From Clostridia bacterium (GTDB taxonomy: Bacteria > Bacillota > Clostridia > Oscillospirales > SIG627), in assembly GCA_017517325.1 (NCBI GenBank), contig JAFWZW010000013.1, positions 23,497 to 87,496 on the forward strand: a DNA stretch of 64,000 nt, given 5' to 3'. This document shows positions 1 through 64,000 of the stretch, piece by piece. Made by a program: the position numbers and the translations under genes. Position 1 is the first letter of the stretch, and every line of letters begins with the position of its first letter. The notes under the pieces were generated by a model, which worked only from the letters and a program-made list of their open reading frames with translations, was not told where the DNA came from and did not search any database.

Positions 1-387
1 ACGCTCCATAGCGCCGCAGATCCACGGGTCCTGAAAGATCAGAGCCTGACCCGCATTTTGAAAGATCAGGTAAATGGGGTTATCCCGCATGCCTTCGGGG
101 TCGATGCTGAAGTTGAAGCAAAGGCGAGTGACCTTCCCGTCGGGTGCGGTCTCGGCGCAATGATATACCCCTTGGGGGATCATGGCGATCATACCGGCCG
201 AGAGGGTAATGCGCTTTTCTTCCGTTGGAAAAAAGAGGGTCTCCTCCCCTTGATAGACGTAGTGGAACTCAATGAAAAAGTGCTTGTGGGGGCGCTCGTC
301 TACAAGGCTCCCTTGCTGAATGATATTGGGTGCCACGCGGATGTGAAGCTGATTTTTGTCAACCGCGGCGGAAAAAACGTAGGGCAT
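1..387 (-). CDS. AraC-family transcriptional regulator, N-terminal cupin/ligand-binding part (3' end outside window)
   Basis: Absent from the ORF track because it runs off the left edge. Reverse-strand ATG at 387 is preceded by AGGAGG (rc of 394-399). All 129 codons are open: MPYVFSAAVDKNQLHIRV..HKHFFIEFHYVYQGEETLFF..MIPQGVYHC, an AraC_binding-type cupin. Divergent from a catabolic-looking operon. Confidence 0.6.
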   Translation of the reverse strand, partial: MPYVFSAAVDKNQLHIRVAPNIIQQGSLVDERPHKHFFIEFHYVYQGEETLFFPTEEKRITLSAGMIAMIPQGVYHCAETAPDGKVTRLCFNFSIDPEGMRDNPIYLIFQNAGQALIFQDPWICGAMER

Positions 388-452
388 CGTACTGCCTCCT
401 GTGAAAACTTGAAAAAGGGGAACCGTAATCAAAAAAAGGTGCGCGAAAAGGA

Positions 453-482
453 TTGACATCGGAATTTGCAGAGTGGTACAAT
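453..482 (+). promoter_or_regulatory. sigma-A-type promoter of the SDR/aldolase operon
   Basis: TTGACA (453-458), 18-nt spacer, TGn-TACAAT (474-482), about 90 nt upstream of the 574 start. Confidence 0.55.
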
Positions 483-573
483 GTTCTTGCATTCCCAGTA
501 TAATCCTCTCCGAATGCTTTTGTCAAGGAGATGAAAAAAGGGGAAGTAAACTGAACTTATAAGGAGATTTCCA

Positions 574-1368
574 ATGAACGTAATGGAACTGTTGTCCCTG
601 AAGGGAAAGGTCGCTCTGGTTACCGGCGGAAGCGGAAAATACGGCAGTCAGATCACCGAGGCGCTGGCAGAAGCAGGCGCTACTGTCATCACGGCTTCCA
701 GAAGTCTTGAGAAAAACGAAGCCTTTGCTGCCGCTTTAAGAGAGAAGGGCTACGACGCATACGGCGAGACCTACGATCAGGCGGATGAGAGTACCATCGT
801 TGCCCTGAAGGATCGGATCCTGGAGAAATTCGGAAGGCTCGATGTTTTGGTGAACAATTCCGTGCTTCGCGGTCAGTTTACGGGCGGCTTCTTCGGGGAT
901 TCCGACGGCTTTGCCAGAAGCCTTGATATCAACGGGCGTGGTTTTTTCGTTATGACCCGTACCATGGGCACCATTATGGAAAAGCAGGGCTCGGGATCAA
1001 TTATCAACATTGGCTCTTATATGGGTATGCTCGGCCCCAATCAGAATCTTTATGCAGGCACCGGCGGCACTATGGGCGGCTGGGGCGGCGCCGATTACTA
1101 CTATCATAAGGGCGGTATGCACCAGTTTACCCGTTTTCTTGCCGCTTACTACGGTGAATTTAACGTTCGTTGCAATTGCCTTTCCTTGGGCGGTCTTTTC
1201 AACAATCAGCACCCCGCCTTCGTGGAGGAGTATTCCAAGGCCTGCTACATTCACCGCCTTGCCAATCAGGATGATATCAAGGGCATTATCGTTTACCTTG
1301 CATCTGATGCTTCCCAGTACACCACGGGCACCGTCATTCCTGTAGACGGTGGCTATTCCGCAAGATAA
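574..1368 (+). CDS. SDR-family NAD(P)-dependent oxidoreductase
   Basis: AAGGAG RBS 7 nt upstream. VTGGSGKYG glycine-rich motif, NNS, and YxxxK (YYYHK) catalytic motif. Confidence 0.85.
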   Translation: MNVMELLSLKGKVALVTGGSGKYGSQITEALAEAGATVITASRSLEKNEAFAAALREKGYDAYGETYDQADESTIVALKDRILEKFGRLDVLVNNSVLRGQFTGGFFGDSDGFARSLDINGRGFFVMTRTMGTIMEKQGSGSIINIGSYMGMLGPNQNLYAGTGGTMGGWGGADYYYHKGGMHQFTRFLAAYYGEFNVRCNCLSLGGLFNNQHPAFVEEYSKACYIHRLANQDDIKGIIVYLASDASQYTTGTVIPVDGGYSAR

Positions 1369-1380
1369 AAGGAGATTATT

Positions 1381-2178
1381 ATGAACGTTTACCACATGAG
1401 AAAAAGCCGTGTTCTGCGGCAAATGAGAGCGGGTAAGGTGGCTACCTGCACCAAACTGAATCTTTCCGATCCCAGATCTGCCGAGATCGCCGCTATGGCA
1501 GGGTTTGACTGCATCTGGATCGATCTAGAGCACGTACCCAACAGTATGACCTGTGTGGAGGATGCGGTGCGCGCCGCTAAATGCTACGACGTTGATGTGC
1601 TCACCCGCGTTTCCAAGGGCTGCTACAGCGATATCTGCCGCCCTCTGGAGGCCGATTCCACCGGCGTGATGGTGCCCCATCTGATGAGCCTTGCAGAGGC
1701 CAAGGAGATCGCGTATTTTACCAAGTTCCATCCCATCGGCCGTCGCCCCATTGACGGTGGCAACGCCGACGGTAAATACTGTATGGTAAAGGCCGCCGAT
1801 TATATCAAGGAAGCCAATGAAGAGCGCTTTACCGTGGTACAGATCGAAGATCCCGAGCCCTTGGCTGAATTGGAAGAGATCTGTGCTCTCCCCGGTATCG
1901 ATATGATCTTCTTTGGTCCTGCAGATTTCAGCCAGGGCATCGGCGATCCTTCGGGCAAGGATCCCCGCATTGATGAGACCAGAAGACTGGTTGCCAAAAC
2001 CGCCCGTAAATACGGAAAATTTGCAGGAACCGTAGGCGGTGCCGCAAACTTTGATGCTTTGGTAGAAATGGGCTATACCTTTATCAGCACCGGGGCAGAC
2101 GTGGTTGCCCTCTATCATTATTTCACCGACCTTGCAGAAAAAGTGCAGGGCAGAGACATTGCCGAGGTAAAGGAGTAA
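1381..2178 (+). CDS. HpcH/HpaI-family aldolase (2-keto-3-deoxy-acid aldolase-like)
   Basis: GGAG RBS. FDCIWIDLEH..VLTRV..VQIEDPE..IFFGPADF pattern typical of the HpcH/HpaI (YfaU/GarL-like) family. Starts 12 nt after the SDR stop. Confidence 0.75.
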   Translation: MNVYHMRKSRVLRQMRAGKVATCTKLNLSDPRSAEIAAMAGFDCIWIDLEHVPNSMTCVEDAVRAAKCYDVDVLTRVSKGCYSDICRPLEADSTGVMVPHLMSLAEAKEIAYFTKFHPIGRRPIDGGNADGKYCMVKAADYIKEANEERFTVVQIEDPEPLAELEEICALPGIDMIFFGPADFSQGIGDPSGKDPRIDETRRLVAKTARKYGKFAGTVGGAANFDALVEMGYTFISTGADVVALYHYFTDLAEKVQGRDIAEVKE

Positions 2179-2180
2179 AA

Positions 2181-3122
2181 ATGAAAAACACCGTCGTATT
2201 GGGAAAGAAGCTTCCCGCTATGTCCATCGGCACCGTTCAGCTTGGTATGAATTACGGCATTGCCAACGAAGGAGGCAAGCCCGATGAAGAAAAAAGCTTT
2301 GCGATGCTCCGCACCGCCTTTGAAAACGGTGCCGCCTCTCTGGATACCGCCCGTGCCTATGGAGATTCCGAGGAGGTGATCGGCAGATTCCTGAAGTCCT
2401 GGGGAGGGGAAATGCCTTATATCACCACCAAGACCCGCGTGGCAAAGGATCCTCATTGTGATATTGAAAAGCACGTAATCACCTCTATGGAAGAGTCCCT
2501 CATAAGACTGGGCGTAAAAAAGGTGGATTGTGTGCTTCACCACAATCCCATTGATATGTACGACCATCGGGAAAAGCTGGCGGCTGCTATGGAACGCCTT
2601 GTAAAGATGGGTTACACCGATCAGGTGGGAGTCTCCGTTTATACCCGGGAGGACGTGGAGGAAATGCTCCGCTACCCCCAGTATACCGCTACGCAGGTTC
2701 CTATGAGCATCTTTGATCAGAGGCTCATTGCATCCGGTACCGTGAAAAGCCTGAAGGAAACAGGGTATACCGTTTTCGTGCGCAGCGTGTTCCTGCAGGG
2801 CGTATTCTTCCTGGATCCTGATAAGGTCACCGATCCCATCCTGATAAAGGAAGCCGTTCCGAAGATCCGCCTGATCCGCGAGATCGCCGCGGCCGAAGGT
2901 ATGAGCGTGGCACAGCTTGCCATCGCCTTTATGAGGGATACCGTCGGCGTTACCAGCCTTGTATTGGGGGCTGATACCCCACAGCAGGTAAGGGAAAATA
3001 TCTCCTATTTCGACGCTCCCGCCCTTTCCGATTCCGTGATGACGCGTCTGCAGGCAGAATTTGCCAGTGTGGATATTCCCGAAATTATGAAGGTCCTTTC
3101 CAGACCCAAACCTCAAAATTAA
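2181..3122 (+). CDS. aldo/keto reductase
   Basis: Starts 2 nt after the aldolase stop. LGMNYG..SLDTARAYGDSEEVIG and C-terminal LVLGADTPQQVREN are typical AKR features. Confidence 0.8.
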   Translation: MKNTVVLGKKLPAMSIGTVQLGMNYGIANEGGKPDEEKSFAMLRTAFENGAASLDTARAYGDSEEVIGRFLKSWGGEMPYITTKTRVAKDPHCDIEKHVITSMEESLIRLGVKKVDCVLHHNPIDMYDHREKLAAAMERLVKMGYTDQVGVSVYTREDVEEMLRYPQYTATQVPMSIFDQRLIASGTVKSLKETGYTVFVRSVFLQGVFFLDPDKVTDPILIKEAVPKIRLIREIAAAEGMSVAQLAIAFMRDTVGVTSLVLGADTPQQVRENISYFDAPALSDSVMTRLQAEFASVDIPEIMKVLSRPKPQN

Positions 3123-3140
3123 GTGGAAGGAGAAAAGCAA

Positions 3141-4103
3141 ATGAATTTTCCTCTCGGAGATAAAGAGCTTCGCATCGGCATCCTCGGTATGACCGAGGGC
3201 AACGGCCATCCCTATTCTTGGAGCGCAATGTTCAACGGTTACAATAAAGAAGAAATGGAGACCTGCGGCTTCCCCGTGATCCCCCGTTATCTGGAACTGC
3301 AGCCCCCTGAAAAATTCGGTATTCCCGGTGCCAAGATCACCTGCATCTGCTGTACCGGCTATAAGGAAAGGGAAGAGGCAGAGCATATGGCGAGAGCCGC
3401 TCTCATTCCCACCGTCTACGACAGACCCGAAGAGATGATCGGCAACGTGGACGCCGTCATCGTAGCCACCGATGACGGAAACGAGCACGTGGAGCGTTGC
3501 CGCCCCTTTGTGGAGGCAGGCATCCCTATGTTCATTGATAAGCCCCTTGTGAACACCGAAGAAGACCTTCGCACCTTCGTGAAGTGGCGCAAGGAGGGGG
3601 CAAAGTTTATTTCCTCCTCTTCTCTCCGCTATAAGAAGGGCAACGAGATCCTCTATCAAAATCACTATGAATTCGGTAAGCTCTTCCACATTATTTCCAC
3701 GATGGCAAAGAAATACGAAACCTACGGCATCCACGCGCTGGAAGGCATTTATCCCTTCCTTGGCCCGGGCTTCGTTTCCGTGCGCAACACGGGTACCTAC
3801 GAGCACGCCGTGCTTCATATCAAGCATAAAAGCGGCTGTGACGTCAGCGTCATTCAGGGCATCGGTATGGCAGGCGCAGGTGTCATTTTGATGGGCACCA
3901 ACGCTTCCCGTCAGCTTGTGGACAGCGACTCTTACTATTCCTTTAAAAAACAGCTTGACGTATTCGTTCATTGGCTCCGCACGGGCGAAGAGCCCTTCCC
4001 CTTCGATGAGACCGTGGAACTGATGAAGCTGATCATAGGCGGTATCAGATGCCGCGAAGAAGGCGGCAGAGAAGTATTCCTTGATGAGATCAAGGCAGAC
4101 TGA
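3141..4103 (+). CDS. Gfo/Idh/MocA-family oxidoreductase
   Basis: The ORF track starts at GTG 3123. ATG 3141 has a GGAAGGAG RBS 7 nt upstream. N-terminal Rossmann LRIGILGMTEGNGH and VIVATDDGNEHVE..FIDKP. Confidence 0.7.
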   Translation: MNFPLGDKELRIGILGMTEGNGHPYSWSAMFNGYNKEEMETCGFPVIPRYLELQPPEKFGIPGAKITCICCTGYKEREEAEHMARAALIPTVYDRPEEMIGNVDAVIVATDDGNEHVERCRPFVEAGIPMFIDKPLVNTEEDLRTFVKWRKEGAKFISSSSLRYKKGNEILYQNHYEFGKLFHIISTMAKKYETYGIHALEGIYPFLGPGFVSVRNTGTYEHAVLHIKHKSGCDVSVIQGIGMAGAGVILMGTNASRQLVDSDSYYSFKKQLDVFVHWLRTGEEPFPFDETVELMKLIIGGIRCREEGGREVFLDEIKAD

Positions 4104-4113
4104 CGGCAATATG

Positions 4114-4147
4114 AAAACCCTCTCAATGCGTTTGAGAGGGTTTCTTT
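4114..4147. terminator. bidirectional rho-independent terminator between convergent genes
   Basis: Stem CCCTCTCAA (4118-4126) / TTGAGAGGG (4132-4140), flanked by an A-run and TTTCTTT. Confidence 0.7.
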
Positions 4148-4940
4148 ATGGTTGTAACGCAAGGGCCTGCATCCCCATTTGGCGGTAGCGCAGGGCGACC
4201 ATCTCCTTGGGATAGGTCACCGCGCACCCCTTCATAGGATCAAGCAGTACGTAGTTTTGTGCGTCGTATCCGATCAGGACCATACAGTGTTCGTTCTTTT
4301 GCCAGGTATAATATTTCCCGGAGGGCAGGTACCAGGAGGCACCCGGTCCGGTATCCGTCATTCCCATGGTGACCCATAGGATCACGGGAATATCCTTTGC
4401 TATGTAGTATTGCAATGATTCCGTTTCCGTTCCGGAAAGGTCAAGGATCTGCATTCTTCCAAGGGTGGCACTTTTCAGTGCGGTGGCAATGACGGGTGCC
4501 ATACAGCCGAAGGAGGTGGCATCCCGCGGGGATCCCACGAAGCTCTTATATGGGTCGGGCCCGTAAAGACGCCCTCCTGCCATACGGAAGGGCTCTCCCA
4601 AGGGCAGGTGGTGATCTACGAAATCGCCGATCTCCATTTCCATTCCCCAATAACGCAGGAGCATCACGGCGGCGGTGGCTTCGCACCCCGTTGGAAAATG
4701 GGGGTATTGATTTAAGGCTTCCATCCCCTCAATGCAATAGGAATCGAGCGGCTCCGCATCTGCTTCAGGCTCGGTCAAAGGCTCCGTTTCTGTGGTCAAT
4801 GGTTCCGTTTCCAAGGGCCTTTTTTTCACCTGACCCAAAACGGGTAAAAGCACTTCCCGTTCAAGTTTTGAGCCGCAGGAGGAGAGGGCAAAAACCGTAA
4901 GGCACAAGATCAGACAAAACGCCCGCTTCAGCCTCTGCAA
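4146..4940 (-). CDS. C39-like cysteine peptidase domain lipoprotein
   Basis: Signal peptide plus lipobox LSSCGS. YPHFPTGCEATAAVMLLRYWG (Cys) and HCMVLIGYD (His) match the Peptidase_C39_2-type pattern. The start overlaps the sigma gene by 13 nt. Confidence 0.65.
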   Translation of the reverse strand: MQRLKRAFCLILCLTVFALSSCGSKLEREVLLPVLGQVKKRPLETEPLTTETEPLTEPEADAEPLDSYCIEGMEALNQYPHFPTGCEATAAVMLLRYWGMEMEIGDFVDHHLPLGEPFRMAGGRLYGPDPYKSFVGSPRDATSFGCMAPVIATALKSATLGRMQILDLSGTETESLQYYIAKDIPVILWVTMGMTDTGPGASWYLPSGKYYTWQKNEHCMVLIGYDAQNYVLLDPMKGCAVTYPKEMVALRYRQMGMQALALQP

Positions 4941-5425
4941 GCTTGTGCCACCGGCTCGGTGGTTTCCAGCTTTTCCTTTAAAAGTGTGCGTCCCGTGCTC
5001 AGGCGGCTCTTCACCGTTCCTTCCGCGATCCTCAGGATCTGCGCCACTTCCTTAACGGAATACCCTTCCACGTAGTGAAGCAGGACCGTCGTTCGGATCT
5101 TAACGGGAAGGGAATCTAAAAGCGCCCCCATTTCCACGTCAGCATAAGGATTATCCCGCGAGGGGACGCTCTGGAGATACTCCGGGGCGTCTGCAAAGCG
5201 CTGTTTCCGCCGTAGCTCCTTGTAGCATACCCGAACCAGTATGCGTAGGAGCCAAGGCCCAAAGGCATCGGGATTTTTCAGGGTCTCTCGCTTTTCAAAA
5301 GCGATGAGAATGGCATCGTGCACTGCGTCCTGTGCATCGGCGTAGTTTTTTAAAATCGACATGGATAACCGATACAGCCTATTCTCGTTTTTCAGTACCA
5401 GTTCCTCAAAAAGCTTGTTTTCCAT
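4928..5425 (-). CDS. ECF-type RNA polymerase sigma-70 family factor
   Basis: Region 2 (DAQDAVHDAILIAF..W) and region 4 HTH (YSVKEVAQILRIAEGTVKSRL). TAATG stop/start overlap with the upstream gene. Confidence 0.85.
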   Translation of the reverse strand: MENKLFEELVLKNENRLYRLSMSILKNYADAQDAVHDAILIAFEKRETLKNPDAFGPWLLRILVRVCYKELRRKQRFADAPEYLQSVPSRDNPYADVEMGALLDSLPVKIRTTVLLHYVEGYSVKEVAQILRIAEGTVKSRLSTGRTLLKEKLETTEPVAQACRG

Positions 5426-6828
5426 TATTTCGTAACCTTGAAGGTGCTCAGTTCCATTGTGTGATCATGGCCATTCTTGCAGGTAAGATAGGCCTGATCC
5501 AGAAGTCTTTCGTCACAGCGGTAACCGATGGTGATCGTTTTGGTCTCGCCTGCTTTCAGGGTAATGCCTTTACGGCGCTGTTTACCGGTGGCGCCGTCGG
5601 CGTTGCGGGAGAGATACATAAATTCATCGCGGTCTGCATTCCGATCGTTGAGCAGCGCCATGGATTTGATCAACTTCCCTTTTTCATCCGTATCATAAAA
5701 ATTAAGTTCAAAGCCGGTGGAGGCATCAACGTCCTCGTCGGTGTGATTGGTATAGGTCACCCGGAAGAGAATATATTTCTGCTCGTAGGGATTGGATTCC
5801 ACGAAGAGATCCACAGTGTTGACACGGTCACCCGGGATCCATACGTCGCTGATACGGGGGTAGAGCTTGCCTTCGGCATCCACGTAATCGCTGTATTCAA
5901 GCCAAGATTCCGTTTCATAATTGTAGCCGTAGCCCAAGAATTCATTGGGCACCAGATCCTTTACGTTATCAAGGACCTCAAGGCTTTCCATTTTAGCGGT
6001 GATACTTTCGTTTCGCGTGAATTCTTCCCCGATCTCCTTGAAGATCAGGTCCTTACCGATCACCGTTAAATACGGATTTTCGGCAGGGCTGGCCGGGAAG
6101 GATTCAGCCTTATATTCCGTGGAAAAGGGCGTGTTGTTTTCGGGGGTACCCTCGATCACGCTGATTCCTTCCAGGGCACGGATCATATCTTCCATCGGGA
6201 TCTTCATATTCACGTAGCAGGTGACCACGATGTTGACGTCTTCATACATCATCAGCACGCGTCGTAAATGATAAGAGCCTGCAGGCTCGATGATAATGGC
6301 CTCGTGCCCACCGATGTTGGTTTTTTGATAGGAGCCTACCATGGTGTAAAGCTCTTTATTTTCGGGGCGGCTCAAGAAAAAAGAATAGCCGTTGGCGGAA
6401 GGGTTATCCACAGGATACCATTTGATATCGTCGGCGCGGGGATCCCACGGGGTCTCGGGGTATAGCTCCGCTTCGTATTCCGCCCGATCCCGATATCCTT
6501 CAATGGGTGTCACCACAAGCTTTACAAATTCCGGCCCTTTGTTCGCAGGCTCTGCCGTTTCGCTTTGGCCCGGCTGAACCAGGTTCAGATCAAAGGCGTA
6601 TTTCCCGATGGTCTCGGGTACAAGGCTGGGCTCGTCTTTGGTGCCCAATACGTTGGGGAACATTACGGGGGTCAAAACCAAAAGCAGTAGGGCCGCCACT
6701 GCCACACCGGGTACCAGAATGGGAACCCGTTTCTTTGCTTTGGGCGCCTGCGCTTCGGCAAGGGCGTCTTCCAAGGCGGTGTGAAACCCGGCAGGGGTAG
6801 GCTTGAAGAGATCCGTTTGTTTTTTCAT
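5425..6828 (-). CDS. single-pass membrane protein, DUF4367-like extracytoplasmic domain (possible anti-sigma partner)
   Basis: About 35-aa cytoplasmic N-terminus, TM helix VPILVPGVAVAALLLLVLTPVMF, and a large external domain (GGHEAIIIE motif). Translationally coupled to the ECF sigma. Confidence 0.5.
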   Translation of the reverse strand: MKKQTDLFKPTPAGFHTALEDALAEAQAPKAKKRVPILVPGVAVAALLLLVLTPVMFPNVLGTKDEPSLVPETIGKYAFDLNLVQPGQSETAEPANKGPEFVKLVVTPIEGYRDRAEYEAELYPETPWDPRADDIKWYPVDNPSANGYSFFLSRPENKELYTMVGSYQKTNIGGHEAIIIEPAGSYHLRRVLMMYEDVNIVVTCYVNMKIPMEDMIRALEGISVIEGTPENNTPFSTEYKAESFPASPAENPYLTVIGKDLIFKEIGEEFTRNESITAKMESLEVLDNVKDLVPNEFLGYGYNYETESWLEYSDYVDAEGKLYPRISDVWIPGDRVNTVDLFVESNPYEQKYILFRVTYTNHTDEDVDASTGFELNFYDTDEKGKLIKSMALLNDRNADRDEFMYLSRNADGATGKQRRKGITLKAGETKTITIGYRCDERLLDQAYLTCKNGHDHTMELSTFKVTK

Positions 6829-6931
6829 TTGTTCGATCCTTTCTTTGTTTGTTTTGGAACGACCGTTCTACTTATAAGAGCAAACAGAGGGCAAAAAGGT
6901 TCATTTTTTTGAAAAAACTTTTTAAAAACAC

Positions 6932-6957
6932 AAAAAGCAGTCATAGGACTGCTTTTT
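6932..6957. terminator. hairpin terminator downstream of the 6968-7696 gene
   Basis: GCAGTC (6937-6942) / GACTGC (6947-6952), flanked by an A-run and a T-run. Confidence 0.55.
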
Positions 6958-6967
6958 GTCAGATGTT

Positions 6968-7696
6968 TTAGTCACCCAAGCGAATGTTGATGCCACTTCC
7001 GCCGCCGTCGTTGTCGTTGTTGATATTAAGATAAGGGGTAAGGGCTTGTGCCGTTTGCACCAAGGGCATAGATTGAAGCCATACCTTGCCGGGCCCTGTG
7101 ACTCTGGTATGAAAAAGCCCTTCGCCGCCGAAGAAAATGTTCTTTGCGCCCTTGACGGTCTCAACGTCCATCGTGCAGGTTTCCGTCATAGCGGCAAGAT
7201 AGCCGGTGTCAATGACGATGCTTTCCCCCACGCCCAGGGTATATTCCTTGCAGTGCCCGTCTATTTCCAGAAAGATCATACCGCTTCCGCGGACCATCTG
7301 CATAATAAAACCTTCGCCGCCGAAAAAGCCCTTTCCCATTTTTTTCTGAAAGTAAACGGAAAGCTCCAGCCCCTTTTCCATAGCGAGAAATCCTCGCTTT
7401 TGTACGATGATCCCGTTCCCCGGGGTTACTTCAAAGGGAATAATAGAGCCCGGCAGGGAGGAGGCAAAGGCGATCATACCGCCACCGCCCAGCGCAGTAT
7501 ATTCATTGAGGAAGAGGGATTCACCGGAAAACATTCTTCCAAGCACTTTTTTAATACTTCCCCCTGAGGTGGTGTTCATTTGCATATTGGGGCTCATCCA
7601 ACTCATAGCGCCGCTTTCGGTGCAAAGAGTCTCACCTGCTTGGGGGTAACAGATCACAACGGGCAAATGACCGCCCTCAATTTCATATCGGATCAT
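6968..7696 (-). CDS. TIGR00266/AIM24-family protein (DUF124)
   Basis: MIRYEIEGGHLPVV..GETLCTESGAMSWMSPNMQM.. and a Gly-rich C-terminal tail, as remembered for the TIGR00266 family. Confidence 0.65.
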   Translation of the reverse strand: MIRYEIEGGHLPVVICYPQAGETLCTESGAMSWMSPNMQMNTTSGGSIKKVLGRMFSGESLFLNEYTALGGGGMIAFASSLPGSIIPFEVTPGNGIIVQKRGFLAMEKGLELSVYFQKKMGKGFFGGEGFIMQMVRGSGMIFLEIDGHCKEYTLGVGESIVIDTGYLAAMTETCTMDVETVKGAKNIFFGGEGLFHTRVTGPGKVWLQSMPLVQTAQALTPYLNINNDNDGGGSGINIRLGD

Positions 7697-7829
7697 AGTG
7701 ATTCCTCCTATTTTCTTGCTTTGAGTATAACGAAATACCTCTTTTTTGTCAATGAATCCGAGAAAATAGGGGCTTCCATTTTTTGGCTGATTGTGCTATG
7801 ATAAAGAAAACGAAAAGGGAGGAATCAAG

Positions 7830-8489
7830 GTGCCTTTTTTAGGAAACGATTGGGATCAGCTTTTGGCCGCGGAATGGGAAAAGCCCTATTTTAAAGATCT
7901 GCAGGCTTTTTTGGATGAGGAATACGCCACCCAAACCGTCTATCCCCCAAGGGATGAGGTGTTCACGGCCCTTCGCCTTACCTCCTTTGCGGATACCCGT
8001 GTGGTGATCTTAGGGCAGGATCCGTACCACGGTGCAGGTCAGGCACACGGCCTCAGCTTTTCGGTAAAGGATGGGGTCGCCCTCCCTCGTTCACTGCGTA
8101 ATATTTTCAAAGAATTGGAAGCCGATCTGGGCATCACCCCGCCCTCTTGCGGGAATCTTGTCCGCTGGGCAAAGGAAGGGGTCTTGCTTCTGAATACGGT
8201 GCTCACCGTGCGGGAGGGGGAGGCCGCCAGCCATCAAAATCGTGGCTGGGAGCAGTTTACCGATGCGGTCATTGACTGCTTGGATCAAAAGAGTACCCCC
8301 GTGGTGTTTCTCCTTTGGGGCGGTCACGCACAAAAAAGGGCGGTAAGGATCCAAAACCCGCTTCACGTAAAGCTTTCTTCGGCGCACCCCAGTCCCCTTT
8401 CTGCTTCCCGTGGATTCTTCGGCTGCCGCCATTTCTCACGCACCAACGCCATTTTGAAAGAAAACGGAATGAAGCCTATCAATTGGTAA
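7830..8489 (+). CDS. ung: uracil-DNA glycosylase (family 1)
   Basis: VILGQDPYHGAGQAHGLSFSV, LLLNTVLTV and HPSPLSA motifs. The ORF track starts at TTG 7791. In-frame GTG 7830 follows AAGGGAGG. Confidence 0.88.
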   Translation: MPFLGNDWDQLLAAEWEKPYFKDLQAFLDEEYATQTVYPPRDEVFTALRLTSFADTRVVILGQDPYHGAGQAHGLSFSVKDGVALPRSLRNIFKELEADLGITPPSCGNLVRWAKEGVLLLNTVLTVREGEAASHQNRGWEQFTDAVIDCLDQKSTPVVFLLWGGHAQKRAVRIQNPLHVKLSSAHPSPLSASRGFFGCRHFSRTNAILKENGMKPINW

Positions 8490-8519
8490 AAAGAAGCGAG
8501 CAAAGCTCGCTTCTTTTTA
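8488..8519. terminator. bidirectional terminator between ung and the DUF11 gene
   Basis: AGAAGCGAGC (8492-8501) / GCTCGCTTCT (8505-8514), with an A-run and a T-run. Confidence 0.7.
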
Positions 8520-9371
8520 GATGGTGCCGGTAACGGTGAGCACAGCGGTGCCTGGGGTGGTTTCCCATACGCCGCTTTCAGGGTTTTGGGTGAAGGTTGC
8601 AGCAGGAACGGTGATGACACCTGCCGCGGTGATAAATAAACCGCTGGCCTCGTTATAGCTGTATTCGGTGCCCTCCGTCAGGCTGTCTCCGTTGAGCGTT
8701 ACGATCAGATCCTGCAGAATGGGGTTGAAGGAATCCGTCACCACGGCGTTACCCGTAGCCTCTACGGGGCTGCTGCCGAAATTCTGGATCAGGAAGGTGT
8801 AGGTGACGCGGCTGTTTTCGGTCACCACCGAGGGGGATATGGTCTTGGTGATGGAGAGCCTTGCCGAGGAGGAAGGCAAAACGGTTGCCGTTGCCGTCAC
8901 CTCCTGCGTAATCCCCGATCCGGTTACGGTGGCGGTATTGACGATGCTTCCGCCGGCACCGGGAGGTGCAAATTCATTTGCCACGGCTTCGTAAAGCAAA
9001 AGAGCGTTGCCCCCTGCGGGAACGGTAATGCCGGAAAAGGTGAGAGGGGGACCCGCCGCCACGGTGGGAGCAGGCTGCAGAACGCCGCCGATGAACAATC
9101 GGGCGGAGCCCTCCTCGTAGGTCAGGGGTGTGAGCGTTTGGGTCCCTGTAGTGTAGGCACCCAGATCATCGCTAACGGTTACTCCGGTGATGGGCGCCGT
9201 TCCGGAATTGAGAATGCTGATGACGTACGTTACGTCCGACCCCGTACTGTAAGAGGGGGTGACCGCCGTTTTCGTGGCGGAGAGCACTTCCAGAAGCTCA
9301 CCCGTTGCCACGTTGGAATTGGTGGTAATGTTGTTGTAGGTCAGGGTTGCTTGATTTGTAAAGATTGCCAT
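8517..9371 (-). CDS. DUF11 (conserved repeat domain) protein, no signal peptide
   Basis: Start moved to ATG 9371 (AAGGAGT RBS); the ORF track gives 9431. Two repeats of the T.T...P....G..V.Y.I...N.G....V.V.D type (TIGR01451-like). Confidence 0.6.
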   Translation of the reverse strand: MAIFTNQATLTYNNITTNSNVATGELLEVLSATKTAVTPSYSTGSDVTYVISILNSGTAPITGVTVSDDLGAYTTGTQTLTPLTYEEGSARLFIGGVLQPAPTVAAGPPLTFSGITVPAGGNALLLYEAVANEFAPPGAGGSIVNTATVTGSGITQEVTATATVLPSSSARLSITKTISPSVVTENSRVTYTFLIQNFGSSPVEATGNAVVTDSFNPILQDLIVTLNGDSLTEGTEYSYNEASGLFITAAGVITVPAATFTQNPESGVWETTPGTAVLTVTGTI

Positions 9372-9473
9372 AGAAAAAAGACTCCTTAGTTTAAAGGTGG
9401 AAAGAAGGGCGATATAGTCGCCCGCTTTCATTATATGCGCCCAAAATCTACGGGGTGCTGCCTTTCGAAAAAA

Positions 9474-9501
9474 TAAAAAAGCGAGCCGTGCTCGCTTTTT
9501 T
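9474..9501 (-). terminator. terminator of the sugar-transferase gene
   Basis: GCGAGC (9481-9486) / GCTCGC (9490-9495), with a flanking A7 and T6. Confidence 0.65.
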
Positions 9502-9502
9502 A

Positions 9503-10903
9503 TTAAGAATCTTTTTTCTTGCGAAGCTCTTCCAGAAGTGCTTCGGTTTTTTTGCGGTTGATTTCCGCCAGTTCCTCGCCCTCGGTGCTTTCCTTGCTGA
9601 ATATGATCTTGATGGTGAGAATGATCAGCTTGATATCAAGCTGAAGGGAGTAATTCTCAATATACATCAGATCCAGGCGAAGCTTATCATAAGGGCTGGT
9701 GTTGTATTTCCCGTAGATCTGTGCATAGCCCGTAAGACCGCCCTTCACTTTCATACGGTAGGCAAATTCAGGCATTTTCTCGCAAAACTCTTCTACGAAT
9801 ACACGCCGCTCGGGGCGGGGGCCTACGATGGACATATCCCCTTTGAGAATGTTGATGAATTGAGGGATCTCATCCAAACGGGTGGCGCGAACGAATTTTC
9901 CAACCTTCGTAATACGGGGATCGTTTTCTCCTGCGGAAAGAACGGCACCGGAAAGCTTTTCCGCATCCTGGATCATGCTTCTGAATTTCAGAATATCAAA
10001 TTCTTTTCCGCCAAGGGTCATTCGGCGCTGTTTGTAGAAAACGTCACCGCCGTCTTCCAGCTTGATGGCAATGGCAACGCCCAGCAAAATGGGGGAAGCC
10101 AGAATGAGGATGATCGCGCTGAATACGATATCCATAAGCCGCTTGATGATCCGCTGGGGGAGGGAGATGCCCGTTTGCTTAATGTGGATCAGGGGCGTAT
10201 CAAATAGGTTGATGTTTTTACCGCCGCGCACCAGAATATCGGAGATCTTCGGTACGATATAGGTGCGGATATCCCTCTGATAGCAGTATTTCAAAAGATC
10301 GTTGCGGAACTGGGCGGGCAGATCGTTGAAGATGACTCCGTCATACCCTTCAAGCTCCTTGCAGACGGCTTCCATTCCTTCGTCCACAGAGATGAGCTTT
10401 TTGATGTTGTATTTGTCTTTTCGTTCGTCCATCTTGATCTTCAGACTGACGGCGTTGTCGCTTCCGTAGACCAAAAGCAAGGAATGGGGGGCGTAGAGCC
10501 TGTGATAGATCTTTTTAAATATGAAGATCAGCCCTACCGCAAGAATGAACTCTCCTGCAAAAAGGTATAGGATCGGCAAAGGGGAGATCATATGATTGGC
10601 AATGAGGCAAAGCTGAAAATAGGTAATGAAATTGACCAAAAACAAACCGATGGTCTGCCCCAAGGTAAGGTCAAGCGCTCTTCTCTGATCAAAAAGAAAT
10701 CCGTCCAAATTGGAGAACATAATGAGGATCAGAAGTGCGTAAACACCGGTTAGTACGTATTTCCCTTTAAAGTAAAAGGCATCTGAATCGTAGCCCTCAC
10801 GCCATACTGCGTAATATAAAACACAAAAAAGCACGATCTCAAGGATCATTTCGATTCCTCTCAAAAGCCCGCGTATTCCGTGCCTTTTTTTTATTTGGTG
10901 CAT
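9503..10903 (-). CDS. polyprenyl-phosphate glycosyl-1-phosphate transferase (WbaP/EpsL-type priming sugar transferase)
   Basis: N-terminal TM helices, a central Rossmann-like part, and a C-terminal bacterial sugar-transferase domain (KRLMDIVFS..LKFRSM..DEIPQFINILKGDMSIVGPRP). Start chosen at MHQIKK (AGGTGA RBS). Confidence 0.85.
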   Translation of the reverse strand: MHQIKKRHGIRGLLRGIEMILEIVLFCVLYYAVWREGYDSDAFYFKGKYVLTGVYALLILIMFSNLDGFLFDQRRALDLTLGQTIGLFLVNFITYFQLCLIANHMISPLPILYLFAGEFILAVGLIFIFKKIYHRLYAPHSLLLVYGSDNAVSLKIKMDERKDKYNIKKLISVDEGMEAVCKELEGYDGVIFNDLPAQFRNDLLKYCYQRDIRTYIVPKISDILVRGGKNINLFDTPLIHIKQTGISLPQRIIKRLMDIVFSAIILILASPILLGVAIAIKLEDGGDVFYKQRRMTLGGKEFDILKFRSMIQDAEKLSGAVLSAGENDPRITKVGKFVRATRLDEIPQFINILKGDMSIVGPRPERRVFVEEFCEKMPEFAYRMKVKGGLTGYAQIYGKYNTSPYDKLRLDLMYIENYSLQLDIKLIILTIKIIFSKESTEGEELAEINRKKTEALLEELRKKKDS

Positions 10904-11006
10904 CGTTTCACCTACTTTTTCGCCGATTTTCAGCGGCGCATTTTTTTGTTGCGGTAAAATATTCCGCAAGGCCAGTATACCATATCCCGATACCTAAAGT
11001 CAACCG

Positions 11007-11040
11007 AAAAAAAGCGATGCCTCCGTTTGGAAAGCATCGC
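11007..11040 (-). terminator. terminator of the GH2 gene
   Basis: GCGATGC (11014-11020) / GCATCGC (11034-11040), with a T7 run on the minus strand. Confidence 0.6.
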
Positions 11041-11046
11041 CGGTTT

Positions 11047-13899
<2,853 letters not shown>

Positions 13900-13971
13900 C
13901 TATAGCATAACGCTTACTTCTTGTCAAGAAACGCCCTTTGCCAAAATGGACGATTTTTTTCTTTCAGATCA

Positions 13972-13999
13972 TTGAAAAACGGAAAAAATGTGGTATAAT
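13972..13999 (+). promoter_or_regulatory. sigma-A-type promoter of the flavodiiron operon
   Basis: TTGAAA (13972-13977), 16-nt spacer, TGn-TATAAT (13991-13999). Confidence 0.55.
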
Positions 14000-14007
14000 C
14001 ATTACAG
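13993..14007 (+). promoter_or_regulatory. PerR/Fur-like 7-1-7 box overlapping the -10
   Basis: GTATAATCATTACAG matches the remembered TTATAATnATTATAA consensus at 12 of 15 positions. The core TAAT-C-ATTA is palindromic. Confidence 0.3.
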
Positions 14008-14034
14008 TATGATTTTGCAGTAAGCGAGGTGTTT

Positions 14035-15192
14035 ATGAAAATTACGAACGATATTTTTTATATTGGGGTCAATGACCGAGCGATTGATCTGTTTGAGGGG
14101 CAATACGTGGTCCCGGAGGGAATGGCGTATAATTCCTACGTGATTCTGGATGAGAAGATCGCCGTTATGGATACGGTGGATGCCGCCTTCGTGGACGAAT
14201 GGATGGAAAATCTGCGTCAGGCTCTGGGCGGGAAGACCCCCGATTATCTGGTGGTGCATCATATGGAGCCGGATCATTCCTCCGGTATAACCCGCTTTGC
14301 AGAGGCGTTCCCCGAAGCGGTGATCGTGGCAACCCGTCAGGCCTTTGTGATGATGCAAAATTTCTTCGGTGTGGATTTTTCCTCCCGCCGCCTCGTGGCT
14401 GAGGAGGGAACACGCCTTCCCTTGGGGGCTCATACTCTGCAGTTTTTATTGGCGCCGATGGTCCACTGGCCCGAGGTGATGGTTACCTTTGAAGAAACGG
14501 AAAAGATCCTCTTTTCCGCCGACGCCTTCGGCAAATTCGGTGCTCTGGATGCAGAGGAAGACTGGGCTTGCGAAGCGCGCCGTTACTATATCGGCATCGT
14601 GGGAAAATATGGCTCTCCGGTGCAGAAGCTTTTAAAAAAGGTTTCCGCCCTTGACGTCTCCGCCATTTGCCCCTTGCACGGCCCCGTTCTCCGTGAGAAT
14701 TTGGGCTATTATATCGGGCTTTACGATACCTGGTCCTCCTATCGCCCGGAGGAGGAAGGGGTTATGATCGCCTATACCTCCGTTTACGGAAATACCAAAA
14801 AGGCGGTGCTCCTTTTGGAAGAGGAACTGCATGCCCTGGGCTGCCCCAAGGTAGTGGTGAACGATCTTGCCCGTTGCGATATGGCAGAAGCGGTGGAGGA
14901 TGCCTTCCGCTATTCCAAACTGGTCCTTGCTACCACCACTTATAACGGCGATATTTTCCCCTTTATGCGAGTCTTTTTGGATCACCTGAAGGAAAGAAAC
15001 TTCCAACAGCGCACCGTGGCTCTTGTAGAAAACGGCTCCTGGGCTCCTACGGCCGCCCGCGTGATGAAGGGAATGCTGGAAAAATCCGAAAACCTGACCT
15101 TTGCCGAAACGCAGGTGAAGATCGTCTCTGCCTTGACGGATGAGAACCGCGCCGCCCTTGCCGCTCTGGCAAAAGAGCTTTGTGAGAAATAA
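14035..15192 (+). CDS. FprA-family A-type flavoprotein (flavodiiron O2/NO reductase)
   Basis: Metallo-beta-lactamase-like HHMEPDHSSG motif plus a C-terminal flavodoxin-like domain (IAYTSVYGNTKK). GAGGTG RBS before ATG 14035. Confidence 0.85.
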   Translation: MKITNDIFYIGVNDRAIDLFEGQYVVPEGMAYNSYVILDEKIAVMDTVDAAFVDEWMENLRQALGGKTPDYLVVHHMEPDHSSGITRFAEAFPEAVIVATRQAFVMMQNFFGVDFSSRRLVAEEGTRLPLGAHTLQFLLAPMVHWPEVMVTFEETEKILFSADAFGKFGALDAEEDWACEARRYYIGIVGKYGSPVQKLLKKVSALDVSAICPLHGPVLRENLGYYIGLYDTWSSYRPEEEGVMIAYTSVYGNTKKAVLLLEEELHALGCPKVVVNDLARCDMAEAVEDAFRYSKLVLATTTYNGDIFPFMRVFLDHLKERNFQQRTVALVENGSWAPTAARVMKGMLEKSENLTFAETQVKIVSALTDENRAALAALAKELCEK

Positions 15193-15218
15193 AATTTATA
15201 CGTAAGGAGAAAACAAAT

Positions 15219-15428
15219 ATGAAAGAAAACTATATGGTATGTAACTGCAAGCAGGTAAGCTACGCCGCTATTGCGGATGCACTTCACCGAAACAAGAATT
15301 TTTCCGACGTGCTGGAAGCCTTTGAGGACGTAAAGGCCGTTACCCATTGCTCCACCGGTTGCGGCGGTTGCCACGATAAGGTGCTGGATATCATTTCCGA
15401 TATTCTGATGGGGCACGATCAAGCTTAA
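15219..15428 (+). CDS. BFD-like [2Fe-2S]-binding domain protein
   Basis: The four Cys of the BFD-like fold are visible: VCNC..(30 aa)..CSTGCGGC. Confidence 0.7.
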   Translation: MKENYMVCNCKQVSYAAIADALHRNKNFSDVLEAFEDVKAVTHCSTGCGGCHDKVLDIISDILMGHDQA

Positions 15429-15437
15429 AACGGAAAA

Positions 15438-16190
15438 ATGAAACTGGTCGTTTTAACTGCTCTTGGCGTCGGCGGAGCAACGGTCTTCGGTGCCCTGATC
15501 GGCTTTCTCTTTAAAAAACATACTCATCGCTTTTCGGATATCGTTCTTTCCTTTGCGGCAGGGGTAATGCTTGCGGCTGCTGTTTTAGGGCTGATTATTC
15601 CTTCCCTTGAATACGGCGGAAAATGGGGCGTATGGGTCACCGTGATCGGGATCTTAACGGGCGCTTTGGCTTTGAGCTTTATGGATCGGGTGGTTCCGCA
15701 CCTTCACCGTCTTGCAGGGGAAGAGCTGGAAGCCCACCACAATCCGAAATTGGGAAAGGTATTGCTTTTCGTTACCGCCATTGCCATCCATAACCTGCCC
15801 GAGGGCATTGCCGCAGGTGTCAGCTTCGGATCGGGTGATGCTTCTCAGGCAATGCTGATTGCCGGTGGTATCGCCTTGCAGAATATTCCCGAGGGTATGG
15901 TCATCATCGGCCCTATGCTGGCGGCAGGCGTTCCGTCGCGGCGCACGTTCGTCTTGGCAGCTCTAACCGGTGTCGTGGAGGTGGCGGGTACCTTCTTGGG
16001 GTATTTTTCAGTCTCCCTTGCTTCTGCCATCCTCCCCTTTGCGTTGGCCTTTGCAGGGGGCACGATGCTTTACGTGATCAGCGATGAAATGATCCCCGAG
16101 ACCCACGCTCACGGAAGTCAGCGGGGCGCTACCTGGGCGCTTCTTGTCGGTTTTTGCCTGATGCTGATTTCAGACGTGCTTTTGGGATAA
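15438..16190 (+). CDS. ZIP-family metal cation transporter
   Basis: Multi-TM protein with IAIHNLPEGIAAG and LQNIPEGM motifs (ZupT/GufA-like). Confidence 0.85.
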   Translation: MKLVVLTALGVGGATVFGALIGFLFKKHTHRFSDIVLSFAAGVMLAAAVLGLIIPSLEYGGKWGVWVTVIGILTGALALSFMDRVVPHLHRLAGEELEAHHNPKLGKVLLFVTAIAIHNLPEGIAAGVSFGSGDASQAMLIAGGIALQNIPEGMVIIGPMLAAGVPSRRTFVLAALTGVVEVAGTFLGYFSVSLASAILPFALAFAGGTMLYVISDEMIPETHAHGSQRGATWALLVGFCLMLISDVLLG

Positions 16191-16203
16191 AAGCTTTAAC
16201 TGA

Positions 16204-16238
16204 CCTCCTTCTCAAAGCGGGAAGGAGGCTGTTTTTTA
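16204..16238 (+). terminator. rho-independent terminator after the ZIP gene
   Basis: CCTCCTTC (16204-16211) / GAAGGAGG (16221-16228), followed by a T6 run. Confidence 0.7.
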
Positions 16239-16278
16239 TGATGACCGTTTGCCAACGCGTTCCTTTTTTAGGGGCGCC

Positions 16279-16307
16279 TTGACAAGCCCGTGCCTTGGAA
16301 GTATACT
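16279..16307 (+). promoter_or_regulatory. sigma-A-type promoter of the RyR module
   Basis: TTGACA (16279-16284), 17-nt spacer, TATACT (16302-16307). Confidence 0.55.
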
Positions 16308-16371
16308 TTTTTATAAATAACGGAAGGAAGATCGGCGCGTTTTCCTTTTTTAATGATCGGAGAATCGAATT

Positions 16372-19335
16372 ATGACGAACGTTGAGAAGATCTGGCTCTG
16401 CTTTTCCATTTGTTTTCCTATCTTTTTGTTTTTTTGCTATCTTCTTATTCTTGTTTACCGCAGGCATGTTGGCCGTAAGAATCCCGAAAAATTAAATCGC
16501 AACGTTCTTCCCAAAATATTTGTGTTTTCCTTTCTTCTGTTTTCCGGCATTTTCGGAGTGAGGCTTTCCCTTGCTTACGTTCTTGCAAAAGGGAAGAGCT
16601 CCGTTGTGATCGCGCTTATCGACAGTTTCTTTTATACTCTTCGCGCTTTTTCCGTTGAAGAGGGTTACCCTGATTTGATCGGTGGCATCGGCAAACTTGC
16701 CGAAGCTCTCGTTTCTGCTCGCAGTACCTGCTTTTCGGAATTGAAATTTGCGCTGACGGGCTATATTACGGTATTGGAACTGCTTGCACCCGTTGTGGGC
16801 GCTGCTTTGATTTTGGAAGTGCTGGCAAAGGTATTCCCTAAGTTTCGTCTTTTTTTTGTGTGCCGTTTCCCCTTTGGAAGAACCCGATATTATTTCAGCA
16901 AGCTGAATGCCGCCTCTCTGGCTCTTGCTAAAAGTATTGCCAAAGAAAAGAGCGCCGAGGATCAAGATGGGAACAAGAAAAAGTGGTACGAAAGAAAGCC
17001 GGTCATCATTTTTACCGATACCTACATTGACGATGAAAAGGAAAAGGATTACGAGCTTCTTTTGGAGGCAAAGCATTGCGGCGCCATCTGCGTTCGCGAC
17101 GATCTGTTCCACGTAAGAAAGCCATACTTCGGCAAGCGTGAATATTACCTGATGGACTTGGATGAATTTGGCAATCTTCAAGCCCTTATGAATCTGGTGG
17201 AAAAATCCTGCCTTCCTTACGTTTTAGGCTCTCCCATTCACCTTTTCGTTCAGAGCGACGCCTACATTAGCGTTGAGGATAAGGCAAAGAAAAAGCTGGA
17301 GGTCAATGCGAAAGAACTGAAGGGCATAAACAAACTCATGTGGAAAAGAAAGGGCGTGCCCGTGGTGATCCCGGTGCGCGGTTACCGCAATCTGATAAGC
17401 AATCTTTTCCGTGAGGTTCCCCTTTACGAGCCCCTTATCGGCAGAAGCGGAAAAGCCGATTCTCTGAACGTTACCATCTTAGGAAACGGCATGATCGGAA
17501 CGGAAGCCTTTCTTCATACCTATTGGATGGGGCAACTTTTGACCCCCGATGAAAAGGGAAGCTTGAAGGACGTAGAGCTTACGATCAACGTAATTTCCAA
17601 GGATGATCCGGAATCCTTCTGGTCCAAGCTTGACTATATCAACCCCGAGATCCAAAGATCTGCGAAGGTATACAAGAAGCAAAAAGCGGAAGACGGTAAA
17701 GAAACCGTGCGTTTGATCCTTCCTGAAAAATCCATCGTTCGGTGTTACGAGGAGGGCGAGGGGGAAGCAGAAAACAGGCCCTATTGCACCATCCGTTATA
17801 TTCAGGCTGACGTGAAAAACGGCGGCTTTTGGGACGGGAAGCAAGAAGAGGATTATAGCCTTTTAGGGGCGGATTATTACATCGTTGCCTTAGGTAGCGA
17901 TGCGGATAATATTTCCGTGGCGGAAAAGCTGCGCTGTCTTGTGGGAAAGGCACATCTGGAGCGAAAAACATTTGAAGACGACACCGCGGATCATACGGTT
18001 ATTGCGTACGCCGTTTTTGATTCTAAGATCGCAGAGGCGCTCAATCAGCAACAGCTTTATTCGTGCTATGACATAGAAAAAAAGGATATCTACACCTATG
18101 CTTTCGGCAGTCTTGACAGCGTTTACAGCTTTGATAACGTTAATATGACCCAAAGCCGTTTGTTGGCAGAGGAAACTGGGGTGCGGTATCAAAAGGTGCA
18201 AGGTGATTCTTACCTTGCCGCCCATAAAAAGCGCTCCGACGGTGATGACGAGAACTATAAATATTGGTCCAATATGGCAAAAGTTCTGTTCATAAAATAC
18301 AAGATCTTTTCCTTGGGGTGGATCAAAAAATCGGTTTTTGACGGAGAAGAGGTTCACAAGAAAGAAACCGAAGCGCAATTTTTGCGCTATAAAAGAATGG
18401 CGCTGGCCGATGGAACGAATTCAGCTTCGGTAACGTTTGACGGAGAAAATGAAATTCCTTGTTTTGCCGAGCAAAAAGAGCTCCTTGCGTGGCTGGAGCA
18501 TCGCCGCTGGTGCGCCTATACCCGCGCCGAGGGTTACCGATACACGGCGGAAGTGATCAAGAATCTGGATCTGAAAGGGAAGAGTCATAAAAACATGTCC
18601 CTGAAGCTTCACCCCTGTCTGGTAGAAGCTGAACGGCCGGTGGGGAAGACCTACCGCCATCCAAAGGTTATATCTGTGTTTGAAAGCAAAAAAACAAATG
18701 AAGATGTAAAAAAAGAACTGGATGCCTTGGAGGACGAGCCTCTGGATCGGCTGGATCGCCTTTCCTGCCTGATGTGTCGGGAAAAGCTGACCCGTCATAT
18801 CAAAGCGGGTGATTTCAAAGAATATGACCGCCCTGCCTTTGATTTTGACGGATACAAACTTCAGGATCAAATGAAACAGGAACTTAAAGATCGCGGCGTT
18901 GTTTTACCTAAGGTACTGACAGACCCTGAAAAGTGTAAGGATCTTTTCGTTCAGGTTAAAATGGAAAATGGCGAAACGAAATTGGATCGCTTTATTCCTG
19001 TTTCCAAGGTAAAGGAATGCTTGCAAAGAAAGTATCATAAAATAGAAAAGAATGACGTTACGGGCTTTTTGTTAGAACTCTATAGTAAAAAGAACGAGGA
19101 CAAAAAGAACGAGGACAAAAAGAACGAGGACAAAAAGAACGAGGACAAAAAGAACGAGGACAAAAAGAACGAGGACAAAAAAGTATTTATCTTTGAAGAA
19201 AGCTTGTTTATGACCCGCTTTGCTTTTTGTAAGGCTATTTTGCGCTATCGGAAAGAATATTTTCAGGCGCTAAAGGAAAAAAAGCAAGCAGAAAAGCGAA
19301 AGGAGCAAGAAGATGTATCAACCGAAACCCATTGA
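16372..19335 (+). CDS. multi-TM protein with degenerate and canonical Rossmann (TrkA-N-like) domains and a divergent RyR-like segment; function unknown
   Basis: Four hydrophobic segments in the first ~165 aa. GxGxxG LGNGMIG (17467-17510) plus YYIVALGSDADNISVAEKLR. LLAWLEHRRWCAYTRAEGYRY..KLHPCLVE (18481-18630) resembles the RyR-domain core. Charged C-terminus with KNEDK x6. Confidence 0.75.
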   Translation: MTNVEKIWLCFSICFPIFLFFCYLLILVYRRHVGRKNPEKLNRNVLPKIFVFSFLLFSGIFGVRLSLAYVLAKGKSSVVIALIDSFFYTLRAFSVEEGYPDLIGGIGKLAEALVSARSTCFSELKFALTGYITVLELLAPVVGAALILEVLAKVFPKFRLFFVCRFPFGRTRYYFSKLNAASLALAKSIAKEKSAEDQDGNKKKWYERKPVIIFTDTYIDDEKEKDYELLLEAKHCGAICVRDDLFHVRKPYFGKREYYLMDLDEFGNLQALMNLVEKSCLPYVLGSPIHLFVQSDAYISVEDKAKKKLEVNAKELKGINKLMWKRKGVPVVIPVRGYRNLISNLFREVPLYEPLIGRSGKADSLNVTILGNGMIGTEAFLHTYWMGQLLTPDEKGSLKDVELTINVISKDDPESFWSKLDYINPEIQRSAKVYKKQKAEDGKETVRLILPEKSIVRCYEEGEGEAENRPYCTIRYIQADVKNGGFWDGKQEEDYSLLGADYYIVALGSDADNISVAEKLRCLVGKAHLERKTFEDDTADHTVIAYAVFDSKIAEALNQQQLYSCYDIEKKDIYTYAFGSLDSVYSFDNVNMTQSRLLAEETGVRYQKVQGDSYLAAHKKRSDGDDENYKYWSNMAKVLFIKYKIFSLGWIKKSVFDGEEVHKKETEAQFLRYKRMALADGTNSASVTFDGENEIPCFAEQKELLAWLEHRRWCAYTRAEGYRYTAEVIKNLDLKGKSHKNMSLKLHPCLVEAERPVGKTYRHPKVISVFESKKTNEDVKKELDALEDEPLDRLDRLSCLMCREKLTRHIKAGDFKEYDRPAFDFDGYKLQDQMKQELKDRGVVLPKVLTDPEKCKDLFVQVKMENGETKLDRFIPVSKVKECLQRKYHKIEKNDVTGFLLELYSKKNEDKKNEDKKNEDKKNEDKKNEDKKNEDKKVFIFEESLFMTRFAFCKAILRYRKEYFQALKEKKQAEKRKEQEDVSTETH
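19087..19182 (+). repeat. perfect 15-bp tandem repeat x6 (+ partial), in frame (KNEDK)n
   Basis: AAAAAGAACGAGGAC repeated six times without a mismatch (19087-19176), then AAAAAAG. Confidence 0.97.
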
Positions 19336-19594
19336 CACCGATGACGTGGTCCTGCCGGAATCCCTTTTGGCTTTGACGGAAAGGATCGCTGAAAACGTTC
19401 ACGAAACCTGGGCTATGGGGCGTATGAAGGAAGGCTGGACCTACGGAGAAGAGCGGAACGACGCCGCCAAAACTACTCCGTGTATGGTGCCGTACAGCCT
19501 TCTTCCCGAAGAAGAGAAGGAATACGACCGCGTTACCGCTATGGAAACGCTGAAGCTCATTGTGAAATTGGGGTATAAGATCGAAAAACTATAA
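19313..19594 (+). CDS. stand-alone RyR (ryanodine-receptor repeat) domain protein
   Basis: IAENVHETWAMGRMKEGWTYGEERNDAAKTTPCMVPYSLLPEEEKEYDRVTAMETLKLIVKLGY matches the remembered RyR-domain consensus. GGAG RBS 7 nt upstream. The start lies 23 nt inside the preceding ORF. Confidence 0.8.
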   Translation: MYQPKPIDTDDVVLPESLLALTERIAENVHETWAMGRMKEGWTYGEERNDAAKTTPCMVPYSLLPEEEKEYDRVTAMETLKLIVKLGYKIEKL

Positions 19595-19600
19595 GACTAT

Positions 19601-19640
19601 AAAGCAAAAAAGACGATGCATCCATCGTCTTTTTTGCTTT
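19601..19640. terminator. long bidirectional terminator between the RyR module and the MFS gene
   Basis: AAAGCAAAAAAGACGATG / CATCGTCTTTTTTGCTTT, an 18-bp perfect stem. Confidence 0.8.
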
Positions 19641-20841
19641 AAATGGGGCGTTCTCTGCCGAGCCGCAGGAACAGAAAATAAGCGCCGCCCGAAAGCAGTT
19701 GACACACCGCCGCAACCAAAAGGGTACCGACGCCCCCCAAGGCTCCCAAAACGGGGGTTACCAGAGCGTTGGAAAGGGCAATGCCCGCGGTGTGCAAAAG
19801 CATTCTCCAGGAGGAGTATTGCCCCACGTATTCGTAATCCACGAATTTGGTTACGGCTACGGGCACCGCGTTGTTGATGACGTTTAAAAAGAAATTGGCG
19901 AAAAAGTACATTCCGTAAAAAAGGGAAAGGGAATGCCTTGCCAGCATAGCAGGCATAAAAGCCAGCAATGCAAGGGAAGAGAAAAGGATCATGGAGCTAT
20001 TGGAGATCCGTTTGGCAAGCACGGCGTAAACGAAGCAGCTCAGCACGTTTCCGACCTGCAGGAGGAGCGTGAGAATCGCACCGGAGGCAGGATTTGTGAT
20101 CCCTTCAATGTGACCGATGGTCATGGCAACGATAAGGATCCCCGCGCAAAAGCCACGCAGAAGATTGGGGAGGATCAAAAGGGTGAAGGGGCGGTAACGA
20201 AACAGATTTTTCTTTTCTTCTTTGCTCTTTGCTTTTTTCGTTTTGGGGAGGTTTTGCTCCACGGGGATATAGCTGAGGGTCAGGAAAAAGGAGACGAGCA
20301 GCATTGCCGTGCCGAAAACGAAGAAGCCCAGCATCGTGGGATAATAGGGAAAGCGGGCGGTGAAAAAGGACATTGCGGCGGAAACCACGATGCATCCAAC
20401 CCCCACCACTACGCCGATGAGCCCCGTCAGCTGTGCGTAGTTAGACATATCGATGATGTGATAGGGCACCTTATAGGTCAAAACGTTGAATACCGCCAGA
20501 AAAACGTTGGTAAGAATACCGCTTGCAAAAACCAGAAGGTATTTGGGCGTCAGGGGAACGTTTTGAAAAACGCAAAGAAAGATCAGGGATAAGAAGAGTA
20601 TGCTCTGGAGCACCATAGACCAGGCGTAAGCGCGGATCACGTTGCGGATCTTATCGATGATCATAGAAATCACCAAAATTACCGAGACCTGCAGGATCTG
20701 TACAAGAGAAAGATAAAGGGCAACTGCGTTTTCCGCAATGCCGCATTCCAGCATAAACCCCTGAATGACGGAGCCGGCGATCATCATATTGGCGGTGCTG
20801 TAGGACGTGGATTGAATAAAATACTTTCGATTGTTATTCAT
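19639..20841 (-). CDS. MFS transporter
   Basis: 400 aa, about 12 hydrophobic helices with a central charged loop (KTKKAKSKEEKK). Confidence 0.7.
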   Translation of the reverse strand: MNNNRKYFIQSTSYSTANMMIAGSVIQGFMLECGIAENAVALYLSLVQILQVSVILVISMIIDKIRNVIRAYAWSMVLQSILFLSLIFLCVFQNVPLTPKYLLVFASGILTNVFLAVFNVLTYKVPYHIIDMSNYAQLTGLIGVVVGVGCIVVSAAMSFFTARFPYYPTMLGFFVFGTAMLLVSFFLTLSYIPVEQNLPKTKKAKSKEEKKNLFRYRPFTLLILPNLLRGFCAGILIVAMTIGHIEGITNPASGAILTLLLQVGNVLSCFVYAVLAKRISNSSMILFSSLALLAFMPAMLARHSLSLFYGMYFFANFFLNVINNAVPVAVTKFVDYEYVGQYSSWRMLLHTAGIALSNALVTPVLGALGGVGTLLVAAVCQLLSGGAYFLFLRLGRERPI

Positions 20842-20849
20842 AAGGATTT

Positions 20850-21023
20850 CTATGAGATCAGTGTGTATTCAAACATTTCGTAATGAAGGCGGCTTCCCAC
20901 GTCTGCCCCCTGAGGAAGCAATGCAAGGGCAATGAAGATATCCTCCGTGCAGGTGCCGGAAAGATCCCGCAGAAAGGCGTATTCCCCTTCGATCCGTATT
21001 AATTCGTAATCCTTCGGTTCCAT
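20850..21023 (-). CDS. small DUF3006-like protein (57 aa, below the ORF-track cutoff)
   Basis: Manual translation: MEPKDYELIRIEGEYAFLRDLSGTCTEDIFIALALLPQGADVGSRLHYEMFEYTLIS. AAAGGAGAAAAAATG RBS. The IEG..A.L......LP.GA..G pattern matches DUF3006. Confidence 0.5.
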   Translation of the reverse strand: MEPKDYELIRIEGEYAFLRDLSGTCTEDIFIALALLPQGADVGSRLHYEMFEYTLIS

Positions 21024-21131
21024 TTTTTCTCCTTTAGAACAGAGAGGGCCTTGCCTCTCGGGTTTCTTCGGTCAATATATCACAAAGCCTCAAGACCGTC
21101 AACCGAAAGTGAGAAAGTTCTGCGAAAAAAG

Positions 21132-21160
21132 TTGAAATGTATCTCTTTTTTTGTTAAAAT
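21132..21160 (+). promoter_or_regulatory. sigma-A-type promoter
   Basis: TTGAAA (21132-21137), 17-nt spacer, TAAAAT (21155-21160). Confidence 0.5.
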
Positions 21161-21187
21161 AAAGAAAATCAAAAAGGAGGTTCCGCT

Positions 21188-21529
21188 ATGTCGCACTTGA
21201 TGGAACAGATCAAACACACGGTAGATGCTACCATCCCCGAAAAGGAAGAGCTGACCCACGGCATTCATCCTAAATTGGATTATGCCATGCTCATTCTTCG
21301 CAACCTTTTCGTGGCGGGGGCGGCCGTTCTTTTTCTTCTTTCGTTTTTTATCCACGGTGCTTACGACGCTTTAAAAGCGGCAGGCTATTTCTGCGGTGCC
21401 GCAGCTTACGTTTTCGAGCTACTCGCCCTGACGGATTGCTTTACCAAAAAGGTGCCCCATACGGAAATGTTTATGGTATATTGCTTTGGCCCCCTTTATT
21501 TTCTTTTAGGCTTTCATTACATCTTTTAA
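21188..21529 (+). CDS. hypothetical small membrane protein
   Basis: AGGAGG RBS 7 nt upstream. Three hydrophobic segments. No family recognised. Confidence 0.55.
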   Translation: MSHLMEQIKHTVDATIPEKEELTHGIHPKLDYAMLILRNLFVAGAAVLFLLSFFIHGAYDALKAAGYFCGAAAYVFELLALTDCFTKKVPHTEMFMVYCFGPLYFLLGFHYIF

Positions 21530-21541
21530 CGGTGAGTACTT

Positions 21542-22276
21542 ATGTTTGATGCAAAAAGAGTAACGCAGGAATGCGTGGAATGGATCCGCTCATTTTTTGA
21601 AGAAAACGGGAAAGGGTGCTGTGCCGTGGTGGGGATCTCAGGCGGCAAGGATAGCTCCGTTGCCGCGGCTCTTTGTGCCGAAGCCCTTGGAAAGGATCGG
21701 GTGGTAGGTGTTCTGATGCCCCGTGGCACCCAGCCTGATATTGATATGGCCTATCTTTTGGTGGATCACCTTGGGATCCGCCGTTACGAAGTGAATATCG
21801 CTTCCGCCGTAGATGCCGTGATTGCGGCAATGCCGCGGGAATTGGCACTTTCTCCCCAGACCCTTGTGAATCTGCCGCCCCGCATCCGTATGGCAACGCT
21901 GTACGCCGTCAGCCAGTCTCTGAACGGCAGAGTGGTCAACACCTGCAACCTTTCCGAGGATTGGGTTGGCTATTCCACTCGCTATGGTGATGCCGCAGGG
22001 GATTTTTCCCCCATGGCAAATCTCACCGTTACCGAGGTTAAAGAGATCGGCAGAGCTTTGGGGCTGCCCGACGTTCTGGTGGATAAACCACCCATTGACG
22101 GTCTCTGCGGCAAAACCGATGAAGAAAATTTAGGCTTTACCTACGCTGAGCTTGACGTCTATATCCGCACCGGCGTAATAGAGGATCCGGTAAAAAAAGA
22201 ATTGATCGATGGGAAGCATAAGGCCAATTTGTTCAAGTTGCAACCGATGCCTGCATTTCTTCCCAAATCCTTTTAG
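21542..22276 (+). CDS. nadE: ammonia-dependent NAD+ synthetase
   Basis: PP-loop GISGGKDSSVAAAL and the Y.T.YGD...DF.P pattern. Confidence 0.88.
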   Translation: MFDAKRVTQECVEWIRSFFEENGKGCCAVVGISGGKDSSVAAALCAEALGKDRVVGVLMPRGTQPDIDMAYLLVDHLGIRRYEVNIASAVDAVIAAMPRELALSPQTLVNLPPRIRMATLYAVSQSLNGRVVNTCNLSEDWVGYSTRYGDAAGDFSPMANLTVTEVKEIGRALGLPDVLVDKPPIDGLCGKTDEENLGFTYAELDVYIRTGVIEDPVKKELIDGKHKANLFKLQPMPAFLPKSF

Positions 22277-22287
22277 GAGGTGTGTTT

Positions 22288-23658
22288 ATGAAATGGGAGC
22301 GCGAGATCCCTTTGAAAGGTCGTTATGATTTAGTGGTCTGCGGCGGTGGCTTTGCAGGCTTTGCCGCCGCCTTTGCCGCCGCCCGCGAAGGAGTACGTAC
22401 CCTCCTGGTGGAACAGGGCTTCTGCCTGGGTGGCGTGGGAACCTCGGGTCTGGTCAATCATATCCTGGGAGTACGATTCCGCGAGGAAAATAAAGTTCGC
22501 ACTTGTGTCAAGGGGCTTTTTGCTCAGCTGGAAGAGGAATTGATCCGCGAAGGAGACGGGGTTGATTATCGAAGCGTTGCTCCGGATTTTAATCCCCACG
22601 GCTGGAAGCCCTCTCTTGGGGTAGGGCTGATTTTCGATAACGAAGCCATGAAGCTTCTTCTTGAGAAAAAGCTTACAGAGGTGGGTGTTGAGATCCTTTA
22701 CGGAACACGGCTGATCGACGTGGAAGGAGAACCGCAAAGAGCGGAAAGGGTATTGCTTCATAATAAGAACGGGCTCTTTTTCGTGGAAGCGGATCTTTTT
22801 GTTGATGCCACGGGAGATGGAGACCTTTGTGCTCTGGCGGGGCTCCCCTTCGATTTCGGTGATGAGGAAGGCGGTCTTTCCGCCGCCAGTCTTGAAATGC
22901 ACGTGGAAAACGTGGATTCCGATGCCCTTGGTGACTATATGCGCCAAACGGGCGATCTTCGCTTTGTGAAGATCATCTCGGAACTGAAAGAAAAAGGACT
23001 TTGGCCGTTCCCGTATGAGATCTTTATTTCCGTTCTTTTAACGGCACCGGGGGTATATATGATCAATACCATTCGTCAGGTGGGGATCGACGGGATCGAC
23101 GCCGCCTCCCTTACCCAAGGAGTTTTGGATGGCAGAAGGGAAAACTACGAGCTTCTTTCCGTAATGCGAGCGCATTTTCCCGGTTTTCAAAATGCACGGA
23201 TCCGTCAGATCGCACCTACCATCGGTATCCGTGAAACCCGGCGCATCCGCACGGTGGAGACCTTGAAGATCATCCATCTGGTAGAGGCGGCTTCCTTTGA
23301 GGACAGCATCGCCCTTTCCGGTTATTCCTGGGATATGCCCCATCCCAAAAAACCAAGCCATCAGCCCTATCACGGGGTCAAGAGAAAAAGCCGCATCGCC
23401 GAGATCCCTTACCGCTCGCTTCTCCCGCAGGGGGCGGAAAACGTTCTGGTGGTTGGCAGATGCATCGGTGCGGAGCGGGAAGCTCTGGGAGCCGTCAGAG
23501 TCATGGGCCCGTGCATTGCTATGGGGGAGGCGGCAGGCATTGCCGCGCACCTTGCCTTGAAGGAAGGCGTGGGCTTCCCCGAAATTTCTGCCACCGAGCT
23601 AAAAAGAATGATCGAAGCCCGCGGGGGCCTTACTTCCCGCAGTCAGGTATCGGAATAA
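22288..23658 (+). CDS. FAD-dependent oxidoreductase (FAD_oxidored/GIDA-like family)
   Basis: YDLVVCGGGFAGFAAAFAAAREG dinucleotide-binding motif. AGGAGG RBS before ATG 22288. Confidence 0.7.
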   Translation: MKWEREIPLKGRYDLVVCGGGFAGFAAAFAAAREGVRTLLVEQGFCLGGVGTSGLVNHILGVRFREENKVRTCVKGLFAQLEEELIREGDGVDYRSVAPDFNPHGWKPSLGVGLIFDNEAMKLLLEKKLTEVGVEILYGTRLIDVEGEPQRAERVLLHNKNGLFFVEADLFVDATGDGDLCALAGLPFDFGDEEGGLSAASLEMHVENVDSDALGDYMRQTGDLRFVKIISELKEKGLWPFPYEIFISVLLTAPGVYMINTIRQVGIDGIDAASLTQGVLDGRRENYELLSVMRAHFPGFQNARIRQIAPTIGIRETRRIRTVETLKIIHLVEAASFEDSIALSGYSWDMPHPKKPSHQPYHGVKRKSRIAEIPYRSLLPQGAENVLVVGRCIGAEREALGAVRVMGPCIAMGEAAGIAAHLALKEGVGFPEISATELKRMIEARGGLTSRSQVSE

Positions 23659-23666
23659 ATCAAAAG

Positions 23667-23693
23667 GGAGGCACTGCGGTGTCCTCCTTTTTT
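23667..23693 (+). terminator. rho-independent terminator
   Basis: GGAGGCAC / GTG(T)CCTCC stem with a TGCG loop, followed by T6. Confidence 0.6.
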
Positions 23694-23812
23694 GACGGAA
23701 AAAAACGAAAAAAGCTCTGCATTCAGCGCCTTTTTAGAACCTTTGTGCAATGTAGACAAAAAATGCGGAGAAATTTCTGTTTTTTTGCTTGTTACGTGGA
23801 GAAAAAGAAATA

Positions 23813-23841
23813 TTGAAATTATTTAATGAATAGTTTATAAT
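23813..23841 (+). promoter_or_regulatory. sigma-A-type promoter of the EF-G-like gene
   Basis: TTGAAA (23813-23818), 17-nt spacer, TATAAT (23836-23841). Confidence 0.55.
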
Positions 23842-23951
23842 TAAATTGTTAACGGAATTTTGGGATATCCGGGATTCCTTATCTTTTTACCTTGCGTAAA
23901 AATACTATAGTTTCAAGCTCCGGCAAAGGTCGGGGCAAAGGAGGAAAAACC

Positions 23952-26009
23952 ATGGCAAGCATTGATATGAAACGAATCCGTAACCTTGTTCTGATGGGGC
24001 ATTCCGGCTCCGGTAAGACTTCTCTGGCAGAGGCAATGCTCTACCTCTCCGGCGGAAGTGACCGCTTTGGTAAGGTGCCCGAAGGTAACACGGTTTTTGA
24101 TTTCGATCCTGAATCCATCCGCAGAAAGATCTCCGTTGCATCCTCTCAGGCACCCGTAATGTGGAAGGATATTAAGATCAACGTGATCGATACTCCCGGT
24201 TATCCCGGCTTTACCGGTGAGATTTCTCAGGCGGTACGTGTGGCAGACAGCGCCATTATCGTGGTGGATGCCCGCTCCGGTATTCAGGTGGGGACCGAGC
24301 TTGCTTGGGATAAGGCAACGGAAGCAGGTCTTCCCAAAGCGATCTTTATCAATAAATTCGATGATAACGAGGCACGCTTTGCCAAGCTTCTCAACGCCCT
24401 TCACGAGCAGTTCGGCCGTGCCATCTGCCCCGTTACCATTCCTATGGTGCGCGACGGCGAGGTGCGCGGCGCCATTGACCTGATCGCGCAGGAAGCCCAC
24501 AGCTTCGACGATAGGGGTACCCACTCCGTTCTTCCCATTCCCGAAGAAAATATGGAAGCGGTGGAAGAATTCCGCGAAATGCTGTTGGAAGCCGTTGCAG
24601 GCACCAGTGAGGATCTGATGAACAAGTACTTCGGCGGAGAAGAGATCAGCTATATGGAGATCTGCAACGCAGTGCACGAGGGTATCATCCACGGAGATAT
24701 CGTACCCTGTTTCTGCGGCTGTGCCACCAAGCTCTGGGGCGTATGGACCCTTCTTAACTCTATCTCCGAATCCTTCCCCCGCCACAGCGCAAAGGGGAGC
24801 GAGGTTTCTATCGAGGGTCAGGAAGTTGAGATCGTGCCCGAAGGCGCTCCCGCCATCTTCATTTATAAGACCATTGCTGATCCCTTCGTGGGCAAAATGA
24901 GCTTCTTTAAGGTTATGAACGGCACCGTCAAGGGCGACCTGACACTGAAGAACGTGCGCACCGGCGGTACCGAAAAGCTGGGTAAGATCTATACCGTCAA
25001 GGGCAAGACACAAACGGAAGTGGCCGAGCTCTTCTGCGGTGATATCGGCATGGTATCCAAGCTTTCCGCCGCCACCGGCGATACGCTCAGCTGGACCGGT
25101 GAGGTGGCGTATGCCCCTGTGGTTTACCCCGAGCCCTTCTACGTAAAATCTCTTGCTCCCAAGGCAAAGGGGGACGAAGATAAAATCTCTACTGCCGTTT
25201 CCAAGCTGCTGGAAGAGGATATGACTTTAAAATATGAAGTAAATCCCGAAACCGCGCAGATGCTCCTTTCCGGCTTGGGTGGTACCCATCTTGAAAATAC
25301 CCTTGCCAAAATGAAGGCGCGCTACGGTGTTGAGGTAGTGCTGGGCGAAAAGAAGATCGCTTACCGCGAAACCATCCGCAAATCCTGCAAGGTGGAAGGT
25401 AAGCATAAGAAGCAGTCCGGCGGTCACGGCCAGTACGGTCACGTTAAGATCGAATTCTCTCCCGGTGAGGGCGAAGGCCTGACCTTTACCGAGTCCATCT
25501 TCGGTGGCTCCGTTCCCAAGAACTTCCACCCCGCAGTGGAAAAAGGTCTTCAGGAATGCATGGCAAAGGGTGTTTTGGCAGGCTTCCCCGTTGTGGGCCT
25601 TGCCGCCAACCTTTACGATGGCTCCTATCACGACGTAGACTCCTCCGAAATGTCCTTTAAAATGGCGGCGGGCATTGCCTTCCGTGAAGGTCTGCCCCAG
25701 TGCGCTCCCGTTATTCTGGAGCCCGTGGGCAAGCTTCGTGTATTTACTCCCGATAACCAGATGGGTGACGTCATCGGTGATCTGAATAAGCGCCGCGGCA
25801 GAATTATGGGTATGGAGCAGGATGAAAAGAAACGCGGCTGGAGCATCGTGGAAGCAGAAGTGCCCGAAGCCGAAATGGGTGACTACGTTCACGCTCTCCG
25901 TGCCATCTCTCAGGGCAGAGCCAGCTTCACCTACTACTACGATCATTACGAAGAAGCACCTGCAAACGTTGCGGAAAAGATCATTGCCGCAAGCAAAGAA
26001 GCAAAATAA
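23952..26009 (+). CDS. elongation factor G-family GTPase (paralog type, not in a str operon)
   Basis: Full five-domain EF-G length. G motifs are GHSGSGKT / DTPGYPGF / NKFD rather than the canonical AHIDAGKT / DTPGHVDF / NKMD. AGGAGG RBS before ATG 23952. Confidence 0.8.
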   Translation: MASIDMKRIRNLVLMGHSGSGKTSLAEAMLYLSGGSDRFGKVPEGNTVFDFDPESIRRKISVASSQAPVMWKDIKINVIDTPGYPGFTGEISQAVRVADSAIIVVDARSGIQVGTELAWDKATEAGLPKAIFINKFDDNEARFAKLLNALHEQFGRAICPVTIPMVRDGEVRGAIDLIAQEAHSFDDRGTHSVLPIPEENMEAVEEFREMLLEAVAGTSEDLMNKYFGGEEISYMEICNAVHEGIIHGDIVPCFCGCATKLWGVWTLLNSISESFPRHSAKGSEVSIEGQEVEIVPEGAPAIFIYKTIADPFVGKMSFFKVMNGTVKGDLTLKNVRTGGTEKLGKIYTVKGKTQTEVAELFCGDIGMVSKLSAATGDTLSWTGEVAYAPVVYPEPFYVKSLAPKAKGDEDKISTAVSKLLEEDMTLKYEVNPETAQMLLSGLGGTHLENTLAKMKARYGVEVVLGEKKIAYRETIRKSCKVEGKHKKQSGGHGQYGHVKIEFSPGEGEGLTFTESIFGGSVPKNFHPAVEKGLQECMAKGVLAGFPVVGLAANLYDGSYHDVDSSEMSFKMAAGIAFREGLPQCAPVILEPVGKLRVFTPDNQMGDVIGDLNKRRGRIMGMEQDEKKRGWSIVEAEVPEAEMGDYVHALRAISQGRASFTYYYDHYEEAPANVAEKIIAASKEAK

Positions 26010-26011
26010 CA

Positions 26012-26040
26012 AATTGAAAGAAAACACACTGCCACATGCA
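26012..26040 (+). terminator. rho-independent terminator
   Basis: AAAACACACTGC / GCAGTGTGTTTT, a 12-bp stem. Confidence 0.7.
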
Positions 26041-26048
26041 GTGTGTTT

Positions 26049-26077
26049 TCCTGCTTCTTGCCAAGACGGCGTTTTTG
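26049..26077 (+). promoter_or_regulatory. sigma-A-type promoter of pepD
   Basis: TTGCCA (26049-26054), 17-nt spacer, TGn-TACAAT (26069-26077). Confidence 0.5.
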
Positions 26078-26118
26078 TGTTACAATGTGGGAAGTTTAGA
26101 TTTCCAACGGAGGGAAAA

Positions 26119-27537
26119 ATGAAAAGAGTATTGGAATTATTCGAAGCCTTGTGTGCCATTCCCCACGGTTCCGGCAATATGGAGGGCATTTCTGCCTGGT
26201 GCGTGGATTTTGCCCAAAAGCGTGGGCTTGAGGCTGCTCGGGATGAAGCACGAAACGTTATCATCAAAAAAAAGGCCACCCCCGGCTATGAGAATGCCCC
26301 CACCGTGATGCTACAGGGCCATCTTGATATGGTGTGTCAAAAGGTAGAGGAAAGCCCCGTTGATTTTGAAAAGGATGGGATCAAAACCTTTGTTAAAGGG
26401 GATTACCTGAAAGCAGAGGGCACCACCCTCGGCGCGGATAACGGCATTGCCGTGGCAATGGTCCTTGCTATTTTAGAGCGGGAGGATCTTTCTCACCCTG
26501 CCTTGGAGGCTGTCTTTACTACCGATGAGGAGATCGGTATGCTGGGCGCGCTGGAATTGGATATGAGCCTTTTAAAGGCGGAGAAAATGATCAATCTGGA
26601 TTCCGAAGAGGATGACGTGGTCACCGTTTCTTGCGCAGGCGGAAGTGATTTCGTAATGAGCGTACCCTTTGAAAGAAAGGAAGAGAAGGGAACTCACCTT
26701 TTCGTCACCTTCAAGGGGCTTCAAGGGGGACATTCAGGCGTTGAGATCCACAAGGGGAGAGTCAACGCAGATCTTCTGGCAGGCCGCTTCTTACAGCATA
26801 TGAAGGCTTCCGTTCCCTTTTCCTTACTGTCGGTGAACGGAGGAGATAAATCCAACGCCATTCCTCGCTATGCCAAAATGGAGATCGTGACCTCTGATCC
26901 CGTTGCTTTTCTGAAGGAAGCGGCTTCTTATCTTGAAACGGTGAAGCACGAGCTTGCTGCCCGTGAGCCCGGCTTCGTTTCGGTTTTGGAAACGGAAGGG
27001 GAGGGAAGCTTTGCCGTTATGGAAAAAAGTGCCGCCGACCGCGTTATTGCCGCCCTGTGTACCGCTCCCAACGGGGTGGTGAATATGAGTGCGGATATAC
27101 CCGGTCTGGTGGAGACCTCCTTGAATTTGGGCATCCTTGAGACGAAGGAGGATGCGGTGAGTCTGCATTTTGCCCTTCGGAGTAATTTTACCTCAGGGCT
27201 CGTGGCGCTGGAGGAAAAACTCTTTGCCTTTGCCTCGCTACTTTCCTGCAAAGCTTCAACCGGCGGGCACTACCCCCCTTGGGAATACCGTGCCGACTCT
27301 CGTCTCCGTGATCTGTATACCCGTCTTTATGAGGAAAAAACGGGGAAAAAAGCAAAAGTGGAAGCCATTCACGCAGGACTTGAGTGCGGTGTCTTCGCCG
27401 CCGGCATTCCAAATCTTGATTGCATTGCCATCGGCCCCACTTTGTTTGACGTGCATACCACGGAAGAAAAAATGAGCATCTCCTCTGCTGAGAAGATCTA
27501 CGGCCTTTTAACAGCACTGTTGAAGGAATGTCGATAG
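26119..27537 (+). CDS. pepD: aminoacyl-histidine (Xaa-His) dipeptidase, M20 family
   Basis: FEALCAIPHGSGN..VMLQGHLDMV..GADNGIAVA..FTTDEEIGM..NLDSEE. The ORF-track start at 25822 overlaps the EF-G gene. ATG 26119 follows GGAGGGA. Confidence 0.85.
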   Translation: MKRVLELFEALCAIPHGSGNMEGISAWCVDFAQKRGLEAARDEARNVIIKKKATPGYENAPTVMLQGHLDMVCQKVEESPVDFEKDGIKTFVKGDYLKAEGTTLGADNGIAVAMVLAILEREDLSHPALEAVFTTDEEIGMLGALELDMSLLKAEKMINLDSEEDDVVTVSCAGGSDFVMSVPFERKEEKGTHLFVTFKGLQGGHSGVEIHKGRVNADLLAGRFLQHMKASVPFSLLSVNGGDKSNAIPRYAKMEIVTSDPVAFLKEAASYLETVKHELAAREPGFVSVLETEGEGSFAVMEKSAADRVIAALCTAPNGVVNMSADIPGLVETSLNLGILETKEDAVSLHFALRSNFTSGLVALEEKLFAFASLLSCKASTGGHYPPWEYRADSRLRDLYTRLYEEKTGKKAKVEAIHAGLECGVFAAGIPNLDCIAIGPTLFDVHTTEEKMSISSAEKIYGLLTALLKECR

Positions 27538-27540
27538 AGG

Positions 27541-27569
27541 TTGCATTTTTTCAAGAAATGTGATATAAT
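27541..27569 (+). promoter_or_regulatory. sigma-A-type promoter of the OPT operon
   Basis: TTGCAT (27541-27546), 17-nt spacer, TGn-TATAAT (27561-27569). Confidence 0.55.
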
Positions 27570-27599
27570 GTTTGAAATTTTGACAATAAAGGAGCTATT

Positions 27600-29507
27600 A
27601 TGGATCAGAAAAACGAATTTAAGCCGTATGTTCCTGCAGAGAAGATCACCCCTGAAATTACCGTAACCTCCGTGATTATGGGTGTTCTTCTTGCCGTGGT
27701 ATTCGGCGCCGCCAACGCCTATCTGGGGCTGCGCGTGGGTATGACCGTTTCGGCCTCCATTCCCGCCGCCGTTATTGCTATGGGCGTGATCCGCATCATT
27801 ATGCGGAAAAATTCCATTTTGGAAAGCAATTTTGTACAGACCACCGGTTCCGCAGGCGAAAGTCTTGCGGCAGGTGCCATCTTCACCCTTCCCGCTCTGT
27901 TTCTTTGGGCAAAGGAAGGTCTGATGGAGAAGCCCGGTATTTTAGAGATCACCGTCATTGCCTTGATCGGCGGCCTTTTAGGCGTCTTCTTTATGATCCC
28001 TCTTCGCAACGCCCTGATCGTAAAGGAGCACGGGACTCTTCCTTACCCCGAAGGAACTGCTTGTGCAGAGGTTCTTCTGGCAGGGGAGGAGGGCGGAGCC
28101 AATGCCTCCACCGTCTTTGCGGGTATGGGCTTTGCCGCACTCTTTAAGTTCATCATTGACGGCCTGAAGCTGGTTGCAGGTGAGATCACCTTCGCCGTAA
28201 AGGGCTTTGCAGGTGCCATCGGTACCCAGATCTACCCCGCTGTTATGAGCGTTGGCTACATTTGCGGAGCCCGCATTTCTTCTTATATGTTTGCGGGCGG
28301 TGTTTTGAGCTGGCTTGTTTTGATCCCCCTCATCGTTCTGTTCGGTGAAAATGCCGTTCTTTACCCCGGAACGGAAACCATCGGTGCCATCTTTGAAGCA
28401 AACGGTGCCGCGGGCATTTGGTCTACCTACATCCGTTACATCGGTGCAGGTGCTCTTGCCGCAGGCGGTATTATCAGCCTCATCAAATCACTTCCCCTGA
28501 TCGTGAAGACCTTTGCAGGTGCTATGAAGAGCATCGCAGGCTCCGGCAGTGCGGGTAATAAGAGAACCGATGCCGATATCAATTTAAAGATCGTTCTCAT
28601 CGCTATTTTGATCCTCACCCTCCTGGTCTGGCTGGTTCCCGCCATTCCCGTATCCCTTGTGGGTGCGTTCATCGTGGTGATCTTTGGTTTCTTCTTCGCA
28701 ACCGTATCCTCCCGTATGGTAGGTCTCGTGGGAAGCAGTAACAACCCCGTTTCCGGTATGGCCATCGCCACCCTTCTCATTGCAACCCTGGTTTTGAAGC
28801 TTACCGGTATGGCCGGGGCAGTTGGTATGCAAAGCGCTATTGCCATCGGCTCCATTATCTGTATCGTTGCCGCCATTGCGGGTGATACCTCCCAAGACCT
28901 GAAAACCGGCTACCTTTTGGGTGCAACCCCCAAAAAGCAGCAGATCGGTGAGGTTCTCGGTGTGGTAGCATCTGCCTTTGCCATTGGTGGAACGCTTTAC
29001 CTTTTGGATATGGCTTGGGGCTTCGGCTCCGATCAGCTGGGTGCGCCTCAGGCAACCTTGATGAAGCTGATCGTGGAAGGCGTTATGGGCGGTAACCTCC
29101 CTTGGGGGCTGGTGTTCATCGGTGTGTTCATCGCCATTGTGGTGGAAGTCATCGGCATTCCCGTTCTTCCCTTTGCCATCGGCGTATATCTCCCCGTTCA
29201 GCTCAATGCCTGCATTATGGTAGGCGGCCTGATTCGCCTTGCCCTGGATAAGATGAAAAAGCCCGAGGAAGAGAAGAAGGCCATTGTGAACGACGGCATC
29301 CTCTTCTGTTCCGGTATGATCGCGGGCGAAGGCCTCGTGGGGATTCTCCTTGCGCTCTTTGCCGTATTTGGGTTGGATACCGTTGTGGATCTTTCCGCAA
29401 AGCTTGGCATTTCTCCCGTGGTTGCCAATGTGGGTGGCATCACACTCTTTGCTGTGATCGTTCTTACCGTGCTGAAATTCTCCCTTTGGAAAAAGCGCAA
29501 AAAGTAA
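27600..29507 (+). CDS. OPT-family oligopeptide transporter
   Basis: 635 aa, polytopic. ITVTSVIMGVLLAVVFGAANAYLGLRVGMTVSASIPAAV is a typical OPT N-terminus. Confidence 0.8.
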   Translation: MDQKNEFKPYVPAEKITPEITVTSVIMGVLLAVVFGAANAYLGLRVGMTVSASIPAAVIAMGVIRIIMRKNSILESNFVQTTGSAGESLAAGAIFTLPALFLWAKEGLMEKPGILEITVIALIGGLLGVFFMIPLRNALIVKEHGTLPYPEGTACAEVLLAGEEGGANASTVFAGMGFAALFKFIIDGLKLVAGEITFAVKGFAGAIGTQIYPAVMSVGYICGARISSYMFAGGVLSWLVLIPLIVLFGENAVLYPGTETIGAIFEANGAAGIWSTYIRYIGAGALAAGGIISLIKSLPLIVKTFAGAMKSIAGSGSAGNKRTDADINLKIVLIAILILTLLVWLVPAIPVSLVGAFIVVIFGFFFATVSSRMVGLVGSSNNPVSGMAIATLLIATLVLKLTGMAGAVGMQSAIAIGSIICIVAAIAGDTSQDLKTGYLLGATPKKQQIGEVLGVVASAFAIGGTLYLLDMAWGFGSDQLGAPQATLMKLIVEGVMGGNLPWGLVFIGVFIAIVVEVIGIPVLPFAIGVYLPVQLNACIMVGGLIRLALDKMKKPEEEKKAIVNDGILFCSGMIAGEGLVGILLALFAVFGLDTVVDLSAKLGISPVVANVGGITLFAVIVLTVLKFSLWKKRKK

Positions 29508-29508
29508 A

Positions 29509-29853
29509 ATGAAGAAGCAAAGAAAAGGCGAGAATTATCTGGATAAAAAGCCCCGCCGTAAGGAAGGACTTGGCTGGAGCACCGATGAAAAGGGGATCGT
29601 CACGCTGGAGATCCAAAACCGCGGCTTCTTTAACCGTCTCTTTCAGCTTCTGCTGAAAAAGCCTAAGGTCAGTTTCGTTCATCTGGACGAAATGGGAAGC
29701 TTCCTTTGGCCAAGGCTTGACGGTGAAAAAGATCTGGTAGCGTTGGGGGAAGAGGTGAAGGTGCAGTTTGGCGAAAAGGCGGAGCCCCTCTATGAGCGCC
29801 TTGCCAAATACGTTCAGATTCTTCACAGTTATGGCTTTGTAAATTTCAACTGA
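29509..29853 (+). CDS. PqqD-family (RRE-like) small protein
   Basis: Starts 1 nt after the OPT stop. ..VHLDEMGSFLWPRLDGEKDLVALGEEV..EPLYERLAKYVQILHSYGFV resembles the PqqD winged-helix family. Confidence 0.5.
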   Translation: MKKQRKGENYLDKKPRRKEGLGWSTDEKGIVTLEIQNRGFFNRLFQLLLKKPKVSFVHLDEMGSFLWPRLDGEKDLVALGEEVKVQFGEKAEPLYERLAKYVQILHSYGFVNFN

Positions 29854-29854
29854 T

Positions 29855-29883
29855 AAAAGGATGACTTCGGTCATCCTTTTTTT
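29855..29883 (+). terminator. rho-independent terminator
   Basis: AAAAGGATGAC-TTCG-GTCATCCTTTT followed by a T-run. Confidence 0.8.
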
Positions 29884-29931
29884 GCCTAAAAGCAAGGGGA
29901 TAAGACCTGAATTTTTTTGTGATTTTTGCCG

Positions 29932-29960
29932 TTGACTTCCACCTCTGTCGGGTGTATAAT
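29932..29960 (+). promoter_or_regulatory. sigma-A-type promoter
   Basis: TTGACT (29932-29937), 17-nt spacer, TATAAT (29955-29960). Confidence 0.55.
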
Positions 29961-30003
29961 AACCCGCGGAAAAAGTTTCATATCAAATAAAGAAGGTGAA
30001 CCC

Positions 30004-31299
30004 TTGAATACACTCCTTACAACCTCTGTTGCGCTTCTTGCAGGTCTTATGATGACCCGTCTGTTTAAGCGCTTCCGTCTCCCTGCGGTGACCGCTTATC
30101 TCATTGCGGGCGTGCTCATCGGTCCGTACTGCATCGGTGCATTGGGGATCAACGGTTTGGGCTTTGCTTCCATGGAAGCTGTTGCTTCTCTTTCCGTTGT
30201 TTCCGAGGTAGCACTTGGCTTTATTGCCTTTTCCATCGGCAACGAATTTCGCTTGAATGAATTGAAGCAAACGGGGAAACAAGCCCTGGTGGTCGGTGTC
30301 GTGCAGGCGCTGGTCGCGATGCTTTTGGTTGACGTGGCCTTGATCCTTGTGCATCTTGCCATGCCCGATCATTTTACGATGTCTCAGGCATTGACCTTGG
30401 GTGCCATTGCCACTGCAACGGCTCCTGCAGCCACCCTGATGGTGGTGCGTCAGTATAAGGCGAACGGCCCCTTGACCCGCTTGCTTTTGCCTATCGTAGC
30501 GCTGGATGACGCAGTTGGGCTCGTAGCCTTTGCCGTTTCCTTCGGCATTGCAAAAACTCTGGTGGCAGGGAAGGCGGATCTGGTTTCCATTCTGGTCAAT
30601 CCCCTTGTGGAGATCGCTGCTTCTCTCCTTTTAGGTGCGGTGATGGGCTGGGTACTGACTCAGTTGGAAAAGCTGTTCAACTCCAATACCAACCGTTTGA
30701 ATCTTACCATCGGCGTGGTCTTTTTAGCGGCATCCCTTTCTATGCTTGAATTTGAGATCGGCCCCGTCCACGTTCACTTTTCCTCTCTTCTCGTTTGTAT
30801 GATGCTGGGAACGGTATTTTGCAATACCTGCCCCCTTTCCCACGATCTGATGGCCGCATCGGATAAGTGGACCTCTCCCTTGTTTGCCCTGTTTTTCGTG
30901 ATCAGCGGCGCGGAATTGGAGCTCGGGGTATTTGGGGATCTTGCCATCGTTCTCATCGGTGTGGTGTATATCGTTTTCCGTTCTTTGGGTAAATATTTCG
31001 GTGCGGCGCTCAGCGCCAAGGCGACCCGCTGTTCTCCTGAGATTTGCAAATATTTGGGTATCACCCTTCTTCCGCAGGCAGGGGTGGCGCTGGGTATGTG
31101 TACCACTGCTATGCAGCTTGGGGAACAGGGGAATCTGATCCGCAATATCACCCTTTTCGCCGTTCTGATCTACGAGCTCTTCGGCCCCGTCTTTACCCGT
31201 ATGGCACTTACCGCCGCAGGGGAGATCAAGCCTATGGGGGATGACGTGAAAAACCGCCGTCTCAATAAACTGCAGGCGGCAGAGAATAATAAGAAATAA
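30004..31299 (+). CDS. cation:proton antiporter (CPA2-type Na+/H+ or K+/H+ exchanger)
   Basis: RLPAVTAYLIAGVLIGPY typical N-terminus, 12-13 TM helices. In-frame TTG 30004 follows GAAGGTG. The ORF track starts at 29926. Confidence 0.75.
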   Translation: MNTLLTTSVALLAGLMMTRLFKRFRLPAVTAYLIAGVLIGPYCIGALGINGLGFASMEAVASLSVVSEVALGFIAFSIGNEFRLNELKQTGKQALVVGVVQALVAMLLVDVALILVHLAMPDHFTMSQALTLGAIATATAPAATLMVVRQYKANGPLTRLLLPIVALDDAVGLVAFAVSFGIAKTLVAGKADLVSILVNPLVEIAASLLLGAVMGWVLTQLEKLFNSNTNRLNLTIGVVFLAASLSMLEFEIGPVHVHFSSLLVCMMLGTVFCNTCPLSHDLMAASDKWTSPLFALFFVISGAELELGVFGDLAIVLIGVVYIVFRSLGKYFGAALSAKATRCSPEICKYLGITLLPQAGVALGMCTTAMQLGEQGNLIRNITLFAVLIYELFGPVFTRMALTAAGEIKPMGDDVKNRRLNKLQAAENNKK

Positions 31300-31311
31300 A
31301 GGCTGGAGCAA

Positions 31312-32598
31312 ATGAAAAACTTTTACTTGATGCCAAAATTCTTCACCATCCTGAAAACCTATAAAAAGGATCAGCTGGTGAAAGATCTGATCGCAGGCGT
31401 GATCGTTGCTATCATAGCCCTGCCCCTTTCCATTGCATTGGCGCTGGCAAGCGGCGTTGAGCCTGCCGCAGGTGTCTATACCGCCATTACCGCGGGCTTT
31501 GCCGTTTCTCTTCTTGGCGGAAGCCGCGTGCAGATCGCAGGGCCCACCGCCGCTTTTGCTTCCATTGTAGCAGGGGTGGTTGCCACCCGCGGTATGGAAG
31601 GGTTGATCCTTGCTACCCTGATGGCAGGTATCATTCTGGTGCTTTTAGGCGTGTTGAAGCTGGGCGGTCTGATCAGATTCATTCCCGCAACCATTACCGT
31701 AGGCTTTACTTCCGGTATCGCCGTTACCATTCTCTTGGGGCAGATCAAGGATTTTCTTGGGCTGACCTACGGGGCAGGGGTCAAGCCGGTGGAGACCATC
31801 GAGAAAATGGAAGCCAATATCGCCTCCCTCTCTACCTTTTCCTGGCAGGCATTTCTGGTAGGTGCCCTTTCCCTTGCCATTCTCATTTTGTATCCCAGGT
31901 TTGAAAAACGCATTCCCCCCTCTCTCATTGCCGTGGTGGTGGGTGCCTTAGCGGTGAAATTCATTCCCGCTTTGGATGTGGGTGTGTTTACCATCGGTGA
32001 ACTGTATGAGATCCCCACAGGCCTTCCCGCCTTTACCTTGGGCTCCGTTTCCTTTCATATGGATAGCATTCTGGCAGCCCTTCCCGATGCGGTCACCATT
32101 GCGGTGCTTGCCGCCATCGAATCCCTTCTTTCCTGCGTGGTTGCCGATACGATGGTCAATTCCAAGCACAACCCCAATGCGGAGTTGGTGGCGCAGGGGG
32201 TGGGCAATATGTTCTCCGTAATGTTTGGCGGTATTCCTGCCACCGGTGCCATCGCCCGTACCGCCGCCAATGCCAAGAATGGGGGCAGAACCCCCGTTGC
32301 AGGTATGGTTCACGCTTTGGTGCTTCTTTTGGTACTGGTTTTCCTGATGCCTTTGGCAAAGCTGATCCCTATGCCCACCATTGCCGCCATTCTCTTTATG
32401 GTGGCCTATAATATGAGCGAGTGGAAAAAGTTCGTTTTGATGTGCAAAACGGAAAAGTGGACCGGCATTACGGTGCTGGTGCTTACCTTCCTTCTCACCG
32501 TGATCAAGGATCTGGTGGTTGCCATTGCCGTAGGTCTGGTTTTGTCCTTCCTTTTCTACCTTGCAGAAAAAATAAAAGTGAAGAAAAAAGCAAATTAA
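31312..32598 (+). CDS. SulP-family anion transporter, short form without a STAS domain
   Basis: DLIAGVIVAIIALPLSIALALASGV and GGIPATGAIARTAAN motifs. Only 428 aa, with no room for a STAS domain before the next gene. Confidence 0.75.
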   Translation: MKNFYLMPKFFTILKTYKKDQLVKDLIAGVIVAIIALPLSIALALASGVEPAAGVYTAITAGFAVSLLGGSRVQIAGPTAAFASIVAGVVATRGMEGLILATLMAGIILVLLGVLKLGGLIRFIPATITVGFTSGIAVTILLGQIKDFLGLTYGAGVKPVETIEKMEANIASLSTFSWQAFLVGALSLAILILYPRFEKRIPPSLIAVVVGALAVKFIPALDVGVFTIGELYEIPTGLPAFTLGSVSFHMDSILAALPDAVTIAVLAAIESLLSCVVADTMVNSKHNPNAELVAQGVGNMFSVMFGGIPATGAIARTAANAKNGGRTPVAGMVHALVLLLVLVFLMPLAKLIPMPTIAAILFMVAYNMSEWKKFVLMCKTEKWTGITVLVLTFLLTVIKDLVVAIAVGLVLSFLFYLAEKIKVKKKAN

Positions 32599-32644
32599 AC
32601 AGAATCCGTATAGGGCAACCAAAATAAAAAACAGGAGCATGCCT

Positions 32645-33577
32645 ATGAAGATCGTTACCCTTACCTTGAATCCCGCCTTTGATACCCACGTAAGTCTTGA
32701 CAGCCTCGTGTTGCATCACGAAAATTTTGCCACCGTTTTATCCACCGATGCAGGTGGAAAAGGGGTCAATATTTCCCGCGCCCTCACCGCCAACGGAGAA
32801 GAAAATCTGGCCGTGATCATCACAGGTGCAGAAAATGAGAGCGCCTTCATCCAAAAACTGAAGGAGGACGGGCTTTCCTGTTCCACCGTTTCCGTTCCGG
32901 GCAGGATCCGAGAAAATATGACCGTTCACGAAAAAAGCGGCAAAGAGACCCGTATCAGTTTTGACGGCTTTTCCTGCGAAAAAAAGGTTTTGGATCGCGT
33001 GGGTGACGCCGTAGGTCAGGTGGATGAAAACACCACCGTCACCTTAACGGGCAGTAACCCCGTAGGCTTTTCCGTGAGCGACGTAACGGAGCTTCTGAGA
33101 GCCTGGAAAGAGAAAGGTGCTAAGATCGTCATTGATTCCCGCTCCTTTACCCCCGCTGATCTTGTAGCCTTCGGTCCATGGCTTATTAAGCCCAACAAAT
33201 CCGAAGCGGCCGCTTTTGCGGGTCACGATGTCAGAAACGTGGAGGATGCCGCCAAAACCGCTTTGGCCTTCCACCAAAAAGGGGTGGAAAACGTGCTCAT
33301 CAGCCTTGGACCGGAAGGCGCCGTTTTAGCGTGTAAAGAGGGGCTGCTCTATGCAACCGCACCGGATATTCCCGTTATCAGCACCATCGGTGCAGGGGAC
33401 AGTATGATCGCGGGCTTCGTTTCCGCCGCTTCCCACGGACTTTGCGTGGAGGATACCCTGATCCGCGCAGTTGCCTTCGGAACGGCCGCCTGCATTCAAA
33501 ACGGAACCCGCCCACCGCTCCCCCGTGACGTTCAAAAGATCCAAAAGCAAATTCAGGTTACAAAGCTTTCTCTGTAA
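32645..33577 (+). CDS. 1-phosphofructokinase-family hexose-phosphate kinase (PfkB family)
   Basis: TLTLNPAFD..GGKGVNISR..IKPNKSEA..GAGDSMIAGF. ATG 32645 is better spaced from the GGAG RBS than ATG 32639. Confidence 0.8.
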   Translation: MKIVTLTLNPAFDTHVSLDSLVLHHENFATVLSTDAGGKGVNISRALTANGEENLAVIITGAENESAFIQKLKEDGLSCSTVSVPGRIRENMTVHEKSGKETRISFDGFSCEKKVLDRVGDAVGQVDENTTVTLTGSNPVGFSVSDVTELLRAWKEKGAKIVIDSRSFTPADLVAFGPWLIKPNKSEAAAFAGHDVRNVEDAAKTALAFHQKGVENVLISLGPEGAVLACKEGLLYATAPDIPVISTIGAGDSMIAGFVSAASHGLCVEDTLIRAVAFGTAACIQNGTRPPLPRDVQKIQKQIQVTKLSL

Positions 33578-33586
33578 AAACCGGAT

Positions 33587-33630
33587 AAAAAAGAGAAGAT
33601 TCGCTAAAAAACGAATCTTCTCTTTTTTTT
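33587..33630. terminator. bidirectional terminator between convergent genes
   Basis: AGAGAAGATTCG (33592-33603) / CGAATCTTCTCT (33612-33623), with a flanking A-run and T8. Confidence 0.8.
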
Positions 33631-33637
33631 GCTTCTA

Positions 33638-35593
33638 TTAAAATTCGGTGCCGGGCTGAAGAACGATCTTCGTGGGCTTCTTCACCGTAGCAATGAGAGA
33701 TTTGCCTGCATTGTGCTGATCGTAATAACGCTCAATGGCAATTTCGTTCTTTCCAAATTCGTAAAGGAAGTCGTATGCCATCTTGTAAGCCAGGCTCTCG
33801 TGACCTACGCAACGCTCCTTCATAAAGCCGGCGAAGCCTTCGAAAAAGTCGGCGGCGTAGCCCAAAAGTCTCCATGAAACGGTCTGAGGACGGGTGGGCA
33901 TCTTCATATGATCCTTCAGCATATCGCGGAGCTGCTGTGCGTATTCACGTACGCTCTCAAAGCTTTCTGCTCTTGCGGGATCGTGGAAGTTGGAAATGGA
34001 GGCGTCGGTGGTGGCTTCGCCGGAAATAAAGGCAAAGTCAAAGGCATGGCTGATCTTTTTCAGGCAAACGGAAACGTGCTTCCAATCCTCACCGTAAACG
34101 TGAGAGAAATAGTCCTCAACCAGCTCTTCCCAAGTGATCTCGCGGTTCAGAAGGGTCTCTGCGTATACGTAAATGGCAAAGCCGTTGGGGAAGAAGCTTC
34201 TCTGGGAGCCATCCTCCACGAAGCCGTCAAGCCCCATATATTTCAGGCCGCGGATGTCTTCGTAGATCCTGCGGGCAATGTAAAGACCGGTGGGATCCTT
34301 ATACTGATGCTTCCAGAAGTGATATTCGTAGGAGAAGCAGGGCCCCTTCCAATCCTTCTGCCAAGCCTTGAGGAAGGCGAGGTTTTCTTCTGCACCTCTG
34401 GGCAGCTCCCACTGGTTTCTCTTGTAAGCGGGTGCTTCGGGGGTCACGGTATTCTCGTCCACGCTTTCGGTGTACTTACGGGTAATAGGGGCGTACAGCA
34501 GGGAGAAGCGCTGGGGATTTGCAATTCGGATCTGTTCGGCGGGGAAGAGGGTATCGTAATAAGCGATGAATACGATTCTGGTCTTAAGCCCCTTTGCGGT
34601 GAGCTTTTCATCCAGCTCGTTCATGATCATCAGGTAGTAGTCGCTGGGAAGAGCCTTTTTGCACTCTTCGCATTCACAATGGTTGTGATGCCCGTCAGCC
34701 AGCCAAACGTGCAGATAGGTAACGTTGGCGTGCTTTTCTGCATACTCCACGATGCTGTCTGCCATAATGGAGCGCACGGTGGGGTTGGACATACAAAGGT
34801 TGGTGTTCAGGGGAACGCCGCGGTAGGTATCTCTCACGCCGTCAAGCTGAGCCAGATAGCTTCTCTGCAGGTCGGTGAGCTCCACGGTGCTTTTGGCCCA
34901 ACCGTCGGTGGAGGAAATGCCGTAGGGCTCTGCGGTCCAGCCGTGGCCCATATCGTGGAACTGAAGGCCGCGCTTTGCAATTTCAGCCTCGCACTGGCGC
35001 TTCCACTGCATTACCTGCTCGTAGGTAACGGGCTCGGGGGGACGGTTCTTATCGTTGTGCTTGTGGGAGTAATAGGAGTTGTAATAGGTGTAGGGGTTAT
35101 CAAACTCGATCATATAAACGTTGATTTCCTGCTTGGCATAGAAATCAATGGTCTCCAGCATACAATCCTGACTTTCGGCACCCTCGTTGCAGTGACCGCG
35201 GAAGCGGTGATCTGCCATTTTGTGGTACTGTGTGGGGGCAATATCCTTGGTGGGAATATGCTCGCCGTCAACTCCGGGGTAGAGCCAGCGGCACCCGTTG
35301 AGGCGCAGAAAACGGTATACGGCGTAGAGAATGCTTCTGGTGTTGGAGCCTGCAAGAATGCCGCCTTCCTCAGTGGTATCGATGTGAACCACGTCGTCCA
35401 GCACCGGGTCCTCTGCTTCGTTTTTGAGCCCGAAATCCTCAAGCAAGCCAAGGCGGAATCCGTCCTTTGCTTCCGGATCAAAAAGGATCTCAATATCTGC
35501 CGTTTGGGGCATCATCATTCTCAGGTACTTTTTCAACTCTTCTGCTGCGAATACGATCACGTGATCGAAACGCATCATCTTGATTTTCAGCAT
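33638..35593 (-). CDS. DUF4838-like putative glycoside hydrolase (cytoplasmic)
   Basis: 651 aa, GGAGG RBS, no signal peptide. N-terminus IVFAAEELKKYLRMM.. and overall layout recalled from DUF4838/GH20-like proteins. Family call made from memory only. Confidence 0.4.
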   Translation of the reverse strand: MLKIKMMRFDHVIVFAAEELKKYLRMMMPQTADIEILFDPEAKDGFRLGLLEDFGLKNEAEDPVLDDVVHIDTTEEGGILAGSNTRSILYAVYRFLRLNGCRWLYPGVDGEHIPTKDIAPTQYHKMADHRFRGHCNEGAESQDCMLETIDFYAKQEINVYMIEFDNPYTYYNSYYSHKHNDKNRPPEPVTYEQVMQWKRQCEAEIAKRGLQFHDMGHGWTAEPYGISSTDGWAKSTVELTDLQRSYLAQLDGVRDTYRGVPLNTNLCMSNPTVRSIMADSIVEYAEKHANVTYLHVWLADGHHNHCECEECKKALPSDYYLMIMNELDEKLTAKGLKTRIVFIAYYDTLFPAEQIRIANPQRFSLLYAPITRKYTESVDENTVTPEAPAYKRNQWELPRGAEENLAFLKAWQKDWKGPCFSYEYHFWKHQYKDPTGLYIARRIYEDIRGLKYMGLDGFVEDGSQRSFFPNGFAIYVYAETLLNREITWEELVEDYFSHVYGEDWKHVSVCLKKISHAFDFAFISGEATTDASISNFHDPARAESFESVREYAQQLRDMLKDHMKMPTRPQTVSWRLLGYAADFFEGFAGFMKERCVGHESLAYKMAYDFLYEFGKNEIAIERYYDQHNAGKSLIATVKKPTKIVLQPGTEF

Positions 35594-35834
35594 TGTTTGC
35601 CTCCAATGTCAAATTATAGTAAATTAACTATAGCACAAAACCAAAGGGAGCGCAAGGCTTTTTTTCTGAACAAAACACCGATTTCTTTTGTAAATAAAGA
35701 TAAAACATCTCTGGGAGTTTGCCTCGGGTCGAAATCTTTTTTCACCAAATGTCCTTGGGAAAAATAAGCCTTTTCTTCCTTTCCGTTTTGTGATACAATA
35801 TTTTCCGTAAAATTATGATGCAGTGAGGTTTCAA

Positions 35835-36353
35835 ATGATCGTTTTAATTGCCGGAGCTTCCCACGTGGGCAAAACGGTGCTTGCCCAAAGGCTGCTTGAA
35901 TCGTACGGATATCCGTATCTCTCTATCGATCACCTGAAAATGGGTTTGATTCGTAGCGGTAATACAGAACTTACTCCTATGGATGATAATGAATTAACCG
36001 AATACTTATGGCCGATTGTTCGTGAAATGATAAAAACTGCTATTGAGAATAAGCAGAACTTAATTGTCGAAGGGTGCTATATCCCCTTCGATTGGGCGAA
36101 GGATTTTGAAAGGGACTATCTTGAAAGCATCCGGTATTACTGCCTTGTGATGAGCGAAGCCTATATTAAAAATCACTTTGCTGATATCAAAAAATATGCA
36201 AGTGCCGTTGAAGCACGCTCGGACGATGAATGGTGCACCCTTGAGAGCGTGCTTAAAGATAACGCCGAAGTCTTGGCCCTTGCACAAGAGCACGGAGTCA
36301 ATTACGTTCTCATTGACGACAAATACGAGATCAATATCGATCTGCGGGGATAA
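35835..36353 (+). CDS. P-loop kinase-like ATPase (2-phosphoglycerate-kinase/zeta-toxin-like fold)
   Basis: Walker A motif IAGASHVGKT at the N-terminus. 172 aa. GTGAGG RBS. Confidence 0.6.
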   Translation: MIVLIAGASHVGKTVLAQRLLESYGYPYLSIDHLKMGLIRSGNTELTPMDDNELTEYLWPIVREMIKTAIENKQNLIVEGCYIPFDWAKDFERDYLESIRYYCLVMSEAYIKNHFADIKKYASAVEARSDDEWCTLESVLKDNAEVLALAQEHGVNYVLIDDKYEINIDLRG

Positions 36354-36357
36354 GAAT

Positions 36358-37086
36358 ATGGCTATGTGGAATCCGTGGCGAGGGTGCAAAAAATGCAGTG
36401 AAGGCTGCCTGCATTGCTATATACACAGGGGCGATGCCAAACGAGGCGTTGATACAAGCCGCATCGTCAAAACAAAAGATTTTCTAAAGCCTGTTGAGAG
36501 ACTGAAAAACGGCAATTACAAAATGAAAGCAGGGATGGTGTATCTTTGCTTTTCCACCGATTTTCTCATTGAGGAAGCGGATCCTTGGCGCAAAGAGTGC
36601 TGGCAGATGATCAGAGAACGCGGGGATTGCACCTTCCTTTTCCTTACAAAACGTATTGACCGATTTATGGATTGCATCCCCGAGGATTGGGGCGCTGGCT
36701 ACGAAAACGTAGTGGTTTGCTGTACCGTGGAAAACCAAAGGAACGCCGATCATAAGCTGGGTATATTTTCAAAGCTCCCCATCAAGCACAAATGTATTAC
36801 CGCACAGCCCCTGCTTGAAAAAATATATATCGAACCGTATCTTGATGGTGTTGAGCTTGTGGTTGTGGGTGGTGAATCGGATGTGGACGCAAGACCCTTT
36901 GATTACGCTTGGGCACTTGATATCAGAGAACAATGTATCCGAAAAAACGTATCCTTCGAATTCAGACAATGCGGAACCAATTTCATCAAAGACGGCAAGG
37001 AATACAAATTGCAAACCAAAGACCTGTGCCCGCAAGCAAGAAAAGCGGGAATCGATTTTAAGGCGAAGATAGAACGTTTCGATTGA
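36358..37086 (+). CDS. DUF5131 (phage Gp37/Gp68-family) protein
   Basis: MAMWNPWRGCKKCSEGCLHCY N-terminal Cys cluster and ..VVGGESD..ARP....W...IREQC are hallmark features. Starts 4 nt after the kinase stop. Confidence 0.75.
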   Translation: MAMWNPWRGCKKCSEGCLHCYIHRGDAKRGVDTSRIVKTKDFLKPVERLKNGNYKMKAGMVYLCFSTDFLIEEADPWRKECWQMIRERGDCTFLFLTKRIDRFMDCIPEDWGAGYENVVVCCTVENQRNADHKLGIFSKLPIKHKCITAQPLLEKIYIEPYLDGVELVVVGGESDVDARPFDYAWALDIREQCIRKNVSFEFRQCGTNFIKDGKEYKLQTKDLCPQARKAGIDFKAKIERFD

Positions 37087-37152
37087 CAGCAACAGCGAGT
37101 TGCTTGTTTACGATTATGGATCGCAGTATAATGTGTGCGAGGTGATAATTTT

Positions 37153-37917
37153 ATGGAAACGAAAGACGTGATTCTCGAATTGAGAACGAAAAAAGGAATG
37201 TCGCAGGAAGAACTTGCGGAAAAGGTGTTCGTGACCCGTCAGGCAGTTTCCCGTTGGGAAAACGGTGAAACTACGCCGAATACCGAAACGTTAAAGTTGT
37301 TATCAAAGCTTTTTGATGTATCCATCAACACACTTCTCGGTGCTCCTCAAAAGCTGATTTGTCAATGCTGCGGTATGCCTCTTGAAGACTCTAATATCAG
37401 TCGCGAAAAAGACGGCTTTTTCAACGAAGAATACTGTAAATGGTGTTATGCCGACGGCGAATATATGTATAGCGATATGGACGATCTGATCGAGGTTTGC
37501 GTCAAGAATATGATCAGCGAAGAGCATTCGGAAGAGGAGATCCGTTCGTATCTGAAGGCGACTCTGCCAAAGTTGGATTATTGGAGACAGTACGATTCGC
37601 TTGGCGGCAACGGCGCTTTTGAAGAATTTAAGAAAATTCTGATTGAAGAAATAAACGCTCTCAATATTGAAGGTATGCCGAAGCTTACCGGGCTTAACGC
37701 CCTTGTGGGCAGTTATATCAATCTTGAATACAGGCTTCCGAGCGGAAGAACCGTGAAGTTTCTTGATGATAACATTACTTATCTGGGCAATCAGCTTGCA
37801 AGCGAATACGGTGGAAACAGATGCTTCGGTATTGCTGCCAATATGGAATTTATCCTGATCTGCACCTATGAAGAAAACGGTGAAAATCCGGAGCTTGTCG
37901 TTTATAAGAAAAGATAA
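37153..37917 (+). CDS. XRE-family HTH regulator fused to a zinc-ribbon and a C-terminal domain
   Basis: MSQEELAEKVFVTRQAVSRWENGETTPN HTH, then CQCCGMPL..EYCKWCY (4-Cys ribbon). GAGGTGA RBS. Confidence 0.75.
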   Translation: METKDVILELRTKKGMSQEELAEKVFVTRQAVSRWENGETTPNTETLKLLSKLFDVSINTLLGAPQKLICQCCGMPLEDSNISREKDGFFNEEYCKWCYADGEYMYSDMDDLIEVCVKNMISEEHSEEEIRSYLKATLPKLDYWRQYDSLGGNGAFEEFKKILIEEINALNIEGMPKLTGLNALVGSYINLEYRLPSGRTVKFLDDNITYLGNQLASEYGGNRCFGIAANMEFILICTYEENGENPELVVYKKR

Positions 37918-37925
37918 AAGAATAA

Positions 37926-37960
37926 CCGCTGAGATGGATTCTCCACCTCAGCGGCGTTTT
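37926..37960 (+). terminator. hairpin terminator
   Basis: CCGCTGAG (37926-37933) / CTCAGCGG (37947-37954), followed by CGTTTT. Confidence 0.55.
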
Positions 37961-37964
37961 ACGT

Positions 37965-38618
37965 TTATCGGACTACCGAAGAATGACTGTAGATGTAGAA
38001 TTCCTCCTGGCTCGGCATCCACTTCTTTTCCTTTTGCGGAAAAGCAGAGTCGAATGCTTCCACTGCGGCGGTGTCCTCGCAGCAATCGGCGGCGGTAGAG
38101 GGGATATATTTCCACTTTCTGCCGTCAAGTGCACCGGGAACCAGCTCGCAAACAAGAAGTGCGGTGGGGAAGTTGCCGTCCGCGATGAAACTGACGTTCT
38201 TCTTCTTGCAGCTTACAAACCCTCGGCTGACGTAGTTACCCGGATTGCCGAAGTTAACGTTCACGTCGTACCCCATCTTTTTTGCAACCTCAAAGGAATG
38301 CTCAATGAGAATTTTCCCCAGCTTCTGCCTTTGGTATTCAGGCGCAACGCAAAGCGGCCCAAAGGAGAGAATTTCCTTGCGCTCACCATTCTCATCCTCA
38401 AGCCAAGCTTTGGTGTACATAATGTTGCCGATGATCTTGCCCTCGTATTCGAGTACGAATGCGAGCGCTGGGATGAAGTCGGGGTGCTTTCGCATCCGAT
38501 GCACAAAGTAATGCTCGTCTGCGCCGGGCTTATAGACGTTCCAAAACGCCTCGCGGGTAAGCTCTTCTACTGCTCTGTAGTCTTTTTCTGTTTCTAAACG
38601 TATCGTCAAATTTTCCAT
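37965..38618 (-). CDS. GNAT-family N-acetyltransferase
   Basis: Acetyl-CoA motif A is visible in LCVAPEYQRQKLGKILIEHS. 217 aa. Confidence 0.8.
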   Translation of the reverse strand: MENLTIRLETEKDYRAVEELTREAFWNVYKPGADEHYFVHRMRKHPDFIPALAFVLEYEGKIIGNIMYTKAWLEDENGERKEILSFGPLCVAPEYQRQKLGKILIEHSFEVAKKMGYDVNVNFGNPGNYVSRGFVSCKKKNVSFIADGNFPTALLVCELVPGALDGRKWKYIPSTAADCCEDTAAVEAFDSAFPQKEKKWMPSQEEFYIYSHSSVVR

Positions 38619-38912
38619 TGTTTGATCCTTTCATAAGTTGTTGACGCTCAAGCTACGAGAGGATTGCGGAGAATGTATTTGCAAACCTCCCGTTCACAAT
38701 ACAATTTTCCAAAGGTTGGTGTTTTTCAAAAAGCACACTCCGATAAAATTATTCAAGCAAAGCTTGTTAAAACATTATATCATAGATATTGTTGTTCTTC
38801 AAGTAACGAGCTTATTATTTTGCAGTAGAAAAAAGTGCAATGATGTGATATAATACCATTCGATCAATAAGAATTTACCGTGTGTCGGTTATATTCGGAA
38901 AGAGCAAACATT

Positions 38913-39518
38913 ATGGAATTGAACGAAAAATTGCAGGAACTCCGAAAGCAAAAAGGACTTACCCAAGAAGAACTTGCAGAGCTTTTGTTTGTATCCAGAA
39001 CGGCAATTTCAAAATGGGAGTCCGGCAGAGGATATCCCAATATTGATTCTCTGAAAGCAATTGCAAAATTCTTCGGGGTAACGGTTGATGAACTGCTGTC
39101 AGGTGATGAATTGCTGACCATAGCTGAAGAAGATACCAAGAGAAAGGAAAATCATTTTCGCGATTTGGTATTCGGACTGCTCGATTGCAGTATTGCCATG
39201 TTTTTCTTTTTGCCGTTCTTTGGGCAGAAAGTAGGTGCGATGATACAAGAAGTCTCTCTTTTATCACTTGCCGAAATTGCACCGTATTTGAGGACGGCCT
39301 ATTTCGTTGTTGTGATCGGAATTATTGCCTTTGGAATATCAACCCTTGCTTTGCAAAATTGCTGTCAAGTTTTTTGGGTGAAGAACAAAAGTAAAATATC
39401 GTTAGCATTAAACGCGGTCGGAGCACTCCTTTTTATCATTGGTTCGCAACCGTATGCAGCTGCGTTTCTGTTCATATTCTTGGTAATAAAGGTGTTAATG
39501 CTTGTAAAATGGCAATGA
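38913..39518 (+). CDS. XRE-family HTH regulator with a C-terminal multi-TM domain
   Basis: LTQEELAELLFVSRTAISKWESGRGYPN HTH, followed by 4 hydrophobic helices. Confidence 0.75.
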   Translation: MELNEKLQELRKQKGLTQEELAELLFVSRTAISKWESGRGYPNIDSLKAIAKFFGVTVDELLSGDELLTIAEEDTKRKENHFRDLVFGLLDCSIAMFFFLPFFGQKVGAMIQEVSLLSLAEIAPYLRTAYFVVVIGIIAFGISTLALQNCCQVFWVKNKSKISLALNAVGALLFIIGSQPYAAAFLFIFLVIKVLMLVKWQ

Positions 39519-39623
39519 TACGAAGCGTATCATCGTTGTGACATCCTGCTTCTTGCGGTTGTTCATACCGGTCCTTTAAAATGTGTTTGGGCGAGAGCCA
39601 AATACAAAGGGTAGGTTGAACAA

Positions 39624-40277
39624 ATGAAAAAAGAGAATCAGAGAAGCTTTTGCATCGCAACGTGTATGCTTTTAGCATTTTTGTTATGGACGGTGGTAAT
39701 CAAGCTTGTAGATGTGGAAGCAATCGGACCACAAGAATCATCTGTTGGCTTTGCAACGATTAACAGGTTCATTCATAACCTTACAGGCGTGCATATGTCT
39801 CTGTATACGATCACGGATTGGTTAGGCTTGGTGCCACTGGTTTTTGTAATGGGGTTTGCATTGCTTGGACTTGTTCAATGGATCAAGAGAAAGCACCTCC
39901 TGAAAGTAGATTACGATATCCTTGTTCTCGGCGGCTTCTGTATCGTTGTGTTGGCGGTATACGTTCTATTTGAAATACTTGTTGTAAATTACAGACCCGT
40001 ATTGATTAACGAAATTTTGGAAGCCTCTTATCCATCGTCAACAACAATGCTCGTAATGTGTGTTATGCCCGTATCTATTATGCAATTTAATGTCCGCATC
40101 AAAAACAATGTCCTCAAACGGTGTGCCGTTTCTGCAATGATCGCTTTTATTGCTTTTATGGTGATTGGAAGATTCCTATCGGGGGTGCATTGGTTTACCG
40201 ATATTATCGGCGGTGCTCTGCTCAGTGCGGGGCTTGTCCTGCTGTATCGCACTATCATTCGTTTGAAAGTTAGATGA
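39624..40277 (+). CDS. PAP2-family membrane phosphatase
   Basis: YPSSTT and GRFLSGVHWFTDIIGG correspond to PAP2 motifs 2 and 3. Multi-TM. Confidence 0.75.
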   Translation: MKKENQRSFCIATCMLLAFLLWTVVIKLVDVEAIGPQESSVGFATINRFIHNLTGVHMSLYTITDWLGLVPLVFVMGFALLGLVQWIKRKHLLKVDYDILVLGGFCIVVLAVYVLFEILVVNYRPVLINEILEASYPSSTTMLVMCVMPVSIMQFNVRIKNNVLKRCAVSAMIAFIAFMVIGRFLSGVHWFTDIIGGALLSAGLVLLYRTIIRLKVR

Positions 40278-40537
40278 AATCCAATTTGGCGGAGGAATGT
40301 AATTTGCTTGATTATTCAGAATTTATTGTCGATGTCATGAAATATGTTGACGCAAAGATAGAAACTCTTAATCCCAAGAGTGTAGATAGATACAGATTAC
40401 ATAACAGAGTCCAAACACAAATAGTAGCAAATGTGAAAAGAATCGCAGGGCTGGAACGTAGTAAAGTGTATAAGGAAATCGACATTATTTTTAATAGTTT
40501 ATTGCGTGAAGAAATTTCAAAAAAAATGCAATCCTAA
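40274..40537 (+). CDS. hypothetical protein
   Basis: ATGA overlap with the PAP2 stop. Composition matches the neighbouring genes. No family recognised. Confidence 0.4.
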   Translation: MKSNLAEECNLLDYSEFIVDVMKYVDAKIETLNPKSVDRYRLHNRVQTQIVANVKRIAGLERSKVYKEIDIIFNSLLREEISKKMQS

Positions 40538-40637
40538 TATGACTGAAAGCAACTGGTTATTAAATGATTTTCACCTAAAAGTTTTTGGAGGTGCGGAATC
40601 CTTTTTTCAAAAAGGTTCCGCATATAAACCAAAATAC

Positions 40638-40665
40638 AAAAAAGAGCCCAAACGGGCTCTTTTTT
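40638..40665. terminator. bidirectional terminator (islet / cotJC boundary)
   Basis: AGAGCCC-AAAC-GGGCTCT with a flanking A6 and T5. Confidence 0.7.
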
Positions 40666-40670
40666 GTTCC

Positions 40671-41279
40671 TTAACAACCGCAGCCTTTGTCAAAGCTGGG
40701 GTTGTAGGCGTAGAAGTTTTTACTGTTCATTCTGTCTTGGGCAATGCGGAGGGCATCACCGAATCTCTGGTAATGCACGATCTCTCTTGCGCGCAGATAC
40801 TTGATGGGATCGCGTACGTCGGGGTCGTCCACCAGTCGCAGAATGTTGTCGTAGGTGACCCTTGCCTTCTGTTCGGCCGCAAGGTCTTCGTTCAGATCTG
40901 CAATGAGATCTCCCTTGACACCGATATATTTCATATCGGTGGGAACGCCGGCGGCAGAAGCGGGGTAAATACCTGCGGTGTGATCCACAAAGTATTGATC
41001 CATTCCCGCCGCGCGGATCTGATCGGGGGAAAGCCCCTTAGTCAGCTGATAGAGAATGGCACCGATCATTTCCAAATGGGCCAACTCCTCCGTGCCAACG
41101 TCGTTAAGAATGCCGATGATCTCACCGTACTTTGCGGTGTATCGCTGGTTCAGGTAACGCATAGCGGCGGCCATTTCGCCGTCTGGTCCGCCAAGCTGGC
41201 TGATAATGATCTTTGCGTAGGCGGCGTTGGGGTTTTTGATCTTTACGGGGTATTGAAGCTTTCTGTCATAGATCCACAT
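40671..41279 (-). CDS. cotJC: manganese-catalase-family spore coat protein CotJC
   Basis: MWIYDRKLQYPVKIKNPNAAYAKII..QLGGPDGEMAAAMRYLNQRY..EELAHLEM. Confidence 0.9.
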   Translation of the reverse strand: MWIYDRKLQYPVKIKNPNAAYAKIIISQLGGPDGEMAAAMRYLNQRYTAKYGEIIGILNDVGTEELAHLEMIGAILYQLTKGLSPDQIRAAGMDQYFVDHTAGIYPASAAGVPTDMKYIGVKGDLIADLNEDLAAEQKARVTYDNILRLVDDPDVRDPIKYLRAREIVHYQRFGDALRIAQDRMNSKNFYAYNPSFDKGCGC

Positions 41280-41281
41280 GG

Positions 41282-41536
41282 TTAATTAGCCTCCTTTTCC
41301 CAGGGCCAGGGAGTGGATACCCACTGCCAGCAGTTCTGATCGTGATTGCCGTAAATGGTGAGAGGCCCACAGGTGCTCTCATACTGTTCTTTCATTTCCT
41401 TCACCTTGTTTCTTTGCTGGCAGTAGTAAGCCAGCGCATCGGGGCAGGTTGGGTGCCCGTTAAGATACAAGGCGGCTTCGTACAGGGCGAAGTCTTCGGC
41501 TTGAATGTCCTTGAGGAAAGCGCTTTCTCTTGTCAT
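41282..41536 (-). CDS. cotJB: spore coat protein CotJB
   Basis: DFALYEAALYLNGHP.C..AL..Y......KE....YE...GPLT pattern. Sits 2 nt upstream of cotJC. Confidence 0.85.
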   Translation of the reverse strand: MTRESAFLKDIQAEDFALYEAALYLNGHPTCPDALAYYCQQRNKVKEMKEQYESTCGPLTIYGNHDQNCWQWVSTPWPWEKEAN

Positions 41537-41539
41537 TTT

Positions 41540-42088
41540 TTATCTCCCGGATGCCAGAAACGGCTTGTTCAGGTCACAGAAGACCGTTCCGTTGCATAGG
41601 CCCTCTCTGGAATTGTAGAGGTTTTCAAAGCTCTGGTGGGGCGAATACACCATAGCAAGGCTTCTGCCGGAAAGGCAAGCGTCTGCCGAAGCGCCCTGTG
41701 CGCAGTTTTGGCATACGGGGGAAGGGCAGCTCTGTCCGCAGTTTCCGCTTTTCCAGGTGGTTTCCGTTGCTGTGCGGAGGGTGTTGCGGTTGCAGCCGCA
41801 GCCTTCCTGCTCTGTGATTCGCTGTGCGGAGCATCCGCAATTGGTGCGAGAATAGTTTCTCCAGCTGTTGTTGCAGCCACAGCTTCCGCCGATACGGGGA
41901 TAGGTTCTCCAGCCGTTGTTGCAGCCGCAGCCTTCGCCGGTGCGGGGATAGGTTCTCCAGCTGTTGTCGCCACAGTCGCAGAGAGCGCGGGCAGGTGTTC
42001 TGGAGACGGCATATCCGCAGTTGGTGCGGGCGTTGCCGCATCCGCAGTTGGTGCGGGTAGTACCGCAGTTGTTGTGTTGATCGTTCAC
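41540..42088 (-). CDS. cotJA: CotJA-family spore coat-associated protein with a long Cys-rich repeat N-terminal extension
   Basis: C-terminal LAMVYSPHQSFENLYNSREGLCNGTVFCDLNKPF is the CotJA core. The N-terminal ~120 aa is low-complexity with NCGCG/CGCNNxWRTYPR repeats. GTG start follows AAGGGAGAG. Confidence 0.75.
   Translation of the reverse strand: MNDQHNNCGTTRTNCGCGNARTNCGYAVSRTPARALCDCGDNSWRTYPRTGEGCGCNNGWRTYPRIGGSCGCNNSWRNYSRTNCGCSAQRITEQEGCGCNRNTLRTATETTWKSGNCGQSCPSPVCQNCAQGASADACLSGRSLAMVYSPHQSFENLYNSREGLCNGTVFCDLNKPFLASGR
41831..41980 (-). repeat. degenerate ~48-nt (16-aa) tandem repeats inside cotJA
   Basis: CDCGDNSWRTYPRTGEG / CGCNNGWRTYPRIGGS / CGCNNSWRNYSRTN / CGC... At DNA level GGATAGGTTCTCCAGCyGTTGT recurs at ~48-nt spacing. 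Confidence 0.85.
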
Positions 42089-42275
42089 GGTGATCTCTCC
42101 CTTGTTTGATTATTTTTCACCCTGATGGGTGAGAGCGTTGCGCTCATGGTCAGTATATGAGAGGGAAATGTACCCGTTCGGGCACCGTTTATTCGAAAAG
42201 TAGAATAATTGTCGTTATGGCAAAAAGAGAGGGAAGAAAGGGAAAATTATTTCGGCGTTTTTCTTCAATTTAAAA

Positions 42276-43007
42276 TTATCCTAATATCACGTCCATCAGC
42301 ATCATCAGAGTAAAGCCGAAAAGAAAGCTTGCGTAACCTGCCCACCCCTCGCCCCCCTCCGAAAGGGCGGGGATCAATTCTACCGCCACTACGTACAGCA
42401 TGGCGCCGGCGGCAAAGGATAAAACGAAGGGGAGAGCAGGGAGGATCAGCGTGGTAAGAAGAATGGCAGAAACAGCGCCGATCGGCTCCACCACGCCGGA
42501 GACCACCCCTTGAAAAAACGCCCGGATTCTTTTTGTTCCCAAAGAGGCAAGGGGCATAGAGATCACGGCACCCTCGGGAAGGTTTTGCAAAGCAATGCCC
42601 AGGGAAAGGGTCAGTGCCGCCGCCATAGAGCCGGAACCTCCCATTGCCGCCGCCAGCGCTACGCCCACTGCCATTCCTTCGGGAATGTTATGAAGAGTAA
42701 CGGCCAAAGCCAAAATGCGCCCTCTGTCCTTGGCGGTCTTGCCCATCCGCTTTTTGTTTTCCAGCAGTACGTCGCCAAGTAAAAATAAAAGATATCCGAT
42801 GGTAAGTCCCGCTCCTGCGGGGAACACACCGCCGGTATCAAGGGCAGGAATAAGCAAGGACCAGACCGCCGCCGCTGTCATTACCCCTGCGGCAAAGCCG
42901 AAAAAGCCTTGCTTTAAAGAACACGCCATCCCACCCCGAAAAAGAAAAACAGCCGCCGCCCCCAGTGCTGTTCCTAAAAAGGGGAGGAGGATCCCGATTA
43001 AAATCAT
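42276..43007 (-). CDS. ZIP-family metal cation transporter (second copy)
   Basis: VTLHNIPEGMAVG and LQNLPEGAV motifs. Paralog of the 15438-16190 gene. Confidence 0.85.
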   Translation of the reverse strand: MILIGILLPFLGTALGAAAVFLFRGGMACSLKQGFFGFAAGVMTAAAVWSLLIPALDTGGVFPAGAGLTIGYLLFLLGDVLLENKKRMGKTAKDRGRILALAVTLHNIPEGMAVGVALAAAMGGSGSMAAALTLSLGIALQNLPEGAVISMPLASLGTKRIRAFFQGVVSGVVEPIGAVSAILLTTLILPALPFVLSFAAGAMLYVVAVELIPALSEGGEGWAGYASFLFGFTLMMLMDVILG

Positions 43008-43162
43008 ATTTTAACTCCTTAATGAAAGAATTGGATTTCTCCACCCATAGTCTATTCGGTGAAATTGCTTTTCGACATTGTTCAAATATCGTAATTTTGG
43101 TGCACAAAATTGTAATTGTTGTTAAAAATTACAAAAGGAAGAACAAAATGTTAAGAAAACTG

Positions 43163-43191
43163 TTGATTTTTATGAAAAACTGCGGTAAAAT
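43163..43191 (+). promoter_or_regulatory. sigma-A-type promoter of the HU gene
   Basis: TTGATT (43163-43168), 17-nt spacer, TAAAAT (43186-43191). Confidence 0.5.
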
Positions 43192-43244
43192 AAGGTATCA
43201 TATTTCATATGTGGTAGATTTTTTTATTTTTGGAGGATTTAAAT

Positions 43245-43520
43245 ATGAACAAGACTGAACTCATCGCAGCTGTTGCTGCCGCTGCAGACGTTTCCAAGAA
43301 GGACGCTGCCGCTGTAATTGACGCTACCATCGCTACCGTTACCAAGGCTCTTGCCGACGGTGACAAGGTTCAACTCATCGGTTTTGGTACCTTCGAAGCT
43401 CGCAAGCGCGCCGCTCGTCAGGGTAAGAACCCCCAGACCGGCAAGGCTATCAAGATCGCTGCTTGCAAGGTTCCCGCTTTCAAGGCAGGCGCTGCTCTGA
43501 AGACCGCTGTCAACAAGTAA
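43245..43520 (+). CDS. hup: HU-family DNA-binding protein
   Basis: [62 protein letters not shown]. Confidence 0.92.
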
Positions 43521-43531
43521 TCATCACAAAC

Positions 43532-43570
43532 AAAAGGAACTGTAAAATACTCGTTTTTACAGTTCCTTTT
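43532..43570 (+). terminator. rho-independent terminator of hup
   Basis: AAAAGGAACTGTAAAA / TTTTACAGTTCCTTTT, a 16-bp stem. Confidence 0.8.
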
Positions 43571-43582
43571 AATTTTCCCAAC

Positions 43583-43624
43583 AAAAGGGATTCTTTGGAA
43601 CAACGTCCAAAGAATCCCTTTTTT
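43583..43624. terminator. second hairpin, serving the convergent prsA-like gene
   Basis: AAAAGGGATTCTTTGGA / TCCAAAGAATCCCTTTT with a T-run on both strands. Confidence 0.7.
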
Positions 43625-43662
43625 ATGGGTTTGTGCGGTCTGTGCTTTTTTGCATCCCCTTT

Positions 43663-44712
43663 TTAGTATACGGTTTTGGTGGAGACCATATCCCAATATT
43701 CGCTTTCGGTCACCTTGATCTTTTCCGCACGTTTGCGGATCAGCTCCTGAAAAACACGGTCGTATTCCCCCGGATGCCACTCATCCATGGTATCGCGGTA
43801 GCCGAAGAGGGCAACGTCGCGGTTTTCATCCATTCGTGCCTTTTTCATTTCCATTCTTCGGATCAGGTAAACACCCGTTTGACCCGCCACGGGCTGGCTG
43901 ATCTCACCCGTCTTCAGAGCTTTGGAGGCTTCGTAAAGCACGTCCTCGGCTTGCCCTTGGGTGAAATAATAGCCGTCGGGGGAGGAGAGCATGTTTTCAT
44001 CCTTGCCGTATTTTTCCACAAGGCTCCAGAAATCCGTTCCCCCCTCCGCTTCAAGGCGAATGCTTTCTGCTGCAGCCTTGGTCTTGGGATAGTTTTCTGC
44101 GCTTTCTCCTTCTTCAAAGGGAAGATAGATCTGCTGAACGGCAAGGTAGTTTGCCTCGAAAAAATCGTAAAATTCCTGGTCGCTGTAGGCTTCCTTGCCT
44201 CCCTCTTCAAAAAGCTTGTTGAAGAGCTTGTAGGAAAGGGAAGCGTATTCCATCATATCCTCGTAGTAGTTTTGTGACATATAGGAAGCGTGGAGATCGT
44301 TGATGAAGGCTTCCTCGCTTCCGAATACCGCGGCGGCCTCTTCCATATCTGCTTTGATGGCCTCTTTTTCTTCGCGATTCAGGGTCACTTTGTTTTCCTT
44401 TGCTAAAAAGCGCAGAGCCCAATTATCACGGAGATAACCAAGCACCTCGCTTTTCAGGGAATCCTCGGCGCCCTCTTTTTCAAAATATGAAGAGTCATTC
44501 TCTAAGTGCATATCCCGATAATTCAGGTAAAAATATCGAAATTCATCAAAGGTGACCTCTTGTCGGTCAAAGGTAAGGAAGGTTTCGGGGTAAACGTCAC
44601 CGCTTTCCGTATGAATGCCTCCCAGCTTTTCCCTGACCTCTTCCTCCTTTGCACAGGCAAGGAGGGGAAGGGTCAGAATCAAAGCCAGAAGGAGCGCAAT
44701 ACATCGTTTCAT
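43663..44712 (-). CDS. PrsA/SurA-like peptidyl-prolyl isomerase lipoprotein
   Basis: Signal peptide plus lipobox LPLLACA. Late parvulin-like segment (GEISQPVAGQTGVYLIRR). The ORF track starts at 44736. Confidence 0.65.
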   Translation of the reverse strand: MKRCIALLLALILTLPLLACAKEEEVREKLGGIHTESGDVYPETFLTFDRQEVTFDEFRYFYLNYRDMHLENDSSYFEKEGAEDSLKSEVLGYLRDNWALRFLAKENKVTLNREEKEAIKADMEEAAAVFGSEEAFINDLHASYMSQNYYEDMMEYASLSYKLFNKLFEEGGKEAYSDQEFYDFFEANYLAVQQIYLPFEEGESAENYPKTKAAAESIRLEAEGGTDFWSLVEKYGKDENMLSSPDGYYFTQGQAEDVLYEASKALKTGEISQPVAGQTGVYLIRRMEMKKARMDENRDVALFGYRDTMDEWHPGEYDRVFQELIRKRAEKIKVTESEYWDMVSTKTVY

Positions 44713-44856
44713 ATAGGATCCTTTCGTCTTTTTCATCAGTATATCCGCAGTTTGTGAAGACTGTATGAAAATAAAAAGACTTGTTTTTGTCGTCTAAAGC
44801 ATTATAAAAGGAATGGGGATGAAAATCAAGGCTTTTTTGAGACGTGCCTGTCGTAC

Positions 44857-44885
44857 TTGATTTTTTTGCACCGTTATGGTAAAAT
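44857..44885 (+). promoter_or_regulatory. sigma-A-type promoter of the M23 gene
   Basis: TTGATT (44857-44862), 17-nt spacer, TGn-TAAAAT (44877-44885). Confidence 0.55.
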
Positions 44886-44918
44886 ATAACGAGATTTTGC
44901 TGAAAGGAGGATGCTATC

Positions 44919-46694
44919 GTGGAAAAACGAGATCAAAAGAAGGCATCGGAATCGGCGCCGCAATTCGTTGAAGAGAAAAAGCTTTTTAAGAAAAGAAGCT
45001 TTTCCCGTCAGTATCGCATCTTCCGAAAGGGCGGGCTGGGCATCGCGGATTCCCTTTTTAATACAGTTTATATTATGCTCAGCGAAAAAAGTGTAGAAAA
45101 AGAGAAAAAGCGTCTTTCCGATCGTGGGGAAGAGGTCAGCTCCAAGCAGCTTTTGGAACTTCACGCCCCCTTCCTGCGTGTCTTTTCCTTCTTTGCCGCT
45201 CTGGTGCACGCCATCGGTGCGTTTTTCCGCTCCGTTCTTCGCAAAGGAGATAAAAGCCACGTTCATCATTCCGGGCTTCGTTTCTTAAAAAAACACGGCG
45301 CGGGGCTTCTTGTGGGCTTTCTTGCCCTTGGCGTGGGGCTTTACATCGGCATCACCCTGAGTTTTCCCGTAGTCCTTCAGGCCAAGGTCAGGGGCAAGGT
45401 CATCGCCGTGGTGGAAAACAAGCATATCGTAGACAGTGCCATCAACGAGCTGGAGGATAATGTGGAGATCATCTTGGGGGAAGATTTTCGTTTTCCCTAT
45501 GAAGTGAATTATTCCTTTCATCGCCAGCGGGCGGATCAGGTAACCACCAAGGCGAAGGTCTCCGAGCAGCTTTACGCTCTTGTGGATGATTTCATCTGTA
45601 CCGGCGGTGGGCTCTACGTGGATGACGTTTTGGTAGCAGTCTGCAAGGATGCAAAGGACGTGGAGGAAGGTGTCGCTGATTTTATTTCCCGCCATCACAC
45701 CGGTGTGGAAAGCGGAATTTTCAATGAGATCCGCGTAGTGACCCAGGCCTATCCTACGGAGAGCGTTATCACCTCTGATCAGCTTTCCCAGCTTTTGGAT
45801 GAGATGTCAAAGCCTCTGGAGGAAAGAAAAAAGAATCCCTTGCCGGAAGTAATGCCCGGTGGAGCAGCCTCTGCTCCCGAAGCGGCGCTCCCTGCATCGG
45901 CGCTTCTTTCCGATATTGATTATTTTCCTGAGGAAGAAGTGCTTACCCCCTCCAATCGCCCTCAGTCCATTGATAAGATCAAATTGGATCTTTATACCAC
46001 GCAGGACGTCAGCTATGAAACGGCAGTGCCTTACCAAACGGTTTACGTGGAAAGTGCCGAGCACTATACCTCTATGGCAGACGTGACCACGAGAGGCTCC
46101 GAGGGGCTCTCTCAGGTAACTGCCCGTGTATATTACGTAAACGGAAATGAAGTGAAGCGTGATATTTTGACGGAAAAGGTGATTCGCCCGGCAGTAAATC
46201 GAGTGATCTCTCTCGGTACCAAGGTGTTGCCGGAGGATCAGGGGATCACCTCCTTCGATACGGCTCCGGGCAGGTTCATCGTGCCCCGTGTGGGAATGGT
46301 CTATTCCTACTTTGGTCCCCGTGAGGACGGCAACCATAAAGGGTGGGATATTCCCGGTGACGAGGGGGATAGCCTTTACGCCGCCGCATCGGGAACGGTG
46401 GTGGTGGCCATCGGTCAGGACGGCTCCTTTTCCAATCGTCCCAATCATCTTTACACCGGCTACGGTTATTGCGTGGTCATCGAGCACGACGACGGCTATT
46501 CCACCATGTACGCCCATTGCAATAGAATCAACGTAACCTTGGGGCAAAAGGTGAAGCAGGGTGAAAAAATTGCCGAAGTTGGAAACACCGGCATTTCCGA
46601 GGGAAACCACGTTCATTTTGAGATCGTAAAGAACGAGCGGCATCTGGATCCCGCTTTGTATCTCTATAAAGGAAATAAAACCATCTATCAATAA
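44919..46694 (+). CDS. membrane-anchored M23-family metallopeptidase with a G5-like domain
   Basis: HKGWDI..D..YAAASGTV..YCVVIEHDDGYSTMYAH..GNTGISEGNHVHFEI (M23). TM helix LLVGFLALGVGLYIGITLSF. G5-like stretch before the catalytic domain. AGGAGG RBS and GTG start. Confidence 0.85.
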   Translation: MEKRDQKKASESAPQFVEEKKLFKKRSFSRQYRIFRKGGLGIADSLFNTVYIMLSEKSVEKEKKRLSDRGEEVSSKQLLELHAPFLRVFSFFAALVHAIGAFFRSVLRKGDKSHVHHSGLRFLKKHGAGLLVGFLALGVGLYIGITLSFPVVLQAKVRGKVIAVVENKHIVDSAINELEDNVEIILGEDFRFPYEVNYSFHRQRADQVTTKAKVSEQLYALVDDFICTGGGLYVDDVLVAVCKDAKDVEEGVADFISRHHTGVESGIFNEIRVVTQAYPTESVITSDQLSQLLDEMSKPLEERKKNPLPEVMPGGAASAPEAALPASALLSDIDYFPEEEVLTPSNRPQSIDKIKLDLYTTQDVSYETAVPYQTVYVESAEHYTSMADVTTRGSEGLSQVTARVYYVNGNEVKRDILTEKVIRPAVNRVISLGTKVLPEDQGITSFDTAPGRFIVPRVGMVYSYFGPREDGNHKGWDIPGDEGDSLYAAASGTVVVAIGQDGSFSNRPNHLYTGYGYCVVIEHDDGYSTMYAHCNRINVTLGQKVKQGEKIAEVGNTGISEGNHVHFEIVKNERHLDPALYLYKGNKTIYQ

Positions 46695-46715
46695 AGCAAT
46701 AAAGGATTAAGAATT

Positions 46716-48047
46716 ATGAAAAAGAAACAAAACGTTTTATTTCGCACGCTGGCACTTCTGTTGGTCTTTTGTCTTTTGACTTCTGTTTTTTGTGCCTGCG
46801 GTGAAGCACCTAATTCCGGTGATATGGAGGAATCCGGCTTTGAAACGATGCCTGCCGAAACGGAAACCCCGTCGGTAGAGCCGCCCCGCCCCATTGCAAC
46901 GGCTTCTCTTGGTGTAGTGGGGGATATCCTCATTCACGATACGGTTTATAATTCTGCTAAGGCCGCAGGGGGCGGTGTTTACGATTTCACCGAGCAGTAC
47001 GAGCTGGTTGCCCCTTATTTGAAAAAATACGACCTCTCCGTAGCCAATCTTGAAGTAACCTTGGGCGGTGAAAAGCCGGTAGTGGGCAAATATCCTTCCG
47101 CCTATCCCTGCTTTAATTGCCCCGATAGCATCATAGACGCACTGAAGGGCGCCGGAGTGGATATGCTTCTCACGGCCAACAACCATTCCTACGATACCCG
47201 CGGTGCCGGTATGATCCGCACGGTGCAGGTGGTGCGTGAAAAGGGGCTGGAGTATCTTGGCACTCGCGATAAGACGGATGAAAGCTTCTACAAAGTAAAA
47301 GACGTAAACGGTATCAAGCTGGGTATGGCCTGCTTTACCTATTCTACGGTGAACTCTTCAGGCATTAAAGCCCTTAACGGCATTACCATGACGAGGGATG
47401 ACGGTCCCTTGGTTTCCAGCTTTGCCTATACCGATCTGGAAGGCTTCTATCGTGAGGCAGAGGCCGCCATTAAGGAAATGGAAAGCAACGGAGCAGAGTT
47501 TTTGGTGTTTTACCTCCATTGGGGGAACGAATATCAATACGTTCCCAATTCCTATCAGACCGGAATGGCGAAAAAGCTTTGCGAAATGGGCGTTGACGTG
47601 ATCGTTGGCGGCCACCCTCACGTGATCCAGCCCTTTGAAACCATTACCGCTGAAAACGGCAACGAGACTCTTTGCATCTATTCCACGGGCAACGCCATCT
47701 CTAACCAAAGGAAGTTCTTAATGGATAGCGATAACTATTCCGGCCATACGGAAGACGGTATGATCTTCGGCGTCACCTTTGAGCGCTGGAGCGACGGCTC
47801 CGTTCGCATCGGTGGGGTAGACATTCAGCCCCTTTGGGTCATTCGCGAGAGTCGCGGCGGAAGACTGGTATTCCAGATCATTCCTTTGGATCTTACCGTT
47901 GCGGATTGGAAGAGCTTCCACTTGACCGATGCCACGTTAAAAGAAGCCAAGGCTTCTTACAATCGAACCATGAAATTGGTGGGGAAGGGCTTGAATGCCG
48001 CCCGCGAAAAGCTGGGGCAGACTCCGGTGGTTACTGCCATTTCCTGA
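46716..48047 (+). CDS. CapA-family (PGA_cap metallophosphatase-like) lipoprotein
   Basis: Lipobox SVFCACG. LGVVGDILIHD..ANLE..LLTANNHSYD..HWGNEY..VIVGGHPHVIQP. Confidence 0.8.
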   Translation: MKKKQNVLFRTLALLLVFCLLTSVFCACGEAPNSGDMEESGFETMPAETETPSVEPPRPIATASLGVVGDILIHDTVYNSAKAAGGGVYDFTEQYELVAPYLKKYDLSVANLEVTLGGEKPVVGKYPSAYPCFNCPDSIIDALKGAGVDMLLTANNHSYDTRGAGMIRTVQVVREKGLEYLGTRDKTDESFYKVKDVNGIKLGMACFTYSTVNSSGIKALNGITMTRDDGPLVSSFAYTDLEGFYREAEAAIKEMESNGAEFLVFYLHWGNEYQYVPNSYQTGMAKKLCEMGVDVIVGGHPHVIQPFETITAENGNETLCIYSTGNAISNQRKFLMDSDNYSGHTEDGMIFGVTFERWSDGSVRIGGVDIQPLWVIRESRGGRLVFQIIPLDLTVADWKSFHLTDATLKEAKASYNRTMKLVGKGLNAAREKLGQTPVVTAIS

Positions 48048-48113
48048 TATTCTTCGGATTCCCGGCTCTGCCGGGAATCTTTTGATTTTTACTGCTTGGG
48101 AAAGGAGAAGTAT

Positions 48114-49625
48114 ATGGATGCCACCCCGCGCTTTCGCCGCTTATTCTTCGGGCAGTCCTTGTGCAACGTTGGGATCCCGTTTCTTTTGGGAGTTTTCATA
48201 TTCGTCCAGCTTCCTTCCTCCTTTTCTCTTGTCTGTATTGGCTTTTCAGGGGCGTTTCTTTTGTTGCTGCTTGCAGCGCCTTGGGGACGTAAAAACCGAA
48301 AATTTCTTTTACTTGCGGCATTGGGGCTGGCGCTTGCTTTGCTTGCAGGCGGCAGAGAGCAGCTTCATCAGATCAAAATGGAATCTCTCCACGGAAGAGA
48401 GCTTTTGTGCCGCGGTGTGGTAACGGTGACTTCCGATTCGGAATACGACCTTTCCGCAACGGCTCCCTTTCGGGGGAAGGTGCGCGTAACCGTTGAAGAT
48501 GCACCTGCGGTGGGTGCCGTGGTGGAGGTGAAGCTATCTCTTTCATCCCGCGTTTTATCCTCTGCAAAGCAAGAAGGGGTAGATCTGACCGCTTTTGAAA
48601 TCGGTGCGCGTTCCTCGGTGGGTAAGAACGGCTGGTATACCCTTGTGGGCGATCTTCGGCAAAGAGCGACGGCCGCCTTCGGTGAGAGCAGGGAAGCGGG
48701 GTTTCTGCGTGCCATTCTTTTGGGAGATCGGAGTGCTCTTTTTCACCAAGACCGTGTTTTCTTTCAAAAGACCTCTTCCTCCCATCTTCTCGCTATTTCG
48801 GGACTTCATGTTTCCCAGCTGCTGGGGATCGTTTTTGCGGTGCTGTGTCTGTTTCCCGTGAATCGAAAGCTCCGCTCCCTTTTGATGCTGCCACTGGTGT
48901 TCTTTCTTTTGTTTTTTACGGGAGCTTCCGTTTCGGTGTTCCGCTCCGCCCTGATGGCAGCCTTTCCCTTGGTCGGCTTTTTGTTTCGGCGCAGAAGTCA
49001 TCCTGTAACCGCGTTGATATTTGCCGCGGTGCTTTTGGTATCACGTGAGCCTTATTGCGTCCTTTCACCGTCTTTTCTCCTATCCTTTTTCAGTACCTTT
49101 GGTATTTTGATGGCGGCCGGTCCGCTTTGCACGTGGTTCTCTTTTCGGATCTGGGAACAGGTGCCCGGTAGATTTAAATGGCTGAAGAAGTGGTGCTACC
49201 TTGTTATCAGTTCCTTTATTACGGCCTCCGCTTCCTTTGTTTTCACCTTTCCTATCACACTGCTTTTCTTTGGGGAGGTGCAGCCCTTTGCGCCTGTTTA
49301 TGCGCTTGTTATGATCCCTCTGTTTTCGCCTTGTCTTTTCTTGGCTCTCATTGCCGCGGTGCTGATCCCGGTACCTGCCGTTGGCTTGTGGGCGATGCGC
49401 CTTGCACGGGCGGGTGCTTATCTCTTCCTTCGATTTCACGAATTTGCCGCTAAGGGGGCACCTCCTCTTCTTGAGTTTGGGGACTTTGCCCCCTTTGTCG
49501 CCCTTGTCTCCATCGGTCTGATTCTGTTTTTGCTCGTTTCTCGCAGACCTATCTACCATCTTTTCTTTTTGCACGGGGGATTCTTGATGTCGGGAATGAT
49601 CTTGTGGTGCACGGTTCTCAATTGA
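48114..49625 (+). CDS. comEC: ComEC/Rec2-family competence channel protein (no C-terminal MBL domain)
   Basis: AILLGDRSAL....F..TSSSHLLAISGLHVS competence-domain motif. Polytopic. ATG 48114 follows AAAGGAGAAG. Confidence 0.75.
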   Translation: MDATPRFRRLFFGQSLCNVGIPFLLGVFIFVQLPSSFSLVCIGFSGAFLLLLLAAPWGRKNRKFLLLAALGLALALLAGGREQLHQIKMESLHGRELLCRGVVTVTSDSEYDLSATAPFRGKVRVTVEDAPAVGAVVEVKLSLSSRVLSSAKQEGVDLTAFEIGARSSVGKNGWYTLVGDLRQRATAAFGESREAGFLRAILLGDRSALFHQDRVFFQKTSSSHLLAISGLHVSQLLGIVFAVLCLFPVNRKLRSLLMLPLVFFLLFFTGASVSVFRSALMAAFPLVGFLFRRRSHPVTALIFAAVLLVSREPYCVLSPSFLLSFFSTFGILMAAGPLCTWFSFRIWEQVPGRFKWLKKWCYLVISSFITASASFVFTFPITLLFFGEVQPFAPVYALVMIPLFSPCLFLALIAAVLIPVPAVGLWAMRLARAGAYLFLRFHEFAAKGAPPLLEFGDFAPFVALVSIGLILFLLVSRRPIYHLFFLHGGFLMSGMILWCTVLN

Positions 49626-49722
49626 ACTTCGAAAAATGCACAATTTTTAAAAGCGACCTTTGGGTAAAGTGCCGAAAAATTCAAAAAGTGCAAAAAGTAT
49701 AGGAAAGTGATGGAATTTTCTC

Positions 49723-49751
49723 TTGCAAATTTGCAAAAAAACAATTATAAT
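49723..49751 (+). promoter_or_regulatory. sigma-A-type promoter with a 14-bp perfect palindrome over the -35
   Basis: TTGCAA (49723-49728), 17-nt spacer, TATAAT (49746-49751). TTGCAAATTTGCAA (49723-49736) is its own reverse complement. Confidence 0.55.
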
Positions 49752-49810
49752 GATGATAAGTTACTATGGGTACAAGTATATCCATTGACAAACTATAGGA
49801 GGTTCTGCCA

Positions 49811-52800
49811 ATGTTTAAGAACTCGAAACTTTTGAAAGGAATCACTTTGGTGTTTGCTCTGGTCCTTTTGATCGGATGCGGCGTTGTACTCAGCAACGTT
49901 GCTGCTGCAAGCCCCAGAACGGTCGTTATGTACGTGGGCGACCCGGGTGATAATACCAGCGGTTTGGATGAGTCTACCGCGCTGCATTCTCTTGATGCTG
50001 CCATTCAGAAAGCCAATGAGATGAAATTGCCCAGCGGCTCTGAATTGAAGCTCATTGTGGTGGATCGTCTTACCATCACCACCAAGGGGTGTGATTCGAC
50101 TCTTGCTTTCGATGCCAGCGGTTTCCGTTTGCCCATTACCATTACCTCTTTGGAAACCACCAACGAGGATCAGTTCTCCGATCTGTATCTTGCCTATTTT
50201 GATGGTTCTGCAACCAGCGGAAATCAGTCTGCCGTCTTCTATAACGATATCACCTTTAAGGACGTAGGCATTACCGTAAAGGTGCAGCAGGATCGTGTGG
50301 GCTTCGTTGCCACCGCCAAGCGCTGGATGCAGAAGAACCTGCACTTTATCGGCAACATTACCACTTTTGATCATTGTGTGATCAAACCCGAAAGAACCGG
50401 TGATGACGTTGATTCTGTTATTTGCTATGCAGACTACAGCACCAACAACGCCTATATTGAATACGATAAGGTCGTAAACATCAAGAACGGCGACTATACC
50501 ACCGCTGCCTGGTTCTTGCATAATTATAGAGTTCCCTATGAAACTCTGACCGTTAATATGGAAAACGCTACCTTCGGTTCTCTTCACGTAGCACCTATGA
50601 CCTCAACCGCTACCACGCAGGACCTGAAGAAGTTTACCGTAAATCTGGGTGCAGGTACAACGGTAACGAATCTTTATATGTCCCGCCAGGGTCACATCGA
50701 TATTCCCGAAGGTATTACCATCAACTATTACGATGGTTGTAATGTTGTCACTCAAGTCGCTTGCACCTCCGCTTCCGATGATTCCGGCGCTGCAATGGCT
50801 TCCGACGTTACTCACAACGTATACGGCGGCAACATCACCCTTCTCATTGCCGGTTCCAGAGGTCCTTCTAAGGGCAACGTCACCTTGAATATGTACGGCG
50901 GCACCATCGGTACTTATTACGGCGGCGGTAACTACGCTACGTCTAAGGTTACGGGCGTTGTTACCAACAACATCTACGGCGGTACCATCGGTACCTTCTA
51001 CGGCGGCGGCCACGGCGGTTGTGCTGTGACCAAGGTTATCAACAACGTTACCGGCGGTGAAATTACCGCCAAATACTGCGGCGGCGGCAGAGACGTTAAC
51101 GTTTCCGAAAGCGTAGTAAACAACGTTTCCGATATCGCGATCAAAGGCAGTTACTTCGGCGGCGGTGAAGATGTTACCATTGGTAGTGTTGTCAACAACC
51201 TGAAGAACGTATCCATTACCAAAGAGTTTTACGGCGGAAGCTCCACCGGTACCATCACCGGCATTGAAAACAATCTTGAAAACGTGAAGCTTGCTGCTGA
51301 GTTCTACGGCGGAAGCACCTCCAATGCTACCATTGGCACCATTGTCAATAACATCTCCGGCGATCACGAGAACGGCGGCCGTTATTACGGCGCAAACTGC
51401 ACTGCGACGGCAGACGTGACCGGCTCCGTTACTAACAACATCTTCAGCGGTCACTTTAAAGGTGCCGGAAACTATCTTGGCAACCGTAAGGGTAATATGA
51501 CCGGTTCCATTATCAACAATATTTCCGGCGGTGTCTTTGATAATACCGTCTTTGGCGGTATTCGCGGCGAAGGGGTTGAAAGCCTTGCGCAAGGCGATAT
51601 TATCACTACCATTACCGGCGGTGAGTTCAAGGCTGATTTTTGTAACGGCAACGCCGAAGCGACCGATACCAGCCAGCGCAGAGGCAATATGACCGCCACC
51701 ATTACCGGCGGTGTGATCCACGGCTCCTTCTACGGCGGTCATAATGATGCATCCAGACTCTATGGCAATATTACCAATACAATGACCGGCGGCATCATCT
51801 ACGGCGATTTTGTAGGTGGTAACAAGGCAGACGGCACTATTAGAGGTTCCGTCAACACAACCCTCAATGGTGGTACCATCTACGGCACCGTAAACGGTGT
51901 GAACGGCGTGGAAGGTGTAGGCGGAGATTCTTATCTCCATATTCAGCCCAAGTCCGACGCACAAAGCCTGATCCTTTACGGCGTTATTCCCACCAATTCG
52001 AAACTTAAGACCTATTTTTACGGTGGCGAAGCTCCCTTGCTGATCGGCTCTGCATTCAATGCAAACAGCGTGAATTTCAGCACCGATGAATCCCTTACGG
52101 TTTCTCAGATCGAAAACTGGGTTCCCGATCATACCTACGTTCAGTTGAAATTTGCCGGTAACGGCAACCGTCTTGTTCCTCTTAACGGAAATTCCAATGT
52201 GACCGGCTCCGGTGCGTTTGACGGTCTTATTCTGAAGGGCAGTGCAATGCCTGCCGGCTCTACCGAAGTAGCGCCCGGTCTTACTACAATGGTTTCCTTC
52301 CACGTTTCCGATAGCCTCGGTGTTCGCTTCTGGGTTGAAAAGACCGCTGTGGAGGCTTATCTGCAGGCAAAGGGCAACTGGAGCTATTCTGTAACTCTTC
52401 TGGGAAATGAAGTTGCAAATGCAAGCATTACCTCTATTGATCAGATTCCCGCTGCGGATATTCGTAAAGATAAGAACGACGTTGAGTACGTGACCTTCAC
52501 CGCAGGCATCAGCGTTCCCGCATCTCAGTTCAATGAAGAGATCACCGTTGTTTTGGGCGGTGTGAACTCTACAAGCCATACCGTCTTCAAGCTTTTGGAA
52601 AACGGCGTTGACCAGTATGAGGCCGCAAATATGCCCGCGTATGCTCAGCTACTGAAAACGGTTCACAACTACGGTACTCAGGCATTCCGCGTCTTTGGTG
52701 ACGGCGAAGGTATGAATCAGTATACCGCGCCCTACACAGGTACCTATACCACCGTTCCTACCTTCACTAAGATTCGTGGCTACAGATTCAAAGATATCAG

Positions 52801-53149
52801 CCTTTCTCTTGATGAAAAGATCGCCATGAACTTCTACGCCGATTTCAATACCGACGTAACCTTCAAGGCAGTGGTTGAGGGCACCAATGAAGAATTGGAT
52901 CCTTCCAAGATCGTTGTGAAAAAGGTCGAGGGTGCTGACGGTTACAATACCATCGTAACCCTGAAATTGGATGCAGACGAAATCAACAATGTCTACGTGC
53001 TCTCCGCAATGATCGGTGATGAGGTAGTTGCAACCTGCACCAACAGCATTGCTTATTCCTGCGCTCTCTATCAGCAGGAAGGCATTCATGTAGAGCTTAT
53101 TGATTCCATTCTTGCTTATCTGGAAGCAGTTAAGGCGGTTGTAGCCTAA
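49811..53149 (+). CDS. 1112-aa secreted or lipid-anchored repeat protein with a beta-helix-like ~21-aa coil region
   Basis: AGGAGG RBS. Signal peptide with a possible lipobox LLIGC. Central run of NN[IV].GG.[IF]....[YF]GG units (e.g. VTNNIYGGTIGTFYGGGHGG). No anchor motif (LPXTG/SLH) seen by eye. Confidence 0.8.
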   Translation: MFKNSKLLKGITLVFALVLLIGCGVVLSNVAAASPRTVVMYVGDPGDNTSGLDESTALHSLDAAIQKANEMKLPSGSELKLIVVDRLTITTKGCDSTLAFDASGFRLPITITSLETTNEDQFSDLYLAYFDGSATSGNQSAVFYNDITFKDVGITVKVQQDRVGFVATAKRWMQKNLHFIGNITTFDHCVIKPERTGDDVDSVICYADYSTNNAYIEYDKVVNIKNGDYTTAAWFLHNYRVPYETLTVNMENATFGSLHVAPMTSTATTQDLKKFTVNLGAGTTVTNLYMSRQGHIDIPEGITINYYDGCNVVTQVACTSASDDSGAAMASDVTHNVYGGNITLLIAGSRGPSKGNVTLNMYGGTIGTYYGGGNYATSKVTGVVTNNIYGGTIGTFYGGGHGGCAVTKVINNVTGGEITAKYCGGGRDVNVSESVVNNVSDIAIKGSYFGGGEDVTIGSVVNNLKNVSITKEFYGGSSTGTITGIENNLENVKLAAEFYGGSTSNATIGTIVNNISGDHENGGRYYGANCTATADVTGSVTNNIFSGHFKGAGNYLGNRKGNMTGSIINNISGGVFDNTVFGGIRGEGVESLAQGDIITTITGGEFKADFCNGNAEATDTSQRRGNMTATITGGVIHGSFYGGHNDASRLYGNITNTMTGGIIYGDFVGGNKADGTIRGSVNTTLNGGTIYGTVNGVNGVEGVGGDSYLHIQPKSDAQSLILYGVIPTNSKLKTYFYGGEAPLLIGSAFNANSVNFSTDESLTVSQIENWVPDHTYVQLKFAGNGNRLVPLNGNSNVTGSGAFDGLILKGSAMPAGSTEVAPGLTTMVSFHVSDSLGVRFWVEKTAVEAYLQAKGNWSYSVTLLGNEVANASITSIDQIPAADIRKDKNDVEYVTFTAGISVPASQFNEEITVVLGGVNSTSHTVFKLLENGVDQYEAANMPAYAQLLKTVHNYGTQAFRVFGDGEGMNQYTAPYTGTYTTVPTFTKIRGYRFKDISLSLDEKIAMNFYADFNTDVTFKAVVEGTNEELDPSKIVVKKVEGADGYNTIVTLKLDADEINNVYVLSAMIGDEVVATCTNSIAYSCALYQQEGIHVELIDSILAYLEAVKAVVA
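50811..51915 (+). repeat. protein-level coil repeats (~18 units of ~20-24 aa) in the 1112-aa protein
   Basis: HNVYGGNITLL.. through ..LNGGTIYGTVNG. Each unit has [TN]N[NT][IVLM]xGGx[IF] followed by [YF]GG. Confidence 0.7.
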
Positions 53150-53169
53150 GTTTTCATTCAAAAATATTA

Positions 53170-53195
53170 CTGCCTCACTTCGGTGAGGCAGTTTT
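53170..53195 (+). terminator. rho-independent terminator
   Basis: CTGCCTCAC-TTCG-GTGAGGCAG followed by TTTT. Confidence 0.8.
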
Positions 53196-53218
53196 AATTA
53201 TCAAGGTAAGGAGCACTT

Positions 53219-53395
53219 ATGGTCTTTGAAGTGATTCAGGGGAAAACTGAGCTTGGGGGCGATTACCGTGAAATCTATTATTTCACCGATGAAATGGTCC
53301 CTTACCATAAAGAAATGGCGACCCGCGCCATCATTCGTGAATGCAAAGAGGGCGGCGCTTTGATCAACGAACAGATTTTTGTTTTAAAGAAATAG
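53219..53395 (+). CDS. hypothetical 58-aa protein (below the ORF-track cutoff)
   Basis: Manual translation: MVFEVIQGKTELGGDYREIYYFTDEMVPYHKEMATRAIIRECKEGGALINEQIFVLKK. AAGGAG RBS 6 nt upstream. Stop lies 8 nt before the CotH start. Confidence 0.45.
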   Translation: MVFEVIQGKTELGGDYREIYYFTDEMVPYHKEMATRAIIRECKEGGALINEQIFVLKK

Positions 53396-53403
53396 GAAAG
53401 AAT

Positions 53404-55950
53404 ATGGAAAGAAAAATTCCCGTAAGGCTATGGATCAGTTTGATCGCAACTGCCATTCTTTTGGCTGTATCCTTGGCTCTCTTCGTTTTCTATTTGAACG
53501 AAGGGAGCTATGGTGGCGTATTCGTAAAGCCCGATGTATCCCTTACGGTAGAAGCGGAAGGAAAGCCTCTTTTCCGTTCCGAGAGTACCAACCTTCTTTC
53601 TGAAGGAGAGCATACCCTTTTGATCCGAAATAAAGAAAGACGTAACGTTAAGGTTTCGTTCTTTGCAGGCTCTCAAAAGGTCGGTGAAGTAAACGTAGAA
53701 AAAGGGAAGTCGGCTCAGCTTGATTTTTCATTAGAGAAAGAAATGGCAATTTCTGCCGTTATAAGCGATGATGGAAATGACCTTGGGTATATTACTTCAA
53801 GCGATGCCCTGCTTCCGATTGCAGATGCAATGCCCAATGGGGGCGACCTTGTTTTTTTCGGAGGCGTAACACTGCCTGACGTTACGCTTTCCGCCAACTT
53901 TCGCCTTTATGGCACTTTTGATTTTTCATCTCTTTCCCTTTTAACCGAGAATGAAGGAAAGATCGTTTTGGCTCCCGATACCCCCTTTCAGGGCGATCTT
54001 TACGTTTCGGCACCTGAAAGTCAGGTGTATTTTCATAACTTTTCTCTATCAGCATCTGCAAAGAGCACCAACTTCTATATCAAGGCTAAGTCTTTGAACG
54101 GGGATATTCTGGATCCGGATGCGTACCCCGTTGCCTGTTGGGAAGAACTTTCCCGCCTTGGCAATGAAAACGCATTGCCGCAATTGCGTGAGGGGGCCGC
54201 TATTACCTTTACTGCACCGTTTAAGCTGATGTCAGACGTGAATCTTTGCGGCCATAGTTCATTGTTTTTTTGGGAAAGAATTGATTTTTCCGATTATCGA
54301 ATCACCCTTTCTGCGTCCTCTGCGGGCACCTATCGCGTGGTGACCGGTACGGGCACCGCCCCAACTGCAACACAGTTGCTGTTTGATGCACCCGAATCCA
54401 CCCTCACTTGGGAAGCCAATGGCAGTGAGCTTACCACCATCCCCGCTATGTCCACGGTAGAGCGATACTCAAATCTACTAAGCTATAACGGCGTAGATAC
54501 CACCCTTGGAGGTCGGGGTAGTGCTACCCCTACCCTGACCCTGTCTGCCGCAGATAACGCGTTTTTAGAGGCTGACGTGGCTTTTCTTGCGGAAGGCAAC
54601 CGTCTTGTGGGGATTCTGCCATATAACGTTACTTTTGACGATCTGAAGAATGCCGTATATAAGCTCTCTGCCACCGCGGGGAGTGCTCGCCTTGACGGCG
54701 ACCTCGCCACGGGCCACATTGTAACCGTTGATGAAAAGGGAGCCGAGCGCAGATTTTCCGTAGAGCTTCGGCGAGAAGCAAAGAACATTCCCGTTTTGTA
54801 TATTGAAACGGAGGGAAGAGAAGCGATCACCTCCAAATCGCAGTATAGCTCCGCAACCCTTTCTTTAGACGGCGCCGATACCGATATCAAATCCGTAATG
54901 GAAACCCATATTCGTGTACGCGGCAGAGGGAATTCAACTTGGAAATGGGATAAAAAGCCTTATAAGATCCACTTTGACGAGCCCGTTTCCATTCTGGGGC
55001 TGCCTGCTGCAGAGGAATGGGCGCTCTTCTCCAATTACGCGGATAAATCCCTGATGAGAAACCGCCTTGCCCAGAAAATGGCATCTACCCTTTCCTTTGC
55101 GTATTGCCCAACTCAGGAATACGTGGATCTTTTTTTGAACGGTGAATACTTGGGCGTTTATACCATTGGCGAGCATTTGGAAGAGGGGAGTGGCAGGGTC
55201 GAGGTGACCCACGATATGTCCAGGCGCGATTGTGGCTACTTTATGGAAGCAGGTGGCGTAGTCAGCGGGGTCGACGTAAAGGGAATGAACTATTTTCACG
55301 CAGGTCTTGTAAAGTTCGTTTTGGTAAAGGGGCCCGAATATAATACCCTAACGTCTGAACAGTTTGAGTTTATCAAGCAGTATATGCTCTCTGCGGACCG
55401 CGCCGTAAAAAGCGGCGATGGCTACGAAGAATATCTGGATATGGAAACGCTGGTGGATTGGCTCATTATGATTGAGCTGACCAATAATACCGATTGCGCT
55501 TGGCGCAGAAGCACGTATTTTACGAAAGATCCCGGTGAAAAAATAAAGCTCGGGCCCGTTTGGGATTTTGACCTCGCCTTCGGTAACTTCTCCAAAGACG
55601 TGGAGGGCTTTAATACTTGGGTCAGCACTTCCGAGGATGATTACGTTGGTGAAACCTGGTCTACCCATCTCTTGGAAGATCCTGAATTTCAAGAGACCTT
55701 CCGATCCCGCTGGAAAGAAGTGAAGGATGATCTTTTGGAATGTGCCCTGAATACCATTGATGAAGATTATGAAACTCTCTATCCCTCTGCTAAAGAAAAC
55801 TTTGAACGCTGGGATATTTTAGGCCGTAAGGTTGCCTTTGAACGGCACGATACCAAGTATTATAAGACCTATGCCTCCCAGATTCAGTATTTGAAAGACT
55901 TTTTAGTAAAGAGAGCCGCTTGGATCGACGGTCAGGTGGAAGCGTGGTGA
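53404..55950 (+). CDS. membrane-anchored CotH-family kinase-like protein with a ~470-aa unknown N-terminal ectodomain
   Basis: Signal-anchor helix LWISLIATAILLAVSLALFVF. C-terminal KKPYKIHFDE..WALFSNYADKSLMRNRLA..YVDLFLNGEYLGVYTIGEHLE..GPVWDFDLAFGN is the CotH pattern. Confidence 0.8.
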   Translation: MERKIPVRLWISLIATAILLAVSLALFVFYLNEGSYGGVFVKPDVSLTVEAEGKPLFRSESTNLLSEGEHTLLIRNKERRNVKVSFFAGSQKVGEVNVEKGKSAQLDFSLEKEMAISAVISDDGNDLGYITSSDALLPIADAMPNGGDLVFFGGVTLPDVTLSANFRLYGTFDFSSLSLLTENEGKIVLAPDTPFQGDLYVSAPESQVYFHNFSLSASAKSTNFYIKAKSLNGDILDPDAYPVACWEELSRLGNENALPQLREGAAITFTAPFKLMSDVNLCGHSSLFFWERIDFSDYRITLSASSAGTYRVVTGTGTAPTATQLLFDAPESTLTWEANGSELTTIPAMSTVERYSNLLSYNGVDTTLGGRGSATPTLTLSAADNAFLEADVAFLAEGNRLVGILPYNVTFDDLKNAVYKLSATAGSARLDGDLATGHIVTVDEKGAERRFSVELRREAKNIPVLYIETEGREAITSKSQYSSATLSLDGADTDIKSVMETHIRVRGRGNSTWKWDKKPYKIHFDEPVSILGLPAAEEWALFSNYADKSLMRNRLAQKMASTLSFAYCPTQEYVDLFLNGEYLGVYTIGEHLEEGSGRVEVTHDMSRRDCGYFMEAGGVVSGVDVKGMNYFHAGLVKFVLVKGPEYNTLTSEQFEFIKQYMLSADRAVKSGDGYEEYLDMETLVDWLIMIELTNNTDCAWRRSTYFTKDPGEKIKLGPVWDFDLAFGNFSKDVEGFNTWVSTSEDDYVGETWSTHLLEDPEFQETFRSRWKEVKDDLLECALNTIDEDYETLYPSAKENFERWDILGRKVAFERHDTKYYKTYASQIQYLKDFLVKRAAWIDGQVEAW

Positions 55951-56876
55951 GTGGATTGGAAAAGAAGAATCTGCGTCTTCCCTCGTCCGACGGTGTCCAC
56001 ACCCTTGCGGGAACGCTCTATGAGCCCGTAGGGGAGGTGCAGGGCATCGTTCAGGTGATTCACGGTATGACCGATTACACGGATCGCTACGAGCACCTCC
56101 TTATAAGCTTGGCGGAAGCGGGCTACGTTGCCTTTGGCTTCGATCAGTTGGGGCACGGTCACACCGCAAAGGATCTTTCCGAGCTTGGGTTTATTGCGAA
56201 AAAGAATGGCTGGCGTTACCTTGTTTCGGACGTGGGCGTTACCTCACAACACCTGCGCTCATCCTACGGAGTAGAATTACCCTACGTGCTTTTAGGGCAC
56301 AGTATGGGGTCCTTTGTTGCCCGCTGTGCGGTGGCAGATAAGATCGTTTCACCACAAAAAATGATTTTGGTAGGAACGGCCGCCGCCGAGCCCGCCGCAC
56401 CGATGGGGATCGCCCTTTCCCGTGGGATCTCCGCTCTTTACGGCGCCGACCACGTGTCACATTTTATGCAGGCTATGGTCTTTGGGGATTACGACAAACG
56501 CTTCCCCGGTGATTATCCCAATCGCTGGATCACGGTGGATACGGAAAATCTCATTCGCTATAAGGATGATCCTTTCTGCACCTTCCGTTTTTCCGTTTCA
56601 GCCCTTTCTGATTTGATCACCCTTCATAGCCGCGCCAATTCACGCCGATTCTTCACTACCGTTCCCGCGGAGCTTTCCATACTGTTGCTATCCGGCTCCG
56701 ATGACCCCGTTGGAAACTACGGAAAAGGGATAAAATGGGTAGAAAAGCGCCTGCTCCGTAACGGAAAAAAAGCAACCTGCAAGCTGTATCAAGGCTTTCG
56801 TCACGAGATCCTGCAGGACTTTTGTCGGGAACAGGTAACGGCTGATATTTTGAATTTTATAACGAATGAAAAATGA
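55947..56876 (+). CDS. alpha/beta hydrolase (lysophospholipase/monoacylglycerol-lipase-like)
   Basis: GHSMGS nucleophile elbow, HG oxyanion motif (VIHGMTDY), late D and H (GFRHEIL). GTGA overlap with the CotH stop. The ORF track starts at 55920. Confidence 0.75.
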   Translation: MSGLEKKNLRLPSSDGVHTLAGTLYEPVGEVQGIVQVIHGMTDYTDRYEHLLISLAEAGYVAFGFDQLGHGHTAKDLSELGFIAKKNGWRYLVSDVGVTSQHLRSSYGVELPYVLLGHSMGSFVARCAVADKIVSPQKMILVGTAAAEPAAPMGIALSRGISALYGADHVSHFMQAMVFGDYDKRFPGDYPNRWITVDTENLIRYKDDPFCTFRFSVSALSDLITLHSRANSRRFFTTVPAELSILLLSGSDDPVGNYGKGIKWVEKRLLRNGKKATCKLYQGFRHEILQDFCREQVTADILNFITNEK

Positions 56877-56905
56877 CCTTCACAACAAAGTGAAGGTCAT
56901 TTTTT
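56874..56905. terminator. terminator between convergent genes
   Basis: TGACCTTCAC (56874-56883) / GTGAAGGTCA (56890-56899), followed by T6. Confidence 0.8.
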
Positions 56906-56914
56906 CTATATCTT

Positions 56915-57922
56915 TTAATGTTGCGGTAACTGTATTTCGGGCTTTAAGGTGTTATTGGCAACGGCTTCGTGAGCGGCGTTTTGCAGAAGCTTAATGCGCT
57001 CTTCCGAAATGGCTTCGATCTCGCCGGTCTGTTCGTTCTTATACTTGGGGCGGAAGCTGTTATCCAGGCAGCTCATACCGGTGAGAGATTCAAACCAAGT
57101 GCAGGCGTTCAGGTACTGACCGCCGGTGATCTTGCCGTCATGGTAGCCATCGCGGGAGAGATCGCCGCTTCCGTTGGCTCTGGCAATGGCAAAGGCATCA
57201 CCGCTGGGGATCAGGGCAACCCCGTTATCCTGTGCCATTTTGATGGATACTGCGCGGATGTTTTCGTGACATAGGGTCTGGCAGGCCAAATCGGGAACGG
57301 ACTGATCGTCGCGCTTCCAGCCAACCTCGTAAGCCCATGTCTGGTGCCAAACCAGCTTGGACTTGGGGTAATTTTCCTTGATATAATCGTAAAGATCCTT
57401 TACGAAGGGCTCACAGCTCTTAAGAGCTTTATCATAGTCAACGGCAATGTTGGGGCCAAAGTGCTGCTGAAGGGAGATCACGTCCCAATTTTTCTTCTTC
57501 AGGCAGTATTCAAGATTTACGGGATCGTCATCGGAAATGCCGCCGTCTTGCTCGTGGTGGCGGAGGCGGTAGTGCTTCTGACCGGATTTCAGCCAGTTCC
57601 AATGGGCGCTGACGGGACAACCGGAATAATACACGGTGAAAATGTTGACCTTAATGCCGGCGGCCGTGAAAAGACCGTTCAATTCGTCGGGCCAACCGGT
57701 GGAAAAGCTGTTGCCGATCACCAGAACGTTCAGGTAACGGTCAGCGGTAGGATCGGGCTGTTCCTTCTTGATTTCTACGGGAGCAGGTTTGGTTTCTTTT
57801 GTAGCTGCTTCCTCCGTTTTAGTTGCTTCTGGCTCCGTAGAAGCAAGGCTGGGCCCCCCGCAAGAGGTAAGCAGGGTAGCAAGTAAGAGAAAAAGAGCAA
57901 ATAATCTGAATTGTGTTTTCAT
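56915..57922 (-). CDS. DUF4886 (SGNH-hydrolase-like) lipoprotein, copy 1
   Basis: Lipobox LLTSCGG. VLVIGNSFS..YYSGC....HW..WDVISLQQHF..WHQTWAYE pattern. AAGGAG RBS before ATG 57922. Confidence 0.7.
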   Translation of the reverse strand: MKTQFRLFALFLLLATLLTSCGGPSLASTEPEATKTEEAATKETKPAPVEIKKEQPDPTADRYLNVLVIGNSFSTGWPDELNGLFTAAGIKVNIFTVYYSGCPVSAHWNWLKSGQKHYRLRHHEQDGGISDDDPVNLEYCLKKKNWDVISLQQHFGPNIAVDYDKALKSCEPFVKDLYDYIKENYPKSKLVWHQTWAYEVGWKRDDQSVPDLACQTLCHENIRAVSIKMAQDNGVALIPSGDAFAIARANGSGDLSRDGYHDGKITGGQYLNACTWFESLTGMSCLDNSFRPKYKNEQTGEIEAISEERIKLLQNAAHEAVANNTLKPEIQLPQH

Positions 57923-57935
57923 AAGAGACTCCTTT

Positions 57936-58907
57936 TTATTTGATCGTATTTTCTTCCACCGCACGGTGAGCGGCATCCTGAAGTGCCGCGATCTTGTATT
58001 CATCCAGCGTGTACGGCGGCTTCCAGGTATTGCCGAGGCAGCTTTGCCCCGTCAGACACTCAAACCAAGTGCATGCGTTGAGATATTGCCCGCCCCCTTC
58101 AGGGCCGTCGTGGTAGTTGTCACGGGTAAGATTTACGATCTCTGCGCTCTGCCGTGCGTATTGCCAGGCATCACCGCATGGCACAAGAGAAACGCCGTTT
58201 TCTTTGGCGACCTTTTGGGAAACGTCACGAATGTTCTCATAGCATTTGGTCTGATAAGCTACATCGGGAATTGATTCCTCGTCACGCTCCCAGCCAACCT
58301 CGTAAGCCCAGGTCTGGTGCCAGTAGATTCTGGATTTGGGGAAGTTCCATTTTAAATAATCCAAAAGATCCTTGGCGTAGGGGGTGCAAGAATCCAAAGA
58401 AGCCTTGTAGTCGATGGCGGTGGTGGGGCCGAAGTGCTGTTGAAGGGAGATCACGTCCCAGTTATCCGTAGCAAGGCATTCCACCAGGCTTTTTCCTTCC
58501 ACGGCTTTGCGGTTACCCAAATCGTTCAGGTGGTGGTTCAGGCGGTAGTTGTGCGCGTCCTCCTGCAGCCAATCCCAGTGCTGATCCAGCCTGCAACCGG
58601 AATAGTAAACGGAGTAAATGTTCAGCTTCAACCCGGCCGCCATAAACAGCCCCTTCAGCTCGTCGGGCCAGCCGGTGGAAAAACTGTTTCCGATAATGAG
58701 AACGTCAAGCTCACCGTCGGCGGCGGGGTCCTCCTGCTCAACGGTGCTTTGGATCACTTCTTCCGTTTTGATTTCTTCTACCGTTTCGCTTTTCGGTTCA
58801 GCCTTTTCTTCGGTATTCTTTGTCGTTTCCCCTCCGCAAGCGGAAAGAAGGAGGGAAAGTAGCAACAACCATATCATAAGGTTTCGGGTAAGAAGTCGTT
58901 TTTTCAT
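57936..58907 (-). CDS. DUF4886 (SGNH-hydrolase-like) lipoprotein, copy 2
   Basis: Lipobox LLSACGG. Same motif set as copy 1 and clearly alignable throughout. Stop lies 13 nt before the copy 1 start. Confidence 0.7.
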   Translation of the reverse strand: MKKRLLTRNLMIWLLLLSLLLSACGGETTKNTEEKAEPKSETVEEIKTEEVIQSTVEQEDPAADGELDVLIIGNSFSTGWPDELKGLFMAAGLKLNIYSVYYSGCRLDQHWDWLQEDAHNYRLNHHLNDLGNRKAVEGKSLVECLATDNWDVISLQQHFGPTTAIDYKASLDSCTPYAKDLLDYLKWNFPKSRIYWHQTWAYEVGWERDEESIPDVAYQTKCYENIRDVSQKVAKENGVSLVPCGDAWQYARQSAEIVNLTRDNYHDGPEGGGQYLNACTWFECLTGQSCLGNTWKPPYTLDEYKIAALQDAAHRAVEENTIK

Positions 58908-58944
58908 CATAACCTCACAAAATATAAAGCATAATACCACCTCT

Positions 58945-58973
58945 ATTGTATACAAATTACAGAAAAAAGTCAA
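58945..58973 (-). promoter_or_regulatory. sigma-A-type promoter of the DUF4886 pair
   Basis: On the minus strand: TTGACT (58973-58968), 17-nt spacer, TACAAT (58950-58945). Confidence 0.55.
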
Positions 58974-58998
58974 TTCAAAACAGCATTTTCCCAATCCG

Positions 58999-59042
58999 AA
59001 AGCAAAAAGAAAGCCAACCGAGGTTGACTTTCTTTTTGCTTT
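58999..59042 (-). terminator. long hairpin terminator after the giant gene
   Basis: AAAGCAAAAAGAAAGCCAACC / GGTTGACTTTCTTTTTGCTTT, a 21-bp stem with one mismatch. Confidence 0.75.
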
Positions 59043-59047
59043 AAATC

Positions 59048-62000
59048 TTAGTACGTCAGATTTTCCAGAAGAACGATCTTCTCACCGGTAGAGAGCTGAA
59101 CCGAAATGGTCACTTTGTTTTTGCCGGTCTGAAGGTCAACGGAAGCATCGAAGATGCCGGGGTGATTCATCATACTAACTGCATTGTTGGATGCGCGAGA
59201 GGTTTTTTCAAAGAGTACGGTTCCGTTTTCATTGGTAAAGGTTGCGGTTACGTCGGAAATGAAATAGTTGCTGTACACGATGAAATTCTGCAATTGGTTG
59301 TAAGTTATTTTGCTGATGTTTTCCGCTACGGGGGTGATCGTAGGTTCGGTTGCCACAATTTTTGTTTGATTTCCGTATCCATTCAGCACATAGTTCGGGG
59401 TTCCCGTGGTACTGGGAGATACGCTGAATCCTATTTTTACAAAAGATTTTTCCGTGGCACCGATCAGCTTTCCGTTCTCATCAAGATTTACAAGATCGCC
59501 CTTGGAGATCAGGCTCTGGTTCTTTTCAACCACTCCTGTTTCGGGGTTGTAAACCGATACGTTACGAAGATCTAACGTAGACTTGGTATAGCGTGTCGTC
59601 ATAACGTTGTTAAGAGCGTTGTTCAAAATGTAGGTGTTATAGAATTCGATGTGGGTTCTATCCAGATCGGTTTGCGTTGCAGGGTCGAAATTCTGGAATT
59701 CAATGAAGGTGAAGGGCATATAGCCGGTATCTTTCAAAAACGTGAAGGTGTTCTTTGCGGTAGAATAACTACCGGCTTTTTCACCATAAAAATTCTCAAA
59801 ATAATCGTAGTAGGCTCTGCCCTGGCGGGTGTAGGGAGTATCATTGCCATTGCCCCACGTACTCCTATGATCGGTAATGGATTCGTGATTTCTGTCTTTG
59901 TCAGCTTGATCGTAAGAATGATCGGTAGAGGAAAGTGCCCAACCCTCGATCTCTTCGATCACGGCGATGTAGCTGTTATCGGGGTCGATGATTGTGATGG
60001 GAGTCCTGCTACTCTGGCTTTCATAAACCGTCTTTGTTGCGATATGTACGTCCCGAACCATCATAACGTGACCTTTTTTGGAGATGCAATCACCGGGCTT
60101 AACCAGCCTGTAGTAGTCGTAGATGTTGTAATGGGTCACTTTCGAGCGTAAATAACGTGTGCTACCCTCGTAGTACGTTTTGGAACCCAATTCTGTTTTT
60201 GTTATGTATGGGCATTGGTATTTAGTCGTGAAATAATCCGTGGTCATATCATAAGACTCATAGTCGCCCTCTGCAAAATACTCAAAGCCGCCTACGGGAA
60301 TCATACCGCGTGCAACGCAGAAGGATGCGGAGCCCTGAGCGGCACCGGTGTTGCATACACGCATCCAGGCCCAGTTTGCACCGTTGGAGCACTGATTGTA
60401 GAAATAGGCGGAGCCGGGGTTAAAGGTGCCGTCGGCAGAGTAGCCGCCGTTATCCTGCATCATTTGGCTTAAGTAGAAGATACCGGTGGTTTCGTCGTAG
60501 TATTCCATCCAGCGGTAAAGGTTACCGTTACCGTGGGACTGATAAGGAATACCGCCGTAAAGGGCACCCTTGTCGATGAGCTTGTTTACGCCGTCTTTTT
60601 CTGCTACTGTGCCATCCTCATCGTCTGATTCGCCCTTCAGGTTGGTGGTTTTGTATTTCAACTGGCTCTTATCCGGTGTCCAGGTGAAGGAGAGCTGAAG
60701 CTCAAAGTAGTTGACCACCTGTTCGCGAAGTGCATCGGTAAAGGCTTTGTCCTGGCCGTTCTCTGCATAGTTGATTGTGACCTCATTCTCTTCCATTACT
60801 GACAGAGTTAGGGTCTGTTCTTCGTTAAGCAGGTCGTTTACCTTGATGATACTATTCAGTCCGTTCGGTCCGTCTGCCGTCAGCTTCTTTTCCTCTTCAA
60901 CCCATTCGGTTCTTTGCTCGGTGGGAACCTCGGGGTAATCTCCAGGATTGGCAACGGTTGTGAATTTTTTGCCGTTTTCCGTGCCGGTTACGGTAGAATA
61001 GTGAACGGTGCCGGTATCCGGGGTTTCGATGTAACCGGTCGCTTCTTTTTTTGTGAACTCGGTTCCGTCGGCCGTTTTCCCGCTTTCGAATATTTTAATG
61101 TTTTCTACAGTTGCCATTCCGTCCAGAGCAACGCTTTCCTGCAGATCTTCGGAAACGCTTGCGTTGCCGTAAACCTTTATACCGACGTCGGCCATGGGTG
61201 CACGGAGTTCATAGCCGCATTCGCCGCAGGTAAGAACGAAAGTGCGTTCCACGCGAGGATATTCTAAGTAAACCTTGCCGGAAGTCAACCCGTTGGGTGC
61301 CTTTTCAGAATCTACCACGAAAGGCTGATATTTTGAAATTTTAGCGTTGGCTATCGTACCCGGAACAGCCGCCGTTTCGCCGCTTTGGCAAACGTGACCG
61401 GACCATGATACCGCGCCGCCATCTGGTTTGCCGCCGAGGTATACCTCTTCGTTGTTAGAATACTCATCCAGTTTCAGGTATGCGTTTTCCCCGATCAGAA
61501 TGTTGGCACGAGTGGAACTAACGGAAGTGTTGGTAAGCTTGACACATTCGGCTTCGCCGTGAAGGGATTTTACTTCCCCGTTGAAGCGAAGCGTATTCTC
61601 CGCTTGATTGTGTATGGCAATTTCCATGTAAGCGCAGTCCGTAGCGGAGCCGTAATTGTTTACAGCGTTACCGGGGTAAACGTTGCCAAAGAAGTTGCCG
61701 CGGGAAAGGGTGCTGGTCACTTTGTTGATCGTCGCAGTTTGGTTTTGGCTGCCGCCGTAAACGGTACCGTTGAAGGTAGCAGCTGTTTTAATGGTATTCG
61801 TAGAATCACCGAAGGTGTTCGTAATGCTTCCCGTGATCTTTGCAGCATCGGAACCGCCGTAAACCTCTTTATTGAAGGTACCGGCGTAGAAGGTGTTATC
61901 CACCTTGCCACTGATGACGGATTCGGCATTCTGACTGCCGCAGTAAACTGCGTCATCAAAGGTGCCGCCCTTGAAGACGTTTTTGACGGTGTAGCTTGCA

Positions 62001-64000
62001 CTCACGTCGGCTTTATAGGATGCGCCGAAGAACATGCCTTTGAAATCGCCGCCGTTTACGTTGTTGGTAACGTTACGAACAGAGGAGTTCTTGCTGCCGC
62101 CGTGAACGGCGCAGTTGAAGGTGCCGCCAAAAAAGTTGTTGGTAACGTTGCCGGTTTTTCCTATGCCGCCACCGTGGATGCCTCTTGCTGCGTTTGTATT
62201 GTTAAAGGTACCGCCTTTAAAGGTGTTGACGATGGCTTCGTAGTTGTTAACCGTTGGCGAGGCGTTGCCGCCGGCAAATTCGCCGTTGAAAACACCGCCC
62301 TGAATCAGGTTTGTAATACCGGTGGTGTTGCCATAGTAGGAACCGCAACGAATCGATTCATAGGTGCCGCCGTTGAAGGTGTTTTGAATTGAGCCGTTGG
62401 TAGCATTGTAGGAAGCACCGAAGAAGGTGCCGCTAAACGTGCCGTTCTCTACGGTGTTGGTTACGTCTTTATTGGTGCCTTCGTTGTTACCACCGTAAAC
62501 GTTGAACGCAAAGGTGCCTCCGTCAAAGGTGTTTTGGATCGTACCGGAAACGGTTCCGGCAGCAGAGCCTCCGAAAACTGATGCCATCGATTCTTCGCCG
62601 AAGTTACCGTTAAAGTTGCCGCCTGTGAAGCTGTTGGTGACGGTGGTGTTAACGTTTCCGGTTCCTGCACCGCCGTAAACCTCAGCGTTAAAGGTGCCAC
62701 CTTCAAATTTGTTTTGAATGGTGCTGATGTTGTTTGCAGCGTTGGAAGCACCGTGGAACGCGCCGTTAAAGGTGCTGCTCTTTACGGTGTTAATGATCTT
62801 TTGGTTAGAGCCTTCGTTGTTACCGCCGTAAACGGCGCCGTTGAAGGTGCTGCCGTTGAAGGTGTTTTGAATCGTACCGGAAACGGTTCCGGCAGCAGAT
62901 CCGCCGTAAACCGTAGAGCTTGCTTCAAAGATACCGCCTTCAAAATTGTTTTGAATGACACCGGTGTTACCGGCGGCATTGGAAGCACCGTGGAACGCAC
63001 CGTTAAAGGTGCCGCTCTTTACGGTGTTGGTAACGGCCGCGTTGGAGCCTGCGTTGTTACCGCCGTGGAACGCACCGTTAAAGGTTGCACCTTCTACGGT
63101 GTTTTCGATCTTGCCGCTAACGGTTTTTGCGGCTGAGCCGCCGTAAACCGCAGAGGTTTCCTCAAAGGTACCGCCCTTGAAGGTGTTCGTGATGTTGGCG
63201 GCAATGTTTACGTTGGCAGAACCACCGTAAACCTCAGCGGTAAAGGTGCCGCCTTCAAAGCTGTTCCGAATGGAACTGCTGACGGTTGCGGCGTTGGTAG
63301 CACCGTGGAATGCACCGTTAAAGGTACCGTTCTTTACGGTGTTGATAATGGCTGCGTTGGAGCCTTTGTAGGATCCGCCGTAGAATGCGCCGACGAAGGT
63401 GCCGCCTTCCACGGTGTTTTGAACGGTACCGCTGATGGGTGCCGTATTGGCGCCGCCGTAGAATGCACCGTTAAAGGTGCCGCTCTTTACGGTGTTGGTA
63501 ACGTTTTGGTTGCTGCCGCTTCCATCACCGTTGGCGTTTGTGTTGCTGTTACCACCGTAAACGGAGGCGTTGAAGATACCGCCGTTGAAGGTATTTTCAA
63601 TGGTTGAAACGGCAATGGAGCTTCCCCCGTGCCATTCGGTATTACTGCTGAATTCACCGCCCGTTACGTGATTGGTAATGCTTCCGTTCACGGTACCGTT
63701 TACACTGGCACCTAACCAGAAATCACCGCTGAAGGTACCGCCTTCTACGGTGTTTTCAATGTCTTGAACGGACGTTGATAAAACGTCGATCTTGCCGCGG
63801 TTACCGCCGGCGAATGAATTATGAAATCTGCCGTCTTTAATGGTGTTGGTGATGTTACCGCTGATCATAGTGCCGAAGCCGCCACCGTTAAAGGTGTAGA
63901 AGGTACCACCGGAAACGGTATTTACGATGTTGCCGGTAAGGGCACTGAAGCGGTTGCCGGCATACCAGTAATTGTGGAAGGTACCACCGGAAATTTCGTT
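59048..64000 (-). CDS. giant (>1650 aa) repeat protein, 5' end outside window: ~21-aa coil array, then mixed domains including a possible papain-fold Cys/His module
   Basis: The ORF track starts at M 63868, but the frame stays open to 64000 with the same repeats (NEISGGTFHNYWYAGN..NTVSGGTFYTFNGGGFGT). More than 35 units of [IV].N[TN][FV].GG[TI]F....[VFY][YFH]GG[SNA]. Confidence 0.85.
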   Translation of the reverse strand, partial: NEISGGTFHNYWYAGNRFSALTGNIVNTVSGGTFYTFNGGGFGTMISGNITNTIKDGRFHNSFAGGNRGKIDVLSTSVQDIENTVEGGTFSGDFWLGASVNGTVNGSITNHVTGGEFSSNTEWHGGSSIAVSTIENTFNGGIFNASVYGGNSNTNANGDGSGSNQNVTNTVKSGTFNGAFYGGANTAPISGTVQNTVEGGTFVGAFYGGSYKGSNAAIINTVKNGTFNGAFHGATNAATVSSSIRNSFEGGTFTAEVYGGSANVNIAANITNTFKGGTFEETSAVYGGSAAKTVSGKIENTVEGATFNGAFHGGNNAGSNAAVTNTVKSGTFNGAFHGASNAAGNTGVIQNNFEGGIFEASSTVYGGSAAGTVSGTIQNTFNGSTFNGAVYGGNNEGSNQKIINTVKSSTFNGAFHGASNAANNISTIQNKFEGGTFNAEVYGGAGTGNVNTTVTNSFTGGNFNGNFGEESMASVFGGSAAGTVSGTIQNTFDGGTFAFNVYGGNNEGTNKDVTNTVENGTFSGTFFGASYNATNGSIQNTFNGGTYESIRCGSYYGNTTGITNLIQGGVFNGEFAGGNASPTVNNYEAIVNTFKGGTFNNTNAARGIHGGGIGKTGNVTNNFFGGTFNCAVHGGSKNSSVRNVTNNVNGGDFKGMFFGASYKADVSASYTVKNVFKGGTFDDAVYCGSQNAESVISGKVDNTFYAGTFNKEVYGGSDAAKITGSITNTFGDSTNTIKTAATFNGTVYGGSQNQTATINKVTSTLSRGNFFGNVYPGNAVNNYGSATDCAYMEIAIHNQAENTLRFNGEVKSLHGEAECVKLTNTSVSSTRANILIGENAYLKLDEYSNNEEVYLGGKPDGGAVSWSGHVCQSGETAAVPGTIANAKISKYQPFVVDSEKAPNGLTSGKVYLEYPRVERTFVLTCGECGYELRAPMADVGIKVYGNASVSEDLQESVALDGMATVENIKIFESGKTADGTEFTKKEATGYIETPDTGTVHYSTVTGTENGKKFTTVANPGDYPEVPTEQRTEWVEEEKKLTADGPNGLNSIIKVNDLLNEEQTLTLSVMEENEVTINYAENGQDKAFTDALREQVVNYFELQLSFTWTPDKSQLKYKTTNLKGESDDEDGTVAEKDGVNKLIDKGALYGGIPYQSHGNGNLYRWMEYYDETTGIFYLSQMMQDNGGYSADGTFNPGSAYFYNQCSNGANWAWMRVCNTGAAQGSASFCVARGMIPVGGFEYFAEGDYESYDMTTDYFTTKYQCPYITKTELGSKTYYEGSTRYLRSKVTHYNIYDYYRLVKPGDCISKKGHVMMVRDVHIATKTVYESQSSRTPITIIDPDNSYIAVIEEIEGWALSSTDHSYDQADKDRNHESITDHRSTWGNGNDTPYTRQGRAYYDYFENFYGEKAGSYSTAKNTFTFLKDTGYMPFTFIEFQNFDPATQTDLDRTHIEFYNTYILNNALNNVMTTRYTKSTLDLRNVSVYNPETGVVEKNQSLISKGDLVNLDENGKLIGATEKSFVKIGFSVSPSTTGTPNYVLNGYGNQTKIVATEPTITPVAENISKITYNQLQNFIVYSNYFISDVTATFTNENGTVLFEKTSRASNNAVSMMNHPGIFDASVDLQTGKNKVTISVQLSTGEKIVLLENLTY
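61670..64000 (-). repeat. protein-level ~21-aa coil repeat array with a higher-order (~63-85 aa) periodicity
   Basis: For example, NTVKSGTFNGAF occurs twice exactly, with near-copies NTVKNGTFNGAF and NTVKSSTFNGAF. IQNTF.G.TF..VYGGNNEG also recurs. Confidence 0.85.

Follow-up and report, generated by a model that had tools for sequence, protein, structure and literature searches.

Do the genes that close a 64,000-nucleotide stretch of DNA (the window) from an uncultured, Oscillospirales-like gut Clostridia bacterium make up a single apparatus for the cell surface, or a set of units that can each occur independently? The first-pass annotation had described a convergent 14-kb cluster at positions 49723–64000, built as one two-armed apparatus in which giant repeat proteins flank a CotH-family kinase, an alpha/beta hydrolase and two lipoproteins. 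No such combination of genes was found as a described system in searches of Pfam, NCBIfam, the PDB or the literature.

Organisation of the locus

From left to right, the features of the cluster are as follows:

49723..49751, plus strand, sigma-A-type promoter of gene A (TTGCAA-17-TATAAT; −35 element inside a 14-bp palindrome)
49752..49810, plus strand, highly conserved 5' leader of gene A, with the RBS AGGAGG at its end
49811..53149, plus strand, protein A, 1112 aa (ORF)
53169..53192, plus strand, intrinsic terminator 3' of gene A (10-bp stem, 6 GC pairs, T-run)
53219..53395, plus strand, s58, a 58-aa soluble protein encoded directly upstream of CotH
53404..55950, plus strand, CotH-family protein, 848 aa (Pfam PF08757, E 4.1e-51)
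55947..56876, plus strand, Hyd, alpha/beta hydrolase, 309 aa (Hydrolase_4, PF12146, E 5.7e-34)
56868..56905, both strands, bidirectional terminator at the convergence point (15–16-bp stem in the scan of each strand)
56915..57922, minus strand, D1, DUF4886 (SGNH clan) lipoprotein, 335 aa (Pfam E 3.5e-45)
57936..58907, minus strand, D2, DUF4886 lipoprotein, 323 aa (Pfam E 6.1e-47)
58945..58973, minus strand, sigma-A-type promoter of D2-D1 (TTGACT-17-TACAAT)
about 59004..59037, minus strand, terminator-like hairpin and T-run 3' of the B stop codon (read from the sequence; missed by the scanner)
59048..64000 and beyond, minus strand, giant protein B, C-terminal 1650 of 2384 aa (ORF; coil array, linker, Cys/His domain)

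Each of the genes, export signals, promoters and terminators listed in the first-pass annotation was found in this interval by ORF, Pfam and promoter/terminator scans, and the gene positions stand; the right-hand limit does not, the cluster running past the window to take in the rest of giant B and a 520-aa lipoprotein. The single two-armed apparatus gives way instead to about five transcription units, each able to occur independently: A; s58-CotH-Hyd; D2-D1; B; and the 520-aa lipoprotein just outside the window. Four of the five each carry a sigma-A-type promoter close to consensus; for the translationally coupled s58-CotH-Hyd unit a clear promoter is seen only in relatives. This is a modular cell-envelope locus rather than a single operon, with a variable ‘island’ (Hyd, the DUF4886 pair, giant B and the 520-aa lipoprotein) bounded by CotH and an HhH-GPD gene.

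All products save s58 and Hyd carry export or anchor signals, as had been proposed, and the CotH, Hydrolase_4 and DUF4886 domain assignments are borne out by Pfam search. Within the cluster we see no glycoside hydrolase, CBM, sugar transporter, regulator, sortase signal or SLH/CWB anchor. The genes cotJA-cotJB-cotJC lie ~7.5 kb upstream in the source organism, which is therefore probably a spore former.

An anchored CotH protein and its 58-aa partner

The CotH protein matches PF08757 with 174.8 bits against a cut-off of 23.8, across profile positions 1–322 of 322. A short basic N-terminus is followed by a TM segment (residues about 9–30, nt 53428–53493; Kyte-Doolittle maximum 2.7 at residue 11), a 470-aa region of unknown fold and the CotH domain itself (residues about 505–841, nt 54916–55926); given the basic N-terminus and one TM segment, the kinase domain is expected to lie outside the cytoplasm. 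A profile built from nine orthologues matches Bacillus cereus CotH (PDB: 5JD9; E 1.4e-5), and two aspartates invariant in all nine, D697 (NNTDC) and D721 (PVWDFD), align with the NFDG and WDYD motifs of that protein. Mutants of D228 and D251 in B. subtilis CotH are inactive (PMC7821199); D697 and D721 would be the equivalents of this catalytic Asp and metal-binding Asp, respectively (with a +4 numbering offset), and on this alignment CotH retains both catalytic aspartates.

The 58-aa ORF, previously passed over as incidental, is instead the best-conserved member of the cluster and a strict partner of CotH. The two genes are adjacent in this species and in 12 related loci (L002, L003 and L006–L016, with L006 and L007 counted once), s58 always ending 6–10 nt before, or overlapping, the CotH start. 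Across these 12 loci s58 is 69–88% identical; protein A is just ~30% identical in L002 and L003. A hairpin equivalent to the gene A terminator lies upstream of s58 in 13 of the 13 loci examined. No hydrophobic segment was found in s58, which belongs to a family of at least 621 small proteins lacking a Pfam family or names; distant members are located in phage head modules, where their neighbour is a head-protein HExxH domain, an arrangement reminiscent of toxin and immunity genes.

Hydrolase and DUF4886 lipoproteins

The GTG start of Hyd overlaps the TGA of CotH (GTGA). The protein has no signal peptide, and its nucleophile elbow reads GHSMG, conforming to GxSxG; Hyd also lies directly 3' of CotH in L008 (56% identity) and L026 (62%). 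On the opposite strand, D1 and D2 are 54% identical, and a protein identical to D2 is present on 15 contigs from several samples. A lipobox of the form [LVI][ASTVI][GAS]C follows the signal h-region in D1 (LTSC, then G), D2 (LSAC, then G) and the 520-aa protein (LSAC). Both D1 and D2 score well above threshold for DUF4886 (PF16227) and keep the block I Ser (GNSFS in each) and the block V DxxH (DGYH in D1, DNYH in D2), which makes them predicted SGNH-clan esterases with their Ser/Asp/His motifs intact. DUF4886 is without known activity or a characterised member, and most characterised SGNH families act on carbohydrates (PMC9487903); what distinguishes DUF4886 here from other SGNH proteins is its occurrence as tandem lipoprotein paralogues, with 743–757-aa fusions in relatives.

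Giant proteins with a shared coil unit

The hexamers of the gene A promoter are invariant across nine lineages (alignment A6). The promoter and palindrome reported earlier are both there, but the 14-bp palindrome, TTGCAAATTTGCAA, is confined to this species and its 79% relative and is absent from the other lineages. The leader has a mean column identity of 81% in the nine lineages, whose A proteins are 27–44% identical; it has no match in Rfam and contains a weak 4-bp hairpin with no covariation.

Protein A begins with a signal peptide (residues 1–33; AxA site conserved, A33 invariant). We rejected its assignment as a lipoprotein, the LIGC motif not being conserved among relatives. The protein is predicted to be a secreted beta-solenoid, with the solenoid at about residues 37–745 and a C-terminal beta-sandwich/helical region at about 750–1112; the AlphaFold2 model (pLDDT 83.6, pTM 0.71) has short strands throughout to about residue 745. 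Its sequence finds no match in Pfam, NCBIfam or the PDB and just 22 relatives in 5.8 billion clusters, and Foldseek returned no significant beta-helix match in the PDB. Distant A relatives adjoin GH28, alpha-amylase and GH43-related genes in one locus (L005).

No stop interrupts the reading frame of giant B in the last 132 nt of the window, and on the source contig the protein reaches its full 2384 aa: an N-terminal anchor, at least 25 coils of 25–26 residues (array at nt about 62051–64000 and beyond) and a C-terminal Cys/His domain, which together with a C-terminal beta-sandwich occupies nt 59051–60784 (candidate catalytic Cys codon 60389–60391, His codon 60068–60070). The proposed paralogy of the giants, and the coil unit said to be common to both, hold: A and B match each other in BLASTP (E 8e-23, 28% identity with compositional adjustment) through G/N/T-rich units of 25–26 residues, and the 23 strict motif matches in B are spaced 25–34 residues apart (median 26). 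The Chlam_PMP/POMP and pectate-lyase Pfam matches that had been suggested did not materialise even at E <= 10; for Chlamydia Pmp/POMP (PF02415, TIGR01376), there was none in Pfam/NCBIfam at E <= 0.01 for A and B, nor at E <= 10 for the repeat arrays alone. The coils do resemble autotransporter beta-helical passengers and Chlamydia Pmp repeats (GGA[ILV]/FxxN) in being ~25-residue and Gly/Asn/Thr-rich, with GG-x-F and [FY]-G-G motifs and a predicted all-beta solenoid, for which the best structural match in BFVD is an AidA-like (AidA-domain) protein (E 5.9e-4, low TM); in contrast to those, the giants match Chlam_PMP, POMP and Beta_helix in sequence not even at E <= 10, their host is of Gram-positive lineage with no beta-barrel translocator, and B carries C-terminal enzyme-like domains. 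Neither A nor B has an SLH or CWB2 Pfam match or a C-terminal LPXTG; SLH wall-anchor domains occur only in a distant repeat relative, P0052.

The description of B as a repeat protein is accurate as far as the repeats go but incomplete, owing to the conserved Cys/His domain at its C-terminus. The repeats are shared by relative P0026, in which Lipase_GDSL_2 (an SGNH esterase) takes the place of this domain at the end; the giants thus look like enzyme-displaying stalks. The Cys/His family has 234 representatives, mostly ~430-aa proteins with a lipoprotein-type N-terminus, one member carrying choline-binding repeats; the 520-aa lipoprotein just outside the window is paralogous to the C-terminal domain of B and represents a free copy. 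In 60 members (alignment A8) C132, H239, R20, R142 and E362 are invariant, and the consensus has a lipobox with a nearly invariant Cys. The domain of B was modelled by AlphaFold2 with pLDDT 75.9 and pTM 0.82, placing the Cys at a helix N-terminus and the His at a strand start. It has no match in Pfam or the PDB, and Foldseek against the PDB gave just weak beta-sandwich matches (E >= 0.06); with the fold unmatched, the label ‘hydrolase’ is putative, drawn from a pair of invariant residues and the places predicted for them in the secondary structure.

That arrangement, Cys at a helix N-terminus and His on a strand, recalls NlpC/P60, as does the motif order G-[IV]-P-Y, Q-C-S, K-P-[GA]-D-x...G-H-V-M-M-V; unlike NlpC/P60, the Cys-His spacing is ~107 residues, with no profile or fold match. 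We rejected membership of that family: none of the 60 members matched Pfam NLPC_P60, a PDB profile search was negative, hhalign against E. coli MepS gave a probability of 1.7%, and no NlpC/P60 structure appeared among the Foldseek matches.

Conservation of the neighbourhood

A second species-level MAG, GCA_045580105.1 (L009+L026), repeats the convergent layout in full, and GCA_045541915.1 (L011+L025) and L008 repeat large parts of it; the cluster is thus not a random juxtaposition, the possibility against which co-conservation had been set beforehand as the test. L009 carries ComEC-A-s58 and CotH residues 1–269, and L026 continues with CotH residues 268–848 (66% identity), Hyd, three DUF4886 genes (57–63%), a B-like protein of 1841 aa, a 757-aa DUF4886 protein and HhH-GPD. 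In L011+L025 there are two DUF4886 genes, two Cys/His lipoproteins and two B-like giants, and in L008 the layout is conserved through Hyd. Elsewhere the parts separate: A-s58-CotH stands without the other arm in L002, L003 and L016, where CotH directly abuts HhH-GPD/AAA; s58-CotH lacks A in L010 and L012–L014; and L004 has A without CotH. s58-CotH is the invariant core, A is found in most loci though not all, and the island is variable.

Discussion

We tentatively favour reading this region as a locus for display at the cell surface and polymer modification, with an ecto-CotH operon next to it, a reading that is quite possible, if a little short of probable, and in which the substrate and the link from arm to arm are presumed. 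CotH, type II anchored, would face its kinase domain outward, with s58 and Hyd in the cytoplasm; the giants would act as rigid stalks that keep modules for catalysis or binding at a distance from the membrane (at the beta-helix rise of 4.8 Å per rung, the solenoid of giant B would exceed 12 nm), and the lipoprotein paralogues would act near it. Esterases and Cys/His hydrolases may jointly de-esterify or cleave an extracellular polymer, whether a dietary glycan or the wall or capsule of the cell itself. s58-CotH would be an older, independent module, the hydrolase island having been inserted alongside, between CotH and HhH-GPD, and the two may or may not share a substrate. Telling against this reading are the separability of the arms, the missing glycoside hydrolase, CBM, transporter, regulator and wall-anchor genes, the lack of a significant PDB fold match for the Cys/His domain or of a beta-helix match for A, and, in this species, the indistinct s58 promoter; an outward-facing kinase, too, has no obvious supply of ATP. 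The S-layer, adhesin and ‘dedicated modifying enzyme’ roles raised in the first-pass annotation are conjectural.

Since the arms can occur apart, and A stands by itself in L004, adjacency could mean an insertion hot-spot rather than common function. That the neighbours share no function at all, s58-CotH(-Hyd), A and the D1/D2/B/520-aa island being separate, the island occupying an intergenic spot that tolerates insertion, between CotH and HhH-GPD, and the synteny being inherited in one narrow clade, we consider somewhat unlikely. It would account for each unit having a promoter and terminator of its own, for the loci that lack the island, A or CotH, and for an island that varies in content (2–3 DUF4886 genes, 0–2 Cys/His lipoproteins, 1–2 giants, Hyd present or absent) and is bordered in L011 by an IS200-like ORF; B-type giants, moreover, stand alone elsewhere, and in L012 an unrelated ABC transporter and a sulfite-reductase-like gene part the DUF4886 pair from CotH. 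That same pair, however, lies <4 kb from s58-CotH in a different context (after EF-G-like and ribulose-P epimerase genes), the island adjoins CotH in three species-level lineages, the genomes with CotH-coupled Hyd (the window, L026 and L008) all either show the island or have a contig that stops short of its position, and the products are extracytoplasmic except for s58 and Hyd.

A surface complex for dietary glycans (plant cell wall or pectin/xylan), in which SGNH and alpha/beta esterases deacylate, the beta-helix giants bind or cleave polysaccharide like pectate-lyase-fold enzymes and CotH plays its undefined cellulosomal part, seems rather improbable. The carbohydrate targets of most characterised SGNH families (PMC9487903), the CotH homologues among non-CAZyme cellulosome components of undefined function (PMC12774918), the genes beside the distant A relatives of L005, an expansion of esterase paralogues typical of foraging loci and the goat cecum and rumen sources of related MAGs would all suit it; yet A, B and the CotH N-region have no GH, PL, CE, CBM or dockerin Pfam domains, relaxed thresholds included, neither a transporter nor a regulator responsive to sugars lies in the cluster, Hyd is without a signal peptide, and the locus shares its synteny with housekeeping envelope genes (G5-M23 peptidase, PGA_cap, ComEC). 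A spore-surface (coat/exosporium) assembly module, with CotH phosphorylating structural proteins as in Bacillus and A and B forming spore-surface filaments or layers, we hold to be highly improbable. Spore-coat kinase is the only proven CotH role (PMC7821199), the cluster protein shares the CotH domain and both catalytic aspartates with the Bacillus kinase, and the cotJ genes indicate a probable spore former; these, however, belong to a longer conserved syntenic block outside the cluster. Whereas Bacillus CotH is soluble and ~360 aa long, CotH here is an 848-aa, TM-anchored protein, with an N-terminal signal-anchor, a 470-aa region without known domain and a kinase domain predicted to be extracytoplasmic; it is always preceded by its 58-aa partner gene, and no Ser/Lys/Arg-rich substrate gene of the CotG/CotB type adjoins it. 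Lipoproteins and Sec signals indicate the cell membrane, and the promoters, including that of the s58 unit in relatives, fit sigma-A (TTGACA/TATAAT, extended −10 TGTGCTACAAT) and not the sigma-E or sigma-K consensus.

A CotH domain placed outside the cytoplasm, in the setting of the envelope or of an extracellular polymer, is likewise seen in the secreted or cellulosomal CotH homologues of Clostridia, e.g. R. cellulolyticum Ccel_1101 (PMC12774918), and in the cotH-PPP-DUF4956-DUF4832 accessory group of Gram-positive pel loci (PMC7112168), both of undefined function. The present cluster differs in having no dockerin and no polyphosphate polymerase, DUF4956 or DUF4832 neighbours, in anchoring CotH to the membrane rather than secreting it, and in the s58 partner, which is not described there. 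It is a decidedly improbable idea that s58 and anchored CotH constitute a previously undescribed two-component extracytoplasmic phosphorylation module, with s58 as obligate cytoplasmic regulator, chaperone or inhibitor, and with the neighbouring beta-solenoid surface proteins as CotH substrate, or else a wall or dietary glycan then processed by the adjacent esterases and Cys/His hydrolases. If true, this would offer, for the first time, a way into the function of the many CotH proteins that bacteria secrete.

CotH proteins that are secreted or sit at the surface are common across Firmicutes, in cellulosomes and pel loci among other places, and have no assigned function (PMC7112168, PMC12774918); a strictly linked, highly conserved s58 with defined exported neighbours provides concrete candidates for a CotH regulator and for CotH substrates; were the units unrelated, the value of the locus would reduce to family annotation. 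Three protein families outside Pfam and the PDB meet here: the coil family, the Cys/His lipoprotein domain and the s58 family shared with phages. The 25–26-residue coil family builds surface proteins of 1,100–2,800 aa in gut Oscillospirales-like bacteria. The locus also suggests that Gram-positive surface proteins can be built as a ‘stalk plus terminal enzyme’.

Gene content and transcription units

The genes proposed in the first-pass annotation, which had described the segment 49723-64000 as a convergent 14-kb surface-protein cluster, are all found where it had placed them, the ORFs agreeing with gene calls made on the source contig (L001; ENA ERZ27256852 k141_2369881, 101.7 kb). To these we add a 520-aa lipoprotein, a cluster member lying outside the window.

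49811-53149, plus strand: A, a 1112-aa repeat protein
53219-53395, plus strand: s58, a 58-aa ORF
53404-55950, plus strand: CotH, an 848-aa TM-anchored protein
55947-56876, plus strand: Hyd, a Hydrolase_4 protein
56915-57922, minus strand: D1, a DUF4886 lipoprotein of the SGNH clan
57936-58907, minus strand: D2, a second DUF4886 lipoprotein
59048 to beyond 64000, minus strand: B, a giant repeat protein
L021:1001-2563, just past the window end, minus strand of the window: 520-aa lipoprotein, upstream of B, behind a promoter of its own (TTGACT-17-TATAAT)

Pfam bears out the domain calls (CotH, E 4.1e-51; Hydrolase_4, E 5.7e-34; DUF4886 twice, E 3.5e-45 and 6.1e-47) and gives no match for A, B or s58; a search of the window proteins against NCBIfam added nothing. 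The promoter-like sites, terminators and GTGA overlap of CotH and Hyd are likewise present. D1 and D2 share 54% identity and each carries a lipobox, whilst hydropathy reveals one N-terminal hydrophobic segment in both A and CotH and none in s58. Within the window B has no stop over the last 132 nt; the full protein comprises 2,384 aa.

Near-consensus sigma-A-type hexamers lie ahead of A, D2-D1, B and the 520-aa gene. In every locus the gene preceding s58 is followed by a terminator; between that terminator and s58, most relatives have an extended -10 promoter (TGTGCTACAAT or a similar sequence), which is not obvious in the window species. Judged by these consensus matches only, the units are probably vegetative genes, strongly expressed.

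Elsewhere in the window, a gene at 16372-19335 (plus strand), within a region of reduced GC (0.46-0.47 versus ~0.50-0.52), encodes a multi-TM protein of 987 aa that carries a (KKNED)x6 repeat at its C-terminus and has no Pfam match at 1e-5.

Conservation of the gene neighbourhood

Our survey was anchored on s58, which is far better conserved (76-88% identity, alignment A2) than the neighbouring proteins; one genome per species was scanned and all window proteins were mapped onto every locus by tblastn. The window species is an uncultured Clostridia bacterium; its related loci belong to MAGs of Eubacteriales or Oscillospiraceae, goat cecum being among the sources. In 12 related loci and the window species, s58 is found directly 5' of a TM-anchored CotH of 843-850 aa, its stop codon either 6-10 nt ahead of the CotH start or overlapping it. 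Most loci have an A homologue ahead of the pair (L002, L003, L006-L009, L011, L015, and L016, where two copies stand in tandem). In L010 and L012-L014 the pair instead lies, without A, downstream of EF-G-like and ribulose-phosphate-epimerase genes; s58-CotH thus occupies two alternative chromosomal contexts, the other being ComEC-A. An EF-G-like paralogue is also present in the window, at 23892-26009 (plus strand).

The whole convergent layout recurs in MAG GCA_045580105.1, split over two contigs: L009 breaks off within CotH at residue 269, and L026 picks up CotH from residue 268, followed by Hyd, three DUF4886 genes, a B-like protein of 1,841 aa, a 757-aa DUF4886 fusion and HhH-GPD. Hyd directly follows CotH in L008 as well as in L026. 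The corresponding order in the window species (L021) is HhH-GPD, the 520-aa lipoprotein, B, D2 and D1, convergent with Hyd, CotH, s58, A and ComEC. In MAG GCA_045541915.1, A-s58-CotH faces, in convergent orientation, a pair of DUF4886 genes and a pair encoding lipoproteins that are homologues of the C-terminal domain of B (L011), and a second contig (L025) carries HhH-GPD, a 743-aa DUF4886 protein, a repeat giant with a terminal Lipase_GDSL_2 domain and a B-like giant. In L002, L003 and L016, CotH directly adjoins HhH-GPD/AAA genes. Since its content differs between loci in this way, the CotH-to-HhH-GPD interval is a variable island. An IS200/IS605-like transposase ORF (L011:19199-19651) lies at its outer edge in GCA_045541915.1, as would fit a mobile or rearranged island. 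As independent support for a CotH-DUF4886 linkage, L012 is weakened by unrelated genes lying in between.

This co-conservation, with the full layout seen again in GCA_045580105.1, speaks against the random juxtaposition that the first-pass annotation had named as refuting its proposal. The proposal of a single cluster holds as regards co-conservation but not as regards unity: the cluster is modular and its parts are separable, L004 having A and lacking both s58 and CotH.

About 7.5 kb upstream of A lie cotJA-cotJB-cotJC (Mn catalase; window region 41540-43007, L001:861-2278), which suggest that the organism is a spore former. They belong to a clade-wide syntenic block that also holds Zip, HU, PpiC, a G5-M23 peptidase, PGA_cap and ComEC.

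CotH and its small partner gene

The C-terminal domain of CotH is nearly invariant among nine orthologues whose overall identity is 51-58%, and a profile of the nine aligns to Bacillus cereus CotH (5JD9) with E 1.4e-5. The B. subtilis enzyme is inactivated by D228Q and D251A (PMC7821199); allowing for an offset in numbering, we infer that D697 and D721 are the counterparts of these two residues. Every orthologue starts with a basic stretch followed by a single hydrophobic segment, an arrangement that, by the positive-inside rule, should leave the kinase domain facing outward. The 470-aa region between anchor and kinase has no Pfam match.

In the literature, the function of extracellular or cellulosomal CotH is undefined (PMC12774918), DUF4886 is an SGNH family without known activity (PMC9487903), and Gram-positive pel loci carry a cotH accessory group (PMC7112168) that differs from the group in the window. 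We came across no account of a small gene partnering CotH, nor of the whole gene combination.

The s58 family has 621 or more small members, the best-matching 120 of which are 56-69 aa long; none has an informative name or a Pfam domain, and PHROGs, Pfam and NCBIfam likewise gave no identity for s58 itself. Identity to s58 reaches 67% or more in some 60 clusters, and all members of this subgroup whose context was examined are CotH-linked. The remainder (38-59% identity to s58) is typified by prophage copies, and in IMG/VR an s58-like gene occurs on 41 viral contigs, in 34 of which it starts within ~50 nt of the end of a minor-head gene of the Mu F or minor-capsid-2 type.

L018:10001-10186, L019:9983-10168 and L028-L068: distant s58-like genes in phage or prophage head modules, directly after minor-head genes

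The C-terminal ~210 residues of those minor-head proteins contain metallopeptidase-like motifs (HExxH and E-D-F-A-E-S); homology between CotH and this HExxH domain was rejected (hmmsearch --max, best E 0.27). There are descriptions of phage MuF proteins that end in a toxin domain and whose genes precede an immunity gene, and the arrangement seen here resembles such a toxin/immunity, or an enzyme/partner, pair. By analogy, this likeness suggests as a lead that s58 may be a binding partner or inhibitor of the enzyme encoded upstream or downstream of it.

Protein A and its 5' leader

Among 5.8 billion protein clusters A has only 22 relatives, none of them named or carrying a Pfam domain; searches of the PDB with A, B and CotH by phmmer gave zero matches. 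An AlphaFold2 model built with 15 homologues (pLDDT 83.6, pTM 0.71) has three parts: a low-confidence N-terminal helix corresponding to the signal peptide, for which an invariant A33 suggests cleavage at an AxA site; short strands running without break from residue 37 to ~745, as a beta-solenoid would give; and C-terminal beta-sandwiches with helices. Against the PDB, Foldseek returns weak Ig-like matches and does not place the solenoid; against BFVD the hits are an AidA-domain protein at E 5.9e-4 along with proteins of the pectate-lyase type, and TM-scores are low throughout. The beta-solenoid is thus a fold class that we infer from the model rather than demonstrate.

Across nine lineages that share only 27-44% identity in the A protein, column identity in the gene's promoter and 5' leader (49716-49813) is 81%, with invariant blocks that include TTTnCTCTTGCAAA, TATAAT, GATAA, TATGGGTA and AGGAGGTTCT. 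A known or structured RNA was rejected (no Rfam match, a weak consensus fold and zero covariation), so the conserved sequence may be a protein-binding or mRNA-stability element. The promoter palindrome is absent beyond the window species and its 79% relative, and was rejected as a conserved operator. Just 3' of the ComEC stop, the 10-mer TGCACAATTT (49637-49646) is present in all ten orthologous ComEC-A intergenic regions inspected.

In a distant relative (L005), each of three giant A-like proteins is followed by an ORF of 46-51 aa (1446-1592, 6067-6222 and 14872-15012) starting MKKVYE[ST]P or MMKNAYVSP and unrelated to s58; these may represent another family of small partner peptides.

B: a proposed repeat stalk and a Cys/His domain

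A and B are paralogous, as had been proposed: the repeat region is common to both (BLASTP E 8e-23, 28% identity, composition-adjusted). The N-termini are also alike (MKNSKIWKGI... in B, MFKNSKLLKGI... in A). B holds 23 strict copies of N-T-[VF]-x-G-G-T-F-x3-[FY]-[YH]-G-G at a spacing of 25-34 residues (median 26). Membership of the repeats in the Chlam_PMP, POMP, Beta_helix or pectate-lyase families was rejected, as no sequence match emerged even at E <= 10. We find B-type repeats in 53 large proteins of Ruminococcaceae/Oscillospiraceae-type MAGs (1,041-2,846 aa), among them a few that also have SLH, Cadherin-like or Lipase_GDSL_2 domains; elsewhere such giants are not regular companions of CotH or esterases.

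The last ~580 residues of B are unrelated to the repeats and homologous to the 520-aa lipoprotein, which is a free-standing paralogue of this domain, as well as to the L011 lipoproteins and a 431-aa protein in L002. An exhaustive HMMER search yields 234 representatives, mostly of 415-460 aa. In an alignment of 60 members the consensus N-terminus is of lipoprotein type, the lipobox Cys is nearly invariant, and R20, G78, Y81, C132, R142, H239, E362, N506, Y507 and G567 are invariant. The AlphaFold2 model (pLDDT 75.9, pTM 0.82) positions C132 at a helix N-terminus and H239 where a strand begins, with a beta-sandwich beyond; this predicted placement is compatible with a thiol hydrolase. The motifs suggested NlpC/P60, an identity supported neither by Pfam (no domain over the region in 60 of 60 members), nor by a profile search of the PDB (no match), nor by hhalign against Escherichia coli MepS, nor by Foldseek. 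As each of these tests failed, we regard the B C-terminus as a new Cys/His domain family, with a hydrolytic role that is probable but unproven. In the relative P0026, an SGNH esterase takes the equivalent C-terminal position, which supports a view of the repeat arrays as putative stalks presenting enzymes.

A proposed modular surface locus

The observation of the cluster is confirmed and its interpretation partly supported. Tentatively, we explain it best as a modular surface locus acting on an extracellular polymer. Its components would be an ecto-CotH operon with s58 as strict small partner; A, as a secreted beta-solenoid protein; and the variable island, whose esterases and Cys/His hydrolases would be tethered to the surface, in some cases by way of a long solenoid stalk.

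Inherited synteny without shared function is rather unlikely. A complex for processing dietary glycans we hold to be improbable, and a spore-surface module is more doubtful still. The novelty lies in a locus built largely from uncharacterised families.
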